In this document: piece after piece, positions 1-64,000 of the stretch | Numbering within the stretch: position 1 is the first letter of the stretch | Layout of the letters: the number at the start of each line of letters is the position of its first letter | Origin: Planctomycetia bacterium | GTDB taxonomy: Bacteria > Planctomycetota > UBA8108 > SXIK01 | Assembly (NCBI GenBank): GCA_005772855.1 | Contig: SXIK01000066.1 | Location: 1,532-65,531, forward strand | Length of the DNA stretch: 64,000 nt | Reading direction: 5' to 3' | Made by a program: the position numbers and the translations under genes | Notes under the pieces: model-generated | Seen by the model: the letters and a program-made list of their open reading frames with translations, nothing else | Told to the model about the DNA's origin: nothing | Database searches by the model: none

Positions 1-356
1 ACGCCGGCAGACTGGCTGCGCTCCATGACTTCTTCGACCGTGAAGCTTGGAAACCACAAGTCTTTCTCGCTGAAACCCGGGGCGAAGGGATATTTCGCAG
101 TGTCCGCACTCCAGACGTGCACGTGCCCGTCGACGATACCCGACTCGGCCTCGGGCGGCTGACTTCGGCCCTTCAAGTCGCGAGTACTGCCAAGAATACC
201 AGCCCCGGCGGCCAACGATGCCATGGAGGAAATCCAGCGACGACGCGTGTACGGCGGCCGTCCGGCTGCCAGGTCAGCATCCCGGGGATTGGACTGCTCC
301 GTTCGAGGGGACTTGCAGCCAAAATCGGCGATGCTGGAGGGATTGGTCTGGGTCAT
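1..356 (-). CDS. Amidohydrolase-2 family metal-dependent hydrolase, probably Tat-secreted; N-terminal portion only, the gene continues beyond the window start
   Basis: My own minus-strand translation; it is not in the ORF track because there is no stop in the window. The protein starts MTQTNPSS, carries a YTRRRWISSMASLAAGAG twin-arginine-like signal, then GIVDGHVHVWSADTAKYPFAPG, which resembles the Amidohydro_2 metal-binding N-terminal motif. The listed + ORF 117..380 is its antisense shadow. Confidence 0.45.
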   Translation of the reverse strand, partial: MTQTNPSSIADFGCKSPRTEQSNPRDADLAAGRPPYTRRRWISSMASLAAGAGILGSTRDLKGRSQPPEAESGIVDGHVHVWSADTAKYPFAPGFSEKDLWFPSFTVEEVMERSQSAG

Positions 357-455
357 GAGTCTGTAAAACCTTCACGGTGAAGCGCAATGCTTCGAGCAAC
401 GTTAACCTGAAATACTTATTGCTGGATTGCCCTCGGTCGGGACAAACACTCCAGC

Positions 456-1283
456 CTATATTCTCTTGAACATCTCAATGACCTTCTCGAGTGACTTGAT
501 CTCATAAATCTTCGGCATCATCTTCGCCTCCGATTCCTCCATTTCGCGAGAACGCCGAAGCACCGCTTCAATCTTGGATTGCGGGATGCACACGACCCCG
601 TCACGATCACCCACGATGTAATCGCCAGGAGAGACGGTCACACCTCCACAGACGACAGGGACACTGTGCGCCAGGCTGGTGGCGCGCCCGAGCAAGCTTG
701 CAGGGCTAATGCTGCGGCTGAAGACCGACAACCCCACGCCCTGGATCTGCTCGACGTCGCGCACGGCGCCGTCGACAACGACCCCTTCCATGCCTCTCAC
801 CTTGGCGGTCGTCGCCATCAATCCACCGAGTCCTGTAATATTCAGATCACCCATGGCCACGACCAAAATGTCCCCTGGACCCGACTTGTCGATGAGTTGC
901 ACTTCGTAGCGCGGCCCCAGGTTTTTTTCCGGCCCCCGCTCGCTTACGGGCCCGTACAGGACTGTCCTGGCTCGGCCCGCTATTCGACCCTGGAGATTCA
1001 CAGGGCGCATGTCGTGAGACATGAACCCACGGCTGGTGACAAGCTCATCAATAGCATCTGCCAGCGTTGCGGTGGGAATCTGACGGAGCTGAGCCAGGAT
1101 ATCCGGCTGCGCACTGGGCTCCTGCGTCTTGGGCTTCGGAGAATCAGCCTGTTGGGCCAGCAACTCCAGAGGGTTTAAACCAATAAATTTCATGCCCGAG
1201 AAGGACAGAACGGCTGTCAAAAGGACCAGCAACAGAACCCAGCGCCGCCGACTCTTCCCTGAATTCATGATTCCACTTTGCAT
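456..1283 (-). CDS. RraA-family protein (ribonuclease-activity regulator A / 4-hydroxy-4-methyl-2-oxoglutarate aldolase-like) with an N-terminal hydrophobic anchor or signal
   Basis: ORF 456..1295. Conserved RraA-like blocks GDILVVAMGD and GGLMATTAKVRGMEGVVVDGAVRD; hydrophobic N-terminus RRRWVLLLVLLTAVL. I moved the start to the second ATG (MQSGIM), which has a GGAGA-type RBS about 8 nt upstream. Confidence 0.7.
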   Translation of the reverse strand: MQSGIMNSGKSRRRWVLLLVLLTAVLSFSGMKFIGLNPLELLAQQADSPKPKTQEPSAQPDILAQLRQIPTATLADAIDELVTSRGFMSHDMRPVNLQGRIAGRARTVLYGPVSERGPEKNLGPRYEVQLIDKSGPGDILVVAMGDLNITGLGGLMATTAKVRGMEGVVVDGAVRDVEQIQGVGLSVFSRSISPASLLGRATSLAHSVPVVCGGVTVSPGDYIVGDRDGVVCIPQSKIEAVLRRSREMEESEAKMMPKIYEIKSLEKVIEMFKRI

Positions 1284-1386
1284 GCTTTTCTCCATTTTAC
1301 GAACCTGGAAATACTGAGGACGCCGTCTGGCGGCCGTTGCGGGGGAGGTTTCCCTCTCCCCCCGAGGAATAAAATATCGACGCTAC

Positions 1387-2517
1387 CTACTTCTTGGGGC
1401 CCAGCTTCGACTGCCTGTGGGCATCGCTTGCGGCATTGAGAGTGGCGAGGGCGCTCGGGGGCAGTTTCAGAAGGGTGCCGCGAAAGTTTTCCTCGACATG
1501 CTCCGGACTTTCGGCCCCGCCGAGGACACTGCTGACCTGCGGATGGGTCAAGACCCAGGCAATGCAGATTTGAGACCGAGTGGCACCCAACTCACTGGCC
1601 ACCTTGTCCATGGCCTGCACCAGTGGCACCATTTTCGCCTCCGGCACAGCTCCAGACGAAAGCTTGCCGGTGTCCTGGGGGCTGAAAGCCATGAGCCCAA
1701 TACCCGTCCGGCTGATAACTTCAAACATCTCGGGCTCGAGACGTTCGCGCATGGAGATGTTGTAACTATCCTCGATGCCTACAAAGGGAGCCCTGCCTGC
1801 TTTCTTGCCCAACTCATGAAACTCGACCACCCTCTCCGGCTTGTGATTGGAGACTCCCCAGTAGCGGATTTTCCCCGCACGGACAAGTGCGGTCATCGAA
1901 TCGGCAATATCAACGGCGGGAGTCACCTCGTCGGGGTTGTGGACCAAGTAAAGGTCAATATAGTCGGTACCCAAGTTCTTGAGACTGCCCTCTACCTTCT
2001 GGAGCAACACTTCGCGCGACAGCGGCAGTGAATCTCCAACCTTGTACTTGCTGGGATCAGGGTCGTTTGAGGGCGGGTGACTCGGGGTCACCTTCGTGCA
2101 GACAACAACCTTGTCGCGCCTGCCCGCGATTACTTTGCCGAGAACCTGCTCGGAGCCACCCCAACCGTAAGCCTCGGAGCTGTCGAAGAAGTTAATGCCC
2201 ACATCCAGGCAGCGTTGCAACACTTTCCGGGCTTCCGGGTTATCGGTGCGCGGGAGCTTTCGGAAGGCCGTGCCCTGACAGTACCGACTGACGCAGAGAT
2301 CCGAGGAGCCGAAACGCACGAGGCCTGGGGACGGGCAAGGTTTCTGGGTCTCGGCGGAGAGCAGACCACACCCTGGCTGGAGCGCACCCAAAAAGGCCGT
2401 ACCTGCCACAGCGCCCACCGATTTCAAGAAATCGCGCCGGTCGTGACCGCGCGCCAGACGCTCGACACTTTCAGCCGGCTGCGACGCCGCGTGGTCTTTG
2501 AACGATGAATCCGACAT
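1387..2517 (-). CDS. Aldo/keto reductase family oxidoreductase with a twin-arginine (Tat) signal peptide
   Basis: ORF 1387..2526. Tat motif DRRDFLKSVGAVAGTAFLGA; AKR blocks GINFFDSSEAYGWGGSEQVLGK and VVVCTKV. The first in-frame ATG is MSDSS; the ORF's initial codon is a GTG. Confidence 0.85.
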   Translation of the reverse strand: MSDSSFKDHAASQPAESVERLARGHDRRDFLKSVGAVAGTAFLGALQPGCGLLSAETQKPCPSPGLVRFGSSDLCVSRYCQGTAFRKLPRTDNPEARKVLQRCLDVGINFFDSSEAYGWGGSEQVLGKVIAGRRDKVVVCTKVTPSHPPSNDPDPSKYKVGDSLPLSREVLLQKVEGSLKNLGTDYIDLYLVHNPDEVTPAVDIADSMTALVRAGKIRYWGVSNHKPERVVEFHELGKKAGRAPFVGIEDSYNISMRERLEPEMFEVISRTGIGLMAFSPQDTGKLSSGAVPEAKMVPLVQAMDKVASELGATRSQICIAWVLTHPQVSSVLGGAESPEHVEENFRGTLLKLPPSALATLNAASDAHRQSKLGPKK

Positions 2518-2833
2518 CGGGCGCACCTCGCGAATTTGTGACTGGTTTCAAACCTGGGGAAACTGAACGTGCCATGCCCCATGACACCTCAGACTGGACA
2601 TTCCTGATCAGAAGGCAAAGACACCCACACTCCGTACGGCTGTCCGGGTCGACTTGTCGGTGTTAAGCCGCTTGCTTCATCACCAGAAAAAGTGAGGTCC
2701 ACCGCGTGGCGGCCGTAAAAACTACGTCTATTTTTGAAACAGGATAATGGGGAAACTCGATGCCCTGCAAGGGAAAAGGAGCCGAGCCCAAGTCGAGTTC
2801 CCCAGCTCAGCTCACGTACAGCCCCGCAACGGG

Positions 2834-5704
2834 CTACTCTGCCACCACTCTCGCCTCGCCCCAGTCGGCAAGGTCGTCGTTGGAACCATCACCGGCACCC
2901 TCGACGAGCAGGCTCAGAGTCTTGCCGCCACGGATCGGCACGCTCAGAGGCATGGGCCCATTCGAACCGCCACGCACGACGGGACTGCGATATCGCTCCT
3001 CCCCGTCGACGAGCACGACGAAGACCACGCTCCCCTCAAAACGTGAGGCATCGTCCACACCAACGAGCGCCTCAAAACTCAGATAGAGTCCGTCAATCCT
3101 GTAGTCCACACGAGATGGCGACCGCGTCCCGAGTCCACGCGACAGCTTCCTACCTCCGACGGAGAGCGGGCCATTGGTCGCCGAACGGCGCCTGAAAAGC
3201 GCCTCGACATCGCGGCCCGGTGTGGCAATGCTCCATGCGTCAAGGTACGCATCCCTGGCTGTAGGAAACGAGAAGGCCATCGGAGCCGTCCTCTGGCCGC
3301 CTGGCAGCGTCGAGACTGCGTAGGAGCATGAACCGCCCGGCAGCACTTCGGAATCCATGAACACGCTGCCCGTGGTGCGACCCAACTCCTTCCCATTCCG
3401 CCACACAATGAAACGTTCGACATCACGCCAGCCGTCAAGCCCCTCGCCCATGCGCCACGACAGGATCGGCCGCCTTTCACCCTCGTCAAACCCAATGCGT
3501 AGATCGGTCGGCGGCTCCAAGCTTGCCACTGCCCTCAGTGGACCCGCCTGAGTGAATCTCACGAGAAAGCTCACGCGGTCGCCGCCACTGGCACTCACCC
3601 GGAGTATGAGATGCCCTCTCACGGTGCTGAACTGCACAATGCCAGGCTCTGCCGTGGCGTTCAAGACGCCGTCCCCTGGCCTCAAGGCGACATGGACTCG
3701 CGCCTCCTTCGCACTCTGCATTTCGCGGGGAAAGGTGAGGGCGCCGCGAAGCTCGGAGCGGGCAGGGTCCCACACAACGCCGTCGAGCTGCACCGCGGTC
3801 GCAAGGTAATGCCCCGACACGGCGACAACTTGCGGATGTTCCTTCTCCGCATGAAGGGCTACGAGGCGAGATCGGCCCGGGAGAAGCAAGACATCGAGCC
3901 GGCTTCGAACAAGTCCCACAAAACGCTCCTCCACGACGTCGAAGCCAAGAAATCGTCCCGAAGGGGCGGTGCCGAGACCCAGTTCCCGGGGAACAATGGC
4001 CAGGCTTGCGGACGAGAGGCTCTCCAGGTTGAAGAGGCCCACGAGGTCTCCCCCCTGCGGCAGCTTCAAGTCCCACACCGCAGGCACAGCCTGCATCCGG
4101 AAGAAGTCGATGGGCACGATGGGAAAAGGAGGCCAGGCGGGACGGAAAAGCTCCTCCGCCCACGCCGGCGACTTCACGCTGCCATCGTGCAGGATTCCCC
4201 GCCCCGTCAAGGCGGCAAAGAGTACGCGGCTTCGATCCAACTCTTTTCTCTCCTCGTCGCTTCGGCCCTCGCTCCAGGCCGTCCAGGGAAAACACTCGCT
4301 GAGCCACGAGCGACGATGGAGCCAATAGGCCGCCGTTGTCGCCATGACTTCCTCGAGCAGAGGATCCACTCGACCCAGGCCTTCGGGGCGGCCAGGCCTT
4401 GCTGAGTCGAGGCTGCCAGACAACTCCAGAGGCGTGCCCCAGTCGCCCGCGAAGAAGGATCCCTCGCCCGCACCCTCTCGCATTGCAAGGATAGAGGCTC
4501 CCAGCGCCAACGCCGGGTCCCTGCTCGAATCCGAAAGGTTTCGCCGCTCGCGGAGGTAAAAGGTAAGCGCGTCTTTGAGTCCACCGAGGCGAAAAATCAA
4601 GGCTCCGTTCTCGCGCAAGCCCCGAAAAAGCTCCTTCAAGTAGTCGACTCCGGACCGGGAGGTGGCGTCGACGACGTAACGACCGAGGAACCCGCCGTGC
4701 ACGGCCGCGCCCGCCTTGTCCCTCACGAAGGCCTCTGGCCGCTCGCGGAAGACTTTCTCCTCGCCTTGACCATGAGGCACAAGCCAGAGCGCGGGGCTGA
4801 AGTCGGCTTCCTTGAGACTCGAAAGATCTCTCGCGATGGCAAGCCATCGCTCCACATCATCCTTGCCAGAACCCAGGGGCCACTTGCGATTCAATCCCCC
4901 AAACGCCGTTCCACCCGACTTGCCCTGCCAACCGTCACCGATCTCGAGCAAGCGTCCAAAACAAGCCATTGGCGGAAGCTTCAGGGTCTCACGAACGAGG
5001 TCTTTCCCGCCCGGAAGGCTCCAGCCAGCAAGGTGGCTGACGGAACCAGAATCCAGGACAGGCTCTCTCGGGGCGGGGAAAGCAGCTTCGATCCTTCGGC
5101 ACGAAAAGACGGCGATCTCCTTGCCCCTGGGAATCCGCCCTGCAATACGCATCTTTCGCCCCTCCGCCTTCAGGAACGTCAAGCCCGAGAACGTGAGGCC
5201 GTGAAAGACACCGCTGAAGTCAAGGCCAACGCGGCCTTGCGGATCAAGGAGCCCGGTGGCGACATCCGCGCCGCTCCCCCGAAAGCTCAGGAAAACAACC
5301 CCTTCGACCCCCCGCGACGCGAAACGAACGGGTGCCGCGCCCTCGAAGCCGGGAAACGCGGTCTCAATCTCGATGGTCATCGCGCCGCTTTCAGGGTCCG
5401 AGAGGAGGAGGCCTGTCACCACGGAAGCCTCCTGGCCTTCGGCCCCTGGCTTCAAGAAACGAAGAGTCAGATCCCCCGCAACTCCGACGCTGAAAGATGA
5501 ATCGAGCGAGATCGCAATCGGTTGTCCCAAGTGAATCACTCTCAAGCGTCCGGCCCCCCAGGGCAAGACACCTGGCGGAAATGGCTTCCAGCCCTCCTCC
5601 GCCGATATCCGCGCCGTCAAATCCGTGGCTGACGACTCGGCCCGGAGCGCGAAGAGAGGAGCCAGCGCGAATAGACACGCCGACACGATTCGGTTTCTTT
5701 TCAC
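2834..5704 (-). CDS. Secreted 956-aa glycoside-hydrolase-like protein with a C-terminal NPCBM/NEW3-like carbohydrate-binding module
   Basis: Signal peptide MKRNRIVSACLFALAPLFALRA. The C-terminal roughly 150 aa (YRIDGLYLSFEALVGVDDASRFEGSVVFVVLVDGEERYRSP...GKTLSLLVEGAGDGSNDDLADWGEARV) fits the NPCBM domain pattern, which accompanies GH27/GH36/GH31-type enzymes. The central region is compatible with a (beta/alpha)8 hydrolase, but I cannot assign a family by eye. Confidence 0.65.
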   Translation of the reverse strand: MKRNRIVSACLFALAPLFALRAESSATDLTARISAEEGWKPFPPGVLPWGAGRLRVIHLGQPIAISLDSSFSVGVAGDLTLRFLKPGAEGQEASVVTGLLLSDPESGAMTIEIETAFPGFEGAAPVRFASRGVEGVVFLSFRGSGADVATGLLDPQGRVGLDFSGVFHGLTFSGLTFLKAEGRKMRIAGRIPRGKEIAVFSCRRIEAAFPAPREPVLDSGSVSHLAGWSLPGGKDLVRETLKLPPMACFGRLLEIGDGWQGKSGGTAFGGLNRKWPLGSGKDDVERWLAIARDLSSLKEADFSPALWLVPHGQGEEKVFRERPEAFVRDKAGAAVHGGFLGRYVVDATSRSGVDYLKELFRGLRENGALIFRLGGLKDALTFYLRERRNLSDSSRDPALALGASILAMREGAGEGSFFAGDWGTPLELSGSLDSARPGRPEGLGRVDPLLEEVMATTAAYWLHRRSWLSECFPWTAWSEGRSDEERKELDRSRVLFAALTGRGILHDGSVKSPAWAEELFRPAWPPFPIVPIDFFRMQAVPAVWDLKLPQGGDLVGLFNLESLSSASLAIVPRELGLGTAPSGRFLGFDVVEERFVGLVRSRLDVLLLPGRSRLVALHAEKEHPQVVAVSGHYLATAVQLDGVVWDPARSELRGALTFPREMQSAKEARVHVALRPGDGVLNATAEPGIVQFSTVRGHLILRVSASGGDRVSFLVRFTQAGPLRAVASLEPPTDLRIGFDEGERRPILSWRMGEGLDGWRDVERFIVWRNGKELGRTTGSVFMDSEVLPGGSCSYAVSTLPGGQRTAPMAFSFPTARDAYLDAWSIATPGRDVEALFRRRSATNGPLSVGGRKLSRGLGTRSPSRVDYRIDGLYLSFEALVGVDDASRFEGSVVFVVLVDGEERYRSPVVRGGSNGPMPLSVPIRGGKTLSLLVEGAGDGSNDDLADWGEARVVAE

Positions 5705-6135
5705 AACTTCGATATCTCGTCAAAAAACTGATCGGCCAGGGACCGAGCAGCACCCTGAATAAGCTGGGAGCCCATCGAGGCAATGAGGCCGCTCAGGTGG
5801 GCATTGCTCTCATAGATGAGCTCGGTCTTCAAGCCTTCCGCTGCAGACATGAGACGAACGACCGTCACACCCTCGACGGACCCGCTGAATCCCTTCGCGT
5901 AGAGCTCGAATCGATAACCTTCTCCCTCCACGACGTCCTTTAGCTCGGCCTCGCCGCGAAAGCGACTGCGGATAAGCCCGACGCCAACCCTGATTGACAC
6001 CCGGAATCGCCGCGGGCCGATCTCCTGAAACTCTTCGCACCTCGGCAGGCACTTCCTGAGAATCTCGGGATCTATCAGGAGTCGCCAGAGGTCTGCGGGC
6101 GTTCGATTTACCAGGACCTGGCCGTTCACTTTCAT
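5701..6135 (-). CDS. CoxG-like SRPBCC-fold protein (carbon-monoxide-dehydrogenase subunit G family)
   Basis: ORF 5701..6261, trimmed to MKVNGQVLVNRTPADLWRLLIDPEILRKCLP.... Typical CoxG start and length (about 145 aa). The start lies about 5 nt downstream of the FAD-subunit stop. Confidence 0.8.
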   Translation of the reverse strand: MKVNGQVLVNRTPADLWRLLIDPEILRKCLPRCEEFQEIGPRRFRVSIRVGVGLIRSRFRGEAELKDVVEGEGYRFELYAKGFSGSVEGVTVVRLMSAAEGLKTELIYESNAHLSGLIASMGSQLIQGAARSLADQFFDEISKL

Positions 6136-6139
6136 CGAA

Positions 6140-7003
6140 TCACACTCCAATCCTCGAGATCGCCTTGCGCAGAGCTCTCGCGGTGCAGACGTCAGCGAGG
6201 TGCGAACGGTATTCGGCCGAAGCGGCGCCGTCCGACAAAATTTCCCTGCCGAGAGCAACACCTCGAATCATTTCAGCGAAAGCTCCAGGCAACGGCTCAC
6301 GACCCAGAAGCTGCTCCTCGATGACCGCCAGCCGAAAAGCTCTCTCCGCCACGCCAGTAACGCCGATTCTCGCACTGGCAATGCGCCCATCTTCCACCAA
6401 AATCTGCGCCGCAACGCCGGCCAGCGCGAAGCCGCTGGCGACATGGCGAACCCTGACGTAAGCCGCCGTCCGTGCCCAGCTGCGGGGCACATCGATCGCG
6501 AGTACGAGCTCATCGGGCTCGAGAGCCGTCTCGAAAGCACCCTGAATGAAGCCTTCGACCGGGACGGAACGTTCACCGCGTGGGCTCGCCACCACGACTT
6601 GCGCCTCGAGCGCAAGCAATGCGGCTGGATAGTCCGACGCAGGATCCGCCTGGCACACGGAACCGACAAGGGTCCCAAAATTTCGTACCTGAGCGTCCCC
6701 GACTTGTGACGCAACCTCCGCCAGGAGTGGAGATCGCCCTCTGGCAAGCTCCGAAATCTCGAGGTCGCGATGGGTAACAAGCGCTCCAATTCGTAGACCA
6801 CCATCCTCGAAGGGATCGATAGCAGAAAGGCCCGCCATGCGCCTCAGATCAAGGAGCACCTTCGGGCAGACCTCCCCCTGTTTCATTGCCGGAATAAGGC
6901 TGTGTCCGCCGGCAAGGACTTTCACGTCCTCTCGGTACTTGGCGAGCAGCTCGAGCGCCTCCTCAACCGACAGCGGCGACCTGTACTCGAAGGCCGGAAG
7001 CAT
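6140..7003 (-). CDS. Molybdenum hydroxylase FAD-binding (medium, CoxM/XdhB-like) subunit
   Basis: ORF 6140..7027. FAD-binding fold blocks FEYRSPLSVEEALELLA, VKVLAGGHSLIPAMK and the CO_deh_flav_C-like C-terminus. Start set to MLPAFEY, which overlaps the large-subunit stop in ATGA fashion. Confidence 0.85.
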   Translation of the reverse strand: MLPAFEYRSPLSVEEALELLAKYREDVKVLAGGHSLIPAMKQGEVCPKVLLDLRRMAGLSAIDPFEDGGLRIGALVTHRDLEISELARGRSPLLAEVASQVGDAQVRNFGTLVGSVCQADPASDYPAALLALEAQVVVASPRGERSVPVEGFIQGAFETALEPDELVLAIDVPRSWARTAAYVRVRHVASGFALAGVAAQILVEDGRIASARIGVTGVAERAFRLAVIEEQLLGREPLPGAFAEMIRGVALGREILSDGAASAEYRSHLADVCTARALRKAISRIGV

Positions 7004-9336
7004 CAGGCGCCTCCCGTCCCGCGGCACGAGCGAACGATGCGCCAGATCTTCTCGGGCGTCGCTGGAGGATCCACGTGAAGAACGCCCAGCGGACGCAGGG
7101 CATCGACAACCGCATTCATGACGGAGGCAAATGCGGCCATCGTGACCGTGTCACCGAGGCCCTTGGCCCCAAGCGGGTTGAGCGTGGTCGGTGTCGGCAG
7201 GCTTGAAATATCAAATCGAGGCACCCCCTGAGCCCTGGAGACGGGGCGTTCCATGAAAGTCCGCTGAAGGGGCTGGCCATCGTCACCCCGGGGAGACCCG
7301 GCCAGAAGCGCGAGCTCAATGCCGAGTGCAATTCCGCCGCGCACTTGCGCCTCGACCAGGGCCGGGTCAAGCTCCCGGCCAAGGTCTCGGACATTACAAC
7401 AACGCTCAACGGAGACTTCACCCGTTTCAGAATCGATGACGACCTGAGCCACGTGAATGGAAATCGGATGTGTCGAGCCTTGCGGCTCGAATACGAACGT
7501 TTCCTCAAGCAATGGCGAGGATCCTGGCTCGAGCTGACTGGCCCCATGGGCAAGAAGACAAAGATCTCGGTAGCTGACCCTGCGGCTGCCCGAGACAAAG
7601 TCGGCGCCATCTCGGTCGACGTACTCGACAGAAGTGCACAAAATGCCGGCCGCCACGCCACGAAGCCTTCGCTCAAGCGCGCGTGCGGCGCCCAGTACAG
7701 CAGAGCCGGTTGTCGCGATCGAACGCCCGCCGAATGAGCCGACTCCAGCTCGCATCGTCTGGGTGTCAGCACGCCCCACGCGTACAGCGTCCGCCTTGAC
7801 CCCCAAGGCATGGGCTGCGATCCGTGCCAATACAGTCTCGTGCCCCTCGCCACAGGCCAGTCCGCCCGTGAAGACCTCCGCCGAACCGTCCGCACTGACA
7901 TGAACCGTGGCGGCCTCCCAGGCCGGCCCGCCGGTCTCCCTGGAGGGCCCCTGCGCCCCGATCCCGACCAGGAGCGCAACTCCCAGGCCCACAAGCTCCC
8001 CCTTGCGACGCCGCGAGCTTGTCTCGTGCCTCAAAACGGCATACTGCGAACGCTCCACCGCCCTGTCAACGAGGCGGGAAAAGTCGCCGGAGTCGTAGCG
8101 AGCACGGGTCACGGTGGTCGCGGGAAGCTCCCTGAAGAGGTTCAGGCGCCGAACCTCCACGCAATCGAGCTCGAGGGCCGCTGCAACGAGGTCCATGGCT
8201 CGCTCGATGATGTAGCCCGCGCCACAGGCGCCCGCCCCGTGGCACGAAGTGGCGGGCGGGTTATTGGTGAAGACCGCCGTCACGGCCATCCGCGCTGCAG
8301 GGATCTGATAGGCGCCACACAGAAGCGTCCCCTCCGCAGAAGGATTGTGTCCAGGAACGATTGGAAGGTACGCGCCAACATCATCGATGCCGTCGTAGGA
8401 GATCGAGAGCAATCGGCCGTCTTCCCGCACCCCCACCTTGAGTTCGCCGGAAGTGGCGCGGGCCTGTGTCGAGAAGGCCAGGCTCTCTTCCCTCGTCTCA
8501 ATCCACTGAACCGGCCGCGGCGCGACGATACGAGCTATCGCGCAGACGACCAGTTCCTCCGGCGTGGCCCCGAGCTTCGAGCCAAACGCGCCGCCGACAT
8601 CGGGAGTGAAGACCCGCACGGCACTCTGGGGGAGCCGCATTGCGCCCGCAAGCTGTGCGCGCAGGAAGTGTGGAGACTCGGTCGAGCTCCAGACCTCAAG
8701 CCGCTTCTCACTCTCGAGCCACCGGGCAACAACACCTCGCGTCTCGAGAGGCGCTGGATGGTATCGAGGCCTGGCAATTCGGTGCGTGAGGACGCGATCG
8801 GCCTTCCGGAAGCCCTCTTCAGTGTCACCACCGGAGACGACGAACTGGTAGGCCACGTTGCCCCCGAGCGAGACATGCACGCAAGGAACGCGCTGAAGCA
8901 GCGCGGATTCTGGCTCCAGTATCCCTGGAAGCGGCTCGAGGTTCACCTCGAGCCCTTCCGCCGCTTTCCGAGCCTCGGCGACAGACTCGGCGACGACAGC
9001 CGCCAGCGGCTCCCCCGCAAAACGAGCCTCCCACTGCGCAAGCGCAGGGCGAGGAGGGCACCGAGTGTTCGGCGGAAGCGGACCGATCCATTCGAGAGGG
9101 TCACACACGAAGGCAAGCTCCGTGTGGGTAAAGACGCCCACGACGCCCGGCGACGCGGACGCTGCGGGAGTTTCGATCGAGCGGATCCGCGCGTGGGCTT
9201 CCAGGCTCCGGACCAGGTGCACGTGGAGAACCTCAGGGGGACGCAGATCCGCAATGAAAAGCCCACAGCCCGACACAAGACGCGGCCCTTCCTCAAGCCC
9301 GGTGCTCTCCCCTTCGATTCGTGCGTTGGTACTCAC
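7003..9336 (-). CDS. Molybdopterin-binding large subunit of a xanthine dehydrogenase/aldehyde oxidase/CoxL-family hydroxylase
   Basis: 777 aa. Ald_Xan_dh N-terminus (RIEGESTGLEEGPRLVSGCGLFIADLRPPEVLHV), GGAFGSK motif and a long molybdopterin-binding domain. I did not find a CODH form-I (AYXCSFR) or form-II (AYRGAGR) active-site loop, so the substrate is unassigned. Confidence 0.9.
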   Translation of the reverse strand: MSTNARIEGESTGLEEGPRLVSGCGLFIADLRPPEVLHVHLVRSLEAHARIRSIETPAASASPGVVGVFTHTELAFVCDPLEWIGPLPPNTRCPPRPALAQWEARFAGEPLAAVVAESVAEARKAAEGLEVNLEPLPGILEPESALLQRVPCVHVSLGGNVAYQFVVSGGDTEEGFRKADRVLTHRIARPRYHPAPLETRGVVARWLESEKRLEVWSSTESPHFLRAQLAGAMRLPQSAVRVFTPDVGGAFGSKLGATPEELVVCAIARIVAPRPVQWIETREESLAFSTQARATSGELKVGVREDGRLLSISYDGIDDVGAYLPIVPGHNPSAEGTLLCGAYQIPAARMAVTAVFTNNPPATSCHGAGACGAGYIIERAMDLVAAALELDCVEVRRLNLFRELPATTVTRARYDSGDFSRLVDRAVERSQYAVLRHETSSRRRKGELVGLGVALLVGIGAQGPSRETGGPAWEAATVHVSADGSAEVFTGGLACGEGHETVLARIAAHALGVKADAVRVGRADTQTMRAGVGSFGGRSIATTGSAVLGAARALERRLRGVAAGILCTSVEYVDRDGADFVSGSRRVSYRDLCLLAHGASQLEPGSSPLLEETFVFEPQGSTHPISIHVAQVVIDSETGEVSVERCCNVRDLGRELDPALVEAQVRGGIALGIELALLAGSPRGDDGQPLQRTFMERPVSRAQGVPRFDISSLPTPTTLNPLGAKGLGDTVTMAAFASVMNAVVDALRPLGVLHVDPPATPEKIWRIVRSCRGTGGA

Positions 9337-9833
9337 AATTCTGCCGTTGCGCCGTCACGAAGATCTCGCACTGGAGCGGCAGCCAGGGAACGGACGGCGT
9401 CCACTATTGGCTGATAGCCCGTGCATCGACAAAACACACCCTCCAGTGAACGGCGAACCTCGTCTTCGCCGGCGACCGGCTTTCGCTCAAGGCACTCCTT
9501 CGCCGCCAACACGACTCCGGAAGCGCAGAAGCCGCAGGTGAGGGCGCACTCCTTCAGAAGTGCCGACTGAACGGGGTGCAAATTTCCGTCAACAAGAAGG
9601 CCTTCAAGGGTCGTCACTTGAGCCCCGTCCGCCTGAACCGCCAGGCGAGTGCAGGCCTTCAAGGTCAGACCATCGAGGGTGACAAGACAGGCGCCACATT
9701 GCGAGGTCTCGCAACCCACATGGGTACCGAACAACCCCAGATGGTCCCGGAGAAAGTCTACGAGCAGGGTCCGCGCCTCAACTTCTCTTCGGTAAGCGCG
9801 ACCGTTCACGCTGACGGCCACCGGATACTTCAT
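9333..9833 (-). CDS. [2Fe-2S]-binding small subunit (CoxS/XdhC-like) of the molybdenum hydroxylase
   Basis: Plant-type ferredoxin cysteines (CETSQCGACLV) plus a second cluster motif (CGFCASG...CRCTGY). It overlaps the large-subunit start by 4 nt, giving the operon order S-L-M-G. Confidence 0.9.
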   Translation of the reverse strand: MKYPVAVSVNGRAYRREVEARTLLVDFLRDHLGLFGTHVGCETSQCGACLVTLDGLTLKACTRLAVQADGAQVTTLEGLLVDGNLHPVQSALLKECALTCGFCASGVVLAAKECLERKPVAGEDEVRRSLEGVFCRCTGYQPIVDAVRSLAAAPVRDLRDGATAEL

Positions 9834-10407
9834 CGGACCTCCCCATTCAGAAGCATTCGGGGAGACATTTTAGTACACCGCCTCACAAATGAGTCACGGA
9901 ATTTTTTTCCCGGAAAAAAACCGCCCGGGACGGGGAGAGTCCGCAGTGGAAAAAAGTCCCCCACCACGGACATCATCCTTGTCTACGAAGCCAGCTGGGA
10001 GTGAGCGGTCGATCGACGGAGGCGGCCGTTCAGTTTGCGCATTTCTAGCCGTACCAGATCTCGCTTCTCGAGGTATCGGGTGTACTCCAGGTGAACCTGA
10101 GCAGTGAGGTCCTCGGCGCTTTGCCGAATGGCGACCTCCAGACTCTTGAGGGTTTCGACTGACGTCGTGTTTGTCTTGGCGTTAATGGCTTTGGCTCCCT
10201 TTGCGAGCCTACCCTATCCACCCCTCATGAAGATCGCGTGAACGGCGTGAGAAATCGGCGGGAAGGTCCAGGTCCACCACGGCCCGGCCTGACGGTGTAC
10301 CACAGATGTATCGGGAATCCGTTGCGGGCCACCAAGGGGCAAAAAAAGCCCTCCCCACGCCCGGGAAGGGCTTCATGTCAATATCTTGTATCGGACTTGC
10401 GACCGGA

Positions 10408-11850
10408 TCAGAAGGAAAGCTGGAGCTGCGTCCTCCAGAGGAGACCCTGCTCGCCCGCTGCGATGCCGGCCGCAGAGGAGTTGAATGAGGAGCTCGTGTC
10501 GCCGTCACCCGTGGTGCCGAGCGTACCGTCGAGGTCCTCGGTCGAGTCGGGGATGCTGCGCGAAATATCAATCCACGCAACGTCCGTCTGCAGCTTGATC
10601 CTGTGGTTCCCAGAAATATACCAGTTAATTCCGGGACCAGCCTCGAAGCCGTTGCCTTTCTGCATGTTGTCACCCCAGACGAATGCGGCCCGACCGGTGA
10701 GCTCAACATCATCAGAAACCATCAATCCACCCTGGACGTACAACCCGTGCGCGAATTGCGAGCTTCCGTCGCCAAGCGGGATAGCCGCGTTCCCACTCTT
10801 GTAGTCGACCCAGCGCATGACGTACTCCGACTGAAGGGAGATAACCTCGTACTTGAACTGGGTATCCACACCAAACTGGTAGATTTTCACACTCGGACCA
10901 TCGACCCCAGATCCAGATGAGTTGTTATTCTGATCCGTGGCGGCAGAGGCACCCACGACGAAGAGGCTCTTGTTTCCGGGGTTGCCCTCCTCGTACTTGC
11001 CCTTCTCCACCTTGTCGCCCCAGAACTGAAAGTCGAGTTTTCCAACCAAAGCCGGAATATTGTCCACCGCAGAGGGAGGCACATTGCCGCTGTCGAAGCC
11101 GTTGGTGATGGCGAAAGCATAAAAGACCGTGGGAGCATCCCCCTTCACGTCGCCCAGGTCGCCTCGGATCCAGGCACCGAGATTACGATCAATGCTGAAA
11201 AATTCCGTCGTCAAGTTGCGCTCCACCATTTGGAGTCTGCCGGAACTCACCGCTTCCTGACGCATGAAGTAGGGCTTGAATTGCCCCACGCCGATTCCAA
11301 GCGCCCCCTCGTTGCCAGCCCCGGCGAGCAAACCCCCTGCCCAGTACTCAACATAGGCATCCAGAGTCTTCCAGGCACCGGCGCCATCGGTATCGCCGTC
11401 CGCCTGAAACTTGTAGGTCAGATCCCTCGTGAACACGTTGCCCTCGGCGACCAAGCGAGCTCTCTCAATCTCGAGGGCGCTGTCGTCAGACTTGCCCGCC
11501 TCGTCCGTATCGACAGAGTCCCCCCGCACTTCCCTGGCGAAGTAGGAGTACCGAAACTGAAGCTGGACACCCAGCCGCAGCAGGTTGTCTCCTGTCCTGT
11601 CCTTGAGGTAGAAGCCATCTTTCTTGTCATAGCCAGCCAGGACCACGGATTCCTGACTCTCCTCGGCACCTCCATTGCCGCTGTGGCGCTCGAGATCCGG
11701 CAATCGGGCGAGGCTCCCCAGGGCCCTACCATCTGACCTGACCTCACTCACGTTCGAGTCATCCGCCTGGAGGACCCCGGACGTAACCGAACCGGCAACT
11801 AGCAGCGCCAGTCCAACAGAAATCGCAGATCTGGAAGGTTGATGCACCAT
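10408..11850 (-). CDS. Outer-membrane beta-barrel porin, phosphate-selective porin O/P-like
   Basis: ORF 10408..11982, trimmed to MVHQPSRSAISVGLALLVAGSVTSGVLQA (signal peptide) with a GGAGAGAGAAG RBS upstream. Alternating amphipathic beta-strand pattern (LRLGVQLQFRYSYF...), many Gly/Asp/Asn turns and a C-terminal aromatic (...LQLSF) typical of outer-membrane barrels. Confidence 0.65.
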   Translation of the reverse strand: MVHQPSRSAISVGLALLVAGSVTSGVLQADDSNVSEVRSDGRALGSLARLPDLERHSGNGGAEESQESVVLAGYDKKDGFYLKDRTGDNLLRLGVQLQFRYSYFAREVRGDSVDTDEAGKSDDSALEIERARLVAEGNVFTRDLTYKFQADGDTDGAGAWKTLDAYVEYWAGGLLAGAGNEGALGIGVGQFKPYFMRQEAVSSGRLQMVERNLTTEFFSIDRNLGAWIRGDLGDVKGDAPTVFYAFAITNGFDSGNVPPSAVDNIPALVGKLDFQFWGDKVEKGKYEEGNPGNKSLFVVGASAATDQNNNSSGSGVDGPSVKIYQFGVDTQFKYEVISLQSEYVMRWVDYKSGNAAIPLGDGSSQFAHGLYVQGGLMVSDDVELTGRAAFVWGDNMQKGNGFEAGPGINWYISGNHRIKLQTDVAWIDISRSIPDSTEDLDGTLGTTGDGDTSSSFNSSAAGIAAGEQGLLWRTQLQLSF

Positions 11851-12037
11851 CTTCTCTCTCCTAAAAAAAGTACCAGTTCCACCGCGATGCCGCGCGGCCC
11901 AAGTGATCCACCCTGAACGGCGACATCCAAGAATTGGGCGGCATGGTAATCGTTTTGAGAGCCCGTGGGAACATCCTGCCACGAGAATCTGGGAAGACCT
12001 CGCAGGAAGCCAGATCGCGGATTCCAGGATCCGGACG

Positions 12038-13654
12038 TTATCGGAACCTCAGCAGCCCTGGAGACGGATCCTCGCCGCCACGGAGCGAATGAGCTTCACA
12101 CGCAGCGTAAATCGGCTTGAGCCGGGCGTAGACCTTTACAGCCTCGGGCCGGGGCTTGATCCGGCTCTCCCTGAGAGGCTCGGCAAAACCGGCGACGACC
12201 TTCTCCCACGGCAGGCTATTCCCATCGGTGAGGCCATCGGCGTGGTAAGCCCTGAGGGCAGCGCCCAGAGCGGCCGAGTTGGATATCTGGAACTGGTAGA
12301 CCTCTGCATCCAGGACATCCGCCATGACCTGGAGAATGTCGCGGTTGACAGCGGAGCCTCCGGTCGCGTGCACGGTGCTGATACTCACTCCCATCCACTG
12401 CGAATGATTGGAAATCGCCATCATCTGCGCCTCGACGACCGCCCGCACATTTCCGGCGCCGTCCCTGGGGTCAAGGTGATATCTCCGCACGCCCGGCTGG
12501 TGAACGCGAGGCGTGATCTCTGGCTTGAACCAGGGAAGCATCACCCCTCCCCGATTGCCCGGGGGAGTGCTTCGAAGAGCCATCGAGAAGCCCTGCCAGT
12601 CGAGGCCGTGCTCCTTCCGCACCTCGTCCCGGGCAAGCCCACCGTTCTCGAAGCAAATAAGGCTCATGTAGTCACCCGTGGGCGATCCGAAGACGTGCCC
12701 GCTGCCAGTCGGGTCGACGATCGGCCTGGGCAGGAAGCCAAAAAATGTTGTCGAAGTTCCCAGCGAAATGGCAACCTTGCCCTGCTTCACCAGACCGACC
12801 CCGATCAAGCTGCAAGGGTTGTCACCCGACCAACTGATCACCTTCGTCCTGGGACTGAACCCGTATCGCCTCACCCAGTAGGACGAGAGGTTTCCGACCA
12901 TGGACCAGGACTCCTTGAGATCGGAAAGCTTTGTCTCAAGGCCCTCTGCCGTCGCCCGGAGAGCCGCGGGAGCCCACAGCTTCGAGACAATGCCCATCAA
13001 GTTCATGCCGGCACCATCCCCCGGATCGATCGGTGCGTGCTTGCCCGCAAGGAGCGAGGCCATGAAGGAGCTGACGAGGTGAATCTTGTCGGTGCGGGCA
13101 TAGCCCCGGGCATCCTCTTTCGAAAACTTCCGGATCTGGGGTCCTGTGAAACGTTCGAAGGCCCGAGAGCCCGTCAAGGCCGCCAGGACCTTGTCGCCTC
13201 CAATGGCCTCGGTGATCTCCCTGCATTCCTCCGCCGTGCTCGAATCCATCCAGATCGGCGAGGTCCTCCTGGAAAGTAGAGTCTCTATCTGGTCGGCAAG
13301 AGGCCTCGCTGGATCGAGCGCCTCGAGGGCCGCGGTCGCGCGGTTGTTCAAGTAGACGCTTCCGTGCTGCTGACCGGAGCCGGAGATGGCGCACACTTGC
13401 TCCAGCGGGATCCCGCTTTCCTTCGCCAGGATGCCCATCAGCACATCGAGCGCTTCGACCCACAAGAGCGGCGGGGAATGTGCCACGAGCGGGTTGTCGG
13501 CGGGAAGGACACCGTTCCTCGTGCCGTACGCGGGGAAATGCACATCGAACTCGAGGGAATGCTCGAAGATCCGCCGACGTCGGGAGCCATCAATCTCGAT
13601 GGCAAGCACGGTCAAGCTCTGTGTACTCGAATCGAAACCCAGATAGATTGACAT
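12038..13654 (-). CDS. FGGY-family carbohydrate kinase, xylulokinase-like
   Basis: ORF 12038..13972, trimmed to MSIYLGFDSSTQSLTVLAIE..., the canonical FGGY N-terminus. FGGY_N and FGGY_C blocks (GSGQQHGSVYL, GTSTTFFGF, GGSAVNRDILQVMADVL). The roughly 100 codons upstream of that ATG are low-complexity and begin at a GTG, so they are unlikely to be coding. Confidence 0.8.
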   Translation of the reverse strand: MSIYLGFDSSTQSLTVLAIEIDGSRRRRIFEHSLEFDVHFPAYGTRNGVLPADNPLVAHSPPLLWVEALDVLMGILAKESGIPLEQVCAISGSGQQHGSVYLNNRATAALEALDPARPLADQIETLLSRRTSPIWMDSSTAEECREITEAIGGDKVLAALTGSRAFERFTGPQIRKFSKEDARGYARTDKIHLVSSFMASLLAGKHAPIDPGDGAGMNLMGIVSKLWAPAALRATAEGLETKLSDLKESWSMVGNLSSYWVRRYGFSPRTKVISWSGDNPCSLIGVGLVKQGKVAISLGTSTTFFGFLPRPIVDPTGSGHVFGSPTGDYMSLICFENGGLARDEVRKEHGLDWQGFSMALRSTPPGNRGGVMLPWFKPEITPRVHQPGVRRYHLDPRDGAGNVRAVVEAQMMAISNHSQWMGVSISTVHATGGSAVNRDILQVMADVLDAEVYQFQISNSAALGAALRAYHADGLTDGNSLPWEKVVAGFAEPLRESRIKPRPEAVKVYARLKPIYAACEAHSLRGGEDPSPGLLRFR

Positions 13655-13682
13655 ACAGGTGCGACTCAGCTTACCGAACCTG

Positions 13683-16600
13683 CTACTTCGTCTCCAGCGG
13701 AAGTTCAATGATGACGAGACTGCGCGCGAAGGAGCGAAAGATCTTCCCGTCTCGCTCGATGAATTCCGCTGGCAGAGTTGGTGGCTTCGTGGCACGCACA
13801 GCCAGTTCGGGCAGCTCCCGTTCAAACGCGAGATCCCTCGAGTGCACACTGATCCCGACGTCCAGCTGGTCGAGCGCGAGATAAACGGCCGGTCTCGAGG
13901 GGAGGTCGAGCCCTGGCTCGTCGAATACTCCCGAGGCCGAGTCGAAAGCGAGTGGAAGTGTGAAGGTCCCACCCTCGAGTTTCCCCTGCTCGAGGGCCGC
14001 CGAGCGCGTCATATTCTCCCCGGGAAGCCTCAGAATTGCGTCACCCGAGAGCTTCCGTTGCGCCGGGGAAAAGCCCTGCACGGTAATCGATAGCCGCCTC
14101 GCGAGGCTCGAGTAAGTTGCGCTCCCCGTGAGCGGCTGCTTGAGCACTGCTTCTCCGAGCAGGTGAATTTGACGCCGGCCCCAGGGTTGGGCGTGGATAT
14201 CAAGCCGCGCCACGCCGCCATCCACGGAGGAAATCGCAAGCGGCACCAGCTCCGCCGAAGCAAGACCGGGCGACCATCGGTTCCGGGAGCTCTCCATTTC
14301 GACCGAGAACGCGCTCAGGCCTCGCCCCTGGCAGTAAAGGGCATGCTCCTGCCGACCGGAGGACCGCAGATCGATGCGCGCAAAGGCGACGCCGTGTCGT
14401 GCCCCCGATCCAAAGAAGGCCACGCGGGTCAGGGTGGCGAAGCTCGGCCTCAGGTGAAGCGAGGCGTGAAGCACGGGGAGCAGCGCGACAAACCCTGACG
14501 GCAGCACGAGGATCCATAGCGGAATCCACTTGCGGCGCAGCCTCCTGCGAAGCGCGAAGAAGCCCAGGGGCCCGACCAAGAACACGTAGGCGACAAAGAA
14601 ACCCAGCACGGCAAAGAGGGAGGTCGAGTCGCGCAGCTCGAGCAGCTCGGGCGTGCTCCGCGATAGCCCCGAGAGATACTCGGATCGGGGCATGCCCTCG
14701 CTCCAGATGGAGTTCCAGAGCTCTTGATTCAGGGACAGGACCGTGGGGTCAAGGCTCAGGTGCGCAACCCGGCCGAAGGCCACCGGGCGGACAGAGAGGA
14801 TCGGCAACTTCGACGGCTCGGCCCGCGTGTCGATTTCTCCCCACTGGGTCGAATCCTCAAGCTCCTCAAGGCAAACGAGCGTGCCTGCAACGTCCACACG
14901 GGCGGATCTGCGTACGGCGAGAAGCGTCGACCAGCCTTCGATGGACTGCGCCGTCCCTGGGTCCATCGAGCCGAAAAAGACGACGGCACCTCCCCATCGC
15001 ACGAAATCGAGTAGCGCCTGACGCTGAGCGCGGGTCCACCGCGACAGGTCAGCCCACTGGACGAGCACCGTGTCCACCTGCTTGTAGGCGCGTGGATCCT
15101 CCGGAAGCCAGAAGGCTGGCGTTACCATCCAATTCTCTCCCTGGGTTCGAGCACGGGCGATCCTCTCCTTGTCCTCGCTCACCAACAGATAGTTGCGTGT
15201 CTCCTGCCGAGAGTTGCGCGACAGGAGCCCTGGCACAGGGATCGCGAGTTCGATCACGCCCTCGGGGGCGACCAGAGCGATCGTTCCACCTCCAGAGCGG
15301 ATCTGGCGGCCCCATTCGAAGCCCTCCGACCATCGCAGGGCTGTCCTGGTTCCGGCAGGCGCGACAAAGGGCCTGGGAGGCGGCGCCTCTCCACCACGAA
15401 GCTCGAGCCTCAACGTACCACGGATCTCCCTGCCGCTTGAATTCTCAAGGACCAGTGTGAAGAAGCTCGGGGATTCGACGCCATTCGTCTCGAAGAGTCG
15501 GCCGTTGAATCCGTACGTCAGATCCAACTTGAGTGGCAGCTCCGGCTGCTGCGCCCGGGCCGTGTTCGTGCAAGGGCCAAGGAGTGCGATGAACAGGAGC
15601 ACCACCACCGCCGGGCCCGCGGCCGGCCCGGACGGAGGGCTCTCCGGGCGCTTCGGCAAGTTACGGCGAGTCCAGATTGTCCAATCCGCAAGGATGATGG
15701 CGCCGAGCGCGAGCAGGAAAATAGCGGCAATCCCTCCGTGCCACGTCAGATACCGGCCAAAGGCCTCGTCGGGGTCCAATCGAGGGGCCATGGAGTCTTG
15801 CACCAGAAGGGTCAGGATCGGCGTCACGAAGATGAATGGGTACAGGCCGCGGGGAAGCCAGCCCTCGCCAAGCCCCATGAGAAGTAACGGCGGCCCGATC
15901 AGGACCGCGCCCGCGGAGAGGAGTATCACAAACCGCAAGGCCGCCTGCGTCTCGACGAAACGGGCGACGACCCTCCCGAGAAGGTACGTGTTGACGACGA
16001 AGATGGTGATGGCCCCAAGAAGCTCGTGCCAGGCGCGCTCGAACCGTTCGAGCGCGGCCGGTTGAGGCGCCGCCATCGAGGGTCCGACGCTCTTCAGGGC
16101 GCACTGGAGAACCCCCCAGTGCTGGGCAAGGAAAACCACAATGAGAAATAGCAACGTGTTTGCCTGGAACACCCCTCGTGAAACCTTGAAACGTCCGATC
16201 CGTTCTGTCCAGGTCAGTTTTTCACGAGCGTCACCGAGTGCGAGTAACCCCAGGAAAAGCACCAGGCTGGTACCCAGAATGGAGAGCACAATATGGGGAT
16301 TCGCATCCAGCCTGAGGCCCCCTGCCTGAATCCTGGGCGCGCCGTCAAAACAAAGACCCAGGATAGCGGCCCAGAGAAAGATGATCCATCCGATGAGCAA
16401 GACCCGGCGCAGTGGGTAGTCAAACCCGTCGAGCCAGCGGGGCCGATTCTCGTAAAAGAATGCGATTTCAACGCGCCTCGTCTGGGTGAATCGCGCCTTA
16501 CGAAAGAAGCGTCGCTTGCCGTCGCCGGCAAGCACGATGTTGCCGAAGTTGTTGAGCCCGGGAAGGAACCGGTGCGCCGGCCCCAGGAGTACGAGCCCGA

Positions 16601-17363
16601 CGAAGGGCGCCGAAACGATTCCCCATAACAGGTAGGGATAGATTTCCGTTGGTATGCGGTAGAGGTAGAGGACTGCGTCGCTGTCCCACAATCTGGAGAA
16701 GAGCGTGTTCTGGTAGAGCTCGCTGACGAAACACCGCACCGGCGTGATCCAGCCGATGACATTGGGAACGGGCGCGAACCCCAGGAGCATTCCGAGGCCA
16801 AAGGTGAAAATCGTCGCCGGGACTCCAATCCATTCGCGCTCGAGCAGGAACATCCCCAGGGAGACGGCTATGATGACGTTCGAGTAGACCGCCAGCACTG
16901 CATAGCCCCCCCAGAGGCTCCAGAACGGCACTCCTCCCAGCATGTAGGAATAGAGCTGAAATGGCAGGCTCACGAGCAGGAGCCCCAGCGCAAAGACCCA
17001 GGCAAGCAGCCAATTTCCGAGCTGGATTCGCAGCGGTGAAACGCCGGTGACGACCACCTGATCAAACACCTTGTCCATTCGAGGCCCGTCGATCGCGCCT
17101 GCCAGCCGGATCGGCAAGAGCACAACCAGCAGGCCAAGGAGCACCAGGAAATTGACCGAGGAGAGGTGAGCTCCGGCGTACCCCTCCGAGACCGAGGCGT
17201 CGTCGGACAAAAGAACAGCCGAAAACGTGATCACGTCCGCGAGAAGGAGAGCGCCCGTGGCGAACACAAAGATCAGCCCCAGTCGGGGCCCGGTGAGCTG
17301 AGTGGAGATCTGACGACCGATGAGCGGGTTCTCCAGAAAGAAACGCTTGAGCTGCGAGATCAT
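13683..17363 (-). CDS. 1226-aa fusion protein: N-terminal multi-span ABC-2-type permease domain plus C-terminal GldG-like ABC-auxiliary extracytoplasmic domain
   Basis: Start overlaps the ABC ATPase stop (ATGA). At least 10 hydrophobic helices in the first roughly 600 aa. The C-terminal about 600 aa are soluble-looking and similar in character to GldG/ABC_transp_aux proteins (VLVQWADLSRWTRAQRQALLDFVRWGGAVVFFGSMDPG). Confidence 0.7.
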   Translation of the reverse strand: MISQLKRFFLENPLIGRQISTQLTGPRLGLIFVFATGALLLADVITFSAVLLSDDASVSEGYAGAHLSSVNFLVLLGLLVVLLPIRLAGAIDGPRMDKVFDQVVVTGVSPLRIQLGNWLLAWVFALGLLLVSLPFQLYSYMLGGVPFWSLWGGYAVLAVYSNVIIAVSLGMFLLEREWIGVPATIFTFGLGMLLGFAPVPNVIGWITPVRCFVSELYQNTLFSRLWDSDAVLYLYRIPTEIYPYLLWGIVSAPFVGLVLLGPAHRFLPGLNNFGNIVLAGDGKRRFFRKARFTQTRRVEIAFFYENRPRWLDGFDYPLRRVLLIGWIIFLWAAILGLCFDGAPRIQAGGLRLDANPHIVLSILGTSLVLFLGLLALGDAREKLTWTERIGRFKVSRGVFQANTLLFLIVVFLAQHWGVLQCALKSVGPSMAAPQPAALERFERAWHELLGAITIFVVNTYLLGRVVARFVETQAALRFVILLSAGAVLIGPPLLLMGLGEGWLPRGLYPFIFVTPILTLLVQDSMAPRLDPDEAFGRYLTWHGGIAAIFLLALGAIILADWTIWTRRNLPKRPESPPSGPAAGPAVVVLLFIALLGPCTNTARAQQPELPLKLDLTYGFNGRLFETNGVESPSFFTLVLENSSGREIRGTLRLELRGGEAPPPRPFVAPAGTRTALRWSEGFEWGRQIRSGGGTIALVAPEGVIELAIPVPGLLSRNSRQETRNYLLVSEDKERIARARTQGENWMVTPAFWLPEDPRAYKQVDTVLVQWADLSRWTRAQRQALLDFVRWGGAVVFFGSMDPGTAQSIEGWSTLLAVRRSARVDVAGTLVCLEELEDSTQWGEIDTRAEPSKLPILSVRPVAFGRVAHLSLDPTVLSLNQELWNSIWSEGMPRSEYLSGLSRSTPELLELRDSTSLFAVLGFFVAYVFLVGPLGFFALRRRLRRKWIPLWILVLPSGFVALLPVLHASLHLRPSFATLTRVAFFGSGARHGVAFARIDLRSSGRQEHALYCQGRGLSAFSVEMESSRNRWSPGLASAELVPLAISSVDGGVARLDIHAQPWGRRQIHLLGEAVLKQPLTGSATYSSLARRLSITVQGFSPAQRKLSGDAILRLPGENMTRSAALEQGKLEGGTFTLPLAFDSASGVFDEPGLDLPSRPAVYLALDQLDVGISVHSRDLAFERELPELAVRATKPPTLPAEFIERDGKIFRSFARSLVIIELPLETK

Positions 17364-18307
17364 GAGACGATCCCCTTCGTGCGTTCGAGGAAAATAGCCT
17401 CGAGGTCCACTTTCTCTTGCGAGAAGCTCACGACCTCAATATCCGCCGAGATCAGGGCCCTGAGCACCTGGCTCGAATGCCGTCCGGCCATCCGCCCCTC
17501 GATCCGGGGGCCGCCAGACGTGGTCAGCGTGGCCACCTCCACTCCCTCCACAGCCTTGACGGCCTCGAGCGTCCTTTGCGCATCCTCCTCCGCAACCTCC
17601 ACGAAGAACCCGAAACGCTGTGCCCTGAGCTCCTTTTTCACGACGCTCAGGGAACCGCTCCACACTACCCTGCCCAGCTCGACTATGGCAGCGTGGGTGC
17701 ATATCTCCTCCAGATCAGCAAGGATGTGGCTCGAGATGATGACCGTCTTGCCCATGCTGCCGAGCTCCTTGAGAAGCGAGCGGATCTCGATACGGGCCCG
17801 GGGATCAAGCCCGCTTGCAGGCTCGTCAAGAACCAGCACCTGCGGATCGTGAAGCAAGGTCTTCGCCAGGGCGAGGCGCTGGCACATGCCAGTCGAGAGA
17901 GTGTTCGCGGTCTCGTGGCGCACGCCGATCAAGTCCGTGAGCTCGAGCACTGCATTGACCCGACTCGTCAGCTCCCGACCTCCAAGGTCGTGGGCGCGGC
18001 CAAAATACTCAAGGTATTCCTCGCAGCTCAACGTACGAAATTGGCCAAATTGATCGGCCATGTAGCCCAGGATCCGCCGCGCGGCCCGCACCTCCCGGGA
18101 AAGGTCCTCACCGCCGATGGCAATCTTGCCGGTGTCCGGCTTGATGAGCGTACTGATCATCTTCAGGGTGGTTGTCTTGCCAGCGCCGTTGGGCCCAATG
18201 AGCCCAAAAATGCTGCCACGAGGGACCTCGAGATCCATGTCATCAACTACTATTTTGCCGTCGTAAGACTTTCGAACCTTTGCGAGTTGAATCATGGCCG
18301 AGTACAT
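17360..18307 (-). CDS. ABC transporter ATP-binding protein (ABC-2 / GldA-like subfamily)
   Basis: Walker A GPNGAGKTT, Q-loop, signature LSTGMCQRLALA, Walker B VLVLDEPASGLD and H-loop SSHIL. Confidence 0.9.
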   Translation of the reverse strand: MYSAMIQLAKVRKSYDGKIVVDDMDLEVPRGSIFGLIGPNGAGKTTTLKMISTLIKPDTGKIAIGGEDLSREVRAARRILGYMADQFGQFRTLSCEEYLEYFGRAHDLGGRELTSRVNAVLELTDLIGVRHETANTLSTGMCQRLALAKTLLHDPQVLVLDEPASGLDPRARIEIRSLLKELGSMGKTVIISSHILADLEEICTHAAIVELGRVVWSGSLSVVKKELRAQRFGFFVEVAEEDAQRTLEAVKAVEGVEVATLTTSGGPRIEGRMAGRHSSQVLRALISADIEVVSFSQEKVDLEAIFLERTKGIVS

Positions 18308-18433
18308 TCTTCTGCTTCCACCGGAGTCGCAAGTCTGAAATAATCACAAAGGTTTCGAGCATCGCAGCAAGGTTCTCTGCCCGCGCCCGGCCTCGGCGCC
18401 CGGCCGGAGCGCCTCCCCACGAACTGAGAAGGC

Positions 18434-19465
18434 ATGGAAAAAGTCAACGTCGGCGACATCGAGCTGGTCCTCACTCAACCTGTGCAACAGGACCTCAATT
18501 GGATCGGGCAGGAGGATCTCGTCGAGCAAATTCTCGCCTCGTGGCTAGTGGCCGGTGAAAAAGACCTGCCGCTTTGCCCCAGGCTCATTGGCAAGCCAGG
18601 CGTGGGCAAGACAACCCTGGCATGCTTCGCCGCCCGCTCGGCCGGCCTCGAGACCTATATTCACCAGTGCACGGTGGACACCCGCCCCGAGGATCTGCTC
18701 GTGACCCCGGTCCTCTCGAGGAGCGGTAAGATCTCTTATCACGCGAGCCCCCTCGTCTCGGCAATGATCCGGGGCGGGGCCGTCATCCTGGACGAAGCGA
18801 ATCGCATGAGCGAAAAGTCCTGGGCCTCGCTCGCTCCCCTTCTCGACCACCGCCGGTACGTCGAGAGCATTGTCGCAGGCATCCGCATACCAGCGCACCC
18901 CGCTTTCCGTGCCTGCATCACCATGAACGAGGACGCCTCCACCTACGAGATTCCCGACTACATGCTCTCACGCATCCAGCCGTCTGTCAGCGTGGAGTTT
19001 CCGGAAAAGGAGGAGGAACTCCGCATCTTAAAGTACCACCTACCGTTCGCGGAGGAGGCAATCCTCGAGATGACGGTGAGCTTCCTCGAGGAGGCGCACA
19101 AGTATGGCCTGGGCCACTCCACAAGGGACGGAATCAACATCGCCCGGTATTCATTCAAGATGGCAGAGCGAGAACGCCGGCGCGGCGTTCCCGAGCACGA
19201 GATGACAAGCCTCAAGGACCGCTTCACCCGGGCCGTCCAGAAAATCCTTGGCGAGGATGCGCTCGCCTTCAAGAGTCAGTCCGTCGAGGAGCCTCCGCAA
19301 CAGCTCATGGACTTGCGGGATTTCTTTACTGCGCTCGACGACATGAATGTCAACGAGTCGAAGCCACCGAAGAAGCCCGAGAAACCCAAGCGAAAAGGAC
19401 GGGGACGGAAGCCCCGGCCGAAGCCGGAGGACGGCGCCGGCGACTCCGGGGACGAGCCCTTCTGA
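18434..19465 (+). CDS. MoxR-like AAA+ ATPase (AAA_5/CbbQ-NorQ-GvpN-like) with a Lys/Arg/Pro-rich C-terminal tail
   Basis: Walker A LIGKPGVGKTTLA; Walker B AVILDEANRM; sensor-1 ITMNEDAS. Tail KPPKKPEKPKRKGRGRKPRPKPEDGAGDSGDEPF. It is divergent from the ABC operon and stops 2 nt before the next gene. Confidence 0.85.
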   Translation: MEKVNVGDIELVLTQPVQQDLNWIGQEDLVEQILASWLVAGEKDLPLCPRLIGKPGVGKTTLACFAARSAGLETYIHQCTVDTRPEDLLVTPVLSRSGKISYHASPLVSAMIRGGAVILDEANRMSEKSWASLAPLLDHRRYVESIVAGIRIPAHPAFRACITMNEDASTYEIPDYMLSRIQPSVSVEFPEKEEELRILKYHLPFAEEAILEMTVSFLEEAHKYGLGHSTRDGINIARYSFKMAERERRRGVPEHEMTSLKDRFTRAVQKILGEDALAFKSQSVEEPPQQLMDLRDFFTALDDMNVNESKPPKKPEKPKRKGRGRKPRPKPEDGAGDSGDEPF

Positions 19466-19467
19466 TC

Positions 19468-21405
19468 ATGCTCGAGAGCAAGGACGGAATCCTCTGGCTA
19501 CGGGACATCGCGTTTGTCCCCTCGATCCATGGCCGCGTGGCCTTCGCCCGGGAGACCCGGCGCGTCTTTCTCGGCGGGCGCTTTCCCACGGTGGCGGTGG
19601 AGCTGCCCGAGTCGCTCGGACCACGGACGATAGAGGGCATCGAGCGGCTTCCCAAGATCACCACCGTTTCTTACGAGGAGTCGAATGGCACACGCTGCTT
19701 CTTCCCCATCGACCCGTGCGACTCCATCATTGAGGCCTTGCGATTGGGCCTGGGCGAAAGCTGCGCGCTGGAGCTCATCGACTGCGACGTGGAAGACTTT
19801 CAACGCACTGAGCTTGTCCTGCCCGATTCCTACGCCGTGAACTCCCTCGGCCTTGCCCGGTTCTACGAGGCTGTGCGGCCGACGCTGCAACTCCCAGCCC
19901 CCGGCTCGCAGGATGATCAAAGGGAGCGCCACATGGCTGGCCGTCTGCTCGACATCCTGAATGGTGGCCCGCGCGGGCTGCCCGCCCTCTGCGTCATTGG
20001 ACTGGGGCACATGGAAGGCGTCGCCCGACACCTCGAGGCTGCGCTGAGTGAGGGGAGGAGCGTCCTCGGAGAGATCTCCACAGTCCCCCCGCCCTTTGAT
20101 GTTGAGATCCACGAGGTCAGCGACGAGGAGTCCCTCTACCACATACTGGGAGAGCTCCCCTACACCACTTATCTCTACGAGCTCCAGCGCTCCTCCATCA
20201 CGCTAGACCCATTCGAGGCAGTCGACAAGATCAAGGAGCTCCTGCTTGAGGCCCGCGACCGTTACCACACGAAACACTCGCAGGAGTACGAGAAGATCTC
20301 CCTCGGATCGTTCCAGAACCTGCTTCAGCTCGTCCGAAACCACTGCCTCCTCGGGAAGCGCCTGACGCCAAGCCTCTACGAGATGGTAATCGCAGCCAAG
20401 GGCATCGCGGGAAGCGAATTTGCGATTGACGTGATCGAGACCGCAAAGCGATATCCACCCGCGCACCCGAGCGAGGAGCCGAACACCGCGCATGAGCCCG
20501 GCGAAGCCTATACCGACACCTCCGGTGAGAGCGGAAGCCTGGGCGAGGAAGCGCTGTTCGAAGATTCCGTCGACCCCCCCGAGACAGGGAGCAACTCAGG
20601 TGTCGAGGCGATTCAAGTCAAGAAGCGCTACGTCGACGAGGCGAAGATCTGGAAGCGTGTCAGGCTTGAGCCTCCCCCACCCCCCAGGGATGTGAAGCGC
20701 TGGCGATCCACCTGGAACCCCAACGGCAACTGCTCGTGGACACCCGAAGATGTGCTCATCGAGAACTTCGCCGGTCACATCCGGAGCCGCGCCCTCCTCG
20801 AAAGCGGCGTCACGCAGGAGCACCTCGAGGAGTTCAAGACCTCCCTCAAGGACGGTATCCACGTCCGCGAGACCATTCGAAACCTGCACCTGGGAAAGAT
20901 CATCGTCAAGGAAACACCGCCCCCAAGGGGGCAGGTCGGCGCCGTCGTCATCATTTACGAGCCGCCAGACCCCACGCGCTTCCCGTGGCACATCACCTGG
21001 CTCCCGGAGTTCGAATGGGAGAGCGTGCTCGCCTTCTACGCCACGGCCTATTCCGACAAGCTCATCGGGCCCGGGATCGCCCGCTCGCTTTACGGCGGGC
21101 AGCTGTTCGTCCGTCCGGACCATCTCATTGAGGACGTCTGGTCCGACACGACGCTCAATGAAGCTCGCGACGATGCCGAAAGGCTTGTTCTTGCAGGGGT
21201 ACTGCACTCAAGCGATGCGTACGTGGCCTACGTTGCGGCAACTGCGCCAACACCACGCATGAAGGAATACGCTCACCGTTGGGGCAAGAAGATCATCTAC
21301 CTTCCTCTCTCGGGCTTCAGCCGTAGCACCCTACAGAAGCTGCGCCGCTTCCACGTCTTGAACGGCAAGCCAGTGCGAGGCTGGGCCAATTTGTATATCC
21401 GTTGA
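19468..21405 (+). CDS. 645-aa partner protein of the MoxR-like ATPase; function unknown, no recognisable VWA/MIDAS
   Basis: Begins 3 nt after the AAA+ gene stop, so they are likely translationally coupled. I found no DxSxS MIDAS motif. The N-terminus (ILWLRDIAFVPSIHGRVAFARETRRVF) loosely resembles the N-terminus of DUF5682-type proteins that accompany AAA_5 ATPases, but I cannot confirm that by eye. Acidic mid-region, conserved aromatic C-terminus. Confidence 0.7.
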   Translation: MLESKDGILWLRDIAFVPSIHGRVAFARETRRVFLGGRFPTVAVELPESLGPRTIEGIERLPKITTVSYEESNGTRCFFPIDPCDSIIEALRLGLGESCALELIDCDVEDFQRTELVLPDSYAVNSLGLARFYEAVRPTLQLPAPGSQDDQRERHMAGRLLDILNGGPRGLPALCVIGLGHMEGVARHLEAALSEGRSVLGEISTVPPPFDVEIHEVSDEESLYHILGELPYTTYLYELQRSSITLDPFEAVDKIKELLLEARDRYHTKHSQEYEKISLGSFQNLLQLVRNHCLLGKRLTPSLYEMVIAAKGIAGSEFAIDVIETAKRYPPAHPSEEPNTAHEPGEAYTDTSGESGSLGEEALFEDSVDPPETGSNSGVEAIQVKKRYVDEAKIWKRVRLEPPPPPRDVKRWRSTWNPNGNCSWTPEDVLIENFAGHIRSRALLESGVTQEHLEEFKTSLKDGIHVRETIRNLHLGKIIVKETPPPRGQVGAVVIIYEPPDPTRFPWHITWLPEFEWESVLAFYATAYSDKLIGPGIARSLYGGQLFVRPDHLIEDVWSDTTLNEARDDAERLVLAGVLHSSDAYVAYVAATAPTPRMKEYAHRWGKKIIYLPLSGFSRSTLQKLRRFHVLNGKPVRGWANLYIR

Positions 21406-21447
21406 GGCGAGAATGAGAATGGGGCCCGTCGTCCCTGCGCACTTTCG

Positions 21448-21768
21448 TCAGTTCCGGCTCGGCCCCTGCTTCTTGCGGCGACCCGGGGTACGGCTGCGTG
21501 GATCATGATCCGGCCCCACCGGCATTCCGGTCGTCTCACTGGCCACCGCCGAATCGCCATTGGAGGAGGTCTCGAGGCTTGCCCGTGGGGAGCCGAGATT
21601 CTGCTCGAGCCACGCCTCGATGATCGACTTGCGAAAGCGCCACTCCTTCCCAATCTTCGCTCCAGGAAGCTTGCCCTGCTGAGCCCAACGATAAATTGTC
21701 TGCCGCTTCAGCTTCAAGAAGGTGGCGAGCTCGTCGATTGTCAAAACCTCGTCATCGAAAACGGACAT
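21448..21768 (-). CDS. Small helix-turn-helix DNA-binding protein (excisionase-family HTH_17-like)
   Basis: LTIDELATFLKLKRQTIYRWAQQGKLPGAKIGKEWRFRKSIIEAWLE matches the excisionase/MerR-like HTH_17 pattern; basic disordered tail. Confidence 0.75.
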   Translation of the reverse strand: MSVFDDEVLTIDELATFLKLKRQTIYRWAQQGKLPGAKIGKEWRFRKSIIEAWLEQNLGSPRASLETSSNGDSAVASETTGMPVGPDHDPRSRTPGRRKKQGPSRN

Positions 21769-21832
21769 AGGAATGCCTCCCGCGGTACCGGCAATCGAGA
21801 GCTTGATTTTTCGGATGAATAACTGAAGTACC

Positions 21833-22366
21833 CTATTCCAGACGCGTGAGCGAGCATAACCCAGAGACGGGAGACGTTACCAGTGGGAGACTCGGATTCC
21901 GTCGGAGGAACTCCTCAGCCCAGCGATATCCCCTCAAGAGATCCAGGCACGGCTCGCCAAGAATCGCTGTAGCCGCGAAAAGCGCCTCGATGCTCGCAAG
22001 GCCACCGTCAGGGTCCTCGTGGATTTTCGAGACGCGAGGATAAGCCGTCAGGATGCCCCGTGGCAGCGAACGATGCTCGAGCCTTGCGCCGTCGAGAATC
22101 TTCAATCGGCTAACGAGCTTCGGGAGGCGAGCCCAGGTGGAGTCGAGCAGCACAAGCGCCCCTTCACCCGACAGGAACGAATGATCGGCTCTCGTCAGAG
22201 TTGGACCGTCGATTGAGAGCAGGATGCCCGAGCCCACCTCAAGCTTCGCTGGCGCCCACGCCGGGGACTCAAGCCGTTGAAAGGTAACGTCGGGGCGACC
22301 TTCGAGGGGCGTCAGCGAGCACTTCCGTCGGTTCTCCTTGTGGTCCTGTATGACCCAGATCCGCAC
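21833..22366 (-). CDS. DTW-domain protein (TapT/Tsr3-like aminocarboxypropyltransferase family)
   Basis: N-terminal VIQDHKENRRKCSLTPL and a downstream LLDSTWARL (D-T-W) motif, as in DTW/Tsr3 acp-transferases; about 177 aa. Confidence 0.65.
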   Translation of the reverse strand: MRIWVIQDHKENRRKCSLTPLEGRPDVTFQRLESPAWAPAKLEVGSGILLSIDGPTLTRADHSFLSGEGALVLLDSTWARLPKLVSRLKILDGARLEHRSLPRGILTAYPRVSKIHEDPDGGLASIEALFAATAILGEPCLDLLRGYRWAEEFLRRNPSLPLVTSPVSGLCSLTRLE

Positions 22367-22384
22367 GACGCCATACCTCCGTGC

Positions 22385-23527
22385 TCAGACGGCCTGACGC
22401 TGCAAAATGAGCGCATCAAGCTCGAGCTTCAACCGGTCCAGCACCTCGTTGTAGCCGAACGTTCCGATCTCGACGTCCTTCTTCTTGAAGTTCACGTGGC
22501 GCGAGCCGCACCAGAGGCCCAGGTCGGCTTGGTCGGTCTCGCCCGGGCCGTTCACCCTGCAACCCATGACTGCGATCGTGATGTCATGCTCCTTGGCGTA
22601 GTGGGTCAGTTCCTTCACCTGAACCGCGAGCTCGACAAAGGCCTCGTTCTCGACTCGAGAGCAACTCGGGCAGGAGATAATGTTAAGGCCTCCGGAAAGC
22701 TGAGGGACCGACCGGAACCGACCGTTGCTCATGTCATCGAGAATTTCGAGCCCAGCCACCACCTCCTCATACTTCCTCGGATTGGGAAGCGTGAGCGAGA
22801 CACGAAGCGTGTCACCAATTCCTCGGGTGAGCAGTTGCTCGAAAGCAATGCGCGTCTTGATCACGCCGTCGGGCGGCAGCCCCGCCTCCGTCACGCCAAG
22901 GTGCAAGGGCACCTCCGGCCGCTCCTTGGCGAAGCGTGCGTTCGCCTCAATCACGTTGAGTGGATTTGAGTCCTTGAGCGAGACGACGAACCGCTTGAAG
23001 CCGATCGAGTCGAGGATCTCGGCATGGTCAAGAGCGCACTGCACCATCGCCTGAATGTCGTCGTCCTCATACTTCTCCTTGTAGGCAGGGTCGACGGAGC
23101 CGCAGTTGACACCCACGCGAAGCGCGCAGCCATGCTCGGCAGCCGCAGCCGCGATGAACTTCACCTTGTCCGCCACCGGCTTCGTTTTCTCCACGTGGTA
23201 AAGGTGCCCAGGGTTGTACCTGACCTTGTCGACGTGAGGGGCGACCCGGGTGACCAGGCGGTAGTTTTCCTGGAGGTCCACGACAAGGTTCGCCGGCGTT
23301 CGCCGGCGAATCTCCGCCAGAGCCTCGACGTCCTTGATGTTGTCGCAGGCGACTCGGACCAGGCCGGCGCCAGCCTTTCGGATCGACTCGGCCTGCTCCA
23401 CGGTCGCCTCGATATCCTGAGTATGCGTGGCGGTCATGCTCTGAACGAGGATCGGATGGCCACCACCGATGAAGTGGTTCCCCACTTTCACCTCGCGCGT
23501 GGGGTTGCGCGTGAAGCTCAGGCTCAT
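22385..23527 (-). CDS. ispG: 4-hydroxy-3-methylbut-2-en-1-yl diphosphate synthase (IspG/GcpE)
   Basis: ORF 22385..23611, trimmed to [32 protein letters not shown].... Conserved GcpE core and the C-terminal [4Fe-4S] cysteines (CPSCSR...GCRVNGPGE). Confidence 0.92.
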
Positions 23528-23591
23528 TACTGTGGATTCCTTGTCAAAAAGTGAAGTCGAGGATTGTAAGACTCGCCACGACCGGGGGTCA

Positions 23592-25949
23592 ATGGAGATC
23601 AACGCGTGCAACCGAGTCTTTTTTGCCCTCGCAGCCTTGATGGCCCTCGTCAGCCGGATCGATGCTCAGGCACCACCCCCCTCTGCGGGGCGTCCTGTGC
23701 GCACGATCACTCTGGAGGGACGGGAGCTCTATCCCGAGGAGACCATCCTGGAGAGAGCCGGCATTCGTCCCGGCGACACCTGGACGGAGGCCTCCGAGGC
23801 CCGGGTCCTGGAGCGGCTTGCCGCATGGCCTTTCCTCGCCTCGGTGGGCTTGCCCCGTGTACTTGAAGCGCCCGATGGCGGCGTCGATCTATTCCTTCCC
23901 GTCCGTGAGCTACGGACCACGGGTCGCATCACCTTTCACGGCAACGATTCGCTCCTCTCGGCGACTCTGAAAGAGGCGTCAGGGCTGGCGAAGGGCGCCC
24001 CACTATCGGAAGACTCAGTCCGGGGGGCCGAGGAAGCAATCATCGATCGCTACCAGGACGACGGGTTTCTGCTGGCCTCCGTCGACGGCGTGGCCACGCC
24101 CGGCCCCGGCGGCCGGGCCGACCTGGACTTCACCGTCCACGAGGGCCGCAGGGTCTACTTGAGCGCAGTTCGCCTGGAGGGGGCCTCGCAGGTCCCGGCC
24201 AACGAGGTCCTGAGTCTGATCGAGACTCAGCCGCGCCGTCTCTTCGGACTCATCACGCGCGGCTACTACAGACCCGGCAGGATCGAGGCCGACCTGGATC
24301 GTCTACGCCGAGTCTATTGGTCGAAAGGGTACCTCGAGGTCGAATTGGGCTTCGGAGGAATCGAGCTCAACGAGAAACGCAATGAGGCGACCTTGACAAT
24401 CCAGGTGCGCGAGGGCCCTCGCTACGAGATCCGGAACGTCCGGATCGAAGGCCAACGGCTCTTTTCACGGCAGCACCTTGAGCTGGACGGATCGCTTCCT
24501 TCGGGGGGCTTCTACACAGGCAAGCTGGTTGAGGACACCTACCGAAGAATTCTCCGCTGGTACCAGGAGCACGCCGACATCGCCCCCGTGGTCCGCGTGC
24601 GCCACGAATATCCAAGCCCACTCAGGGTGGACCTGGTCTACGAGATCCGCGAGGAGGAGCACTACTTCACCGGCCTCGTACAAATCACGGGAAACGATCG
24701 ATCGCTCGACCGGGTCTTCCGCCGCGACGTGACGCTCGTGCCCGGCAAGCCTCTCACGGAGAGCGAAATCGAACGGACCAGGGACCGACTCAAGGCCAAC
24801 GGCATTCTGGAAAGTTTCGAAATCCGCCAGAGGCGCACCGACGACCCTCACGTGCGCGACGTTCAGATCGCCCTTACCGAGAAGCGGCAGACGGGAGGGT
24901 TCCGGGCTGGCGGGGGCGCCTCGGCTGGCGCGGGAGAAGTAGCCTACTTCAGCATCCACGAGTCCAATCTCGACATCTTTCGACTACCCGGCGGCGGGAC
25001 GGCGTGGAACCAGGCCTTTCGGGGAGGCGGGCAAACCCTCGACATCGAAGTCATCCCGGGAACACGGGAGTCCCAGTACCAGTTCCGGTTCGTTGAGCCT
25101 TATCTCTTCCGAAGCGACCTGGCACTCGGGCTCGGAGGGCTGACCAGCCTTTACGACCGGAGGAGCTACGACGAGTCCCACCTACGCGGCGCAGCGACAA
25201 TTCAGAAATTCTTCGACCGAGACCACCGGCTTTCGCTGTCGGTTGGCTACATCGCCGACGCTGTCGCGATCAACAACGTCGACTCGGACGCGCCTCAGGA
25301 CGTCCTCGACGCCGGAGGCCACACGTTTCTCGGGTATCCAAGGGTCGAGCTCAAGTACAACAATGTGGTCAGCAGCTACTTCTCGGGTCCGCGAGGCTTC
25401 ACGGCCACTCTTCGCGCCGACTTCGCCGACTCGGCAACAGGCTCGAGAGTGAATTTCGCTCGGACCACACTCACCGCCGACTGGGCCGTGGGCCTCTTCG
25501 ACGATCGAAGCGACTACCAACACGTGCTTCGTGTGAGTGTCGACGGGGGTTGGGTCGAGGGGCGTGGCGAGGCTCTGCCGCTCTTTGAGCGGTTTTACCT
25601 GGGCGGTCCCCGGTCGTTTCCCGGCTTCAGTTACCGGAGCGTTGGCCCTCGCGAGGGCCGAACGACCCTGGGCGGAGAGGGCATGGTCCACGGAAGCATC
25701 GAGTACTCGCTGCCGATGGTACGCCCCGAAGTACGCCCCTTTGCATTCTTCGGGTGGGGCGACCTCGAGCCCAGTTTCTCCCGGCTCTCCGACGAACGGT
25801 TCCGCACTGCGGCCGGCGGAGGAATTCATTTCCGCCTGAAGCTCGGTGAGCAGCACCTCCCCGCCACGCTTTACTGGGTGAAGGCCCTCTCGAGCGAAAC
25901 CGACGACCGGGAGCAGCTCTTTTCCTTCACGGTGGGCATTAACTTTTGA
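23592..25949 (+). CDS. Omp85-family outer-membrane protein assembly factor (BamA-like) with POTRA repeats and a C-terminal beta-barrel
   Basis: ORF 23469..25949, trimmed to [27 protein letters not shown] (signal peptide; ATG at 23592). Repeated POTRA-like modules ([22 protein letters not shown]..., [21 protein letters not shown]...), a Bac_surface_Ag-type barrel and a C-terminal ...FTVGINF. Divergent from ispG. Confidence 0.85.
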
Positions 25950-27144
25950 GAAGCGCCTCAAGCTCGCTCTGGTGGGGTGGGCCAGTGACCTCGGCGTCAC
26001 TCCCGGTGTGGTAAACGTTGACCTCGCTGCGAATCCCGAAGCGGCTGGCGAGATAGATCCCAGGCTCGATGCTGAAGAGGGTTCGGGGGTGGATGATGCG
26101 CGTGTCGTGCGTCTCGAGGTCATCAAGATTGGCACCGTTGCCGTGACCTTCCTCGTGGATGGAGTGACCCGTGCGATGGAGAAAGTATTTGCCGTAGCCG
26201 GCCTTCTCAATCACCGCACGTGCGACGCGATCCAGCTCATGGCCGCGAATGGGCGTACCCGAGCGAAACGCTTCTCGAGCCTTGGCGATGGCCGCGTCTC
26301 TGGCGTCTCGCACAATCTGAAAGACGGAGCTGATCTCCTCCGGCACTCGATCGCCCACGAAGGTGGTCCAGGTGATGTCGGCGTAGATCGATCCGGGCGA
26401 CTTCTCCTTGGCCCAGGTATCAACGAGCAACAGATCGCCTCGACGCACCGGGGCCGAGTCTGTCTCGGGCACCTCGAAGTGCGGATTGGCTGCGTTGGCG
26501 TTGACACCCACGATGGATGCGTGGTCCTGCGTCAAGCCATGGTCCTGGATCCGTTTCTCGAGGTAGTCAAGAACGTCCCTCTCCGAGATCGCACGATTCG
26601 CCAGGACTTCCCGCTTCACGTGAGCGAACACCTGGTTCATGAGCTCTCTGAGGATGCGGGCCGAGCGCCGGTGCGATTCAAGCTGCGCCGGAGTCAACGT
26701 CGCGTCGAAGAACGAGACCAGATCGGCGCTCGTGACGACCTCCACGCCCATGGATCGCACGAACTCGAGCGTACCTCCATCGACTCGCGACACATAGGGC
26801 ACATCATTATTTGGCGAGTACTGCATTGCAATGCGCCGGGCACTTTTCAGGCTCGCCCTGACCCCTTCCCCAAGCGACTGCCAGGAGAGGTAGATCCGGT
26901 TCTGGCCCGGAAGCGAATCGAGCATCCCAGGCTCAATGGCGTGGGAGATCTTCTGGGGCTCCCCGCGCGCTGGCACGTAGTAGAACCAGCGCCGCGTCCC
27001 GCACCGAGTCGGGTCGAGCCCGAGCACCTTGCGGGAGATCGGATCGGCGCCTCGAAAGTCGTAGAAGAGCCAGCCGTCAAGACCCGCCTCGCGGAGCGCG
27101 GACTGCACGGCCTCGAGAGAAAAAACCCGCGTCATTGGTTCCAT
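25939..27144 (-). CDS. M24-family metallopeptidase (Xaa-Pro aminopeptidase/prolidase-like)
   Basis: ORF 25939..27201; start set to MEPMTRVF. Creatinase/prolidase N-domain, then pita-bread metal ligands (HFEVPE...DLLLVDTWAKEKSPGSIYADITWT...HRTGHSIHEEGHG...SIEPGIY). Confidence 0.85.
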   Translation of the reverse strand: MEPMTRVFSLEAVQSALREAGLDGWLFYDFRGADPISRKVLGLDPTRCGTRRWFYYVPARGEPQKISHAIEPGMLDSLPGQNRIYLSWQSLGEGVRASLKSARRIAMQYSPNNDVPYVSRVDGGTLEFVRSMGVEVVTSADLVSFFDATLTPAQLESHRRSARILRELMNQVFAHVKREVLANRAISERDVLDYLEKRIQDHGLTQDHASIVGVNANAANPHFEVPETDSAPVRRGDLLLVDTWAKEKSPGSIYADITWTTFVGDRVPEEISSVFQIVRDARDAAIAKAREAFRSGTPIRGHELDRVARAVIEKAGYGKYFLHRTGHSIHEEGHGNGANLDDLETHDTRIIHPRTLFSIEPGIYLASRFGIRSEVNVYHTGSDAEVTGPPHQSELEALLKS

Positions 27145-27226
27145 TTGAGGTAAGTTACCGGAGCAGTGGAGGGTGAGCAATGAGCGACACAGGTCAACCA
27201 CCCTGGGCGGTCCAAGATCGGCATCT

Positions 27227-27331
27227 CACCGTCACCGTCACCGTCACCAGTCACCAGTCACCAGTCACCAGTCACCAGTCACCAGTCACCAGTCACCAGT
27301 CACCAGTCACCAGTCACCGTCACCAGTCACC
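27227..27331. repeat. Perfect tandem microsatellite: (GTCACC)x3, then (AGTCACC)x10, then GTCACC-AGTCACC
   Basis: Read directly from the sequence (cacc gtcacc gtcacc gtcacc agtcacc agtcacc ...). Two overlapping + ORFs in the track translate it as HQSPVTS and TVTVTV repeats. It lies in the intergenic region between the divergent genes starting at 27144 (-) and 27606 (+). Confidence 0.9.
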
Positions 27332-27605
27332 AGACTCGAGAAGCTCCACAAACTTCTCGACAATTGCAGTTCCTCCAGGCCACGGCCCGATAAAGCGAAG
27401 TCGGGGCGGCACGGGAGAGGCTCAGTGACTCCGATATGCCGGGAAAGCCACTTTGCAGGTTCCGCCCAAAGCTTCCAGCAGCTTTCCGTTCGATACTGAA
27501 GGCAGGTGAGTAAGACGTCGAAAACGCACCCGGCATTTTTGGCCGAATGCGAAGACGCCGAGAACCTCGCGATCCTGAAGACTTGGCACTGAACTCTGGA
27601 ACCCC

Positions 27606-29621
27606 TTGAGCTTCGAATCCACCCTATCGCCGACACAAGTTCACCTGCTGGAGCAAAAAGCGATCGATGGAATCCTCGTCTACCGAAAGAGGCTTGGATT
27701 CTATCCCGAGGGGCACCCGCGCCTTGTTGAAGCCCTGAAGGCGCTCCAGGTCGCGCTGGTCGAACACGAGAAGGAGACCGGCCTCCCCCTCACACTTTCC
27801 TCTGCCGAGCCCGTGCATTCGGCATCTTCGACTCCGGCCACCAAAGCCCCAATAAATCCCGAAGTGAGCGCGCTTCGAAGGACCCTCCAGCGATTGCTGG
27901 TGCGGTCATTGACTGTCGAGGCCGGAGCGACCCCGGAGGAGCTCCGGAGACTCTGCACACTTCTGGCCCAGGATACCCCGCGAGCCGAGCGCGACCACAC
28001 CCCACTGGCGACGCCGAAGAGCTCGGCATACGTGCACTTTGCCAGCTTCTCCGAGGACGATTCAAGGGACGACTTGACGCTCAAGCCCTCCAGCGTTCCG
28101 GTTTCCCAGGTAGAAAATGCTGTCAAGAGCTTGCCGGCCGACTTGCAAGACGCCGTCTACAAGGCGATCGAGGGTCGCGGCCTGCTCGGGAGGCTCACGG
28201 TCGTCCGCGACGTTCTTTGTGCCTCCAACGCTCCGGACTCGGAGGGCTCTGCGAAGAGGATCAATCTCCTGGGGACTTTGCTCGAGAGAGCGTTCAATGC
28301 ACTCGAACGTTCCCCCGAAGGGAACGTCGATCAGGCCCGCGTGGAGATGATCGTCGAATCGACGGTAAGTTTCCTCGAGGAAAAGGCCCAACAGGTTTCC
28401 GACGCTACAAATTCCCCTGGTCAGGACTCCTCCCTTGGGGGAATTATCAACGAGCAGAAGCAGAAACTCGAATTTCTCTTCAAGAGGTGCTCTCACACCA
28501 ATCCAAAGGGCGCTCCCAAGCTTCCCGAGGCTCCCATTGACAGCCCGGCGGCAAGTGGACCGGAGAAGAAGAGCCCTCCGGCGCCCTGCGCGACTCCCGA
28601 CCCCGGAGCTGAATCAGCCCCCCTGGCGGGGCTGCCGGAGATCCAGCTCTCTCCAGGTGAAAGGCAGGAAGTTCTCAGGGACGCGACTCCCTATCAAAAC
28701 TTCTGCAAGATTGTCTTCGAGGTGCTCTCACGAGATGTCGAGTTGGCCAGACAACCAGCCTGTTGGCCAGCGCTGATCAAACCAGTCATCGAGGCGGCGC
28801 CGTCTGAGGCCCAGCTCGAGAACGCTCTGAGCGAAGCCCTCGAGCTCATCAATGACCGCAAGAGCGAAGCCGCCGAGCGTTTTCTGGGTGAGCTGATGGC
28901 CGGGATCCAGCAACCTGCATTTGTTGGGAAAATGTTGGATGACTTCGTCCTCAGGTGCCCTGGATTCCCCTCCAGCGCAACTCTTCTTCGCCACATCGAG
29001 GAGAAGAACCCGAAGCTCTCGTTCACAATCTGTCAATGGCTTCACAAGAACGGCCGCTCAGGCCTGAAGACTCTCGCGGAATCCAAGCTCCTTTCCCGAA
29101 CTGGGACCCTTGACGGCCTCTTGCGTCTCATCCAGGAGGCGCCGGATTGCTTACTTCAGCCACGGGTTCTCGGGGGGGCGCTCCTGAAACACAAGGACGA
29201 CGACATCTTCGCAGGATTCAAGCAGTATTTCGCAAGGGCAAACGAAGGGGAGGCCGACCGAATCTTCAGGATACTATCCGACTCCATCCATGGAGCCGGG
29301 GAGATCCTTGGCGCCGCGATGGAAAGCTCCAACCCGGCGTTGAGGGTTCTCGCCATCGCCAACCTGTGGAGAGCTGGAACCTCGCGTGCTTTTCGCGTCA
29401 TCGAGGCAATTCTCGTGAAAAACAATCTCGTGAAATCTCCCCACCTGGCCGAGGTCGAGGCCGCGGCGGATTCGCTGCTCAAGCTTCAAGGAGAGACACC
29501 CGAGAACCTACGTCGAAAGATCCTTGGCGAAAAGAGCTTCTTTCGCCACACCTGGCGCAAAGGGATTCGCAAGGCGCTCACAGAAGCCGCAGCCAGGAGG
29601 CAAGGGGGCTTCTCATGTTGA
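27606..29621 (+). CDS. 671-aa hypothetical protein with C-terminal HEAT/armadillo-like repeats
   Basis: No catalytic motif recognised. The C-terminus (AMESSNPALRVLAIANLWRAGTSRAFRVIEAILV...) looks like HEAT repeats. Its stop overlaps the start of the downstream HD-GYP gene (ATGTTGA). Confidence 0.65.
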   Translation: MSFESTLSPTQVHLLEQKAIDGILVYRKRLGFYPEGHPRLVEALKALQVALVEHEKETGLPLTLSSAEPVHSASSTPATKAPINPEVSALRRTLQRLLVRSLTVEAGATPEELRRLCTLLAQDTPRAERDHTPLATPKSSAYVHFASFSEDDSRDDLTLKPSSVPVSQVENAVKSLPADLQDAVYKAIEGRGLLGRLTVVRDVLCASNAPDSEGSAKRINLLGTLLERAFNALERSPEGNVDQARVEMIVESTVSFLEEKAQQVSDATNSPGQDSSLGGIINEQKQKLEFLFKRCSHTNPKGAPKLPEAPIDSPAASGPEKKSPPAPCATPDPGAESAPLAGLPEIQLSPGERQEVLRDATPYQNFCKIVFEVLSRDVELARQPACWPALIKPVIEAAPSEAQLENALSEALELINDRKSEAAERFLGELMAGIQQPAFVGKMLDDFVLRCPGFPSSATLLRHIEEKNPKLSFTICQWLHKNGRSGLKTLAESKLLSRTGTLDGLLRLIQEAPDCLLQPRVLGGALLKHKDDDIFAGFKQYFARANEGEADRIFRILSDSIHGAGEILGAAMESSNPALRVLAIANLWRAGTSRAFRVIEAILVKNNLVKSPHLAEVEAAADSLLKLQGETPENLRRKILGEKSFFRHTWRKGIRKALTEAAARRQGGFSC

Positions 29622-31066
29622 CTCCGGAAAAAACTAGCTGGGCATTGGCCCAGGAGATCTTCCATGCCATCGGAATGGCTGCCGTCGCCTCCCAGACGTA
29701 CTCGGTAAGCCATCGGCGGGTTGCGGAGGCGCTCGAGAAGGCGATCAGCCTGATCGAGCATCTCTTCCAGCAATTGACCAAAGCACAACACATTACCTTC
29801 ATGAGAAGCGGTGATCAGATCGAGTTCCGCAATGTCCCCCTGGCAAGAACAGGATACCTGGGCGATCGCCTTGCAAGGGCACTGAAGGCAAGGGGGTGCG
29901 CCGGGCTACAGCTCGAGCGAGGCATCACCGCACAGGATCTGGTCGCCCTCCTCACCGAGTTGCGCTGCGCCCGAATCCCGGACGGCGGATTCTCCGGGGA
30001 AGGAGAGAAGAATCGGGAGGGCGCAGTTCCAAAGTTCCATCTGGCCAGCCAGGCCGAGATCGACGAGATCCGCGCCAAGAACCTCCTTGGCCGCGGGGCG
30101 ACCTGGGGAACCCATGCCATCCCCGACCTCTCGGTATTCGAGGGAACCGCTCAAAATCTTCTCTCCGCCTACCGCGGGGTCTTCGCAAACCTGGGCCAGC
30201 CGATTCGTTTCAGCAAGGGGCTTCTTGCCGAGACCGTCGATCGAGTGGTGGCACTCCTCGGCTCCGAAAAGGAGCGCCTCGTGCTGGGGGCCAGCGGCGA
30301 ATATTTCGACGACTTCACGTACCGTCACTCGGTGAATGTTTGCCTCATCACGGCAATGCTCGCGAGCGAGATCATCAAGGACCCTCAGACTCTGCGCAGG
30401 ATCTCCGTGGCGGCGCTTCTGCATGATGTGGGGAAGGGCCGCGTGCCCGAGGAGATTCTCCACAAGCCTGGGAGGCTCACTCCTGAGGAGGAGGCCGTGG
30501 TGCAACTGCACCCCGGGCACGGGGCAGAGATTCTCCTCGCCGCGGAGGACATGGACCCCCTTTGCATTGCGGTGGCGTTTGGACACCACAAGGTCCTGGG
30601 ACGAAGCCCTTACCCTGGCACGCTTCGGCCGTATACGTGCGACTGGATCACACGCCTCGTCTCAATCGTCGATGTATACGAGGCCCTCACCGCCCAGCGA
30701 CCCTACAAGCGAGGCATGTCCACCGATGCTGCCTTCAAGATCATGCTGACAATGCCTGGAATGGATTCCCAGACACACCTCCTGAGGCTCCTTTACAACA
30801 CCTTGAGTCCCTTCCCCGTCGGGTCACTGGTTGAGCTATCAACCGGCGAACGAGCTGTCGTCACGGGGCTGAATCCTGAGACCCCCCGGCTCCCGAGGGT
30901 TCGAGTCTTGACCGATCCGTCTCGCCAGGAGTTGGCTGAGCCGCTCGACCTGGACCTCTCCCAACCGAGCACCTCGGCCTACCGAGGGACTCCTCGAGTT
31001 GTGAGTCAGGCAGTCGTCAAGCAGTCGCTGGACCACGACGCTCTCGCCGAAAATATCGAGCCCTAG
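29615..31066 (+). CDS. HD-GYP-type (HD superfamily) protein with a degenerate GYP signature; putative c-di-GMP phosphodiesterase or sensor
   Basis: ORF 29147..31066, trimmed to MLTPEKTSW (ATG at 29615, AGGAGG upstream). HD motif LLHDVGKGRVPEEILHKPGRLTPEE, a second His cluster AFGHHKVLGRSPYPG replacing the canonical HHE..DGSGYP, and a roughly 250-aa N-terminal domain of unknown function. Confidence 0.8.
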   Translation: MLTPEKTSWALAQEIFHAIGMAAVASQTYSVSHRRVAEALEKAISLIEHLFQQLTKAQHITFMRSGDQIEFRNVPLARTGYLGDRLARALKARGCAGLQLERGITAQDLVALLTELRCARIPDGGFSGEGEKNREGAVPKFHLASQAEIDEIRAKNLLGRGATWGTHAIPDLSVFEGTAQNLLSAYRGVFANLGQPIRFSKGLLAETVDRVVALLGSEKERLVLGASGEYFDDFTYRHSVNVCLITAMLASEIIKDPQTLRRISVAALLHDVGKGRVPEEILHKPGRLTPEEEAVVQLHPGHGAEILLAAEDMDPLCIAVAFGHHKVLGRSPYPGTLRPYTCDWITRLVSIVDVYEALTAQRPYKRGMSTDAAFKIMLTMPGMDSQTHLLRLLYNTLSPFPVGSLVELSTGERAVVTGLNPETPRLPRVRVLTDPSRQELAEPLDLDLSQPSTSAYRGTPRVVSQAVVKQSLDHDALAENIEP

Positions 31067-31453
31067 CCCACGGAAATCCTCGGCGCTCCGCTCAAGGGCA
31101 ACGAGACACTCATGGCGCGGGAAGGGTGAGCGTCGTGCTGCCGGGAGGAGTCGACGCGGGAATGATCGTTGCCGCCCCCCCCTCGATCTCGAACGCGCCG
31201 CCGATCAAGCAAGCCGTCTTGAAGCATCGATCGCGGCATCACGCCTTCGAGTATACCGCACGCGGGCAGTGATGAGACCTTTTGCAGCCTGCGAAAGGTT
31301 GCGGCTGCTCGCGCCAGAGGCGCCCGGCGCCCATCAGGCGCCGAGGAGGGGGAGGCCGAGTGTCGCGGCCGTCGTGGGGGAGGGTCCGCCTCCCCCACCA
31401 GCAGAAACGAGCAGCAGACTTGAGATGGTCCTCCTCTGCCCATTCGGAATGTC

Positions 31454-31687
31454 TCATGTGTGGGCGCGCGAGGTATAACAAGCGAGCTGCTTCAGGTCGG
31501 TCACACCTGTAGGCAGCTTCGCCTCATCGACGAGCATGCTGGGAATACCGTCCTCGATCGGGTAGGCGAGACCGCACTTCGTGCAAACGAGCGTTTCGCC
31601 CTCGAGGCGAAGGGGAGCCTTTCCGAGAGGGCAGACGAGAATATCGAGCAAGTCCTGCGGAATTATGGGGTCGGCCACGGTTGCCAT
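31454..31687 (-). CDS. Trm112/YcaR-like small zinc-ribbon protein
   Basis: [58 protein letters not shown] matches the Trm112 (UPF0434) pattern. The track ORF extends to 32059 (201 aa), but the upstream part is low-complexity, and this internal ATG has a GAGGA RBS. Confidence 0.55.
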
Positions 31688-32194
31688 ATTGTCCTCTGCT
31701 TTCAAATTCTTGCCAGCGGTTGCTGCATCTTGATCCAGCCGCCGCCCGCCCTTGAGCCAGCGACGCAGTGTTCGACAATAAATCGTGCCCTCGACACCCT
31801 CGCGAACACTTGGATGCACCGTGTCCTTCAGTTGAGGAGGGAGCTCATGGAAAACAAAAATACTGTCCACGAAAAACAAGGCCAAAGCAATGACTGCGTT
31901 GCCCAATACAGGATCGCAGCCTGATAGAGGCTCGTCCAGCGCTCCGGGGCCGTCCGCCGAGGCGTGGTCCGGAGCATGCGCCCAGCGCGTGAAGGAGGGA
32001 ACGCCTCCAGGGGCACGGTGCGGGGGAGGCCTTCCTCCCCGGCGAGCGAGGAAATTCATTATTTTCGCCCTTCAATCCAGGCAGACACGTCCATTATCCC
32101 CAGCTCTGACCTCCCGGCCTTCAAGTCCCGGTAACGGAGCCGGCTTTGCCGTACAGGTTGGAACATCGTACTTGTCTATGGAGGAGAAATCGCG

Positions 32195-33274
32195 TTGTCA
32201 CGTAACCACACTATCCACCCTGATGCCATTCCAGCTGGCGTCCTGGTCTTCGCCTCCGATTCGACGCACGGACACTCCGTTTCACTCTTGATTCAGCGTG
32301 CAGGCTTCCGCCGAGTTCTCGAGGCCAGCGAAATGGGGCTGGTGGACGATATCGTGGCGACTGGAGTTGTCCGCGCCGTCTTGCTGGCCATCGACGCAGA
32401 GGCCCCTGAAGCCCCTGGCCTCGTGGCCGGCCTGCGAGCCACGGCCGGGAGGTCAGGAAAGCGGCTCGCGATTCTTGTCCTGGCCCCTCACCCACCCCGT
32501 ACCCCTGTCCCCGCACGCGTCCACCTGGGCATCGACCAGCTGCTCCTGGAGCCGTTTGATCCGCTGGAGTTTGCGGACCAGTTCTCGAGGGTATTCGCCG
32601 ACACACAGTACGCTCCGGAGCCACATCCGGCCGCCTGCGAATGCTTGCCACGAACCGCGATTGCCGCACTCGCCCAGGTTGCCTCCTTGATCGAGCAGCG
32701 AGAGGACCCTTCCGGGAAACACACCGAGCGCGTGGGAGACATTTCCGCGGCCATTGCAAGGGGGATGGAATTCGAGGAGCAAGAGGTCGAGACCCTACGC
32801 CTCGCGGCTCAACTGCATGACCTGGGCAAGGCCTCGGTGGGTGACGCCATTATTCTCAAGCCGAGCCGGCTGACCGGGGAGGAGTTCGAGCGCCTCAAAA
32901 TCCACACCCTGGAAGGCGCCAGATTACTCGAGGGCACAGGACTTCCGCTCCTCGATGCGGCCGCCCAAATCGCGGCGCACCACCACGAGGCGTGGAATGG
33001 GTCGGGATACCCCCATGGCCTCAAGGGAGAGGCCATACCGCTCAGGGGAAGGATTGTGGCGCTGGCGGATTTCTTTGACTCGTTGACTCATGACCGAGTC
33101 TATCGACGCGCGCTCCCGAGGGACTTGGTCATCGAGACCGTGAAGACAAACGCCAACGAGCAGTTTGATCCTGAAGTTGTTCGCGCCTTCCTGAAGATCA
33201 GTAGCTCGACGACCGAGAGCCAAGTAGCGCAAGAAGTACAGCTTGTGGCAGTCACGGGGAGCTCCGAAACTTGA
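32195..33274 (+). CDS. Response-regulator-like receiver domain fused to a canonical HD-GYP c-di-GMP phosphodiesterase domain (RpfG-like)
   Basis: N-terminal CheY-like region (VLVFASDS...AVLLAIDAEAP). C-terminal HD-GYP with LHDLGK and HHHEAWNGSGYPHGL. Confidence 0.85.
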   Translation: MSRNHTIHPDAIPAGVLVFASDSTHGHSVSLLIQRAGFRRVLEASEMGLVDDIVATGVVRAVLLAIDAEAPEAPGLVAGLRATAGRSGKRLAILVLAPHPPRTPVPARVHLGIDQLLLEPFDPLEFADQFSRVFADTQYAPEPHPAACECLPRTAIAALAQVASLIEQREDPSGKHTERVGDISAAIARGMEFEEQEVETLRLAAQLHDLGKASVGDAIILKPSRLTGEEFERLKIHTLEGARLLEGTGLPLLDAAAQIAAHHHEAWNGSGYPHGLKGEAIPLRGRIVALADFFDSLTHDRVYRRALPRDLVIETVKTNANEQFDPEVVRAFLKISSSTTESQVAQEVQLVAVTGSSET

Positions 33275-33912
33275 GAGTCTACAACTCACAAAAGGCCCTC
33301 AAACTGCTCAGCTGGGGGAGTGCGAACACGACACCCAACATCCAGGCGATCGCGACCCCATCCGAGGACCCCGTCACGTCGGTTCTCGTTCAACTGATAA
33401 ACAAAGTGCGTGCGGCAGAGGAAGCGGTTCGCGAGGTGGGCTTTTCTCATGAAGCGACTCAGGCCCTGGGAACCAGCAGCACTGCCACGACCGAGATCCA
33501 ATCCCTGCTGCACCATCTCGAAGCCCTTTTGGCCACTACGGGAGTCCACCCTCGAGGGCGAGAGGCTGCGATCAACGGGTCCTTCCGTCTTTACGGTCCG
33601 ATCCAGAAGCTCTCGCCGGTGGAAGTCATCGAGTTCACACGAAACTCACGGAAAACAGGCTGTGTGACCGTAGAGGATGGAGATTTCATTGGGCTCCTGA
33701 GCATTCTCGACGGTGAGGTCATCTACGCTGAGGCCGGTGACCATCTCGGTTTCGAAGCCTTCTGCGAGATCCTCCAGGCCACCGACGGCAAGGTAGAATT
33801 TTTGAGCCTCCCGATCTCTCCCGAGCAAAGAAACATCCAATACCCGACGGTGGAGCTACTCTTCCGGGCCCTGCAGTCGCTCGACGAGCGAAGCTGTGAG
33901 ATGAGACGCTAG
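33271..33912 (+). CDS. DUF4388-domain protein
   Basis: Start overlaps the upstream stop by 4 nt. The C-terminal block GSFRLYGPIQKLSPVEVIEFTRNSRKTGCVTVEDGDFIGLLSILDGEVIYAEAGDHLGFEAFCEIL follows the DUF4388 pattern. Confidence 0.65.
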   Translation: MRVYNSQKALKLLSWGSANTTPNIQAIATPSEDPVTSVLVQLINKVRAAEEAVREVGFSHEATQALGTSSTATTEIQSLLHHLEALLATTGVHPRGREAAINGSFRLYGPIQKLSPVEVIEFTRNSRKTGCVTVEDGDFIGLLSILDGEVIYAEAGDHLGFEAFCEILQATDGKVEFLSLPISPEQRNIQYPTVELLFRALQSLDERSCEMRR

Positions 33913-34062
33913 TCACCGGCTGACCAGGTCCGTGCGGAGGAGTTGCAAGCGCCGACGGGTATCCATGTGCCTGGTTGAGTCCCCGGATTCGTCGCCAAAG
34001 AGTAGCGCGAGCTCTCCTCTACCGATGGTGCGAAGAGACTTTGCAGGTAACATGGCGGGTGC

Positions 34063-35076
34063 ATGCGACGGGCCCTGGCTTTCATCAACCCCCGGCTGAC
34101 CACCCAGAACGTTGGCGACATCTTCATCGAGGATAGCGTGAAGCGGATTCTCGTCCACGACACCGCGAATAGCGTGGACATTGATCCTCGAAGACCCCTC
34201 CATCAAGCCGATTTCGACCGTATCAACCACTGCCATGCGGCCATCATCGTCGGGACCAACCTCTGGTATCGCGAGCTTCGTCGGCCCGGCCGCTGGACTC
34301 TCACGATCGATGACCTTCGCAAGATCCGAGTGCCCGTGATCCCATTTGGAGTGGGCACCTCGCGGCGCTTCGACGAAGATGATGGCTTCGCGACCGAAAC
34401 CCTCGAGCAGCTCTGCTGGATTCACGGGAGCTGCACGGTCGGGAGCGCACGCGATCCACGCACGGCTCAGGCGCTAACTGCAGCAGGCATCCAGAATGTA
34501 GCCATGACGGGCTGCCCCACGCTCTTCCGCTCGCTCGAAGCCTGCTGGGGCCTTGTTCAGAAGCCCCAGGCGAGCCGGGTCGTAGTCACGACCCGAAACG
34601 GCCACAGCCAGAGCGCCCGATCCCTTCTTCGCCACCTCCGCGCACTCGGCCTTGATCCCGTGATCGCGGCACAAAAGCCTCACGACCGGATTCGTCGATC
34701 AGCGAACCCCTTCTCGGGGCCTGCTGCGCCAACTCTTTTTCGCCATGATATCGAGCCCTACCTCAAGCTTGTCAAGGAGACGCTTGGTGCCGTGGGTTGG
34801 CGGCTTCATGGAAACATGCTCCACCTCGCGCACGGCAATCCGGCCATCTTTTTTGCCAACAACAGTCGGGCTCAATCTTTCTGCGAGGCATTCGGACTGC
34901 CTTGCATCTCCGCAGCCGATGGTGAGAAGATCGAACCCGAGCGAATCGCCGAGCACGCCTCGCTCCTTCAGGATCCGCTGACTTTCAGGAAAGTTCCCGA
35001 ACGCTATCAAGCTGCAAGGGGTGCGATGGTACGTTTCCTCGACGCAAACGGACTGGAGCACCGGCTCGGGCCATGA
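34063..35076 (+). CDS. Polysaccharide pyruvyl transferase family protein (CsaB/WcaK-like)
   Basis: N-terminal NVGDIFIEDSVKRIL (the GNxGD-like motif of PS_pyruv_trans), length about 337 aa, Rossmann-like layout. Confidence 0.65.
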   Translation: MRRALAFINPRLTTQNVGDIFIEDSVKRILVHDTANSVDIDPRRPLHQADFDRINHCHAAIIVGTNLWYRELRRPGRWTLTIDDLRKIRVPVIPFGVGTSRRFDEDDGFATETLEQLCWIHGSCTVGSARDPRTAQALTAAGIQNVAMTGCPTLFRSLEACWGLVQKPQASRVVVTTRNGHSQSARSLLRHLRALGLDPVIAAQKPHDRIRRSANPFSGPAAPTLFRHDIEPYLKLVKETLGAVGWRLHGNMLHLAHGNPAIFFANNSRAQSFCEAFGLPCISAADGEKIEPERIAEHASLLQDPLTFRKVPERYQAARGAMVRFLDANGLEHRLGP

Positions 35077-35220
35077 CGGATCTTCGTCTGCGAAGCAGCC
35101 CTGGCCAGGGACCTTTCGAGGAAGAGCTCGCGGAGACAGAAAATCAGACTCCGAGGAAAGCTATGGGATCGCTGCTTGCGCCTTGATTCGAGGCCCGCAG
35201 CGCTTGTACAACGAGCTCCC

Positions 35221-35967
35221 ATGTCGACTACGCTTCGCCAAAGAATCGCCGCCCGCCGCCGGATCTACTTGCTCCGCCACGGGGAGGTAAACTATTTTGA
35301 CTTGCACGGGAAGCCGTTCCCTCACTACGCGGTGGGGCTGAGCAGTCGAGGGATTGAGCAGGCACGGGCAGCCGCCAGGGCCCTGAGAGAAGCCCCCATC
35401 GACCTCGTAATCCACACAGGGCTCCCGCGGACACAAGCCACCGCGGAGATCACTATTGGAGGCCGACCCGTCCCTGTCGAGATTTCTGAAGCCCTCCGCG
35501 AAGTAAACCCTGGACCCTTCGAGCTTTCGCCCCAAGGCTCCAGGCTTGAGACCTACTTCACGTCCGCTTTCAAGGAAGCGCTGACACGCGAGACGCGGTT
35601 TCTCGGAGGCGAGGCCTACGGGGAGTTCGAGGACAGAGTGCTGCCAGCATTTCGACGCATTGTCGAGAGAGTGAGCTGGAAGCATCTCCTGATCGTGGCG
35701 CACGGAGGCACCAACCGCGTCATCCTCCGTCATGCTCTCCACGCGGGAATGGAGAGCATGGGCCGGATCGAGCAGGAGGCAGGTTGCATCAACATCATCG
35801 ATTTACATGAAAACGATCAACTCCTCGTGCGCCAGATGAACTTCACTCCTTACTCCCCACTGAAAACAAACATCTGGGCCACAACCATGGAGCAGATCTA
35901 TCTCGATTACTTCGATGGCTCACCGAGGACTGTCCTCACAGAGGACCCACACGGAGCAGGGAAGTAG
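35221..35967 (+). CDS. Histidine phosphatase superfamily protein (phosphoglycerate-mutase-like)
   Basis: ORF 35176..35967, trimmed to the ATG at MSTTLRQRIAARRRIYLLRHGE (the RHG catalytic motif); a second conserved His sits in VAHGGTNRV. Confidence 0.8.
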   Translation: MSTTLRQRIAARRRIYLLRHGEVNYFDLHGKPFPHYAVGLSSRGIEQARAAARALREAPIDLVIHTGLPRTQATAEITIGGRPVPVEISEALREVNPGPFELSPQGSRLETYFTSAFKEALTRETRFLGGEAYGEFEDRVLPAFRRIVERVSWKHLLIVAHGGTNRVILRHALHAGMESMGRIEQEAGCINIIDLHENDQLLVRQMNFTPYSPLKTNIWATTMEQIYLDYFDGSPRTVLTEDPHGAGK

Positions 35968-36042
35968 CGACGCGAGTGCCGATTTCAAGAGGAAATCACT
36001 CGCCCCGACGCCGAAATCAGAAGCTATTCAGCACCCAAGCAC

Positions 36043-37020
36043 TCACCGATCGACGAAACTGGCCATGGGCCGCGTGTGCTGTGAATCTTCCCAGCCGGTC
36101 GCCTGCGCATGAACCCTGTCACGCCCTTCCTTCTTCGCGTGGTAGGTGGCGCTGTCAACACAGCGAACAAGGTCTTCCGGCCCTTTCATTTCGTCGCGGA
36201 GCTGAGCGACTCCAAAGCTCGCCGTCAGGTGGATGGTTCGTTGACCTGCGGTGATCGCAAGTGCCTTGAGCTTTTCACGCAAGCGCTCCGCGTAAAGTGT
36301 CGCACCCTCAAGGTCCGTTTCAGGCAGAATCAAGACCGCTTCTTCACCCCCATAACGGCACGCGAAGTCAGTACCTCGAGCATTCGCCAGCAGCAAATTG
36401 GAGATCTCGATCAGAACCTTGTCCCCGATCGGGTGACCGTAGGTGTCGTTGATCCCCTTGAAGTTGTCGACGTCCATGAGAACAAGAGAGAGCGGACGTT
36501 GGTAACGGCGTGAGCGGTGAAACTCCCGGATGAGCGTGCTCTGGAAAAAGCCACGGTTATATAGGCCTGTAAGCGCATCCGTGCTAGCACTTCTGAGAAG
36601 AGAGTCTTCCGCCCGAAAGGTCACCTCGTCCCAGAGGTAAAAACCGATGAGCGTTCGCCCCAGGAGGATCTTGTCGCCGTTCGATAGCTCCTTGGTGCTG
36701 ATGCGGACACCGTTCACATAAGTGCCATTCCTGCTGTCCAGGTCAGTCAGGGCGATCTGCGGTTTGGCGACTGGCTCACTCAGGTTCGTGAAAATGAATC
36801 GTGCATGGCGGCGGGAGCAATTTGCGTCGTGAAGAACAATATCGGCGGTGTCATCACGGCCCACCGTGAGCTCCTGTTGCTTGATCTCGTATCGCCGCGA
36901 GGTTCGCCGTCCGTCGAGTACGACCAGGACGGCGTGCTCCCTCCCCGACGGGAGACAGGTGGGATCGAGGCCCCAGGGCTGCTGGGCACCGTTCAAGCTC
37001 TTCGTGTCGGGTATTTTCAT
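36043..37020 (-). CDS. FHA-domain-containing diguanylate cyclase (FHA-GGDEF)
   Basis: ORF 36043..37032; the first ATG is at MKIPDTK. FHA block TVGRDDTADIVLHDANCSRRHARF...DLDSRNGTYVNGVRI. GGDEF domain with I-site RGTD and the active-site variant RYGGEEA (GGEEA in place of GGEEF). Confidence 0.85.
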   Translation of the reverse strand: MKIPDTKSLNGAQQPWGLDPTCLPSGREHAVLVVLDGRRTSRRYEIKQQELTVGRDDTADIVLHDANCSRRHARFIFTNLSEPVAKPQIALTDLDSRNGTYVNGVRISTKELSNGDKILLGRTLIGFYLWDEVTFRAEDSLLRSASTDALTGLYNRGFFQSTLIREFHRSRRYQRPLSLVLMDVDNFKGINDTYGHPIGDKVLIEISNLLLANARGTDFACRYGGEEAVLILPETDLEGATLYAERLREKLKALAITAGQRTIHLTASFGVAQLRDEMKGPEDLVRCVDSATYHAKKEGRDRVHAQATGWEDSQHTRPMASFVDR

Positions 37021-37231
37021 TTCATGCTGCAAAGAGAAGCTCTCCCGGACTTCAATCGGCAGCGTCCAGGGAGGGGGTTGACCCTTTGCTTTTCCCGGCC
37101 TTGCTCAATGGTTTGTTATCACCACTTCCAACAAGCTTCGGCGGTTGCGTTGTAAGATTCCGGTGGGCTGGATGCCAGGGCTAGTCGCGCACCCCAGCGA
37201 CTCGCAAAGCGGACTCCAGAGGGGTCCTGGC

Positions 37232-40200
37232 TTATCGACTCAGCTCAATCATTTGCGCCACCGGGACCGAGGCGAACCGACAACCCTCCGCCATGGTTTC
37301 GATGTCCTTCGCTCCGGTGGTCTTGCGATAAGCCTGAGCTTGAGTGGGCTGCAACGTGCGCAGGATCACGTTGAGTCCAGAACTCGCGTGCTTGAATCTG
37401 ACTTCGGCCTCAAGGAAGCGCTTGTTGGCAAGAAATAGTTTGCCCAGCTGGTACCGTGTCTGCCAGAGGATCTCCGGGTAAGGAGCCTGGGCTGCCATGT
37501 TTTCCGCGAAAAGCAAGTTGCGCTCGGCACGGCTAGGTTGGCCACCTGGGATAACGGATTCCAGAGCCGCAGTGGCAAATAAGTAGCGGCACCGCAGGTA
37601 GGAGAGCTGAAGCTTTTCGGCCAAGTGTAGGCCCTCCTCGAAGTTCAGATAGGCTTGCTCATGTTGGCTCCGCTTGAGACACAGAAGCCCGTGCTCCAGA
37701 TACAGGTGCGCCAAGTCCCTCGCGCTGCCATGAGTCGTCAGCATTTCCGTGGCCTCGGTGAATACTTTCTCGGCATTGTCGAGCTTACCCTCGTCGGCCA
37801 GAACCATTCCCTCAATGAGACGAGCCCAGCCACCCAGCGACGGCAAGTCATGATTCCTTGACGCCTCGAATAGAGACACAATGGCCCTGCGCGCCTCGCC
37901 CGTGCGTCCAAGTCGACACAGGAGGTACCCTTGCTGAGTGGTCAGGCGCGCCACTGCGACGTGGCCCCTGAGGTCTCTGGCAGCCAGGACTCCCTCCGCC
38001 ACATGGTTGAGAGCCATGCCGAGATCACCCCTGTAGAGGGCCAGGTCACTCAGAAGCCCAAATATACCCAGCATGCCGGCATTGGAGCCGCGACCGGCAC
38101 CGCTCATCCTCTCCGCTTCCTCAAGATGTCGCTTCGCGTTTTGCAGCTCACCCTTGTCGCTGGCAACTCCGGCCATTGTGAGAAGGGTCTGCAGAGTCAG
38201 GCGACGCTTCTCGAGTGGCCCCATACGTCGCAACGCTTCCTCAATGACCTCGTGGCAAGCATCATATTCGCCCAGCAATCGGCACACTTCGGCAAGCGTA
38301 CAAAGAGCCGCCACGGAGTGGCACAAGTTGCCGGTTTTCGCGTAGAGGGACACTGCCTCCTCGAGGCTGGCTCGGGCCTCAACCTGGTTTCCTATCAGGT
38401 GGTACAATATGCCAATCTCTCGATGGCAGTCGGCCTGCCCGTCCAACGCACTGGTCTTGCGCCGCAGAAGGAGGCAAAGCTGAAACTGACGCAAAGCCTT
38501 GTGGAAATGTCTCTGATAGAGGTGGTACTTTCCACGACAGTACAGGCTCCAGGCCAACAGCTTTGAATCGTGCTGAGCCTCAATTAACCGCAGGGCCGTC
38601 TGGCAGTGACCGATCGCATTCTCCGAGCTGTTCAAGACAGAGTGATTCTCTGCTATCAGCATGTGGAGCTGCGACAAGAAGTATGGGTCTTTGAGCTCAC
38701 AGTTTGATTTCAAGAGTCGAGTACAGCATCGGAGGCTCTCAACAAGGTTGCCCTTGTAATAATGGAGTTCCGCCAGGGCCATCATGATGGCCGCCAACTC
38801 TGCCGTGGACTCACTGCCCTTGTCGGGTCGAACTGAGCGGTTCAGAAGAGCAGTGGCCTGGTCGAATCGTCCAAGCCGAGCGTAAGCCCGCGCCGCTTCG
38901 AGATAGACGCTGACCTTCTCCTGTCGCTTCAAGTCAGGCGGAAGTCGAGTGAGGTCAAGCAGATCAAGCGCTGCACTGTAGTCGCCGACCTGAAATTTCA
39001 GGGAAGCAATCGCACGCTCAATCTGAAAACGCAGGCTGCGCTCATCCGGTCCAACAAGGCCAAGCACTCGTTCGTAAGTCTCCATCGCCTGGATGGGAGC
39101 AAACTCTCTCGCCAGGTCCTTTGCCGCCTCGATTCCATACCGAATTCCCTTCTCCTTGTTCCCGGCTCGAATGTAGTGGTGAGCCAGGATCCTGGAGGAA
39201 TCCTTCCCAAGCGAGGCGACTCGCGACTCGCAAAGGACACCCGCTTTTTCGTGATACGCGGAGCGTTGCTCCTCCGGAATGCTGTTGTAAAGGATGGCTC
39301 GGGCGCTCGAGTGCACAAAGGAATAAGCACCCGCCCGATTCTCCGCGCCGCCACCCTGCAAAATTCTTTCAAGCGTCAAGACTTCCAAGCACTTCACGGC
39401 ATTCCGTTCGGGAATTCCTGACAGATGGACAGCGACGTCAAGCTCACACACGTCGCCCATGCAGGCGAAGGCTCTTCCTATCTGAAGCACTTCCTCTGGC
39501 AGTTTCGTGATGCGATACTTGAGCTCACGGCGGACCTTACCGGGAAGATCCTCGCTTTCGTAGTCGCTCCCCAGCGCCCAGCCCTGTGCCACCCGTGCAA
39601 TCTTGCCCCGGTGAAGAAGGTGTCGGAGGATGTCAATGACGATCTCAGTGTTGCCATCGCTTTCCTCGAGCACTCTCTGAACGAACGCCTCGGGACATTC
39701 GAGCCCGACGAAGGCGGTGCGCACAAATTCCGCAACCTTCTGCTCATCAAATCGCCGCAACTCAATCTCGAGTACGTTCTCTCGAAAAAACGTCGTGTCG
39801 CAAAGACGCAGGAAATCGCTGCTTCCCAGCTCGGCTCGCTCAAGGACGGTGCCCGTCATGAGAAGCTTTGATCGGGCCACGGATCCCCCCAGCGAGGAAC
39901 GTATCAGAGACTCGAGCAGATGCAAGATTGGCGTGCCGGCCAGGTGCAGGTCGTGAAAGCAAACCACGATCGGAGACTCCTGGCTGGCTTTCAGAAGCGC
40001 GTGAACTGCCTCCTTGAGCACAGGCTCGTACCCCTGGACGGGATTGTCCTTCAAGTCCTGAAGCCTCTGCACAAACCCAAACGCATTTTCGACGAAGGTC
40101 AAGGATCGCACTCTTCCGCGCAACTCGTCAATCGCACCAAGGTCGGCCACAATGCGTTCGAAGCCCTGCCCCGCCCTGGAATGGGCACCACATTCAATCT

Positions 40201-41419
40201 GGATAAATTTTGCTCCTTGCGCCTGTACGATCGCTCTGAACTCCTCGATCAGACGTCTTTTCTGTAACCCTTTCTCCCCACGCACCAGCACCAGTCGACC
40301 CGCCGGAACGGGGGTCACAGCGTCGACACGATCCAATGGCTCTGACTTGTCCACGGCATCGCTTTCGACTTCCTCCTCGGCGCCTATCACGCTGGATTTC
40401 AGGGAGGCCGCGGCAACGAAAATCTCGTAAAGCCTCGCCGACTCCGCCTCTCGTCCAGCAAGACGTGCAGCTTCAAGATAGCTATCAGAAGTCTCTGCCG
40501 TCTCGTACGGAAGCTTGAGCCCAAGAGCTCGGTTTATCGCCTCGATAACTTCAAGCGCGCTTTGAAAGCGATCCTGAGGCTTCTTCGCCATGAGCCTGAG
40601 AATGATGTTGCCAAACTCAAGGGGCAATGACGCCGACAGGGTATGTGGTGGTACGGCAGGCTGCTCAACGTGGCACTTGAGGATTTCAATATTCGAAGCG
40701 CCTCGGAATGGTGGGCTGCCGGTGCACAGGTGGTACAGCACCACGCCAAGTGAGTAGAGGTCCGTACGACGGTCGATCTGAGCGCCAAGGATCGTTTCAG
40801 GAGCAACATAGTAAGGAGTCCCCAGGATTTTCTTGCCGCCCGAGAGTCGCTCCTTTTTCACAAGACCAAAGTCGATGATCTTGACGAGCGGTTTTTCTCT
40901 TGATCCCGGTTGCAGTGAAACCTCTGTAGTCACCAGAATGTTTTCGGGCTTGATGTCCGAGTGTACGAGTCCACGCCCATGAATGTACTCAAGCCCACGC
41001 AAGACTTGGGCAGCAAGCTCAACGAAAGTCAGAAACCCCTCCTGTGACTTCATGTTGAGTTTTTGCGTGGCCTTCATCCAGCTTTGGCCGTTAACAAACT
41101 CGAACGTGAAGAAGAGATCTCCCGATTCGTAATCAATACCAAACTCGTACGCTGGCGTCAGGTTGGGATGTGGAAGCCCCGAAAGCGCCAGGAACTCATT
41201 CTTGAGGATATTAAGGGTACGCCGGTCTATCTTGTCCTTCCTGACTCGCTTCAGAGCTACAGGTTTTTCACCTTGAGAGAGGTCCAGGGCGAGATAGACA
41301 GCCCCCATTCCGCCCTGTCCGAGTAGGCGAATGGACCGATATCGGCCGTTCAGCAACTCCCCTGAATTCGGGTCACTTGCTACTTCTGGCCGGATAACTG
41401 GTGGGGTGGGCAAGCTCAT
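37232..41419 (-). CDS. Multidomain Ser/Thr protein kinase: N-terminal Hanks-type kinase, central STAND/AAA_16-like NTPase module, C-terminal TPR repeat array
   Basis: ORF 37232..41527, trimmed to MSLPTPPV. Kinase motifs GQGGMGAVYLA, VALKRV, HSDIKPEN, DFGL, YYVAPE. A P-loop-like GEKGLQKR (apparently degenerate Walker A) and hhhhD Walker B VVCFHDLH. At least 600 aa of TPR-like helical repeats at the C-terminus. Confidence 0.85.
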   Translation of the reverse strand: MSLPTPPVIRPEVASDPNSGELLNGRYRSIRLLGQGGMGAVYLALDLSQGEKPVALKRVRKDKIDRRTLNILKNEFLALSGLPHPNLTPAYEFGIDYESGDLFFTFEFVNGQSWMKATQKLNMKSQEGFLTFVELAAQVLRGLEYIHGRGLVHSDIKPENILVTTEVSLQPGSREKPLVKIIDFGLVKKERLSGGKKILGTPYYVAPETILGAQIDRRTDLYSLGVVLYHLCTGSPPFRGASNIEILKCHVEQPAVPPHTLSASLPLEFGNIILRLMAKKPQDRFQSALEVIEAINRALGLKLPYETAETSDSYLEAARLAGREAESARLYEIFVAAASLKSSVIGAEEEVESDAVDKSEPLDRVDAVTPVPAGRLVLVRGEKGLQKRRLIEEFRAIVQAQGAKFIQIECGAHSRAGQGFERIVADLGAIDELRGRVRSLTFVENAFGFVQRLQDLKDNPVQGYEPVLKEAVHALLKASQESPIVVCFHDLHLAGTPILHLLESLIRSSLGGSVARSKLLMTGTVLERAELGSSDFLRLCDTTFFRENVLEIELRRFDEQKVAEFVRTAFVGLECPEAFVQRVLEESDGNTEIVIDILRHLLHRGKIARVAQGWALGSDYESEDLPGKVRRELKYRITKLPEEVLQIGRAFACMGDVCELDVAVHLSGIPERNAVKCLEVLTLERILQGGGAENRAGAYSFVHSSARAILYNSIPEEQRSAYHEKAGVLCESRVASLGKDSSRILAHHYIRAGNKEKGIRYGIEAAKDLAREFAPIQAMETYERVLGLVGPDERSLRFQIERAIASLKFQVGDYSAALDLLDLTRLPPDLKRQEKVSVYLEAARAYARLGRFDQATALLNRSVRPDKGSESTAELAAIMMALAELHYYKGNLVESLRCCTRLLKSNCELKDPYFLSQLHMLIAENHSVLNSSENAIGHCQTALRLIEAQHDSKLLAWSLYCRGKYHLYQRHFHKALRQFQLCLLLRRKTSALDGQADCHREIGILYHLIGNQVEARASLEEAVSLYAKTGNLCHSVAALCTLAEVCRLLGEYDACHEVIEEALRRMGPLEKRRLTLQTLLTMAGVASDKGELQNAKRHLEEAERMSGAGRGSNAGMLGIFGLLSDLALYRGDLGMALNHVAEGVLAARDLRGHVAVARLTTQQGYLLCRLGRTGEARRAIVSLFEASRNHDLPSLGGWARLIEGMVLADEGKLDNAEKVFTEATEMLTTHGSARDLAHLYLEHGLLCLKRSQHEQAYLNFEEGLHLAEKLQLSYLRCRYLFATAALESVIPGGQPSRAERNLLFAENMAAQAPYPEILWQTRYQLGKLFLANKRFLEAEVRFKHASSGLNVILRTLQPTQAQAYRKTTGAKDIETMAEGCRFASVPVAQMIELSR

Positions 41420-41560
41420 GGAATCCTGCCCGTAGAATACGATGCGAAAGCCGGACGGGTAAGGCTGCCCTGGAGAAGAGGAACTTCCAAGGCGCCCTGG
41501 CGGCCAGGAAGCGGACAGGCCCGACAAGTGAGGCCATCCTCAAATGAAAGGCTCGGGCTA

Positions 41561-42709
41561 CTATTCAAGTCGCAGATCTGCGACTCGGAGGCCCCTTTGC
41601 ATTCGGCACAGTGTGGGGCAGGCCACTTTGACCGCTATGGGAATGATTTCCTGACCTAGCCGCCATGCCGCCTCCGGGGGTGGTGACTGGGTGGGGTGGA
41701 TCAAGAACACTTGCTCCTCGGCCAATTCCAGGAGACTGGCCTTTCCCGGGATCCAATTGGGTGACGCGCAGGCATATGCTGCCTCCAAACTCGACAGATA
41801 GGCTGCGATGTTCTCGTTTCCTTCAGCAGGCAGAGGAGCCTTCGCCATTCCGTAGCTGCCAAACGCTCCACTTCCGCTACTCCCGGAGCGCTGCAGAAGA
41901 ATCTCCGGAACGAGCGCCGACAAGAGGATGAATTCAGCAGTTCTGCTGGCCACCACTTCAAGATTGGCGGAGACCATGAATGCTTGATCAAAGGCCCTCG
42001 AGTTTTCGATCTCCTGAATTGCGCCGCGGAAGCTGCCCCACGCCTTCGGAAAGGGTCGTGTCAGAAGGTGCAGCACTGTTCGCCCTCTTGAGCCTCGCCC
42101 GAAAAATTCCCGGAGGTCGAGTAGCAAGTCTGGCAATACAGTCACCCAGGGATCTTCTATCCCAATAACAACATGGGCCGTAACCCTGGACTCATGAGAC
42201 TTCGCGAGGTGCTCTGCCAGAAGAGGTAGTGGGCTATTGGTGCCTGCGGTTGCTCTATACAACGCACGTAGATACTCTCCATATCTTGGATTGAAAGTGA
42301 CTTCTGTCTCGCTGTTCGATTCAAAAATCACAGGAATCACCTCCGGGGCCAAGTCTCTGCCGCGGGACGTCTCCAGGTCAAGATAGAAGAGTTGCGGGAA
42401 GGCGCCTGGCTTTCGCTGTTGGGCCAACGCCGCAAGGGTGGCTCGTCCCATTTCGCCAATCGCGATCACTGCCGTCTGAGCATCTGGACCTCCGAGTATG
42501 TCGGCAGCTTCTATCACCCTCCCAAGAGGTAGAGACAGGAGTTGGCCATCGAGCGCGCCTGCGTGAAGGAGCATGGAGCTTGCACCGAGGAGGTCTTTCA
42601 AACTCTCCAGGTCGACAGGTTCCGAAAGCGCCTCTTCGATCAGGCCCCGCAGCTGGCTGAACGCACCGGGTTCACCCAAGCGCAGAGCCACATCTTCCGT
42701 CCAGCTCAT
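41561..42709 (-). CDS. Hypothetical protein, 382 aa
   Basis: The long ORF is on the cluster strand and its stop is 142 nt upstream of the kinase start. Codon usage matches its neighbours; no motif recognised. Confidence 0.55.
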   Translation of the reverse strand: MSWTEDVALRLGEPGAFSQLRGLIEEALSEPVDLESLKDLLGASSMLLHAGALDGQLLSLPLGRVIEAADILGGPDAQTAVIAIGEMGRATLAALAQQRKPGAFPQLFYLDLETSRGRDLAPEVIPVIFESNSETEVTFNPRYGEYLRALYRATAGTNSPLPLLAEHLAKSHESRVTAHVVIGIEDPWVTVLPDLLLDLREFFGRGSRGRTVLHLLTRPFPKAWGSFRGAIQEIENSRAFDQAFMVSANLEVVASRTAEFILLSALVPEILLQRSGSSGSGAFGSYGMAKAPLPAEGNENIAAYLSSLEAAYACASPNWIPGKASLLELAEEQVFLIHPTQSPPPEAAWRLGQEIIPIAVKVACPTLCRMQRGLRVADLRLE

Positions 42710-43326
42710 GGCGCAGACCCCGGGTTGTCATTCCTTTGTCCGCCCCTTGCCCGCTGTCGTGGCCTGGACCCAAGAAGAACGGAAAGCTGCTCGAGGCCTT
42801 GCTTCGCAACGTGCAGCAAGTCACGCCGTACAAGATCGAGCGCAATCTTGATCCGCTCGGCACGTCGGTCAAGGAGGAGAAGTCGCGAACGAAACTTGAA
42901 CCCCACGTGCGCGCCAACTGGGTACTCCGCAAAAGACCTCTCCAGGGTCTTTTCCTCGCCAACGAACGCCTCTATCTCCGGGAGCATTCTTTCCCAGCGG
43001 GACCCAAGTGCTTCGAAGCCATGGGGCACTTCCTCATACTCGACTCCCTTGCCTGAAATAACACTGCTCCCACTCAACAAGGGTGCAAGAAAGAATCGAG
43101 AGATCCTTGCCCAGGCGTCGCACACTCGTTGCCCGCTTCGAGCCTCATCGAGAATTCCAAGGCTGCGAGATGCCTCTCGGAACGCTTCCACCGCTCTGGA
43201 CAGGCTTTCGAGGCGCCGCTCAGCATCCAGCAACCCACCGATGGCAGACACGAGTTCCTCGGGCTTTGCACCGGGAGAATCCACGGTCGAAAGAGACTCT
43301 CTGATAAATCCTGGCAGGCGGCTCAT
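42706..43326 (-). CDS. Hypothetical protein, 206 aa
   Basis: Stop overlaps the start of the downstream 382-aa gene by 4 nt (translational coupling). Largely helical-looking; no motif recognised. Confidence 0.5.
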   Translation of the reverse strand: MSRLPGFIRESLSTVDSPGAKPEELVSAIGGLLDAERRLESLSRAVEAFREASRSLGILDEARSGQRVCDAWARISRFFLAPLLSGSSVISGKGVEYEEVPHGFEALGSRWERMLPEIEAFVGEEKTLERSFAEYPVGAHVGFKFRSRLLLLDRRAERIKIALDLVRRDLLHVAKQGLEQLSVLLGSRPRQRARGGQRNDNPGSAP

Positions 43327-43380
43327 TCGATCAAGACCTCAGGCAAGGTTTCCTTCCCATCTCTTTCCACAGAGGCTGAT

Positions 43381-45477
43381 TCACGTCCTTGCCAACTCGG
43401 CGCTCCGTATGCCGCCAAGAACACGAATGAAGACTGCCTCATCGTTCACTGAATGACGAAGGTCGTTCTCTCGCGAGTATTTCAAGAAATCAGCTCCAAA
43501 GCACCGCAAGAGCTCATCTCGGTCACCAGGGCGCGCCCAGAGCGGGGCCGAGGCCTCGCTCAACCGTTCCAGGAGATCTTCAGGATGGTCGTCAAAGATC
43601 TCCAAGACCTTGTCCACGTCGAGCATCTGGGCCTTCTCTCTTCCCCAGGCAGCCGCGCTTTCCTCAGCCATTTCCGTTGGCGTCAAGGCGCCAGGCAAGG
43701 GAGAAATCCGATTCAGAAGCCCCGGCACGAGCGCCTCTACCGCGGAGCGTCCACCCATCCAATCGTAAATCTTGCGCGAGCCGTCCGCCGGAAAAACGTC
43801 ACCGGAGAAGCCGCGTCCAGCTTCCCAGCTTTCGACTTCAGCAAGCTGAAGTCTCCAGCTTTCCACTGACTCGCGCAGTGAATTAACACAGCGGTCCAGG
43901 AAGACAAGCCCGGATTCTTCTTCCTTTGCAGTCTCCAAATCCGCGGCGAGACTCGCCTTCAAGGAGTCAAGACGCTCCTTCTCCTCAGGCTCCACCTGAT
44001 TCCTGAGCTCCCCCCAGAGCTGAATCGAGATGCCCGAGGTAATTCGGCGCATCTTCTCACGACGGCTGTAGTGCTCCAGCGCACGCGGGACTGGAAAACC
44101 AGCTGTGAAACTGCCTTCAGGAAATTCACCCAGCGTAAACGTCTCCCTGGACCATCGCAGTCGTATGAACCAACCCAGGGCGAATCCAAGGAGAGCCCCG
44201 ATGCCGAACCCGCTGAGATATCCGGCCAGATTCAGCCCGCTCAAAAGAAATCCCAGAAACGACCCTGCCAGAGCACCACCCAGGATGGTGGGAAGGAAAG
44301 GCATGTACACCGGGAGAAGCACCGAGACTCGTGCGATCCAGCTGTCGCGCATCGGCGTCTCGAGCGAAAGGGCCTCGTTTTCTTGACGTATGTTCTCGAT
44401 GCGCTGAGCAGCCTCTCCAAGACGCTCGAAAAGCGCCAACTGCACCCGATCGAGCGCAGTCGCCCACCCGCCAAGGCTCGGAGTCCGAGCTACATCCAAG
44501 GAACTGATCCATTCCACGATATGGTTTTCGATTCTCTTCTGACCGTCAGTTTCCAATGACGCCTTCATCTGAAGCAGCAAGTCAAGGAAGGCGCCACAAT
44601 CAGTACCATCAGGAGCCACGGGCTTTGCCGTGAACGTTCGCGAAAGCGCTCGCTTCAAGTCTCTTTTCAGGAGCCTGCTCAGCTCGTCAGCCAGCGCGTC
44701 CTTGCTGAATCTAAAACGCGACAGCCCCATTGAGCTGAGCCCGACGATGCCTTCCTCCTCTGAACCTCGCCCATGCAAGTCAGCCACCTGGGGAAATGTT
44801 CGCCAAATATCGGCGGAGGCCTCGCTCGCACTTCCCAGAGCGAGGAAGTCAGACAAGAGCTCGGTGAGGTCTTCCCATCGCTCCAGTGGGTGTCCATTTC
44901 GATTGACACGATCGAGGATAATCGAGGGGAAAAGCACGCCTCTTTGCACAAGCCCTTCGAGCCTTCGTAGCCCCTTGAGAGCCTGATCGCGCTCCATGTC
45001 TTCGTCCGTCGACGGCAAGTGAAACAGTGGGAAGATTCCTCTCGCGCGCCCTGCCGCCGGTGGCGCCTCGTTTCGATTATGGATCTTCTCCGCAATCGCG
45101 AAAACGATCTCCCACCCCAGGGTATCGGACAGGCATTCGACCAGATAAATGTCCGGTCCTCCTCTTACTACCTGGAAGCATGTGTCAACCTCGGCCGGAC
45201 GCCGTAGGGCATCGGTACGCACCCGGATATTTCCGATCGCCGCCGATGCATAGGTAAGAGTCTGCCAAAGCTGATTCTGAAGATTCCCTTCGAATGAGGG
45301 GAGCTTGGAGCGCTTTGAGCCCAGCTTCAAATCAATGGACTCTTCGGTGACGGAGAGAAAGGAGAAAACATCTGGAACGACACCCAATCGCCTCCGAATC
45401 GCCACGGGAACCGAGGCGTAAAGATCCGGCGCCAGCTTCCCAAAAAAGCAAAAAATGCTCGGACGGACGGCAATCAC
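43381..45477 (-). CDS. 698-aa hypothetical protein with a central cluster of transmembrane helices
   Basis: Start lies 3 nt after the tubulin-like gene stop. Central hydrophobic segment ARVSVLLPVYMPFLPTILGGALAGSFLGFLLSGLNLAGYLSGFGIGALLGFALGWFIRL, flanked by large soluble, charged, coiled-coil-like regions. Confidence 0.6.
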   Translation of the reverse strand: MIAVRPSIFCFFGKLAPDLYASVPVAIRRRLGVVPDVFSFLSVTEESIDLKLGSKRSKLPSFEGNLQNQLWQTLTYASAAIGNIRVRTDALRRPAEVDTCFQVVRGGPDIYLVECLSDTLGWEIVFAIAEKIHNRNEAPPAAGRARGIFPLFHLPSTDEDMERDQALKGLRRLEGLVQRGVLFPSIILDRVNRNGHPLERWEDLTELLSDFLALGSASEASADIWRTFPQVADLHGRGSEEEGIVGLSSMGLSRFRFSKDALADELSRLLKRDLKRALSRTFTAKPVAPDGTDCGAFLDLLLQMKASLETDGQKRIENHIVEWISSLDVARTPSLGGWATALDRVQLALFERLGEAAQRIENIRQENEALSLETPMRDSWIARVSVLLPVYMPFLPTILGGALAGSFLGFLLSGLNLAGYLSGFGIGALLGFALGWFIRLRWSRETFTLGEFPEGSFTAGFPVPRALEHYSRREKMRRITSGISIQLWGELRNQVEPEEKERLDSLKASLAADLETAKEEESGLVFLDRCVNSLRESVESWRLQLAEVESWEAGRGFSGDVFPADGSRKIYDWMGGRSAVEALVPGLLNRISPLPGALTPTEMAEESAAAWGREKAQMLDVDKVLEIFDDHPEDLLERLSEASAPLWARPGDRDELLRCFGADFLKYSRENDLRHSVNDEAVFIRVLGGIRSAELART

Positions 45478-45480
45478 AAA

Positions 45481-48210
45481 CTACTCCGCCTCCGATTCAC
45501 GCACAGAATCCGTGGAATCGGCCAGGCCCCACTTGCCCAGACGCAAGAAGCGGTCGAGCCCGGACGCCTCGTTCCAGGCCACCTTCGCGTCTTCGCCACC
45601 CAACGAATCCACGTTGCTCTCGTCCTCGCGACAGGCTCCGGCAAGACGGAATGCTTCCTTGGCCCACAGCTCAAGGACACCTGGGATCTCCCGGTTTCGA
45701 TGCCGTTTTCGCAGCTCGAGGAGAACTCTGTCCCGCACGATCCTTGGGTTCGACTGGTAGACTCTCCTGAAAGCCTTGTACGCTCCAGCGCGCCCCTTCA
45801 AATTGGGCTCCTCCGGCGTCACCAGGCCGCGCAACGCGAACTGCGCATCGTCTGTGGAGACGACAAAACCAAGCCGCACCGCCAGACCAAACAGCTCGTA
45901 GACTTCGGCATCGAGGCCGGGATAGGGATTCGCTATCATCCAATCCGAGGAAAGCCATTCGTCGTTTGCACGCCGCCGCTGGTTCGAAAATGCGTACCGC
46001 ACAAAGTCTTCGTGATAGTCTTTCAGCCAGCGGATGTGATGCAACGGGGCACCATGATCCACCTTGAGCAGCGTCACCTGTCCGTAGCCATCGGTGCTGC
46101 ATCGGTCGCTCTCGGGCTCGATGACAGGCTCGATCTCGCTCGATCGGGGGCAACCGATCCTGCGGATACGTTCAACTTGATCCTGTTCACCCTCGATGCT
46201 CCAGTTGACTTGCACCTGGCTTTCCATCTCCGAAAGGCGCTCCCGAATGACGGAGACAGGCATGAGACTGCCCTGTTGACCAAAGTAGGAGCTACACTCC
46301 TCCTGGAACTCCTCGCGGACTTGGTTGGAAACAGCCAGGCAGGTCTCGACAAGCTTTGTTGTTGGAGGGCCCAGATAGAGTGCCGTGGCGAAACGCTTGA
46401 GCCCGCGAATCATCGACTCGGCGACCTCCGCAGGGACGTCGCTCATGCGGTAAAAGCTTCCGCCATGGCGGGAGTGAGGCGTATCACCATTCACCGAGGC
46501 ACGCAGGTTGAGGCGAGTCACGAAGTCCTTCTTGATTCGAAGAGTCTCTTGCCTCTCTAGGCGTTCCTGAAGGTCCCGCACGAAGTTCTGAATCTCTTGG
46601 CGCTCAAGCTTCAAGTGGTGCTCTCGAAGCACAACCTGATCACATCGCCTCCACACTTCAACACGCTGCACACTTTCGGCGTCGTCACGCTGCTGCTTGC
46701 GGATCTCCTCAAAAAACTGCACTTCACCTTCGAGAATCTTGGCCTCCTCCGGATCGATCAACCGAAGGTCGCGAAGCTCCTGCAAGCTCTTCGTGAGGTG
46801 AATCAAGAACGTGCGGAGGAAGGTGGGCTCGACCCCCTGCCGGTTGAAATACTTCGTGAGCTGAGACAAGTTGTTGTCCCATTCCTCGCGGAGCGCAAGC
46901 TCAATGGAGCTTCGCCACGGGTCATGAGTTTCACGACGGATTCGATTGAGGGTCTCTTGATGCTGGTTGATATCGCGGTTGATTTCCGGCAGCTCGACCA
47001 TCCCTTTTCTGCCCATGACCGAGTGGAAGGATGCCAGATCCACAAGCGCGCTCTGCACGTGTCGGTTGGCTTCCTCCTCCAGCCGCTCCAGCACCCCCTG
47101 GCGAAAATCTACGATGAGTGGGTTGGATTCGTCTGTTTCGAGGACTGGAGAGCCTTGCAGGAATTCGGCGATCTTGTGGTTGAAGTAGTCCTTCAGCGCG
47201 CCCCGTGACAGGTCTCGATAGCCTGCTCCGAAGGAGCAGTAGACCGTGGGTTCTCCGTATTGGTCTTTCTGGGAGAGGCAGCTCTCCCAGAGGTTAATCG
47301 CGGCAGCACGATAGCTCTCTCCTTCCTTTCCCAGCGCGCTCAACCCTATGAATCTGCCGATCTCGCGACAGAGATCTTCTCTCACTTGCAAGCTACCGTC
47401 GGGCCGGCCCGCGTTGAGCAGATAGAGGAAGTTGAAAGGGATCATCGGGATGACCTGCTTCTCATCTCGATACTGCGCTTGCCAGCAGCCTTCCTTGAAA
47501 AAATGGTTGATCTCGGAGAGGACTGCAAAGGCATTTCTGCGAAAGTTGAGCTGCCGTGACTCGGAGAGGGCGAATGCCTCGGGCAGGAGCATGTATCCTG
47601 TAACGACAGGGTCCTTGCCCGTGATGCGCTCGGCCCAATCACGGATGTCGTAGACTGCAGGTAGCAGCATTCCGCCGCCAGTACCCCCGGCGCAAGAGGA
47701 GACGACGTGAATCTGAATCCCACTCCTCAGACGTGGGCGAATGAGGCTCTTGTAGTAGTGGAACTCGCGATCTTCAACTTGAGGAGAGCTCAGGCGCCGG
47801 ATCTTGTCCGAAAGGCGACCGTAGACGAGCCTCCCGTCCCGCCGGATGGCGTAGCAAAGGCGCCCAACGTGGCGGATGCCTCCAGCTCCAAGCGTCAACT
47901 CGCCTGGAAGATAGCGGCTCCTGGGGAACCAGGAAATCTCCGGGTACTCCTCCCGATGCGCGAGCACACTCTGCAAGTTGAATCCTCCCAGATCCGAGAA
48001 TTCATCCGCATTGAGGGCGGCCATGTCAGGGCCATTTGCAATCGACATCTGCTCCGTGGTGTCGAGCACCAGGAGCTCGACAAAAGGAATATCAGAAAAG
48101 TCGGGCGTGCTCAACTCACGCTGAAGCAAGGCCTTGACGTGTTTGGCCACGAGCTGACCTGTGCCGCCAAGCCCAAGGATGAGTGTCAGTGGAACCCGCC
48201 GTTCCTCCAT
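45481..48210 (-). CDS. Divergent FtsZ/tubulin-superfamily GTPase, 909 aa, with a long C-terminal charged/coiled-coil extension
   Basis: N-terminal roughly 300 aa carry the superfamily loops in order and plausible spacing: T1 LILGLGGTGQLV; T3 LTLGAGGIRHVG; T4 signature VVSSCAGGTGGGMLLP (compare GGGTG[ST]G). A possible T2 acidic loop is LVLDTTEQM. The rest is rich in Glu/Arg/Gln heptad-like sequence. Confidence 0.7.
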   Translation of the reverse strand: MEERRVPLTLILGLGGTGQLVAKHVKALLQRELSTPDFSDIPFVELLVLDTTEQMSIANGPDMAALNADEFSDLGGFNLQSVLAHREEYPEISWFPRSRYLPGELTLGAGGIRHVGRLCYAIRRDGRLVYGRLSDKIRRLSSPQVEDREFHYYKSLIRPRLRSGIQIHVVSSCAGGTGGGMLLPAVYDIRDWAERITGKDPVVTGYMLLPEAFALSESRQLNFRRNAFAVLSEINHFFKEGCWQAQYRDEKQVIPMIPFNFLYLLNAGRPDGSLQVREDLCREIGRFIGLSALGKEGESYRAAAINLWESCLSQKDQYGEPTVYCSFGAGYRDLSRGALKDYFNHKIAEFLQGSPVLETDESNPLIVDFRQGVLERLEEEANRHVQSALVDLASFHSVMGRKGMVELPEINRDINQHQETLNRIRRETHDPWRSSIELALREEWDNNLSQLTKYFNRQGVEPTFLRTFLIHLTKSLQELRDLRLIDPEEAKILEGEVQFFEEIRKQQRDDAESVQRVEVWRRCDQVVLREHHLKLERQEIQNFVRDLQERLERQETLRIKKDFVTRLNLRASVNGDTPHSRHGGSFYRMSDVPAEVAESMIRGLKRFATALYLGPPTTKLVETCLAVSNQVREEFQEECSSYFGQQGSLMPVSVIRERLSEMESQVQVNWSIEGEQDQVERIRRIGCPRSSEIEPVIEPESDRCSTDGYGQVTLLKVDHGAPLHHIRWLKDYHEDFVRYAFSNQRRRANDEWLSSDWMIANPYPGLDAEVYELFGLAVRLGFVVSTDDAQFALRGLVTPEEPNLKGRAGAYKAFRRVYQSNPRIVRDRVLLELRKRHRNREIPGVLELWAKEAFRLAGACREDESNVDSLGGEDAKVAWNEASGLDRFLRLGKWGLADSTDSVRESEAE

Positions 48211-48296
48211 GGAATCTCCTCAAGATACCGAACAACTTCGAGACTTGGCGCGCAGGTTATCTCTCGAGTCGCATGAGCGCCGGAATTGAGTCATGA

Positions 48297-51200
48297 TCAC
48301 CAATCAACGATGATTGTCGAGTAGTCCACAACACCCGGAACTTTCACGCTGGCTCGCAGCTGGTTTCCGCTTTTCCCTACCCAGCCGTTATAGGGGAAAT
48401 CCTCGCCCGGAGTGAGCGTGACACTTCGTCCGCTCGCCGTGGTAATACGCAGCTTGCCATCCGGCTGAAGTCGAAGCGAGAGAAGTGATTTCTCCCCCTC
48501 GCCCTTCCTTCCAGCGCCATCGTGCAAGACGAACACGTCCGGGCACGAGTCCCCGTTCCGGGCCCCCTCCCCCTGGGCGATGCACACATCGGCGCCCCGT
48601 ATCGGAAGGCGCTTCTCCGTCTCAAGACAAAGCTCTGTGCGCACTTCGGAGAGGCGATCTTGAATCAACTTGAGGCGCTTCGCGTTTCTCTGCGGATCGG
48701 AGAAAATAGAAGTCTCCATGGAGAAATGATCGGTTACCCAGGCCTCCACCTCGGCTCCCGAAACCTTTCCGTTGAGCTCCAGCGGCCCGATCGTTCGATT
48801 CGCAAGTGTAATGCGAAGGCTTCCAGTCAGGCTCTCTCTGGGCTCGGCTTCAAGATCGTGGATCGCCTTGTCCTTCCGGACACTGACACGCTCAAGAACT
48901 TGTTGTCGATCCCGGTAATACCCGAGGCCTCTGATCCCAAGGAATCCCAGAAGCACGACAAGACCGGCCAAGGCCCCGTAGAGAAGTCCTGTGTACGCTC
49001 GCTCCGTGCTCCCCTTCGTCGCCTCGAACTCGAACTTGCGCTGGAGCGGTGTCTTGCCCCTGATATCGAGCTGAAGCGTATGTTTTCCAAAACCTGCCGG
49101 GGTATAGGGGACAAAGACCACGAGGCCCGAGGTCGCCGTGTCGACATCAAGCACCTTCTCGCGTCCGTCCTCGGACACGACGATCGCCGCGACGCTCTTG
49201 CGAAGCGAGTCCTCCGACTCGACCAGCCCGCCGATGCGATACCCCAGACGGATGCTGGAATCCCTGGGAATGCTGAAGACCGGAGGCAAGTCCCTCGTTT
49301 CATAACCTGACGGCCCCTTCTCGAAGCTCATTACCTCCACAAGGGTTCCGCCTCCGCGGACAATATCGAGATCCAGCCCGTCGAACTCGATCGCGTTAGG
49401 CTCGGCCGCCCGATCCGTCAACCGGAGACGAACCTTCACGGCGCTCGTCGAGAGTGGCTTCGTCGAAAACGAGTTGAGAATGAGCACTCCAGGCGGCGTT
49501 CCCTTCTCGGCTTCCCACTGGGTAAATTCGACGTTGAGCTGCTGAGCACCCTCGCCAAGAAGTCCGGGCCGCAAGACAAACAAACGATCAAAGCTCTCCT
49601 TGTCGAGGGACGGCGGCCCGCTGATCTTGACCGAAAGAGGAAGTTTTTGGCCATCATCAAGCTTGATTGTTGTGCCAAGGTCGCGGGACCACTGGAGCTT
49701 GAGGGGCGGCTCCACGAGGAACTTCTCCTCGACCGTCCAACTCGTACCCTGCCCGAGACTGGCTTCGGCACGGACCCTGTAATTACCTTCTTTCTTGGGT
49801 GACCAGACCAGCTCTGTCGAGTCAGAAGAAGCCATCTGGGTGCTGGCTGCATCGACCTCGCCTCCGGAGTAGAGTTGAATCCTGGAATTTCGCTGCGGAG
49901 CCTGCCCTTCGATCGTCACCCGCAAGCGCTCTCGGGCCATGAAGGGCAACACGGTCGCGCCAGCCCCCAGGTCTTGCTCCTCGGCTCGGCTAAAGACGAG
50001 TTGAAGGGTCGACGGGCCAATCGCGACTTTCCGCTGCTCGATGGCCTCGCCCTCCCTCGTGTTCACCGACACCACGAAGCTGTCCTTCAGGCCCTTCTCG
50101 GCGGCGGCGTTGAGGTACGCGGCAAATTCGATCCTCACGCCGAACAGAGCCTCGAGGGTGGCCTCCTTGGGAGGCGGAAGTAGCTCGAACCCCTCAAGCA
50201 CGTTGGCCGGCGTCGTTGAAATGAAGGGTCGCAAGATCAGCTCCTTGCCTGCCTCCTCGCGTTGCGACTTCAATCCACCGCGCACGATGACAGCCCCTTC
50301 GATATACGTACGCTCCCCGCGTCCGATATCCGACGGAGGCGATTTTGTCCAGGCCACCTCGTATTTCAGGGACACGGGGTTCACATCCAGGGTCCCGAGG
50401 GACAACTCAAAGGTGCGTCCACCCGCGTCGCTGATCGTGAGAGCCAGAGTGTTCCTTTTTTCCAGGCTTTCCAGTGAGATCGGCTCCGAACGGAACTTGC
50501 CCTCGGCCTCCGACCAGCGGATGTCGCCCTTGCGCCCGTTGAGATACAACTCGGCGCTCACAACCTTCTCCGTTCCGGTCTTCCCGGTGGCCGACGCAGG
50601 CTCCACGCTCACCCAGATCACTCCTTCGCCCTGGCTACTTGACTGGTCGGTTCCCGCGCCGAGCAGGACCCTCTGGTCGGTGCCTTGCGAGCTCTTCACG
50701 ACCGTTGCCGAGAATGGACAGGGGCGCACGTTGAAAAAACAGGCGGCGATATCCTGCCCTAGCTTGGCCAGTGGCGAGCTGACGACAAGCTTGTGAGTAC
50801 CCGGATCAAGCACCACGGCCTCAAGGGTGCCTATCAAGGCGTCACCTTGCAGGGTCAGGTCAACATGATGAATCTGCTCGGACTCGCCGATCGTGACATT
50901 CGCAGGCTGCGATTGCCAGACGCTGAGAAGATCACGTTGAGTCTGCGCATTCTGGCCGCCCATCGCACGCAAGCGGAAGCGAATGGCTGATCCACGCTGG
51001 CCCAGGAGCACGTCCCCGTCGATGGGCTCGATCACTATTCCGAGCGCCCTGGTGCGTGAGAAGACCTCGTAGTCTTCCGTGATGACTCGATCCATCGATC
51101 CGTCATTCCATTTCATGACGACATGAAGCTTCGCTGGTCCCGTGTGAAAGTCAGTCGTGGCAAACGCGAGCGAATAGTGCCCGTCGAGTTCCTTCACAGC

Positions 51201-53585
51201 CTTGACCTCCTGGGGAGCGCCCACATCCTTTCGAGCCCAGGTGAGAGTGCCAGCAATCGAGCTTTTTACCTTATCAGGAAAGACCTGGCTGGGAGAAACC
51301 CTGAACAGTAGTGGACTGCCAGCCAGTACAGTGGGCTTCCCCGCCTCAGTTTCGAGGGCTCTTCCCCCCTCCGAGGTGAATCCAGCTGTGAACGCTCGGG
51401 GCTTCACCTCAAGCCTGTCACAGCGTTGGTCGCTTGTCGGATCAGGACCCATGGGTCTCTTCTCGGGCCATGCAATCAGATAAATCCCCGGCTCCAGCCC
51501 GCCGAGCTCTCCGCGGTAGTTGGCCGAGATCTCAGCGTCACCAGATCTTGGCGTCTCGCTGACAAGAGTCACCTGCCGGACAAGCACCCAGCTACCGCTC
51601 GCATCATCCCTCTTCAGGAGAGAAATCTTTGAAGGTGCTGATGACTCTGTCTCCCAATACTGGGCGGTGGCAGCCGGCGTGAGGTGATTCATGGTGCGCG
51701 ATCTCGAGATCTGCACAATTTCACCCTGATAGAACGCGCCGAGGTCACGCCCCTGGGCACTATCGGTACCATCCTTCGAGTACTGGCTGCCCGGCGGACG
51801 AAAGTCGTCGCGAAGAACCCTCAGACTAAACAGGGCTTCCTGAACGCCGCCGGCCTTCACTGTCACCTTCGCCTCGTAGAGACCGGGCGTTGTGGGAAAA
51901 ATCCAGTCACTCGAGAAAGTCCGGGGAACGCCACCAGAATCCTTCATGCGAAGTCTGCGTGCGGCGCTCTCGCCGACGGCTCCGAATGTCGCGCTGACCT
52001 CCGTCTCCGCAAGAGACTCCTGTCCTCCGTAAGTGAGCTCAAGCCTCACCTCCTGACCCAGCTCCACATCCACATTGCGCCGGCTCGCAGGACGAGAGGC
52101 GCTTTCGGGCTCGCCCTTCCAATTCTTTCGCACAAACCAGTCGAAGCTCGACGGCACTACCATGAAAGAACGGTCGGGGGCCCGGCTGAGAGGCCGTTTA
52201 CTGACCGCGCTATCAGCCGAGGCCCCCGTGTACACGAGGCTGGCTTTCGTTCTCAGGAAGAAAGACTCCTGAATCTTGGCCTCCCCCTTGGGCGAGGACG
52301 TGGGGATAAAGTAGAGACGGTTTCCAGCTCCCGCTGAAATTTCGGCTGCGGAAAGCGATTTGTTATCAAGAATCTTGCCTTCCGAATCACTCAGCTCGAT
52401 CTTCACACTCGACTTCTTCAACGTGTCCTGAATCGAACGAGCGCGCTCGGGGGTGAGGTCGGCGGGCAAAGAGATCCGGAATCGAATGGGATAGACCTCG
52501 TTCTCGCTGATCTTTGTCTTCACACCCTCGGCAGCGACCGTACCCTCATCTCCAAGGCCTGGAAGCGCCTCCAGCCGAACATTGGAAATCACGAAGACGT
52601 CGCCCGACGCCGGAACGCCGCTGCGGCTGGGCAAGAACTCAACCCATTCCGGCCAACGAACATTCTCTCCCGGGCTCAAGACGACCACGGTACGGTTGCG
52701 ATAGGGGGTGATGGTCGCATCAAACTCGCCGCTGATCAGCTTCGGGTTGTCGAGGTTGATATCCATCTCTCTCGACCCTATTCGGAGCTTCACATCTCGG
52801 GCATTTCTCTGGAAGACGCAGAAGAGTTGCCGGTCCGTTGGCCAGGTGGCCAGACGTGCCGAGATCGGTTCACGGTGGAAGGACATGTGGGGGGCAATCA
52901 GCTCAATCAAGATGTCCTCAATTCCCCGTTCAGGCTGGACTTGTGCCGCAGCACCCCCCGTCTTTCTGGCAAGATCCCGCAACAGGTCCTCCCCGGCCTG
53001 AAGTTGCTTGTCTTCATAGTAGAGCTTCTCGCGACGACGCTTCTCCCGCTCTGCCTTCGGGATCGAAAAGTCGTTGAGGAGGATCGTGTTGATGGCCAGG
53101 CCGATCTCTTGTAAGCCTCTTTTCTCCTCATCGAGACGACCCGCCAGGTTGGGAGCCTTGCCAGCCTGCACGCCGTCAGAAAGAAGGAAGAGATGAACGT
53201 CAGCAGCGCGGCCTTCCGGCTGGACGATCTTGCGGGCAAGGCTCAGCGCCGCGCCAATATCCGTGTCTCCCAGAGGCGGATCCTCCGAGATCAGTTTTCT
53301 GAGCGCTTCAAGATTCTGCGGACGCACCACCTCCCGGGAAAGGACAGCCTCAGGCGTGCCAGCAAAGCGGATAATCGTGAGACGGTGAGTCTCGTCCAGG
53401 CCTTGCACCAGGAGGTCCACCAGGATCTTCTGCGCATCGAAGCGGCAGTTGTAGGGATCATTCTGCGTCATGCTCTCGGAACGGTCGAGAACAAGAACCC
53501 AGTCCGTCTCCGCAGCGGATCTGGTAGTGAGCAGAAACTGCATGAGGGCGGCAGCAGACAAGACGACAAGCCTATTGTGCATCAT
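48297..53585 (-). CDS. Giant (1762 aa) signal-peptide protein with an N-terminal von Willebrand A (MIDAS) domain, long beta-rich ectodomain, single C-proximal TM helix and a cytoplasmic tail
   Basis: Signal peptide MMHNRLVVLSAAALMQFLLTTRSAAETDW. VWA with MIDAS LVLDRSESM...TDIGAAL...LSDG. About 1300 aa of repetitive beta-strand-like sequence. TM helix YTGLLYGALAGLVVLLGFLGIRGLGYY followed by about 270 cytoplasmic residues. The start is 9 nt after the upstream gene stop. Confidence 0.8.
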   Translation of the reverse strand: MMHNRLVVLSAAALMQFLLTTRSAAETDWVLVLDRSESMTQNDPYNCRFDAQKILVDLLVQGLDETHRLTIIRFAGTPEAVLSREVVRPQNLEALRKLISEDPPLGDTDIGAALSLARKIVQPEGRAADVHLFLLSDGVQAGKAPNLAGRLDEEKRGLQEIGLAINTILLNDFSIPKAEREKRRREKLYYEDKQLQAGEDLLRDLARKTGGAAAQVQPERGIEDILIELIAPHMSFHREPISARLATWPTDRQLFCVFQRNARDVKLRIGSREMDINLDNPKLISGEFDATITPYRNRTVVVLSPGENVRWPEWVEFLPSRSGVPASGDVFVISNVRLEALPGLGDEGTVAAEGVKTKISENEVYPIRFRISLPADLTPERARSIQDTLKKSSVKIELSDSEGKILDNKSLSAAEISAGAGNRLYFIPTSSPKGEAKIQESFFLRTKASLVYTGASADSAVSKRPLSRAPDRSFMVVPSSFDWFVRKNWKGEPESASRPASRRNVDVELGQEVRLELTYGGQESLAETEVSATFGAVGESAARRLRMKDSGGVPRTFSSDWIFPTTPGLYEAKVTVKAGGVQEALFSLRVLRDDFRPPGSQYSKDGTDSAQGRDLGAFYQGEIVQISRSRTMNHLTPAATAQYWETESSAPSKISLLKRDDASGSWVLVRQVTLVSETPRSGDAEISANYRGELGGLEPGIYLIAWPEKRPMGPDPTSDQRCDRLEVKPRAFTAGFTSEGGRALETEAGKPTVLAGSPLLFRVSPSQVFPDKVKSSIAGTLTWARKDVGAPQEVKAVKELDGHYSLAFATTDFHTGPAKLHVVMKWNDGSMDRVITEDYEVFSRTRALGIVIEPIDGDVLLGQRGSAIRFRLRAMGGQNAQTQRDLLSVWQSQPANVTIGESEQIHHVDLTLQGDALIGTLEAVVLDPGTHKLVVSSPLAKLGQDIAACFFNVRPCPFSATVVKSSQGTDQRVLLGAGTDQSSSQGEGVIWVSVEPASATGKTGTEKVVSAELYLNGRKGDIRWSEAEGKFRSEPISLESLEKRNTLALTISDAGGRTFELSLGTLDVNPVSLKYEVAWTKSPPSDIGRGERTYIEGAVIVRGGLKSQREEAGKELILRPFISTTPANVLEGFELLPPPKEATLEALFGVRIEFAAYLNAAAEKGLKDSFVVSVNTREGEAIEQRKVAIGPSTLQLVFSRAEEQDLGAGATVLPFMARERLRVTIEGQAPQRNSRIQLYSGGEVDAASTQMASSDSTELVWSPKKEGNYRVRAEASLGQGTSWTVEEKFLVEPPLKLQWSRDLGTTIKLDDGQKLPLSVKISGPPSLDKESFDRLFVLRPGLLGEGAQQLNVEFTQWEAEKGTPPGVLILNSFSTKPLSTSAVKVRLRLTDRAAEPNAIEFDGLDLDIVRGGGTLVEVMSFEKGPSGYETRDLPPVFSIPRDSSIRLGYRIGGLVESEDSLRKSVAAIVVSEDGREKVLDVDTATSGLVVFVPYTPAGFGKHTLQLDIRGKTPLQRKFEFEATKGSTERAYTGLLYGALAGLVVLLGFLGIRGLGYYRDRQQVLERVSVRKDKAIHDLEAEPRESLTGSLRITLANRTIGPLELNGKVSGAEVEAWVTDHFSMETSIFSDPQRNAKRLKLIQDRLSEVRTELCLETEKRLPIRGADVCIAQGEGARNGDSCPDVFVLHDGAGRKGEGEKSLLSLRLQPDGKLRITTASGRSVTLTPGEDFPYNGWVGKSGNQLRASVKVPGVVDYSTIIVDW

Positions 53586-53594
53586 GGTGTTGAA

Positions 53595-55475
53595 CTAGTT
53601 CTTCGGCGGCGCAAGGCCGCCTTCCTCTGTGACGGAATTGGGACTATTCTCGTGGACTTCTCCAGGCGGCGGAGGCCCCGGAGGCTCTGCGGGGGCCACG
53701 TCCAAAGCCTGAGCTGACATCATCGAATACGTGATGGGCGGAAGCCCGAACTTCACTCCCAGGGAATTCACATGAGCCTCAATGGGCTTCAGAATGCCGA
53801 CGTCCGGTTGAAGCGTCCAGGCGTCGCCCAACAACTTTCGCGCCTCGATGACCGCATCGCGATCGACGCTCGATCCTCCGCAAATGGCGACGATCCTGTC
53901 GAGCTTCGCGCTGGCTTCGGCCACGTTCGTCTGCAACTCAAGGCGTCTCGAGAGCGGCTCAAAAATGGGATGGACCGAACGGAGTCGGGCAATCCTCACT
54001 CTGGCTTCCTCAAAGAGCCCTCTCGAGATCGAGTGCGCAATCTCCTTCTCCAGCTCATCGCGCCTCACGCTCGCCAATCGGAGTTGGATCTCATCGCGAA
54101 GATCGGACTCCATCCCGAGCGCCCGTCGCAAGAGCCCGATCGCAACATCCTTCTCCCCTGACGACAGGAGTTCGTTTGCGGTCTGCAAGAGGTGCTTCGC
54201 CACTCGGCCCTGACACTCCCGGTGAAGACGTGCTGCCTCCACCCTCTCGACGTCAGTCCTCGCCGAGTTGAGGAGAACTTCGGACTGCTGAACGAGGTCG
54301 GCCGGCGGGACCCTGAGCTGAAGACCTTCTTCCAGAAGATTGAGCCGCTTGCGGAACGTGTCAAGCAGCCCCTGGCGCTCTCGAATTTCGCGCGCAGCAA
54401 CCAAATCCTTTTCAAGCCGCGCGAGGCGCACGCTCAGAAACTTCAGCGGGCTCACTTTCCGGGGCTCGCTCCTGGAGAGGTCCTCTCTCGCCCGGCTGAT
54501 CTCGGCGGCGGCTCGTGCTGAATGCGCGGTGCCCTGCTCGAGTCGGCCCAGACGGAGACAATCCTCCGCTTCTGCGAGAATATCCTCGATCTGTCCCTGA
54601 ATTCTGGCGAAAGTCTTGGTTTCCGACGCAAAGCTTGCAGGGATATCCCCGTCGCAAAGGAAGAGCGCAAAGCTCGCTGGTTCGCCTCGCCCCGGCGGAC
54701 ACTTTCGCCACTCTGCCCTGGCAACGCGCAACAAGTCCTTTATGTTGGCAATTTCCTCTGCGTTCTCCCCAAGGCTCTGCAAGTGCTGAAGAATTCGGGC
54801 CAGGTTGAGGAGAGCGGCGGGGACACGCTGCGGATCATTGGCTGCGAGAATGAGGTTGTCGCGCCCTGCTGAATCGCCCAGTCGGATTTGTGTCACTGCG
54901 AGGTTGTTGCGTGCGACTGACAAGAACGGGTAACCTCGCTCGATCGCCTTCAGAAAAAGACCCCGGGCGAGGGAAGGATTCTCCGCGTAACGAAGCCATC
55001 CCAGCAAGAAACAGGTCACGGAGAAAATGCTGTCGTTGAACTCGGCATACTCACGCAGCAACTCAAGCTCCCGGAGTACGACAGCACGCCGACCGCTTCC
55101 CTTGCGAAGGAGTTGCACCTTGTCAGAAGCGTCGTGCAGCATGTCATCGAGAGGCGAGAGAGCGGGGCAGTCTCGAATCCGCCGCTCCGACGGGTCGCCT
55201 TCCATCTGGACAAAGTCATCCGGACCGAGCTCCCAGCGAGAGATCATCTCGCGCAAGGTTCGCACGCTCACTCGCCCGCTAGCGCCATCGGCTCCACGGC
55301 GACGGTAAAAAACCGTCCTCACGGCAGAAGGCGGGCTCGGATTGTCAGGGAGAAGGGCTTCGGTCTTCACAGGCTTTTCTACAAGGCACTGATTATAAAT
55401 GAAAGTCGTGGAAGTTCGAGGCGCAGCAGAGGCCCTCTTACCCTGTTTCGCGTTGCCTGCTCCCGAACAAGGCAA
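53595..55475 (-). CDS. Hypothetical 626-aa protein, predominantly alpha-helical/coiled-coil; first gene of the cluster
   Basis: Long ORF on the cluster strand ending 9 nt before the VWA gene start. Heptad-rich sequence (LEKDLVAAREIRERQGLLDTFRKRLNLLEEGLQL...). No motif recognised. Confidence 0.55.
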   Translation of the reverse strand: MPCSGAGNAKQGKRASAAPRTSTTFIYNQCLVEKPVKTEALLPDNPSPPSAVRTVFYRRRGADGASGRVSVRTLREMISRWELGPDDFVQMEGDPSERRIRDCPALSPLDDMLHDASDKVQLLRKGSGRRAVVLRELELLREYAEFNDSIFSVTCFLLGWLRYAENPSLARGLFLKAIERGYPFLSVARNNLAVTQIRLGDSAGRDNLILAANDPQRVPAALLNLARILQHLQSLGENAEEIANIKDLLRVARAEWRKCPPGRGEPASFALFLCDGDIPASFASETKTFARIQGQIEDILAEAEDCLRLGRLEQGTAHSARAAAEISRAREDLSRSEPRKVSPLKFLSVRLARLEKDLVAAREIRERQGLLDTFRKRLNLLEEGLQLRVPPADLVQQSEVLLNSARTDVERVEAARLHRECQGRVAKHLLQTANELLSSGEKDVAIGLLRRALGMESDLRDEIQLRLASVRRDELEKEIAHSISRGLFEEARVRIARLRSVHPIFEPLSRRLELQTNVAEASAKLDRIVAICGGSSVDRDAVIEARKLLGDAWTLQPDVGILKPIEAHVNSLGVKFGLPPITYSMMSAQALDVAPAEPPGPPPPGEVHENSPNSVTEEGGLAPPKN

Positions 55476-55623
55476 AGCTCAAATTTGACCATGAGTTCTC
55501 TCGAAAAGCAAACGTTCGATTTCTTCCGACTCTTGCGCGGGGCGTAGCCCGAATGACTCTCAGGGGCTCCCTGGCCAGGTGGACTGGATGAGAGCCCACG
55601 TCGAGCACAACAGCGGCCATATA

Positions 55624-57198
55624 TTATCGGCCGTACTCGTTTCCAGAGTTTCGGTCAACGCCAGCGTGCGGCCCTGGCCGCTCACCTCGACTGCCTGGAG
55701 TGAAGGATTCGAAAAGCCAGCGGGCTCCAGGCCTCGAGGTAACTCCACGCCGAGAGATGCTCTCGATCACAAGAGCCAGGAAGAGGACTCCGACCTCGAC
55801 CGACACCACAACCTCGTCGAAAAAGGTTCTGCCGCTCTCAAAGCCAAGGCATGACCCTGGATAATGGTAATCGAGCCAAAACCTGACATAGTAGATTGAC
55901 AAGATGCCGGGCGCGAGCAGCCATGCCCGCTTCCGAACGAAAGGCAAGAGAGGCAGGCACCAGGTGAAATACCAGGGGAAGCCAAGGGGTCCGGCCAGGA
56001 AAAGAAGGGTGAGCACCGCGAAGACCGACCTTGCGAGCTCCCCAGGCCTCGTCTCTCGACAGGTACGAGCAGCATGAAGGAAAACGACCGCCAGAACGAG
56101 TAGTCCGACGGCTGCATGAGCGGCGAACCACGGCGACCCCAGAAGCTGAAACCCTCTGTCAATCCACGGGAAGATCGCATCGTTCATCTCCCAGTTCTGC
56201 GCAAAGGCAAGAAGCGTCTCCTGCCGCCGGGCGGCGCCCACGGGAAACGCAAGAAGGGCGGAGAGCGTGACAAGGGTGAAGCCAAGGAGAAAAATTCCGC
56301 CGCGTTTGGGACTCCAGTTTCTGAAAACTATCGGAAGTACGACCACAGCAAAGAGCTTTGTGCCCGTGGCGGCTCCAAGGCACAAGCCGCACACCAGCGG
56401 CCAGCCACGAGCCTGCGCCGCCAGCGTGGCGACAAGAAAAAAAGTCGGAACCGAATCCATGTGGCCGGAGTTCGAGAACTCCTTGAGGACGAGCGGGCAC
56501 CACGCGTAGAGGACCGACAGACCAGGGTTGAGCCCACTTCGGCCAAGGAGAAAAATGAGCGAGGCGATGGTGGCCAGATCGAAGAGACCGAGTATCGCCT
56601 TCATCGCCCCCACCTGCGTCGCCACTCCCCACTCCACGGGCACGAGGGTCGAGTGGGCTCGAAACACCATCTGTGCCCCGGCCGGGTAAATAGTCGCATA
56701 CTGGCGGTTGTTGATCCGATCGAAGATCTCATTGAGCGCTGGCGAACTCTTCTTGAGTGCAACGAGGCGAGCCAGTTGTGCCACATGGCCCGGCAACAAG
56801 GCCTCACCACCCGCCTCGAAGCCTTCAACCTCCACCGGGCTGAAAAGGTACGGGTCGACGCCAGCCTGCAGAACACGGCCATCCCAGAGGTAACGGTAGA
56901 TATCGTCCTCCTGGATCGGATTCGAGGCAATCAGCAGGAGCCGGGCGGCGACAGCCACCCCCAAGACAAGCCGAGGCCGGGGTGGCGATCTGAGGGCCTG
57001 CATCGAGAACGCCGCATAAAAAATGCCCCAGGCGAGCAGCACCATGACAACGATGAGAATCGGCCTCTCCGCATGGCCGACTCCGTGAACGAACTGAAAG
57101 GAAAGGCCGAGAAGCACCGCAGCGAAGGCCAGCGTGACGATGCCCAGAAGGCGCCAAAGATGCGGTTGAGGGAGAAGCGGGCCGGGGGGCGTTTCCAC
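55624..57198 (-). CDS. Polytopic membrane protein, GT-C-fold glycosyltransferase-like (DUF2029/GT87-like)
   Basis: At least 10 hydrophobic helices. An early extracytoplasmic loop with acidic motif PIQEDDIYRYLWDG, typical of lipid-linked-sugar-dependent GT-C transferases. 524 aa. Confidence 0.6.
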   Translation of the reverse strand: METPPGPLLPQPHLWRLLGIVTLAFAAVLLGLSFQFVHGVGHAERPILIVVMVLLAWGIFYAAFSMQALRSPPRPRLVLGVAVAARLLLIASNPIQEDDIYRYLWDGRVLQAGVDPYLFSPVEVEGFEAGGEALLPGHVAQLARLVALKKSSPALNEIFDRINNRQYATIYPAGAQMVFRAHSTLVPVEWGVATQVGAMKAILGLFDLATIASLIFLLGRSGLNPGLSVLYAWCPLVLKEFSNSGHMDSVPTFFLVATLAAQARGWPLVCGLCLGAATGTKLFAVVVLPIVFRNWSPKRGGIFLLGFTLVTLSALLAFPVGAARRQETLLAFAQNWEMNDAIFPWIDRGFQLLGSPWFAAHAAVGLLVLAVVFLHAARTCRETRPGELARSVFAVLTLLFLAGPLGFPWYFTWCLPLLPFVRKRAWLLAPGILSIYYVRFWLDYHYPGSCLGFESGRTFFDEVVVSVEVGVLFLALVIESISRRGVTSRPGARWLFESFTPGSRGERPGPHAGVDRNSGNEYGR

Positions 57199-57254
57199 AG
57201 GTGGGAGTATACGCGGGAGTTCACTCCTGGACGGACGCGTTACAATCTGCCGTC

Positions 57255-58238
57255 ATGTCCAACCCAAAGGTCGGCGTATTACTGGCCCAGCTCGGAACTC
57301 CCGAAGCGCCCACGGCGGAAGCGCTACGGCCCTACCTCAAGGAATTCCTCAGCGACCCTCGCGTGATCGAAGTGAACCGTGCGCTCTGGTGGCTGATCTT
57401 GAACGGCATCATTCTGCGCTTCCGACCCAGGCGCTCCGCCGCGCTTTACCAGCGCATCTGGAGGCCCAACGGCTCGCCTCTGCGCATCTACACGGCGGAG
57501 CAGGCTTGCGCCCTTCAAGGCAAGCTGGGAAGCCAGGTCGCTGTCGACTTTGGCATGCGCTACGGCAAGCCGTCGGCCTCCACGGTCCTCGACAAGCTCT
57601 GCGCTCTGGGAATTGAGAAGTTGCTCATCTTCCCCATGTTTCCCCAGTACTGCGCCGCCACGACAGCCTCGGTTTACGACGCCGTCTTCGATCACTTCAA
57701 GGCAAGGCGAGTTGTGCCTGCGATTCGCTTCGTGCCACCTTATCCAGCGCATCCGGCATACATTGGCGCTCTGGCCACCATCGCGAGGCAGGAGTTTGCA
57801 CGCCTCCCGTGGAAGCCAGACAAGATCCTCTTCTCCTTTCATGGGATTCCAAAGCGCTACATCGACAAGGGGGACCCCTACAAGGCACATGTGGGCGCCA
57901 CCGCCTGCGCGCTCGCTGATGCGCTCGGATTGCAACCTGCCGATTACGAGCTCTGCTTTCAATCTCGCTTCGGCAAGGAGGAATGGCTACAACCCTACAC
58001 AGACGAGAAGCTCGGGGAGTTGGCTCGCTCGGGCGTCAGGAAAGTTGTTGCGTTGTGCCCCGGTTTCACAACAGACTGCCTCGAAACGATCGACGAAATT
58101 GGCCGGGAGTCACGGCACAAGTTCAAGGAGGCTGGAGGTGAGGAGTTGCAACTCGTTCCTTGCCTCAACGATCACCCGGCCTGGATCGAGGCCATGGCAA
58201 CCATCGCACATGAGGAGCTTTCAGGATGGGGAGTTTAG
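57255..58238 (+). CDS. hemH: Ferrochelatase
   Basis: ORF 57201..58238, trimmed to the ATG at MSNPKVGVLLAQLGTPE. Conserved ferrochelatase blocks (RYGKPS, FPMFPQY, SFHGIP) and the C-terminal Cys/His region. Confidence 0.9.
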   Translation: MSNPKVGVLLAQLGTPEAPTAEALRPYLKEFLSDPRVIEVNRALWWLILNGIILRFRPRRSAALYQRIWRPNGSPLRIYTAEQACALQGKLGSQVAVDFGMRYGKPSASTVLDKLCALGIEKLLIFPMFPQYCAATTASVYDAVFDHFKARRVVPAIRFVPPYPAHPAYIGALATIARQEFARLPWKPDKILFSFHGIPKRYIDKGDPYKAHVGATACALADALGLQPADYELCFQSRFGKEEWLQPYTDEKLGELARSGVRKVVALCPGFTTDCLETIDEIGRESRHKFKEAGGEELQLVPCLNDHPAWIEAMATIAHEELSGWGV

Positions 58239-58262
58239 CGCCACGGGAGTGAAACCAGGAGC

Positions 58263-59372
58263 ATGAGAGCGCTTCATGTCTTTTTTTCAAGCGTCAACGA
58301 GCCCCAGCACAAGTTCCTCGGCACCACGAAGGACATCCGGGGCCGAACACAGTATTTCAAGAGGCGTGGCGTCGAATATCAGGAGCTGATTCTGAAAGTC
58401 CGCGAGGAGAAGTATTTCCTCAACGGCCTCAAGCAGGTCGACCTGAGGCAATTCGATGTTGCCATGATCGAGGGAACCTATTTCCCCCGTTCCTTGGCAG
58501 CCATCAAGAAGGTGAACCCAGGCCTGAAAGTGCTCCTGCGGGCCATCAATGCCGAAATCCTCCACTGGCTCCATAGCGCGGAAGCCGCGCTCCGTTTCGA
58601 CACCTGGAAGCGCGTTCTCTTCGACTTGAAGAGCACCATCAACTTCGGCTTGAAGGACATCCGGTGCGCTCGCAGTGCCGACTACATTCTTTCGATCGCT
58701 GAGTGGGAGACGAGACACTACTGGCCAAGCCTTGCCCCCAGTGCCCGAGTCCGCACGCTGCCATACTTTTTGCCCGATTCCTACCTTGAAGAAATTCCCT
58801 CTACCCGTACCAAGTCGACCCGCTGTGTCTGCATGATGACCACGAAGGCGAATCGGCCGTTTCTCGTCGACGCCGCCCGAAACTTCTACCGTCTTGTAAG
58901 CTCCCTCGGCCCCTCCGAGGGCCACTGGAGCTTCGACATCACCGGCGACTTCCACAGGGAGAAGCTACCCAAGTGCCCCCGTATCGAGGTGAAGGGGCTC
59001 CTTGAGAATCCGCTTGAGCTGTTGCGGGAGTCGCGAGCTGTCGCACTCCTCTCCGACTACGGCTTTGGCTTCAAGACGAAGCTCCTGGAGGCCATCTGTT
59101 GCGGTTGCCGTGTGCTCGTCACCGAAAAGCTCTTCGAACGACTGCCACGCGACGTCCAACGGTTTGCGATCGTGGTCGATCCGAATTCGGTGGAGTCCTT
59201 CCGTGACGCGCTCGGCCGCTCGCTCGATCCGTTCCCCCCGGGCGACGTGAACGCGGAGCTGAGGCGGGAGAACTTCGCCGCGCTGGACGCAATCTTCGGC
59301 GTCGAATCTGGTTCCGCGTCCGCGCCGAGGCACCCAGTCCAGCGCCTTCAGGCAATCGTCTCGGCGGGGTAG
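58263..59372 (+). CDS. Glycosyltransferase, GT-B fold (group-1/GT4-like)
   Basis: C-terminal Rossmann half with ALLSDYGFGFKTKLLEAICCGCRVLV (the EX7E-like donor-binding region of GT4 enzymes). Confidence 0.6.
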   Translation: MRALHVFFSSVNEPQHKFLGTTKDIRGRTQYFKRRGVEYQELILKVREEKYFLNGLKQVDLRQFDVAMIEGTYFPRSLAAIKKVNPGLKVLLRAINAEILHWLHSAEAALRFDTWKRVLFDLKSTINFGLKDIRCARSADYILSIAEWETRHYWPSLAPSARVRTLPYFLPDSYLEEIPSTRTKSTRCVCMMTTKANRPFLVDAARNFYRLVSSLGPSEGHWSFDITGDFHREKLPKCPRIEVKGLLENPLELLRESRAVALLSDYGFGFKTKLLEAICCGCRVLVTEKLFERLPRDVQRFAIVVDPNSVESFRDALGRSLDPFPPGDVNAELRRENFAALDAIFGVESGSASAPRHPVQRLQAIVSAG

Positions 59373-61045
59373 ACAAACGGTAACCCTTCGAGAATCCCGG
59401 CGCAAATGACGTCAAGGCCTCTCGCGCGGCCTGGAAGCAGGTCGCTCAGGGAGCGGCATCGAACAAGGAACTCGCCATCCTTCTCGGGTTGTTCGATGAA
59501 GGGGATCGGAATCATACGGCGAAAGAAGAAGTGGTAGGCGTACTTCCTCGCCCTTTGAAGCTTGTCCGGCGAAAGCCTGTCGCGAAGTGGGAGAGTGTCG
59601 AGGATCCGCCGGTACTCGTCGGGCGAGGAAGCGTCGAGCGAAAAGCCCTTACCGCGAATCCACGCCTCGCCTGCCACGATCACGGGAACACCCAGGCTCG
59701 AGACTTCGATGCCTGTCTTCGTATTGAAGATGATCACAGCATTCGAGTGCTCGGAGAGGCTGTAGGTGCTCACCTCGCTCTCGGGCCCGACCATGAAGAC
59801 GTTTCTTGGCAAGGTCGGGAAGACCTTCAGAATCTCGGGCATCAGAAGCTGACGTGAGGGAATTCCGCCCCGTAACTCGGCAGGGTGAACGCGGACCACA
59901 AGGTCAAGATCAGGTCGGTCCTGGAAATAACGGATGGTCTCGAGGACCCACTCCAGCATGCTCGGGAAGGCATTGGATCGATAGTGGAGCCGAGCATCCC
60001 ACAGGACATTCGTGAGGAGCGCAATGGTGGGACGGCTGAAATCGTTGCCGATCTCCCGGGCAATCTTCTTCGCGTCCTCCTGAGGCTCATTGTGGAACCA
60101 GATCCAATCCTGTTTTCCCAGGCGGCGACTCTGGAGATACTCCATGGCGTCGCGCTCGAACTTTTCGGACCAGCACATCCCTTCCCATTCACCTGGAGGC
60201 TCCGAGATCATTGTGTGGTGGTAACTATCCCCGTGGCTGAAGATAAACGAGCTCTTGCGGTACGCGGGGTTCCAGTTGACGACGCGCACGCCCCACCGTC
60301 GGCAGACCTCGCCCACCAAACCCTGCGGGACATAGATCCCGTGGTTGAAGCAGGCCACTTCGTACTTGCCTTCCTCCAGCACCGCCCCGGTTGCAAAGAC
60401 AGTGAGAAGCGCGGAGTAAAGGTAGTGCCGGACAAGCTCCTCCGCGTACGGCTCGCCCTCGAAGTCGCCCCGAGCGAAGTAACGTAGGGCCCCTGCAATG
60501 GCGTGCTCCCCCACCGCCAGGCCTTCGTGCCGATAGTGAGCAACATCGGACACTGGGATTGCCGTTGCGATGTCGCGAGCCCGGGCCTTCTGCTCAAGGC
60601 TCACGGACTTCCCGAGCCAGTGCGTCTTGAGGCCGAGAGGCTCGAAGATCCGCCGTCCGCGCTTCTCACACTGCCCGCAACGAGGCTGCGGCGGGGCTTC
60701 GCGAAGGCCTTTCGGGGAGACCCCACCCCACTCCGTCATCTGGCAGCCTGACAGGGCGCTATCGCAAAGAAAGATACCGACATCCGCACCTCGCAGCGTC
60801 AACGCCACCGCAAGCGAGGTCTCGACAAGCACTCCGAGATGGAATCCTCCCGCGCCAGGAGCGATGAGCACGCGGGGCCCTCCCCGGGCGACCGCCACGG
60901 CCCCCCTCCAAGCGGCCTCGTCGGCGGCAAGGAGCTGGCGCCAGGGATCCCACACGTCGGCCGGATCGCCGGTCATGCCCCTGAAAACCTGGCGGAGACG
61001 GTCGAGCAATGCCACCTCGTGCCTCAAGCCCTTTCCACGTACCAA
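59348..61045 (-). CDS. Capsule-polysaccharide-biosynthesis-like protein (KpsS/KpsC-type family, tentative)
   Basis: 565 aa, cytoplasmic-looking. Overall resemblance to Capsule_synth-type proteins that sit next to GT and carbamoyltransferase genes; family assignment is weak. The N-terminus overlaps the upstream gene stop by about 22 nt, so the true start may be the internal MTGDPADVW. Confidence 0.5.
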   Translation of the reverse strand: MVRGKGLRHEVALLDRLRQVFRGMTGDPADVWDPWRQLLAADEAAWRGAVAVARGGPRVLIAPGAGGFHLGVLVETSLAVALTLRGADVGIFLCDSALSGCQMTEWGGVSPKGLREAPPQPRCGQCEKRGRRIFEPLGLKTHWLGKSVSLEQKARARDIATAIPVSDVAHYRHEGLAVGEHAIAGALRYFARGDFEGEPYAEELVRHYLYSALLTVFATGAVLEEGKYEVACFNHGIYVPQGLVGEVCRRWGVRVVNWNPAYRKSSFIFSHGDSYHHTMISEPPGEWEGMCWSEKFERDAMEYLQSRRLGKQDWIWFHNEPQEDAKKIAREIGNDFSRPTIALLTNVLWDARLHYRSNAFPSMLEWVLETIRYFQDRPDLDLVVRVHPAELRGGIPSRQLLMPEILKVFPTLPRNVFMVGPESEVSTYSLSEHSNAVIIFNTKTGIEVSSLGVPVIVAGEAWIRGKGFSLDASSPDEYRRILDTLPLRDRLSPDKLQRARKYAYHFFFRRMIPIPFIEQPEKDGEFLVRCRSLSDLLPGRARGLDVICAGILEGLPFVYPAETIA

Positions 61046-62871
61046 CGCGAAATCGCCAGGCCGTCGACCCAGCCGTTCAGCAGGTGACCTATCGCATCAG
61101 CCGGGCTTCCGACCATCGGCAGACCGTGCCGGTTGAACGAAGTATTGATCAGGACGCCCACGCCCGTCCGTCGCTTGAATTCCTGAAGAAGTTTGAAGGC
61201 CCATGGGTTGTCTGCCTCGCACACGACCTGTGGCCGCAGAGTACCATCGACGTGCACGACGGCTGGCACCGTCCTTTGGGCATGGTCGGAAGCCTTGACA
61301 GAAAAAGTCATGTGGCGGTAGTCGGTCGAACCCTCCCAGTAAAGGTGCGCATCCGACTCGAGCAACATGGGCGCGAACGGGACGAACAGCTCCCGTCCTT
61401 TCAGGATCAGGTTAATTCGGTCTTTCACGGCCACGAAGCGTGGGTCAGCGAGCACCGAGCGGTTCCCGAGAGCCCGCGGACCCAGCTCCAGTCGGCCCTG
61501 AAAGGTACCAATGACTTTGCCGTCGATGAGCGCCTGCGCGAGGCGCTCGTGGGTGCCTTCCTCGATCCTCAGACGGTGCGCCTCGGATCCCTGCCTGAGG
61601 CGATCCTCGATCACTTCTTCGGTGAACGCATGGCCGAGATACGGCGTCGTGAGGCGGCAAGGCGAGGTGACTGCGCCGGCCTGGTAAAGGGCCTCCATCG
61701 CCGCCCCGACCGAAAGCCCACTGTCCGCAGAGTCGGGAAAAACAAAGAAGCGAGCGGGAGCAAGCTCGTCACGAATGAGCGAGTTCGCCTTCACGTTGAG
61801 CATTACACCGCCCGCGGCGGCGATCGACCTCGAGCCCGTAATTCGGAGCGCATCGCGAGCATACTCGACCATGTTCCTCTGGAAGTGCTCCTGAGCGAAC
61901 CCCGCGAACTGCTCCCGCGACATGCGTCCCAGGAGCTTCTTGAACTCCTCACTCTGACTCACACTAGAGAGCGGGTTCGGCACCTCACGCCCGGGGTTGT
62001 ATTTGTTGTAGTCGCGGAACTTCCAGGTAATCCTGGATCGCAGGACGCCGTCGTGCACGCTCACGATCCCGTCGAAGGGGTTGGGACCCAAGTTCGGCTG
62101 GCCTGCGGCCGCGAGGCCCATCGTCTTGTACTCACCGTCTGCTGGAACAAAGCCGAGCGCCTCGGTCACGGCCTGGTAAAAGGCGCCCAGGCTGTGCTCC
62201 TTCAGGCTCTTGCGGACAAGCTCCATGCGGCCGTCGGGATAGCCACGAAAGGTTGCCGCGCAGATTCCGTCGCCCTTGCCGTCGAGACTCATCACGCAGG
62301 CGTCCTCGAGCCCCGAAAGTCGGAAAGCCGAAGCTGCGTGGGCGCGGTGGTGATGAATGTAGTAATGCGCAATGCGCCCGTCAAGAAGCCCGACTTCCTC
62401 CAGGAACGCTTCCTGGAAGATCCAGTGGCGTGGCGCAAACTCACCCCACTGGCTCCGGACCTCGGCCATTCGCTTCTTGCGCCTTCGATCACCGTTTGAG
62501 AGGCTCTCCTGAATCAGCTGTCTGGCAGTCTCGAGCAAACCCTTGCTCGTCAGTGGCTCCTTCACCCCTTTGGCTTCCCGCGAAGGAGTACACGATCCGT
62601 CAAGTTCGACCACACAATGACGGACATGACTTGGATAAAAAACGTTCTTGGTGGAAATTGCGAAGAGATCAATATCCTTCGCGGTGATCCCGCAGGTCTC
62701 GAGCACCCTGCGGATGGCCTGGCAGGGAAAACCATAGTAGTGCTTCAGGCGGTTGATGCGATCCTCGGGCAAGGCGCAAAGGACTCCATCAGCGTTGCAG
62801 ATCGCGGCAGAGGCGTCATGGGCCCAGTGAATACCCAGGGCAATGGGGCGTTTGAGCTCTCCTCTGAACAT
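61024..62871 (-). CDS. Carbamoyltransferase (NodU/CmcH/NovN family)
   Basis: N-terminal ASKH-like domain with ALGIHWAHDASAAIC and YIHHHRAHAASAF (His-rich metal site). C-terminal YrdC-like domain ...INTSFNRHGLPMV; 615 aa. Confidence 0.85.
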   Translation of the reverse strand: MFRGELKRPIALGIHWAHDASAAICNADGVLCALPEDRINRLKHYYGFPCQAIRRVLETCGITAKDIDLFAISTKNVFYPSHVRHCVVELDGSCTPSREAKGVKEPLTSKGLLETARQLIQESLSNGDRRRKKRMAEVRSQWGEFAPRHWIFQEAFLEEVGLLDGRIAHYYIHHHRAHAASAFRLSGLEDACVMSLDGKGDGICAATFRGYPDGRMELVRKSLKEHSLGAFYQAVTEALGFVPADGEYKTMGLAAAGQPNLGPNPFDGIVSVHDGVLRSRITWKFRDYNKYNPGREVPNPLSSVSQSEEFKKLLGRMSREQFAGFAQEHFQRNMVEYARDALRITGSRSIAAAGGVMLNVKANSLIRDELAPARFFVFPDSADSGLSVGAAMEALYQAGAVTSPCRLTTPYLGHAFTEEVIEDRLRQGSEAHRLRIEEGTHERLAQALIDGKVIGTFQGRLELGPRALGNRSVLADPRFVAVKDRINLILKGRELFVPFAPMLLESDAHLYWEGSTDYRHMTFSVKASDHAQRTVPAVVHVDGTLRPQVVCEADNPWAFKLLQEFKRRTGVGVLINTSFNRHGLPMVGSPADAIGHLLNGWVDGLAISRWYVERA

Positions 62872-63775
62872 GCGGCTCCTCTGACAACCAGTTCCTCCAC
62901 TTCAGACGCAGCGCACACAATCTGTAGGAAGCGGGGGGGGATTGCAAGGCCCCCCCGGCGCGTGGCGTTCACGCAGCAGGAAAGCCCTTCTCACTCCAGA
63001 TTGAAATGAAGCACCCTGGATTGGGCATGAACCACGTCCTGGGTGCAGAGCGCACCAACGGCGCTGGAGGCACGCGGCGCTTATCGAGCACCGAGGAGGG
63101 GGGGCAGGGCAACCAAGGCGGGAGCCCTGACGCCCGGAGGCGCACGCGTGGCGTGCGACCGGAGGGGGGCCCGGCTCACGTGCGGGGCACGTGACGGAGT
63201 GACGCCGCGAGGCAGCCGGTTCGGCGAAGGTCTTCCTGCCCACGAGGAGCATCATCAAACTTTATCTGCACTTGGGCTGGGTGCATGGCACTTCGGGAGA
63301 AGCATTTCTGACACACGCAACATCCAAGTCAACCGCTGTCAGGCGCAACGATCCCGGGAGCTTTACGGCTTTTTTTCGGCGTAAACAAGGGCGAAATACG
63401 CTGTGGTCCCGGCCAGCAGGGGTGCTCACAATCCTGTTCGCCTGCCCTCAGGTGGAAAGTTGACGCTCGGGCTCTCTCCCTTTTCTCCCGGGCTCCTCGC
63501 TTACGAGATCCGTGCCAGCAAGCTGAAATTTCGCCTTTACAAGACCGCAAGCCAATGGCAACATTTCGCCTCCGTGGAGTCGTCGAATCATGCTCAGCGA
63601 AGGTCATGCACCGTTCAAACCGAGAGAGATTCTCCTGAAATGGTGAATGGCGCCCATTCTTACCCCCCCTCGCTCAAGGTCCTGATTTGTCGTCAGCAAA
63701 ACTTGAAGCATTGCCTCCCCATTCGACCAACTGTGCGATCTCTCCAGTGCTGTTCGCTGTCAACAGGAGCCGCAG

Positions 63776-64000
63776 ATGCCTGATGTCTTACCGCGTGTAA
63801 ATCACCCTCGTGACCTCAAGGCATTGAGCCTTGACGAGATGCGCCAACTCGCGGGCGAGATTCGCCAGCGTATCATGGAGGTGGTTAACGCGAACGGCGG
63901 CCACTTGGGCTCCAATCTCGGCACCGTGGAGATGACGATCGCGTTGCACAGGGTTTTTGACTTTCCTCAAGATCGTCTCGTCTGGGACGTCAGCCACCAG
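63776..64000 (+). CDS. dxs: 1-deoxy-D-xylulose-5-phosphate synthase, N-terminal 75 codons (runs off the window end)
   Basis: My own translation from the ATG at 63776 (AGGAG RBS upstream): MPDVLPRVNHPRDLKALSLDEMRQLAGEIRQRIMEVVNANGGHLGSNLGTVEMTIALHRVFDFPQDRLVWDVSHQ. This matches the conserved Dxs N-terminus including GGHLGS and DR[LI]VWDV[GS]HQ. It is absent from the ORF track because there is no stop in the window. Confidence 0.85.
   Translation, partial: MPDVLPRVNHPRDLKALSLDEMRQLAGEIRQRIMEVVNANGGHLGSNLGTVEMTIALHRVFDFPQDRLVWDVSHQ

Follow-up and report, generated by a model that had tools for sequence, protein, structure and literature searches.

MoxR ATPases are maturation chaperones that as a rule occur together with a VWA cofactor (PMC3893208), and the locus described here raises the question of whether such an ATPase can be paired with a protein of another kind. 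In the window, by which is meant the whole 64 000 nt stretch of planctomycete DNA that was analysed, a MoxR-like ATPase gene is followed immediately by a gene for a 645 aa protein in which an earlier note, made from the sequence, had found no VWA domain. The reading favoured here, to which a probability of about 0.6 is assigned, is that the two genes form a conserved, translationally coupled operon that constitutes its own branch of the MoxR family, and that a TIKI-fold protein replaces the VWA cofactor.

The ATPase gene, defined by its open reading frame and translation, occupies positions 18434..19465 of the forward strand and encodes 343 aa. Its product passed the Pfam cut-offs for both AAA_5 (57.4 bits against 22) and AAA_3 (29.7 bits against 27). 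The translation contains a Walker A motif (GKPGVGKT, aa 53-60, 18590..18613, forward strand) and a Walker B region (AVILDE, aa 116-121, with VILDE at 117-121; 18779..18796, forward strand). When the window ATPase was aligned with four orthologs and YehL, residues G53, P55, G56 and K59 of Walker A were invariant, as were E121, the sensor-1 residue N165 and R180. With Walker A, Walker B (D120-E121) and sensor 1 all in place the enzyme is, to judge by its sequence, catalytically intact, and these motifs and the Pfam scores bear out the MoxR-like call of the earlier note. The closest solved sequences were the AAA modules of midasin (E 6e-17), followed by CbbQ/NorQ (about 1e-6). Similarity to CbbQ and NorQ (CGN) and to 2r44 was weak and roughly equal (E about 1e-6). 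As the solved representatives of CGN and MRP are nearly equidistant from it, the ATPase could not be assigned to a named MoxR subfamily by sequence similarity. Seven such subfamilies are named: MRP, APE0892, RavA, CGN, APE2220, PA2707 and YehL. The GvpN model scored 22.6 bits on the ATPase, against 266.8, and a transmembrane segment was predicted in neither the ATPase nor its partner.

The TGA of the ATPase gene ends at 19465 and the ATG of the partner gene lies at 19468, a measured spacer of 2 nt ('TC') rather than 3 nt; the coupling of the downstream gene, as previously claimed, stands, and it is translational. The partner gene (19468..21405, forward strand, from its open reading frame and translation) encodes 645 aa and belongs to an unnamed family. 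All regions of the protein are encoded on the forward strand: an N-terminal domain of the TIKI/TraB/EreA-ChaN fold (aa ~1-216, 19468..20115), a helical middle region (aa ~217-330, 20116..20457; helices at 220-326 in the AF2 model), a disordered acidic linker (aa ~331-380, 20458..20607; pLDDT <50 at residues 333-380) and a highly conserved C-terminal domain (aa 381-645, 20608..21402). The AF2 model had a pLDDT of 84.5. Conserved residues in the middle region were E229, P231, E238, R241, R290 and P301, and long variants within the family carry an insert of 100-170 aa after profile position ~243. The linker, which contains 13 D/E and no K/R in aa 331-382, varies in length and many clades have none. 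The C-terminal domain was near-invariant across phyla in the family alignment and had no match among solved structures; a hot-dog fold is possible for its first half. No match to the partner was found in Pfam, PADLOC or PHROG, the only hit being a faint one to NCBIfam TraB, and the family profile searched against PDB sequences returned nothing but a chance match (E 0.92). The family is without a name or a Pfam model. Neither a signal peptide nor a transmembrane segment was evident, and the partner appears to be a soluble cytoplasmic protein.

The predicted fold of the N-terminal domain has the parallel beta-sheet core typical of the TIKI/TraB-PrgY-GumN/EreA-ChaN superfamily, which further includes the Tiki metalloprotease, the erythromycin esterases and HopBA1. 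The window protein has H21, E45 and H181, and also R152; among the family sequences aligned, these residues were kept in 88, 82, 76 and 86%. Active enzymes of the superfamily rely on a conserved His-Glu pair, and RRSP has a 2His/2Glu motif (PMC6254334). These data are consistent with a putative TIKI-type hydrolase domain bearing a His-Glu(-Arg)-His constellation. As one or more of the four residues have been lost in 12-24% of family members, hydrolysis cannot be the universal function of the family. PF01963 (TraB_PrgY_gumN, cut-off 26.8 bits) did not match the window protein and gave at best 14.6 bits with any family member, so that the partner belongs to the TIKI superfamily at the fold or superfamily level only. 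It differs from that superfamily in its apparent cytoplasmic location, its helical region and large unrelated C-terminal domain, and its coupling to an AAA+ protein; none of these features was found described in the literature on the superfamily.

The C-terminus of the ATPase was compared among orthologs. A conserved aromatic motif (LMDLRDFFTALDD, aa 291-303, 19304..19342, forward strand) takes the form P-x-G-L-G-D-F-F-F-x-x-D-D-P-L-H-P-D (GLGDFFF..DPLHPD) in most phyla and LRDFF in the window. A hydrophobic-FF motif was present in 68 of the 71 species-level ATPase orthologs, and FF fell within the last 90 residues of 100/120 closest cluster representatives, the others shown being LF, FL or YF variants. 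Beyond it lies the polybasic Lys/Arg/Pro tail on which the earlier note had placed its emphasis (KPPKKPEKPKRKGRGRKPRPKPEDG, aa 310-334), comprising a K/R/P stretch (KPPKKPEKPKRKGRGRKPRPKP, aa 310-331, 19361..19426, forward strand) and then an acidic end. The tail is real, a run of Lys, Pro and Arg being plain in the translation. Its distribution does not support the emphasis: K/R/P-rich tails were confined to the closest relatives of the window ATPase, at roughly 64% identity or more (P0337, P0341, P0342, P0348, P0350-52, P0354 and others). With 14 K+R the window tail is the richest among the 71 species orthologs, and orthologs in other lineages have tails lacking a polybasic stretch and mostly net acidic. 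The polybasic tail is a clade-specific, low-complexity appendage beyond the conserved motif, and the system is not defined by it. On this comparison of sequences, it is the aromatic C-terminal peptide that is the family-wide hallmark of these ATPases. Electrostatic pairing of the basic tail with the acidic linker of the partner was also considered and was dropped, as positive co-variation was absent from 71 species pairs (tail K+R vs linker D+E, Spearman rho -0.25; lengths, rho -0.22). The HbYX motif of proteasomal ATPases and the IGF/LGF loops of ClpX/ClpA are docking motifs for AAA+ partners. The aromatic motif likewise is a short hydrophobic or aromatic peptide, here placed in a flexible C-terminal extension; it differs from both in position, sequence and ATPase clade. 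By this analogy it may serve as a docking peptide for the partner.

If the pair is a separate MoxR branch with a TIKI-fold cofactor, the partner would occupy the position held by the VWA/MIDAS cofactor in other MoxR systems. The ATPase ring would bind it, plausibly via the aromatic tail, and ATP would drive remodelling of a housekeeping client. The partner would recognise this client and might cleave or hydrolyse it at its TIKI-type site. The pair would then be a MoxR chaperone whose cofactor is an enzyme-like adaptor, not a MIDAS one. Put in its most complete form, as a widespread housekeeping machine in which a MoxR ring docked via GDFFF on a TIKI-fold hydrolase with a new-fold domain for substrate binding or catalysis processes a cytoplasmic client in an ATP-dependent manner, the proposal is tentative and, as a whole, rather unlikely.

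A more specific version of the favoured explanation is an AAA+ protease-like machine, in which the MoxR ring, docked through the aromatic motif, would unfold substrates or present them to a peptidase site in the TIKI fold of the partner. To our knowledge no MoxR-family ATPase feeds a peptidase. The intact His/Glu/Arg/His residues of the window protein and of most members speak for it, as do the near-ubiquitous aromatic motif and the tight coupling of the genes, and the superfamily does hold true endopeptidases, Tiki and RRSP (PMC6254334). The same superfamily, however, also includes esterases as well as proteins that are not enzymes, among them ChaN and PMT (PMC6254334), and those members of the partner family that have lost catalytic-type residues nevertheless retain the C-terminal domain. 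A protease-like machine was judged unlikely.

A DUF5682-type pair had been suggested tentatively in the earlier note, and part of that guess was upheld. Alignment of the family profile with the DUF5682 profile by hhalign gave a probability of 95.4% (E 1.7e-8, columns 18-197 vs 5-227), and the family profile aligned with YehM alone at 88% probability. The His, Glu, Arg and His of the partner N-terminal domain align with the invariant DUF5682 residues H11, E35, R175/E176 and H202, and YehM shares the matching His/Glu/Arg-Glu/His positions within the N-terminal ~200 residues. These profile alignments indicate that homology to DUF5682/YehM, in the N-terminal domain of the latter, is limited to the first ~180 residues of the partner. 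The E. coli YehL-YehM-YehP-YehQ cluster is arranged likewise, with an AAA_5 ATPase gene immediately before a gene for a large protein with a TIKI/TraB-like N-terminus, and 3 of 37 family members gave faint DUF5682 matches. It is nonetheless decidedly unlikely that the pair is simply a diverged form of the DUF5682 (YehL-YehM-type) system. PF18934 (cut-off 26 bits), on which YehM as a control scored 330.8 bits, did not match the window protein, and the best family member (P0062) reached 17.2 bits. The remaining ~450 residues of the partner did not align to the ~700-residue DUF5682 model, excluding full-length collinearity, and the conserved C-terminal domain, the signature of the partner, has no counterpart there. 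The window ATPase and YehL were not specifically related by BLASTP (nothing significant; the best local match, around Walker A, had E 0.18), and the window pair lacks both the VWA (yehP) and the SWIM (yehQ) genes of the E. coli cluster, as well as any third gene. The N-terminal homology thus stood, while the PF18934 match, the rest of the protein, the likeness to YehL and the yehP/yehQ operon did not. DUF5682 was mentioned in no paper found, and no description was found of a MoxR ATPase with a TraB/PrgY, SWIM/DUF4132 or TIKI/ChaN partner.

An exhaustive profile search (E<=1e-3) recovered 2005 representatives of the partner family (clusters at 50% identity), and 67 clusters were found by a word-index search alone. 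A search of species genomes, seeded with a 14-sequence alignment, located the family in at least 589 of them, mostly Planctomycetota, Nitrospirota, Nitrospinota and Latescibacterota, and including the cultured Singulisphaera acidiphila, Planctomicrobium and Candidatus Nitrospira defluvii. Brachyspira homologs carry the NCBI name 'conjugal transfer protein TraB' (WP_147531462.1), which, together with the TraB-like N-terminal fold and the adjoining HTH_17 (excisionase-type) gene, might indicate a conjugation or pheromone TraB/PrgY protein, or a part of a mobile or anti-phage element. Such an origin is highly improbable. TraB/PrgY act at the membrane, whereas the partner is free of evident membrane signals; the gene is chromosomal, with a single copy per fetched locus, and lies among housekeeping genes in many phyla; and the ATPase orthologs retain 49-65% identity across phyla, which is atypical of conflict systems. 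A defence or phage origin was rejected, PADLOC and PHROG being negative for the partner. The HTH_17 gene, moreover, is not kept beside the pair. The neighbours are those described previously, an ABC_tran gene (17360-18307, reverse strand) and a 1226 aa gene without a Pfam match, both upstream and divergent, and the HTH_17 gene (21448-21768, reverse strand) downstream. The ABC exporter and HTH_17 gene were common only to one related Planctomycetota genome and are outside the conserved module.

Co-conservation of the two genes, a check named beforehand, was confirmed far beyond chance. Of 80 species-level partner loci, 66 had an ATPase ortholog immediately upstream of the partner gene and in the same orientation; these loci span Planctomycetota, Nitrospirota, Nitrospinota, Latescibacterota, Gemmatimonadota and Omnitrophota, and the flanks were otherwise unrelated housekeeping genes (e.g. 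ligA, dapB, lpxD, bamA, murJ). The projected stop-to-start gap had a median of 12 nt, 54/68 partner genes starting within 30 nt of the stop; some pairs overlap and other spacers are very short. Fusions of the two genes were absent from 215 family representatives. Clustering of open reading frames over the 80 loci (6 kb) revealed no third conserved gene, the next commonest neighbour family being a divergent LysM lipoprotein (17/80 loci) and the others reflecting Nitrospinota-specific synteny. The gene neighbourhood gave no hint of the client. The fetched flank held no ATPase at eleven loci from Planctomycetota or beside the Brachyspira homologs, and in one locus the ATPase lay 5 kb from the partner. 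These exceptions would suit two functionally independent genes, adjacent through the shared ancestry of close genomes, yet the same order and strand in so many phyla with unrelated flanks, and the short spacers or overlaps, contradict independence and make it very improbable.

The claim that the partner lacks a VWA/MIDAS domain held at each level compared. No Pfam VWA-type model matched at E<=1 in the window partner or in 36 homologs, the MIDAS motif D-x-[ST]-x-[ST] was absent from all 645 partner residues, and the predicted fold contains no VWA (integrin I-like) fold, cryptic or otherwise. No VWA cofactor was found among the scanned neighbours of the pair. A standard MoxR-VWA pair with a divergent or cryptic VWA/MIDAS partner, which only the general rule of VWA partners favours (PMC3893208), is thus refuted as far as sequence, motif and fold comparisons reach, and its probability is close to nil. 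The sole VWA protein found within the window, a VWA_2 protein of 1762 aa, is encoded 27 kb off in a different cluster; a VWA protein might act in trans. RavA-ViaA, CbbQ-CbbO, NorQ-NorD, MoxR proper and CoxD likewise combine a small AAA_5/AAA_3 ATPase with one operon partner, and by likeness to MoxR systems (PMC3893208) a chaperone or maturation role is likely for the window pair. In the characterised MoxR-VWA pairs the partner carries VWA/MIDAS, whereas here the partner has no VWA domain and the ATPase has a GDFFF motif of its own.

No MoxR ATPase studied to date is known to work other than through a VWA/MIDAS cofactor. This MoxR subfamily, found in at least 589 species, represents a clean and widespread counter-example to the VWA/MIDAS cofactor rule. 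If the machine reading is true, the pair would represent a novel class among AAA+ effector complexes, one in which the MIDAS-adaptor logic common to the MoxR systems studied has been replaced. In the partner a hydrolase-type TIKI domain is joined to a near-invariant one for which there is neither a Pfam model nor a solved structural neighbour, and this combination provides a new family and domain to define and a testable case of non-VWA coupling, for which the aromatic peptide, by analogy, offers a candidate docking motif between a MoxR ring and its cofactor. It also opens a first route to the function of the N-terminal domain that it has in common with the enterobacterial DUF5682/YehM proteins. 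The strong conservation of the ATPase across phyla and the housekeeping context of the genes suggest that in nitrite oxidisers and planctomycetes the pair has a core role in the cell.

The ATPase gene (18434-19465, + strand; 343 aa) and the partner gene (19468-21405, + strand; 645 aa) were both translated from the positions noted earlier. The stop codon of the ATPase ends at 19465 and the ATG of the partner is at 19468; the junction is as close as the earlier note described, with a spacer of 2 nt rather than 3 nt. The ATPase scored above the curated Pfam cut-offs for AAA_5 (57.4 bits) and AAA_3 (29.7 bits), as expected of the MoxR-like protein it had been called, and its Walker A (GKPGVGKT), Walker B (D120-E121) and sensor-1 (N165) motifs are all kept in orthologs, showing an intact AAA+ ATPase. 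The closest solved sequences were midasin AAA modules (E 6e-17), followed by CbbQ/NorQ (∼1e-6). The neighbours were also as previously reported: an ABC_tran gene lies divergently upstream with a 1226-aa gene without a Pfam match, and an HTH_17 gene lies convergently downstream, followed by IspG and BamA. The same set of ABC exporter, HTH_17 and BamA neighbours was found in just one other genome, a related one of 9.2 Mb from Planctomycetota (locus L001). Synteny with L001, which was not seen in other phyla, runs from the 1226-aa protein (no Pfam domain; its L001 counterpart has 1219 aa) and the ABC ATPase through the MoxR pair to HTH_17 and BamA (13683-18307, −; 21448-21768, −; 23469-25949, +).

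A word-index search yielded 67 clusters of the partner family, none with Pfam domains and all named 'hypothetical protein' wherever a name exists; an exhaustive profile search yielded 2005 representatives (50% identity, E ≤ 1e-3), 664 of them at E ≤ 1e-30. A scan for two peptide patterns, in which each GTDB species was represented by a single genome, confirmed at least 589 loci, the best 80 of which belong to Planctomycetota, Nitrospirota, Nitrospinota, Latescibacterota, Gemmatimonadota and Omnitrophota and include Singulisphaera acidiphila DSM 18658, Planctomicrobium sp. SH661 and Candidatus Nitrospira defluvii. By tblastn, 66 of these best 80 loci had, directly upstream and in the same orientation, an ATPase ortholog of 49–65% identity, which was immediately adjacent in 63 and separated by a gap of ∼1.3 kb in three (L022, L023 and L084). 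Two further loci had hardly any upstream sequence, and in 11, all Planctomycetota, no ATPase was found within 6 kb. In a metagenomic locus sigma-70, kinase and PD40 genes separate the two, and the ATPase lies ∼5 kb upstream. The projected distance from ATPase stop to partner start had a median of 12 nt, and a start codon lay within 30 nt of the stop in 54 of 68 pairs. The partner is shown to be operonic with the ATPase, translationally coupled and co-conserved, and the objection foreseen earlier, a lack of co-conservation, is refuted. When all ORFs from the 80 loci were clustered, wide sharing was limited to the partner (80/80) and the ATPase (67/80), with their shadow ORFs, and the conserved module therefore consists of two genes. 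The loci lie among housekeeping genes that are unrelated from one locus to another. The next ORF family, which encodes a coiled-coil LysM lipoprotein in divergent orientation, was present in 17/80 loci, the remainder being lineage-specific synteny. This LysM gene, its LysM domain C-terminal, lies ∼1–1.5 kb upstream of the ATPase on the opposite strand in Nitrospirota, Nitrospinota, Latescibacterota and Planctomycetota (L021, L024, L042, L049, L053, L054, L057, L064, L066, L067, L078, L079, L084, L085, L087, L089 and L090; also L004, 3501-4163). The association is weak and might hint at a cell-envelope link, and the clustering may be partly due to coiled-coil composition.

An AlphaFold2 model of the partner, built from a 37-sequence alignment, was confident (mean pLDDT 84.5, pTM 0.71) and predicted two folded parts, residues 1–330 and 381–645, joined by a disordered acidic linker. 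The partner was likened to ChaN (8.3), HopBA1 (8.0), EreC (7.0), RRSP (5.6) and two EreA-like 'succinoglycan biosynthesis' proteins (7.7, 7.2), all of the TIKI/TraB/EreA-ChaN superfamily. Active members of this superfamily use a conserved His-Glu pair, and RRSP a 2His/2Glu motif (PMC6254334). Sequence comparison agrees with this placement, single family members giving faint, collinear matches to TraB_PrgY_gumN and DUF5682. In profile-profile comparison the partner family matched DUF5682 (22 proteins, among them E. coli YehM, which scores 330.8 bits for PF18934) with 95.4% probability (E 1.7e-8), and YehM alone with 88%. The alignment is limited to family columns 18–197 against DUF5682 5–227, so that the 'DUF5682-type' label suggested earlier holds for the N-terminal domain and not for the rest. 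H21, E45, R152 and H181 of the partner align with the invariant H11, E35, R175/E176 and H202 of DUF5682, and are retained in 88, 82, 86 and 76% of aligned sequences, respectively (214 family representatives). Most members, that of the window included, therefore look catalytically competent as judged from these residues, with a TIKI-type hydrolase constellation, and a minority do not. In 12–24% of members one of the four residues has been lost while the C-terminal domain is kept, which argues against a purely catalytic role. A sharper version of the remodelling mechanism proposed below, in which the pair would be an AAA+ protease-like complex, appears unlikely. Residues 381–645 are the most conserved part, with the motifs CSWPPED..IE, KDGI..RET, AEH..ESTLAFYAT, VGPGIGR..YGG and FHVLNG..VR and essentially invariant S423, E427, D428, E432, D462, G463, E514, S519, H629 and R637. 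Long variants (700–806 aa; P0085, P0092, P0097, P0127, P0136, P0138, P0142, P0197 and others) have 100–170 extra residues, inserted at profile position ∼243, that separate the TIKI-like domain from the helical region. Homologs from the spirochaete Brachyspira aalborgi (P0054/P0458, WP_147531462.1; loci L005 and L006), ∼30% identical over their full length and with no ATPase in the available flanks, bear the NCBI name 'conjugal transfer protein TraB', which is probably misleading and derived from their weak TraB-like N-terminal domain. Neither protein of the pair has a hydrophobic segment suggesting a membrane span, and both are apparently cytoplasmic.

The partner had no match in Pfam, PADLOC or PHROGs and a faint one in NCBIfam, to TraB only (E 0.29). 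No VWA family was detected at E ≤ 1 in 37 family members scanned singly, the D-x-[ST]-x-[ST] string is absent from the whole partner, and Foldseek against the PDB gave no match at E ≤ 1e-3. The lack of a VWA/MIDAS domain noticed earlier is thereby borne out; by these searches the partner is not an ordinary VWA protein whose MIDAS has diverged. Unlike MoxR-VWA systems, the conserved module contains no VWA gene. The sole VWA protein found in the window (1762 aa, N-terminal VWA_2; 48297-53585, −) lies 27 kb away, adjoining a 909-aa Tubulin_2 protein (PF13809; 45481-48210, −) and flanked by large ORFs without a Pfam match (43381-45477, 53595-55475 and 55624-57198, −); by position and conservation this looks like a separate tubulin-like/VWA cluster, unrelated to the MoxR pair. 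Of the arrangements described so far, E. coli yehL-yehM-yehP-yehQ comes nearest. The likeness is limited, as YehM shares only the N-terminal domain with the partner, YehL has no significant BLASTP similarity to the ATPase, and the VWA and SWIM genes of the yeh cluster are missing from the pair. A literature search turned up neither a study of DUF5682 nor one describing a MoxR/TIKI-fold pairing. CoxD-type MoxR ATPases mature xanthine-dehydrogenase/CO-dehydrogenase-type molybdoenzymes (PMC3893208), subunits of which are encoded at 6140-9336 (−; FAD_binding_5 and CO_deh_flav_C, MoCoBD_1/2); as these genes are on the opposite strand at a distance of 9 kb and are not conserved with the pair, no link is proposed. 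A 1431-aa protein (37232-41527, −) combines a Ser/Thr kinase domain, TPR repeats and a weak, sub-threshold AAA_16 NTPase-type match.

The polybasic tail that had been read at the ATPase C-terminus, KPPKKPEKPKRKGRGRKPRPKPEDG, was recovered at residues 310–334, followed by an acidic end. As a family feature it did not hold up: in the 120 nearest ATPase clusters, C-termini rich in K/R/P (for example PEKPKRKGRGRKPRPK, PEKPPRKPRKKPRPPR and KPRKPGRKKKTKD) were almost confined to the ∼25 nearest, whose identity is about 64% or higher. In 71 species-level orthologs the tail is typically ∼35–40 residues and net acidic, and the K+R count of 14 in the window was the top value; co-variation of a basic tail with an acidic partner linker was rejected (rho −0.25). 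In some Planctomycetota (L060, L073, L091 and L026) a long poly-Asp/Glu run follows the GDFFF motif and closes with a short basic cluster (e.g. ...DDDRDDSGKGRRR); the charged appendage therefore differs in sign and length by clade. Just N-terminal to the polybasic stretch is a conserved aromatic motif, present in 68/71 orthologs. In Nitrospirota, Nitrospinota, Latescibacterota and many Planctomycetota it takes the form P-x-G-L-G-D-F-F-F-x-x-D-D-P-L-H-P-D; the clade of the window has L-x-D-L-R-D/E-F/L-F (LMDLRDFFTALDD, residues 291–303). Thus the polybasic tail is a low-complexity, clade-specific appendage, and the FF motif is the hallmark of the ATPase subfamily.

The pair is probably a MoxR chaperone with a dedicated cofactor, whose family is widespread and uncharacterised. 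Docking peptides occur in other AAA+ systems, and by analogy with these the ATPase ring would bind the partner, possibly via the FF motif. The ring may then remodel a client that is recognised, and perhaps hydrolysed, by the partner.

Follow-up and report, generated by a model that had tools for sequence, protein, structure and literature searches.

The locus lies on the minus strand of a 64,000-nucleotide stretch of DNA from a Planctomycetia bacterium (GCA_005772855.1 SXIK01000066.1:1532-65531; hereafter the window) and comprises six core genes, A to F, followed by a kinase gene and an FHA-GGDEF gene. The eight minus-strand ORFs reported in the initial annotation are all present at their coordinates, and the gaps computed from these essentially match the sizes it had claimed. 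Gene A (53595..55370) encodes a cytoplasmic helical protein, probably of 591 aa, in an ORF open to 55475; gene B (48297..53585) a type-I membrane protein of 1762 aa with a signal peptide and a VWA domain; gene C (45481..48210) a 909-aa FtsZl1 (Pfam Tubulin_2) GTPase; gene D (43381..45477) a 698-aa membrane protein combining an FtsZl1-like pseudo-GTPase N-domain with a TM hairpin; gene E (42706..43326) a protein of 206 aa with a conserved RSRLLLLDRRAERIK motif and no fold assignment; and gene F (41561..42709) a soluble 382-aa pseudo-GTPase of tubulin/FtsZ fold. The accessory, sub-clade-specific kinase-TPR gene (37232..41527) codes for a Ser/Thr kinase with a degenerate STAND-like NTPase and TPRs, and the neighbouring FHA-GGDEF gene (36043..37032), whose linkage is uncertain, for a diguanylate cyclase of 329 aa. 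According to the ORF coordinates, 9 nt separate A from B, 86 nt B from the downstream C, 3 nt C from the downstream D and 54 nt D from E, while E and F overlap by 4 nt. The gap between F and the kinase gene is 33 nt with the longest ORF but 141 nt with the gene-caller start; the corresponding gap in the sister genome measures about 145 nt. Position 41419 is the probable start of the kinase, which then has 1395 aa rather than 1431. The kinase and FHA-GGDEF genes are 199 nt apart, and no terminator was predicted in the gaps.

Gene C encodes an FtsZl1 protein with a tubulin/FtsZ fold and an intact GTP-binding signature. Its match to Tubulin_2 (PF13809; E=4e-40) spans 1-352 of the 356 model positions and, at 138.6 bits, lies far above the cut-off of 27, which bears out its initial designation as an FtsZ/tubulin-superfamily GTPase and passes the Tubulin/FtsZ model check proposed with it; Pfam returned Tubulin_2 alone, with no match to PF00091 or FtsZ_C. 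In the AF2 model (pLDDT 84.5), the tubulin/FtsZ-fold domain (1-352) is followed by a long helical region (364-665) and a C-terminal globular domain (680-891) predicted to be alpha/beta, not "mostly alpha-helical". All 50 matches listed for this model in a Foldseek search of the PDB are CetZ, TubZ, tubulin or FtsZ, 38 of them with E<=0.001 (best E=4e-6; about 350-380 aligned columns). T1 (GLGGTG, 13-18) and T4 (AGGTGGG, 174-180) are both intact, G15, G18, G175, G176 and G178 being invariant over 78-135 diverse members of the FtsZl1 family (1539 clusters in an exhaustive search), and a C-terminal "HGxPL" motif (G720) is kept family-wide. No T7-type NxDxx[DE] motif occurs in residues 1-360 of C and no conserved acidic position is evident after H7 in the family consensus; Makarova & Koonin (2010) also could not identify T6-H7 of FtsZl1. 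In the literature examined, no experiment on an FtsZl1 protein was found, and hence no report of polymerisation, GTPase activity or protein-protein contact. At 70-86% identity, C is better conserved than any other gene of the module, B and F evolving faster.

Gene B encodes the exported giant with a VWA/MIDAS domain that had been recognised initially: a VWA_2 match (residues 30-138, E=8.5e-14 in Pfam) lies behind a predicted N-terminal signal peptide, and the MIDAS motif (DRSxSM...GDTD...LSDG) is intact and kept in 9/9 orthologues. A single TM segment (1530-1557) is also predicted, which leaves about 205 aa as a cytoplasmic tail. The ectodomain had been placed outside the cell; it is exported as claimed but, since it is anchored in the cytoplasmic membrane, it is periplasmic and not necessarily extracellular. 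Its periplasmic region of about 1300 aa has no family match. Among nine B orthologues, fn3 or other repeat families were not found even at E<=1, a threshold at which only single weak beta-sandwich matches appeared (Big_13, Y_Y_Y, CopC). Identity to the window protein falls from 70% in the VWA domain to 38-56% in the mid-ectodomain and is again 69% over the last 60 residues. The same topology is found in the outgroups L022, L025 and L026 and in much smaller Thermaceae versions.

The helical protein encoded by gene A has an N-terminal block of some 60 conserved residues, together with a TPR-like region and long helices. The ORF and its helical nature were rightly described, but the start at 55475 (626 aa) was revised to a GTG at 55370 (591 aa), the most likely start because the alignment of nine orthologues begins there. 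Sub-threshold TPR matches were obtained in 6/9 of these orthologues and a GYF_2 match (E=0.044) in one of the nine; no PDB relative was found by sequence, and A is homologous to an 804-aa gene in the same position of outgroup L025 (HHalign 91.9%, E=7e-7). The E orthologues (n=9) share 47-81% identity, and no family match was obtained for E.

The most interesting feature of the locus is the presence of two dead tubulin-fold partners, D and F. These proteins of 698 and 382 aa, treated in the initial annotation as mere partner or hypothetical proteins, have a tubulin fold, predicted in D from homology, with dead nucleotide sites, which had previously gone unrecognised. In D, an N-domain (about 1-290) is followed by a TM hairpin rich in glycine (381-438), in agreement with the central hairpin claimed earlier, and by a conserved C-terminal cytoplasmic domain. 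By profile comparison, the N-domain is homologous to FtsZl1 with loss of the T1/T4 glycine motifs: it matches a profile of 97 FtsZl1 N-domains (HHalign 95.1%, E=3.4e-8) and equally one made without the window clade (96.1%, E=3e-9), collinearly over residues 2-280, whereas negative controls remained at <=0.5%, except for 1/20 column shuffles at 46.7%. Moreover, the D counterpart of outgroup L022 matches D as well as FtsZl1, the latter with 95.4% and E=2e-8. FFGKLAPD and CLSDTLGW stand where T1 and T4 would be. The hairpin, which holds D in the cytoplasmic membrane, gives weak Gly-zipper matches in five of eight orthologues. F shares the tubulin/FtsZ fold with C, its two-domain fold being preceded by a helical extension of about 75 aa, and has likewise lost the T1/T4 glycine motifs. 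We regard it as a pseudo-GTPase because the nucleotide-binding glycine signatures are replaced (T1 = IGEMGRA, T4 = GIEDPWV), and the substitutions at these loops are kept among orthologues (G85, G88, R89, H179, E185).

The core order A-B-C-D-E-F, on the same strand, is present in eight distinct genomes with a full core, the genomes sampled being module carriers only, and five further contigs carry a partial core consistent with the same order. A-B-C-D order is also found in three outgroup clades in which FtsZl1 identity is only about 20-24%. The conserved unit is a six-gene operon of uncultured Planctomycetota, and the check on neighbourhood conservation suggested at the outset speaks against a chance juxtaposition, the six genes co-occurring in eight genomes. 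Where ferrochelatase, His_Phos_1 and GalK are 55-63% identical, C is 70-72% identical, with residual synteny among these housekeeping neighbours; C evolves more slowly than the latter, and the six genes are co-inherited at a partly syntenic locus.

The locus falls within the class of FtsZl1-vWA operons predicted by Makarova & Koonin (2010, Biol Direct 5:33) around the family now in Pfam as Tubulin_2. This is the link that the initial annotation had suspected with computationally noted divergent FtsZ families and their membrane partners; its statement that no characterised system has this composition is true experimentally, but systems of this kind have been on record since 2010 and were given a new interpretation in 2020. 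As in the operons described in 2010, C lies directly downstream of a MIDAS-intact, membrane-associated vWA protein, and has an FtsZ-like domain, an extended helical region and a distinct C-terminal globular domain. Its partners include lineage-specific TM and "hypothetical" proteins, and Ser/Thr kinases and FHA genes are often nearby, an association that recurs in Planctomycetes (PMC2875224). Unlike them, the window locus lacks a diverged P-loop GTPase and an OmpA-like gene, and the core genes gave no match to Walker A, NKxD or OmpA; these components, as well as the kinases, were optional partners in 2010, so that membership stands despite their absence. The planctomycete FtsZl1 proteins of that study are kinase fusions without this operon, and its partner families are characterised no further than as membrane-associated or low-complexity, whereas in the window clade the form is fixed at six genes, the VWA protein has about 1760 aa and two partners are degenerate tubulin-fold paralogues. 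What is new is a fixed six-gene variant of a computationally described, experimentally unstudied system.

Tubulin+vWA operons have been classed among NTP-dependent conflict systems, which typically contain inactive enzyme domains (Kaur, Burroughs, Iyer, Aravind 2020, eLife 9:e52696). The window locus shares with these systems tubulin-domain proteins with helical C-terminal extensions, paired membrane-bound proteins with extracytoplasmic vWA and beta-rich regions, operons holding more than one tubulin-domain gene (theirs being in Firmicutes) and a proposed logic of regulated cytoskeleton-like assembly near the membrane. It differs in that the extra tubulin-fold proteins are nucleotide-site-dead, one of them bearing a TM hairpin, and in that the DO-GTPase, GAP1 and FNIII-repeat components were not found. 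For example, P-loop, NKxD and CxxC...CxxC motifs of DO-GTPases occur in none of the eight proteins, which also have no Pfam match to DO-GTPases at E<=0.01 (none at E<=1 for A, B and D), and no Pfam match to GAP1 (GAP1-N2/M/C) was obtained, assuming that the 2025 Pfam includes these models. The "tubulin theme" of GAP1-N2 DO-GTPase systems was reported as limited to Firmicutes and Actinobacteria (eLife 9:e52696).

Better-studied cytoskeletons offer further comparisons. As in alpha/beta/gamma-tubulin and BtubA/B, labour would be divided between several tubulin-fold paralogues, with no sequence-level relation beyond the superfamily. BtubA/B has an accessory TPR protein, BtubC, to which A is the TPR-type counterpart here. 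In contrast to alpha-tubulin, which keeps GTP binding, the glycine-rich nucleotide loops are gone entirely from D and F; none of these tubulin systems is known to have a membrane-embedded tubulin-fold subunit. FtsZ with FtsA, ZipA or SepF is a functional analogue, as a GTPase needing membrane attachment via a partner encoded by an adjacent gene, but the tether here would be a tubulin-like domain with a TM hairpin and not an actin-like, ZipA-type or SepF-type protein; C lacks FtsZ_C, and the window locus has no division-gene context. A functional analogy can also be drawn to integrin-talin-actin, since B joins a MIDAS VWA/I-domain ectodomain through one TM pass to a short conserved cytoplasmic tail and is encoded with a putative nucleotide-dependent polymer-former and helical adaptor candidates; homology is confined to the VWA domain, the coupling here is entirely conjectural, and the putative polymer is tubulin-like, not actin-like.

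We favour, at a little under even confidence, the proposal that the six-gene FtsZl1-vWA operon builds an envelope-spanning assembly with a role in organising or remodelling the envelope and the cytoplasmic membrane. A membrane/envelope role is proposed because membrane remodelling was the original prediction for FtsZl1 (Makarova & Koonin 2010). In such an assembly, C would self-assemble in a GTP-dependent manner, D would nucleate or cap the assembly at the membrane as an embedded pseudo-subunit, and F, as a soluble pseudo-subunit, would cap or regulate its other end. A and E, both helical, and the conserved tail of B may connect this polymer with the VWA giant in the periplasm, so that metal-dependent ligand binding in the periplasm would be coupled to the state of the cytoplasmic polymer, much as in an integrin-adaptor-cytoskeleton chain. 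In the sub-clade of the window, the adjacent kinase-TPR protein could add phospho-regulation of the assembly. Several observations run counter to this proposal: distant FtsZl1-vWA modules lie in defence-island-like or caspase/CHAT contexts, Kaur et al. (2020) count tubulin-vWA operons as conflict systems, a conserved T7-type catalytic acidic residue is not evident in the family consensus, and neither A nor E can be assigned a fold.

It is less probable, though still a serious alternative, that the operon serves in conflict or defence. The VWA giant in the periplasm would then sense an invader or envelope damage, NTP-dependent FtsZl1 oligomerisation would cluster the D hairpins into a membrane lesion causing an abortive-infection-type growth arrest, and F and other partners would be inactive paralogues setting the threshold. 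The classification by Kaur et al. (2020), with its inactive enzyme domains, the glycine-zipper matches in the D hairpin and the faster evolution of B and F relative to C are consistent with it, as is the narrowness of the clade (one 50% cluster among 1.84e9 representatives). Genomic context elsewhere points the same way: on Thermaceae megaplasmids, a vWA-FtsZl1-hypothetical arrangement is followed by BrxL in 3/3 cases, amid helicase, methyltransferase, HEPN, WYL and exonuclease genes, a Nostoc FtsZl1 copy lies among CHAT, caspase and S8 genes, and RHS, S8 or lipase genes are near the outgroup loci. However, the Thermaceae cases amount in effect to a single evolutionary event, in a distant subfamily whose VWA protein is small and whose third gene has no TM hairpin, and the flanks of the window locus contain metabolic or glycosylation genes, and no mobile-element, phage or defence genes. 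In PADLOC-DB v2, A to F have no match, only the kinase domain of the 1431-aa protein matching generic kinase models (PD-T4-6, mad6), and no recognisable enzymatic effector was found in the core. Finally, retention of the module at a partly syntenic locus, together with a C gene more conserved than its housekeeping neighbours, is atypical for fast-turnover defence genes.

Improbable is an eight-gene unit, in which Ser/Thr phosphorylation and c-di-GMP output would be the obligatory read-out of the FtsZl1/VWA machine. The domain calls behind it are sound: Pfam matched Pkinase (E=1e-44), TPR_12 and TPR_MalT in the kinase protein, whose motifs GQGGMG, VALK, HSDIKPEN, DFG and APE are all intact, and FHA (E=1.5e-19) and GGDEF (E=1.5e-45; GGEEA, RxxD I-site) in its neighbour; only the STAND NTPase was not sustained, its P-loop being degenerate (GEKGLQKRR, without GK[ST]/Walker A) and the AAA_16 match falling under the Pfam cut-off (30.1 vs 32.6 bits). 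The genes share one strand with no predicted terminator, in the sister genome L019 the gene after F is a kinase orthologue (73% identity), and kinases and FHA genes recur beside FtsZl1 in Planctomycetes and elsewhere; in L001 a stand-alone kinase lies about 4 kb downstream. Kinase adjacency to the core is nevertheless limited to the window and L019, its closest relative. In six distant clade members whose contigs extend past F (L001, L003, L004, L005, L013 and the P0008 contig), the kinase does not follow F; the genes found there are unrelated ones (MR_MLE, acyl-CoA dehydrogenase, Na/H exchanger, peptidase M14), most of them on the other strand, which refutes the eight-gene set as a conserved unit. 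The FHA-GGDEF gene is next to the core only in the organism of the window, where it borders HD_5 (HD-GYP-type) and DUF4388 genes; the L019 contig stops inside the kinase gene. In addition, His_Phos_1 flanks FHA-GGDEF in the window yet is close to the core in L003, suggesting that the kinase/FHA pair is an insertion. The initial reading is thus supported in part: its domain calls and the suspected FtsZl1-vWA kinship hold, but not kinase, FHA and c-di-GMP signalling as conserved parts.

Canonical FtsZ is commonly missing in Planctomycetota, so that a substitute is conceivable. It is nonetheless highly improbable that C is a division FtsZ, plasmid-partition TubZ or phage PhuZ-type protein with unrelated neighbours, or that the cluster is accidental: CetZ, TubZ and FtsZ are among the structural neighbours of C, but only Tubulin_2 is matched, no dcw, TubR-like, replication or phage genes are nearby, no relatives were found on viral contigs, and chance is ruled out because different clades keep the gene order that includes the VWA giant and the TM pseudo-tubulin.

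The eight minus-strand ORFs of the initial annotation lie exactly where it placed them, and its assignment of the 909-aa protein (gene C) to the tubulin/FtsZ superfamily holds, residues 10-349 matching the Pfam family Tubulin_2 (PF13809, E=4e-40), here called FtsZl1. In a structural model of C, predicted from a 78-sequence family alignment (pLDDT 84.5), residues 1-352 form a tubulin-type domain, long helices make up the next ~300 residues, and residues 680-891 form a C-terminal alpha/beta domain with an 'HGxPL' motif conserved across the family. Among the Foldseek matches to the PDB that were listed, 50 of 50 are CetZ, TubZ, tubulins or FtsZ; sequence-profile searches of the PDB with C, A and D returned nothing meaningful, and no solved structure occurs among the sequence relatives of C. 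The glycines of loops T1 and T4 are invariant throughout the family, and we read T3 (GAGG), T5 (LPEAF) and a T6/H7-like 'NAxA' segment in its consensus. A conserved T7 catalytic residue was looked for in C and not identified, the same outcome as for the authors who described the family in 2010. A canonical division FtsZ, a TubZ-type plasmid partition protein and a phage PhuZ were each rejected as identities of C.

Mapping of the window proteins onto contigs with C homologues showed a conserved unit of six genes. A helical protein (A), a VWA giant (B), FtsZl1 (C), a transmembrane-hairpin protein (D), a protein of ~200 aa (E) and one of ~380 aa (F) follow each other in the same order and on the same strand in eight distinct genomes with the full core (the window, L001, L003, L004, L005, L009, L013 and the P0008 contig), so that the neighbor conservation proposed as a check in the initial annotation is indeed found; five truncated contigs (L010, L011, L012, L014 and L019) are consistent with this order. 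The start of A, annotated at 55475, is placed by orthologue alignment at a GTG codon at 55370 (591 aa). The VWA call for B is confirmed by an N-terminal VWA_2 domain in Pfam; B also has a DRSESM MIDAS motif, a signal peptide, a single transmembrane segment (1530-1557) and ~205 aa of cytoplasmic tail. D harbors a glycine-rich transmembrane hairpin at 381-438.

The kinase-TPR gene (37232-41527, minus strand; probable start 41419) follows F only in the window organism and its closest relative, where C is 84% and the kinase 73% identical. Six more distant clade members with contigs reaching past F have unrelated genes there, mostly on the opposite strand. The window's organism is the only one in which the FHA-GGDEF gene (36043-37032, minus strand) was seen next to the module, and there a DUF4388 gene and two genes of the HD-GYP type lie beside it. 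Because the adjacency of kinase and cyclase is confined to the window organism or its closest relative, the proposed eight-gene obligatory unit is rejected; the kinase-TPR gene is a sub-clade-specific add-on, and the FHA-GGDEF cyclase is probably a neighbor of the module. The domains called in both proteins were recovered by Pfam, namely a complete Hanks-type kinase domain and TPR arrays in the 1431-aa protein and FHA plus GGDEF in the 329-aa protein. The STAND NTPase inserted in the label of the former did not stand, as Walker A is absent and the AAA_16 match falls below the Pfam cut-off; residues ~403-544 carry a degenerate P-loop (GEKGLQKRR, without GK[ST]), and judged from its sequence this module may be an inactive STAND-like scaffold. 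Beyond the FHA-GGDEF gene, two HD_5 (HD-GYP-type) proteins and a DUF4388 protein are encoded on the plus strand (29147-31066, 32195-33274 and 33271-33912), a c-di-GMP-flavored neighborhood that may account for the cyclase independently of the FtsZl1 module.

FtsZl1 is among the most divergent tubulin/FtsZ branches and is widespread, an exhaustive HMMER search returning 1539 clusters at 50% identity (E<=1e-3). The window clade forms one such cluster at 1832 bits, and the next-best match outside it reaches 223 bits over the N-terminal domain alone. An index of 5.8 billion proteins yielded only close homologues of C, in 17 clusters (67-100% identity) that come without exception from MAGs of Planctomycetota or from metagenomes. 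Other searches added little: genome and metagenome pattern scans for the module returned only one and five loci, a word-index search with the N-terminal domain of C alone gave two fragments, and neither tblastn of D against plasmids nor scans of viral contigs for relatives found any match. The sole phage-collection match to the FtsZl1 N-terminal domain lies in a putatively viral contig, an unannotated 9.8-kb human faecal 'Bacteriophage sp.' (MT836542.1, 7168-7719; residues 94-272, 27% identity, E=2e-8). A promoter and terminator scan was uninformative, with counts under shuffle expectation and none within the intergenic gaps.

What is new at the locus is that three of its proteins share the tubulin fold: one is live, the other two are dead, and one of the dead pair is membrane-embedded. 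HHalign among five-sequence ortholog families of A to F found no paralogy because of low sensitivity, which was solved with a 97-sequence profile of the FtsZl1 N-terminal domain built from the exhaustive-search matches. With this profile, FtsZl1 residues 157-356 pair with D residues 101-278 (95.1% probability, E=3.4e-8), and FtsZl1 residues 161-338 with F residues 172-297 (88.3%, E=2.9e-6). At a permissive setting both alignments are collinear with FtsZl1 across the whole domain, and the N-terminal halves of D and F alone remain in register. All controls (families A and E, five B segments, reversed alignments, and C-terminal segments of C and D) stay at or below 0.5%; of 20 column shuffles, 19 stay at or below 0.6% and one, of D, reaches 46.7% (E=2e-4). 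When the window clade was left out of the profile, D scored 96.1% (E=3e-9, residues 2-280) and F 76.3% (E=2e-5). By eye, F (IGEMGRA and HVVIGIEDPW) and D (FFGKLAPD and YLVECLSDTLGW) have T1- and T4-like strand-loop-helix segments as in C (GLGGTG and HVVSSCAGGTGGG), with the glycines missing, and an 'SS[YFI]G' motif near the domain end is common to all three. We conclude that F adopts the complete two-domain tubulin fold and has a dead nucleotide site, and that D, from its profile matches, is very probably a protein of this kind fused to a transmembrane hairpin. With this trio, a hitherto unexplained operon gains an assembly model that is concrete and can be tested.

The module architecture predates the window clade, as seen in the three nearest outgroup representatives (~20-24% identical to C). 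L022 encodes, in order, proteins of 688 aa, a 2064-aa VWA protein, FtsZl1, 814 aa, 152 aa and 467 aa; L025 encodes 804 aa, a 1379-aa protein, FtsZl1 and 735 aa; and L026 encodes 722 aa, a 1586-aa VWA protein, FtsZl1, 951 aa and 348 aa, with an adjoining Ser/Thr kinase. All three giants have a signal peptide and a single late transmembrane segment, and a DxSxS motif was checked and is present in two of them. The protein 3' of FtsZl1 has in all three a cytoplasmic N-terminal domain followed by transmembrane segments; that of L022 aligns with D (95.8%, E=7e-9) as well as with the FtsZl1 profile (95.4%, E=2e-8), and the 804-aa protein of L025 and A are homologues (HHalign 91.9%, E=7e-7). Single-sequence homology tests of the outgroup proteins at the E and F positions were negative or underpowered. 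Potential accessory genes near these modules are a 1236-aa S8 peptidase (L022, 16949-20659) and a Ser/Thr kinase, a zf-HC2 protein and a Lipase_3 protein (L026, 17206-22401), while in L025 an RHS/YD-shell protein lies upstream and two bPH_2 membrane proteins downstream (552-3245 and 15680-17727).

The initial annotation suspected a tie to computationally noted FtsZ families with membrane-associated partners, and the locus indeed belongs to the FtsZl1-vWA class of Makarova and Koonin (2010; PMC2875224). These authors defined FtsZl1, found most of its genes in predicted operons with a MIDAS-intact, often membrane-associated vWA protein, and listed as further partners frequent Ser/Thr kinases, a diverged P-loop GTPase, OmpA-like and lineage-specific transmembrane proteins; a machine for membrane remodelling was their proposal. 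Among planctomycetes, the members listed then were kinase-FtsZl1 fusions, one with an adjoining FHA gene (PMC2875224). Kaur et al. (2020; PMC7159879) later assigned tubulin plus vWA operons to the GAP1-N2 'DO-GTPase' conflict systems, whose defining components are a DO-GTPase, GAP1 and an FNIII-repeat protein; the operons form one theme there, for which Firmicutes and Actinobacteria are the only groups reported. The window module is a member of the former class but not of the latter systems, because its core has no P-loop, zinc ribbon, GAP1, DO-GTPase or fn3 match, even at E<=1, and a DO-GTPase/GAP1 identity is rejected. Membership in any PADLOC system is likewise rejected, since NCBIfam and PADLOC gave no system-level match on the eight proteins, only generic kinase models. 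No experimental study of any FtsZl1 protein since the computational description of 2010 was found in the literature searched, and its role is disputed between membrane remodelling and conflict.

The reading as a conflict system, which follows the framework of Kaur et al., draws on distant copies. Three of three Thermaceae megaplasmids carry a reduced set of a small type-I vWA protein (~530 aa), a tubulin-like FtsZl1 (~905 aa) and a ~680-aa protein without transmembrane segments, followed by BrxL (L015 10210-18287; L017 10279-19371; L018 10308-18267), amid helicase, DUF1156, Swt1-HEPN, WYL, methyltransferase, RecQ, 3'-5' exonuclease and TROVE genes, a context that is defence-island-like. The ~680-aa protein resembles D at its N-terminus by eye only, HHalign against D and FtsZl1 being not significant. 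The Nostoc copy amid CHAT, caspase and S8 genes, the RHS, S8 or lipase genes close to outgroup loci, a weak match of D to glycine-zipper families and the faster evolution of B and F point the same way. Against this, the window flanks contain metabolic or glycosylation genes and no mobile or defence genes, and residual synteny with ferrochelatase, GalK and His_Phos_1 persists across genomes in which these enzymes are only 55-63% identical. In these genomes C is 70-72% and A and D ~60% identical, versus 55-63% for the housekeeping neighbors, the sample consisting of module-carrying genomes only. Defence genes seldom keep one locus or out-conserve housekeeping neighbors across such distances. Rates and synteny suggest a constrained cell-biological function in this uncultured Planctomycetota lineage.

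For such a function we propose a mechanism, to which as a whole we give slightly less than an even chance. C would assemble GTP-dependently; the membrane-integral pseudo-subunit D would nucleate or cap this assembly at the cytoplasmic membrane, and the soluble pseudo-subunit F would cap or modulate it. The link from this polymer to the giant MIDAS-VWA protein in the periplasm would be made by A, E and the C-terminus of B, which is conserved (69% identity, versus 38-56% in the mid-ectodomain); ligand binding in the periplasm would thereby be coupled to the state of the polymer, and in the window's sub-clade the kinase-TPR protein would add phospho-control. The folds, motifs, topologies and co-inheritance are observed, and to these we add by inference every contact and activity. 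We hold it rather doubtful that a GTP-binding FtsZl1, a membrane pseudo-tubulin nucleator or anchor and a soluble pseudo-tubulin cap form a hetero-assembly that is coupled across the membrane, mechanically or allosterically, to a giant MIDAS-VWA receptor; if true, this would be a bacterial counterpart of integrin-like receptor-cytoskeleton coupling, and D the first membrane-integral tubulin-fold protein. Planctomycetota commonly lack canonical FtsZ and are known for unusual membrane dynamics, and the locus is compact and strongly conserved, combining a live tubulin-fold protein, two dead ones and an integrin-like VWA receptor. Eukaryotic tubulins are specialized into catalytic, non-catalytic and nucleating subunits; co-assembly of C, D and F would mean that paralogue specialization arose independently in bacteria, and would show a way to wire an FtsZ-like polymer to the periplasm. 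The gene cluster noted initially is real, and its interpretation as a cytoskeletal, membrane-remodelling or conflict-type module with kinase and c-di-GMP signalling is supported in part only.

Some further features were observed. Directly upstream of A, a 524-aa multi-transmembrane protein with weak GT87/MptB-like (mannosyltransferase) similarity is encoded (55624-57198, minus strand); of the loci examined, only that of the window's organism has it. The [G + C] content is 0.56-0.59 over the kinase and FHA genes and most of the core (36000-50000), and 0.60-0.65 in the rest of the window. This modest drop, 2-4 points relative to the flanks, was not taken as evidence for horizontal transfer. The Nostoc punctiforme plasmid pNPUN01 (L016, 10895-15213) encodes a small N-terminally anchored vWA protein and a 1109-aa tubulin-like protein with a C-terminal Cys-rich, zinc-ribbon-like motif; TPR genes also occur nearby, and a transposase remnant lies directly downstream. 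Finally, mechanical floc disruption is reported to up-regulate a Methanoculleus operon that encodes a tubulin-like protein, annotated as CetZ, along with several VWA proteins (PMC12008871), which may hint at when an archaeal tubulin/VWA operon is expressed.

Follow-up and report, generated by a model that had tools for sequence, protein, structure and literature searches.

Organization of the locus

The window (the whole stretch of DNA analysed, 64,000 nt) carries eight same-strand genes coding for a 626-aa TPR-like protein, a vWA protein, a Tubulin_2 protein, proteins of 698, 206 and 382 aa, a kinase and an FHA-GGDEF protein. Gaps between the cluster genes are -4 to 86 nt and the kinase gene lies 141 nt behind them. 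Pfam and further searches found no PP2C-type phosphatase in the window.

The kinase gene occupies positions 37232..41419 of the minus strand and codes for a cytoplasmic product of 1395 aa. The ATG at 41419 is backed by an identical public gene call (P0121) and by alignment with a full-length, 51% identical orthologue, the start of which coincides with that of the 1395-aa form. The length of 1431 aa given in the sequence-only reading corresponds to the mechanical ORF from a TTG (37232-41527) and was abandoned; the end coordinate of that reading, 41419, is itself the ATG of the 1395-aa form.

The next gene on the same strand (36043..37032, minus) codes for a tail-FHA-GGDEF protein, a predicted diguanylate cyclase, as judged from its ORF, translation and Pfam matches. 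Public call P0001 starts at a TTG at position 37032, 6-7 nt downstream of a GGGAGAG sequence, and gives 329 aa; initiation at the ATG at 37020 would give 325 aa. The order of the two genes is as had been read from the sequence, and the domain matches of both proteins are too strong to be due to chance. The interval from the kinase stop to the cyclase start (37033..37231, minus strand) measures 199 nt if the TTG is used and 211 nt if the ATG is. A sequence scan of this gap called neither a terminator-like nor a sigma-70-like site, Rfam returned zero matches, and comparison with the kinase-cyclase gap of a second Planctomycete locus (L004, see below) revealed no conservation. With a gap of 199-211 nt, separate transcription of the two genes is possible.

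A kinase with a STAND-like module and a TPR array

The kinase domain (residues 27-286; 40562..41341, minus strand; Pfam Pkinase, E 1e-44) was found by translation to contain a GQGGMG Gly-rich loop, A-L-K57, H153-S-D-I-K-P-E-N160, D183-F-G and A206-P-E. In the family alignment these catalytic motifs are invariant in 53-54 members, and the Arg of HRD is replaced by Ser or Gly, indicating the non-RD type. The protein is predicted to be a soluble Hanks kinase of the non-RD type with its catalytic residues intact. A linker bearing Ser/Thr residues (about 343-367) is disordered in the AlphaFold model (pLDDT < 50), and an array of TPR/MalT-like helical repeats covers residues about 776-1272 (37604..39094, minus strand; TPR_12, E 6e-20; TPR_MalT, E 7e-15). 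When the kinase, the cyclase and the six cluster proteins were compared with the defence-system models of PADLOC, nothing beyond the generic kinase domain was matched: its only hits were PD-T4-6 and mad6, both of them models of stand-alone kinases, and the cyclase and the six cluster proteins had zero matches.

A STAND-like nucleotide-binding module was located at residues 367-508 (39896..40321, minus strand) by the family alignment, a structural model and an AAA_16 match of 30.1 bits, just below the Pfam gathering cut-off of 32.6. Residues 301-840 were modelled with a pLDDT of 84.9, and the best PDB matches of this model in Foldseek were 6MFV STAND-TPR, 2QEN, CED-4, Apaf-1 and NOD2, each with a probability of 1.0 and a low TM-score (0.24-0.33). 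As modelled, the module has a STAND-type fold. The union of Hanks kinase, STAND-like module and TPR array in one protein, proposed earlier, is therefore borne out by Pfam and the model.

The Walker A of this module, GEKGLQKR (residues 381-388; 40256-40279, minus strand), does not fit GxxxxGK[S/T], having Arg for the P-loop Ser/Thr and Gln for Gly. Its degeneracy had been noticed already in the sequence-only reading; the family alignment adds that it is nearly family-wide. Most Planctomycete members read GxGK-R, only 2 of 54 have GKS, and the LQKR form marks a sub-clade at at least 60% identity. The Walker B-like strand IVVCFHDL (39947-39970, minus strand), identified from the family alignment, departs from hhhhD[D/E] as well: it reads V-V-C-F-H-D, with His in place of the first acidic residue, as in 30 of the 54 members. 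Because both motifs are non-canonical in most of the Planctomycete family, the module is probably a pseudo-NTPase.

In kinases of the PknK type a Hanks kinase is followed by a STAND NTPase and then by a MalT-like TPR sensor. The Pfam domain order found here is the same as in PknK of M. tuberculosis and in MalT-type kinase-AAA_16-TPR proteins, with the difference that Arg replaces the P-loop Ser/Thr, Gln replaces Gly, and Walker B is H-D. Since GK-R and H-D prevail in the Planctomycete family, NTP-driven switching is doubtful. With its conserved GK-R and H-D this family of about 55 members would offer a clean case in which to ask whether STAND modules function free of NTP hydrolysis.

Conservation of the gene pair

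Pairing of the kinase with the cyclase is not confined to one locus. In a second Planctomycete (L004) the kinase orthologue, 51% identical over 1361 aa, is located directly upstream of the FHA-GGDEF orthologue (57%); the genes upstream of it otherwise differ, and there is no Tubulin_2/vWA cluster. The description of the pair as the end of a cluster thus holds locally, but the pair also exists without that cluster. Same-strand tandems of a kinase followed by an FHA-GGDEF gene were found in two MAGs, one of Pseudomonadota with a gap of 51 nt and one of Pirellulaceae with a gap of 147 nt, and a divergent kinase/FHA-GGDEF pair in Polyangia. A third lineage probably has the kinase, then two opposite-strand genes and then FHA-GGDEF, as can be deduced from an SDR gene common to L092 and L088 (78% identity).

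A Hanks kinase was present within 4 kb at 4 of 14 FHA-GGDEF loci versus 2 of 66 other GGDEF loci (Fisher p = 0.008; taxonomy was uncontrolled, and Planctomycetes and Myxococcota are rich in kinases). Within the clade, a kinase gene is directly upstream in only two of the seven FHA-GGDEF lineages, and four of the eight kinase lineages (L096, L094, L095 and L093) show neither FHA-GGDEF nor a cluster partner.

The arrangement in the window could also be explained if the kinase served the upstream Tubulin_2/vWA cluster, by regulating it or reporting on it. That it adjoins the cyclase gene would on this view be a by-product of local gene order, and the cyclase would be phosphorylated by another of the many Planctomycete kinases or would bind another phosphoprotein. 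In the three closest lineages, i.e. in the window and at the 77% and 66% orthologues, the kinase does follow homologues of the 698-, 206- and 382-aa genes, and the tight spacing described above fits such a role. L092, the closest kinase orthologue with a visible downstream flank, is preceded by cluster genes and followed by the opposite-strand SDR, with no FHA-GGDEF directly downstream. A published survey also describes an N-terminal kinase domain on some Planctomycete Tubulin_2 proteins (PMC9871819). Against this, the L004 kinase keeps its FHA-GGDEF neighbour in the absence of the upstream cluster genes, and a Tubulin_2 orthologue with a near-adjacent NCBI accession, probably of the same MAG as L004, lies on another contig. 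More distant kinase orthologues occur without either context, and among the best 150 Tubulin_2 relatives, those with N-terminal extensions that were scanned have no kinase domain. The kinase-then-FHA-GGDEF tandems of other phyla would also be left unexplained. We consider dedication of the kinase to the cluster unlikely.

The FHA domain, the N-terminal tail and similarity to DgcB

The FHA domain of the cyclase (residues 29-130; 36631..36936, minus strand) is modelled as a beta-sandwich and matches Pfam FHA at residues 52-121 (E 1.5e-19). Its phosphothreonine-binding residues G54-R55, S69-x-x-H72 (S69-R-R-H72) and N98-G99 (within S96-R-N98-G99) are invariant in an alignment of 29 homologues. 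Loss of the Arg/Ser/Asn triad would have spoken against a phosphothreonine-reading protein; the triad is present.

The N-terminal tail (36937..37032, minus strand) is predicted to be disordered, with pLDDT < 50 for residues 1-23. It contains a candidate phospho-acceptor Thr in PDTKSL (36994-37011, minus strand), which is T6 in the 325-aa and T10 in the 329-aa numbering and has Leu at +3. A Thr-x-x-[L/F/D] motif after D/E/K near the N-terminus was found in 15 of 17 clade members; in the kinase-adjacent FHA-GGDEF proteins of L014 and L008 it reads ETVV.

The best PDB fold match of the cyclase in Foldseek is full-length DgcB of Bdellovibrio (6HBZ, E 4e-26), and the sequence match to 6HBZ spans residues 39-303, that is, FHA and GGDEF (E 6e-34). 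In DgcB (Bd0742, Bdellovibrio bacteriovorus; Meek et al. 2019) the enzyme is switched on when its FHA domain is bound by phosphorylated T14 of its own tail, and the activating kinase is not yet assigned (PMC6733907). The two proteins share architecture, size, a consensus FHA cleft, DxLT, a GGEE-type A-site, an RxxD I-site and a disordered tail with a conserved Thr. They are about 30% identical and differ in the tail motif (D-T-K-S-L here, E-K-T-S-x-V in DgcB), in the residue preceding the FHA Asn (Arg here, Thr in DgcB) and in the fifth A-site residue (Ala here, Phe in DgcB). The tail I-P-D-T-K-S-L also departs from both DgcB and GarA at the hydrophobic -3, Glu -2 and Ser +1 positions. A candidate kinase gene adjoins the cyclase gene here, whereas none has been assigned for DgcB. 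By this likeness the cyclase is a DgcB-type tail-FHA-GGDEF protein, putatively gated by its phosphorylated tail.

Two further systems described in the same work are relevant (PMC6733907). In Sorangium a kinase and a tail-FHA-GGDEF are fused in a single 974-aa polypeptide. This protein resembles the present pair in that a Hanks kinase is genetically linked to a tail-FHA-GGDEF, a linkage which suggests that the kinase feeds the cyclase. Here two genes are involved and the kinase bears a 1100-aa STAND-like/TPR extension, whereas that of Sorangium is, by description, a plain kinase. In the actinobacterial GarA/OdhI proteins with PknB/PknG, the kinase phosphorylates a tail Thr and the tail then binds its own FHA domain. 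Their tail motif is ETTS, not D-T-K-S-L, and their output is steric inhibition of metabolic enzymes, with no attached enzymatic domain.

Gating might also occur by recruitment. The FHA domain would dock on phosphothreonine of the autophosphorylated kinase, in its linker or activation segment, and the TPR/STAND scaffold would bring in the cyclase to create a local c-di-GMP pool. FHA proteins are often recruited to autophosphorylated Hanks kinases, as is established in mycobacteria; the two genes are adjacent, and the disordered kinase linker offers Ser/Thr residues. Conservation of the tail Thr motif in the cyclase clade and the use of its own tail by the closest solved relative argue against docking on the kinase, as does the non-RD type, since such kinases would usually be independent of activation-loop phosphorylation. 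Recruitment in place of tail binding appears to us quite unlikely.

The GGDEF domain and its Ala variant

The GGDEF domain (residues 145-302; 36115..36588, minus strand; Pfam E 1.4e-45) contains an I-site R215-G-T-D218 (36367-36378, minus strand) and an A-site RYGGEEA (residues 222-228; 36337-36357, minus strand), both located by translation exactly where they had been seen before. In the alignment the I-site Arg never varies, and at least 90% of the sequences have D218. RxxD stands five residues before the A-site (R215-G-T-D218, F-A-C-R-Y, GGEEA), a spacing as in PleD. Other motif residues are D148-A-L-T151 (the DxLT of the helical linker that joins FHA to GGDEF), D183-V-D185, N191, D200, K296 and R300. 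The metal- and GTP-contacting D183, N191, D200, K296 and R300 are invariant or nearly so in the clade and correspond to what we take to be D327, N335, D344, K442 and R446 of PleD. Asp200 argues for GTP specificity over a Hypr-type enzyme.

In the A-site G224-G-E-E-A228 the four catalytic and binding positions are intact and the fifth has Ala for Phe. The nearest 12 homologues have Ile (seven), Val (two), Leu, Ala and Phe (one each) at this position; of 120 homologues, 117 conform to the motif pattern, with Phe in 95, Ile in 12, Met in 5, Val in 2, Leu in 2 and Ala in 1. Ala is unique among the 120 FHA-GGDEF homologues. Tolerance of Ile, Val and Leu in the clade indicates a position of hydrophobic packing and not of catalysis. 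A literature search for experiments on Ala at the fifth GGDEF position found none.

The domain was aligned with 3IGN, DgcB and DgcR (6ZXM); PleD entered as a match in the sequence-search table only, and the residue mapping to PleD draws on the range of that match. The cyclase model has an overall pLDDT of 86.6, with 92-98 in the GGDEF domain and 97 in the A-site hairpin. Foldseek superposed the domain on 3IGN with an rmsd of 1.1 A over 165 columns and on PleD with 1.3 A. With PleD and WspR the cyclase shares the GGDEF fold (1.3-2.7 A), GGEE and the RxxD five residues upstream. Activation by phosphorylation-driven dimerisation, known for PleD/WspR, would also apply to a DgcB-like enzyme here; the input of PleD/WspR is a receiver domain whose Asp is phosphorylated by a histidine kinase, in place of FHA and phosphothreonine.

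The substitution is probably not inactivating, and the enzyme is predicted to be active. The earlier suggestion that GGEEA implies a regulatory, non-catalytic role is unlikely: in the nearest clade the fifth position varies, whereas GGEE, RxxD and the residues that contact metal and substrate do not, and the modelled fold is canonical. A catalytically dead or crippled protein, acting as a c-di-GMP receptor through RxxD or as a phospho-dependent adaptor, would agree with the uniqueness of Ala, the predominance of Phe (95 of 117 scored) and the kept I-site, but is very improbable given that D183, N191, D200, G224-G-E-E227, K296 and R300, which would bind metal, GTP and phosphate by the presumed PleD numbering, are all present and do not vary in the clade, that the clade tolerates Ile, Val or Leu, that the hairpin is confidently modelled, and that known receptor-type GGDEF proteins carry degenerate A-sites. 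Natural I/V/L/A variation would mark the fifth GGDEF position as a packing residue and not a catalytic one.

Proposed mechanism and significance

The sequence-only reading proposed phosphorylation-gated synthesis of c-di-GMP. The phosphothreonine-binding residues of FHA, the DgcB-like build and the recurrent adjacency of the two genes speak for it, while the patchiness of that adjacency speaks against it. We put the chance of a two-gene relay from Ser/Thr phosphorylation to c-di-GMP in this Planctomycete at about even. In such a relay a signal sensed by the TPR/pseudo-STAND part would switch or localise the kinase, with the STAND-like module serving as a scaffold or as a switch without NTP hydrolysis. 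The substrate of the kinase would be the Thr of D-T-K-S-L in the cyclase tail (T6 or T10), and the phosphorylated tail would dock in an FHA cleft, either its own or that of the other subunit. Docking would rearrange the dimer and bring two GGDEF active sites face to face. The c-di-GMP made would be capped in level by product inhibition through RxxD, and the Ala variant would stay active, though it may be less stable or slower.

The pair looks like a further case of the phospho-gated cyclase class solved in Bdellovibrio DgcB, now with an adjacent candidate kinase. As a conserved, operon-like unit it offers this class a candidate kinase and substrate that can be tested directly; the simpler tandems in other phyla do the same. 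It would also reveal the route from Ser/Thr phosphorylation into c-di-GMP signalling in Planctomycetes. Current concepts are unchanged by the pair, the GGDEF variant or the STAND module.

A wider possibility is that all eight genes form a single system, in which the TPR/pseudo-STAND kinase would monitor a tubulin-like/vWA assembly and, through the phospho-gated cyclase, turn the state of that assembly into a c-di-GMP signal. We think this very unlikely; if true, it would connect second-messenger signalling with a tubulin-like machine of prokaryotes that is poorly understood, and the GK-R/H-D module found across the family would work as a STAND switch independent of nucleotide.

The kinase and cyclase genes

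The sequence-only reading of this region had described a gene for a kinase-STAND-TPR protein followed by one for an FHA-GGDEF protein. Two minus-strand open reading frames were found accordingly, and their Pfam domains agree with the description; the pair is real and correctly described. The motifs GEKGLQKR, RGTD and RYGGEEA are all present, with coordinates verified by translation. The kinase length of 1431 aa had to be corrected, as it applies only to the mechanical frame beginning with the TTG at 41527. The ATG at 41419, which was that reading's own end coordinate and is the start used by public gene calls, gives a protein of 1395 aa (37232-41419), and the alignment with a 51%-identical orthologue, which begins at residue 23, supports this start. 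For the cyclase gene (36043-37020 or 37032) there is an ATG at 37020 (325 aa, numbering used below) and a TTG at 37032 (329 aa), the latter being the start in public calls and having GGGAGAG 6-7 nt upstream. An exact-sequence look-up in the protein database gave no match for the 325-aa version; the 329-aa version is there. The kinase stop and the cyclase start are separated by 199 nt (TTG) or 211 nt (ATG). A promoter and terminator scan of this gap found none, an Rfam search of the whole window gave no match, and the kinase-cyclase gaps of the two orthologous loci are not conserved with each other. By analogy with Bdellovibrio DgcB, the gene pair is best read as a kinase-linked addition to the DgcB-type phospho-gated diguanylate cyclases.

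Kinase domain and STAND-like module

According to Pfam, residues 27-286 form the kinase domain (E 1e-44), residues 367-508 match AAA_16 (30.1 bits, just below the cut-off of 32.6) and residues ~776-1272 contain TPR_12 and MalT-type TPR repeats. Some 55 full-length relatives, of 1300-1450 aa and at 32-77% identity, make up the family, and every source-named organism with a member is a Planctomycete. Since GxGGMG, A-L-K, H-[G/S]-D-x-K-P-x-N, DFG and APE are invariant in the alignment of 54 members, the kinase is predicted from its motifs to be active; the same alignment assigns it to the non-RD type.

The Walker A motif had been suspected of being degenerate. This was confirmed, and the motif proved to be non-canonical nearly family-wide: most members have GExGxGK-R, the sub-clade at least 60% identical to the window kinase has GEKGLQKR, and GKS is found in just two of the 54. 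At the Walker B position the family majority has H-D rather than D-D. For residues 301-840, modelled with AlphaFold (pLDDT 84.9), the best PDB matches were the STAND-TPR protein 6MFV, 2QEN, CED-4, Apaf-1 and NOD2. The module therefore has a STAND-like fold in which both defining motifs, Walker A and Walker B, deviate from the canonical form, and because the Mg-coordinating Ser/Thr is lost it is probably a pseudo-NTPase.

Nine relatives of ~1650-1713 aa (P0144, P0146, P0147, P0150, P0154, P0155, P0157, P0160 and P0161) extend past the ~1400-aa kinase/STAND-like/TPR body. Most of them, though not P0147 or P0150, have a C-terminal Sigma54_activat AAA+ domain and would be Ser/Thr kinases fused to an enhancer-binding-protein ATPase. 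Distant kinase orthologues adjoin an Hpt protein in one locus (L093, 12303-12680) and an Hpt-containing hybrid histidine kinase in another (L096, 7386-9365), so in other genomes the family may be connected to phosphorelays.

Conservation of the pairing

The kinase gene lies directly upstream of the cyclase gene, on the same strand, in the window and in one related locus, L004, where the cyclase is 57% identical and the kinase 51% identical over 1361 aa. In L088 and L089 an opposite-strand LTD-CotH gene is found upstream of the cyclase; this large divergent neighbour (1056-5159 and 1-2385, respectively, both minus) occupies the place of the window's Hanks kinase. The CotH fold is that of an atypical protein kinase. 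Just 244 nt are visible upstream of the cyclase in L090, and L006 and L091, both with cyclases less than 50% identical, have no kinase nearby. In the kinase locus L092 the next gene after the kinase is an opposite-strand SDR, and as this protein is 78% identical to the SDR located two genes before the L088 cyclase, the order in that lineage is probably kinase, SDR, LTD-CotH, cyclase. Kinase orthologues at 53, 47, 45 and 43% identity have neither the cyclase nor a partner from the gene cluster upstream of the window kinase. Taken across the cyclase clade and the kinase family, these contexts indicate that direct adjacency is probably ancestral for the group, though not obligatory.

Tandems of a kinase followed by an FHA-GGDEF gene also occur with quite different kinases: the gap is 51 nt in a MAG of Pseudomonadota and 147 nt in one of Pirellulaceae. 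A Polyangia MAG has a divergent pair. As a background we used 80 GGDEF loci, namely the species-representative genome matches listed for a profile search with the clade alignment, all at ≤39% identity. A Hanks kinase is present within 4 kb in 4 of 14 FHA-GGDEF loci versus 2 of 66 other GGDEF loci (Fisher p = 0.008, taxonomy ignored). No close cyclase orthologues were among the matches listed for that genome-contig search, in which the pattern is that of a generic GGDEF. A metagenome search with the STAND-TPR alignment returned two short loci only, with FHA-GGDEF downstream in neither.

The upstream Tubulin_2/vWA cluster

Six tightly spaced minus-strand genes (41561-55475, gaps of -4 to 86 nt) precede the kinase. 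They encode proteins of 626 aa with a weak TPR match, 1762 aa with an N-terminal vWA domain and 909 aa with Tubulin_2 (FtsZ-like), followed by three of 698, 206 and 382 aa that match no entry of Pfam, NCBIfam or PADLOC. At least 15 relatives share 70-86% identity with the Tubulin_2 protein, so that its conservation exceeds that of the kinase and of the cyclase. Kinase orthologues at 77 and 66% identity are preceded by homologues of the 698-, 206- and 382-aa genes, and the kinase could accordingly serve this cluster, its adjacency to the cyclase being incidental. With the L004 kinase, which keeps the cyclase, preceded by unrelated genes (PLD, SnoaL and others), we regard this as a minor possibility. 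That cluster, kinase and cyclase form a single eight-gene system is unlikely.

A survey reports kinase-fused Tubulin_2 proteins in Planctomycetes (PMC9871819). No kinase-Tubulin_2 fusions were found among the nearest 150 relatives of the window protein, three Tubulin_2 relatives with N-terminal extensions have no kinase domain in them, and a word-based search returned close 909-aa orthologues only. On the Meiothermus taiwanensis plasmid pMtWR-220 (L097, 7210-13643) a vWA protein, a tubulin-like protein and a 679-aa hypothetical protein are encoded in an order resembling vWA, Tubulin_2, 698 aa of the window. This trio adjoins BrxL, a Swt1 HEPN protein and DUF1156, surroundings that look like a defence island; it was rejected as a relative of the window cluster, as the flanking proteins have no detectable pairwise similarity to those in the window. 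A defence-system reading of the kinase-cyclase pair was dropped for want of a supporting match; PADLOC gave generic kinase matches only, and NCBIfam gave domain-level matches only, below cut-offs.

FHA domain, N-terminal tail and proposed mechanism

The cyclase has an FHA domain at residues 52-121 (Pfam, E 1.5e-19) and a GGDEF domain at 145-302 (E 1.4e-45). This architecture is common, since all 120 listed homologues of more than 6,600 proteins matching at E ≤ 1e-20 have it. The nearest solved protein with the entire architecture is DgcB (6HBZ; sequence match E 6e-34, residues 39-303), and full-length DgcB was also the best Foldseek match in the PDB (E 4e-26) for the AlphaFold model of the cyclase (mean pLDDT 86.6, GGDEF blocks 92-98, residues 1-23 below 50). 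Loss of the FHA triad, named beforehand, together with an inactive GGDEF domain, as evidence against phosphorylation-gated c-di-GMP synthesis, was not seen: the pThr-binding residues G54-R55, S69-x-x-H72 and N98-G99 are invariant in an alignment of 29 homologues.

Activation of DgcB runs through Thr14, a residue of the protein's own disordered N-terminal tail that binds in the FHA cleft once phosphorylated; the study did not identify the kinase responsible (Meek et al. 2019, PMC6733907). Like DgcB, the window cyclase has a disordered N-terminal tail with a Thr, which here lies in the motif P-D-T-K-S-L and has Leu at +3. In 15 of 17 clade members one of roughly the first ten residues is a Thr with D/E/K before it and L/F/D at +3, and the loose tail motif was found in 51 of 109 cyclase homologues versus 25 expected from shuffled tails. 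An alternative, in which the FHA domain docks onto the kinase in its phosphorylated form instead of the cyclase's own tail, is considered unlikely.

In the DgcB-like mechanism that we propose, a signal sensed via the TPR/pseudo-STAND part would activate or position the kinase, which would then phosphorylate the tail Thr of the cyclase. Once bound in an FHA cleft, the pThr tail would rearrange the dimer so that its GGDEF domains are productively placed, with RxxD product inhibition capping c-di-GMP output. The observations cover the identity of the domains, their motifs, the fold and the synteny; every phosphotransfer and activation step is drawn from DgcB by analogy, and we give the whole chain an even chance.

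In the FHA loop (36724-36735) the conserved Asn is preceded by Arg (S-R-N-G) in the window and several relatives, unlike DgcB and most homologues, which have Thr there (S-T-N-G); T96 of DgcB hydrogen-bonds the tail peptide (PMC6733907).

The GGEEA variant

The fifth residue of the GGDEF motif is F in 95, I in 12, M in 5, V in 2, L in 2 and A in 1 of the 117 scorable sequences among the 120 listed homologues (of more than 6,600), the window cyclase being the only one of these with Ala. In its twelve nearest relatives the position is I in 7, V in 2 and L, A and F in one each, with GGEE, the remaining catalytic residues and RxxD unchanged. In the 29-homologue alignment no substitution occurs at D183, D185, N191, G224, G225, E227, K296 or the I-site R215, and D200, D218 and R300 are kept in at least 90%. 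Asp200, which we take to be the equivalent of PleD D344, argues for a predicted GTP specificity. The comparison with PleD suggested in the sequence-only reading gave a canonical fold: isolated GGDEF domains, including 3IGN and PleD, match the model at 1.1-1.3 A rmsd (Foldseek). No usable experimental data on replacing the GGDEF Phe (Phe-to-Ala) were found in the literature.

That GGEEA marks a regulatory rather than catalytic role, as had been suggested, is unlikely, given the constancy of the catalytic residues and RxxD in relatives with I, V, L, A or F at the fifth position. The pattern fits a hydrophobic packing site relaxed in the clade, and a decaying active site does not fit. The variant is benign-looking and, as the fifth position varies while the catalytic residues and RxxD stay fixed, the cyclase is predicted to be active with good probability. 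That the GGEEA protein is an inactive receptor or adaptor is unlikely.

Surroundings of the gene pair

The named relatives of the kinase and cyclase are Planctomycetota MAGs, and the remaining window genes are ordinary chromosomal ones (IspG, BamA, ferrochelatase, a CO-dehydrogenase-like operon and others). No PP2C phosphatase or additional FHA gene was found within the window. Two HD_5 (HD-GYP family) genes and a PATAN/DUF4388 gene beside them (29147-31066, 32195-33274 and 33271-33912, all plus strand) are present, the HD_5 genes at a distance of 3-7 kb from that for the cyclase. Of their products, one has a complete HHE...GSGYP behind a receiver-like N-terminus and the other a degenerate S-P-Y-P. 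Together with the cyclase, the three make a local c-di-GMP turnover gene cluster.

Four lineages have a His_Phos_1 gene, for a phosphoglycerate-mutase-like histidine phosphatase, at 50-62% identity and no more than ~3 kb downstream of the cyclase gene (window 35176-35967, plus strand; L004 13241-13972; L089 4602-5354; L090 2427-3170), accompanied in three of the four by an acyl-CoA dehydrogenase gene. This linkage could be plain synteny or point to a candidate phosphatase partner.
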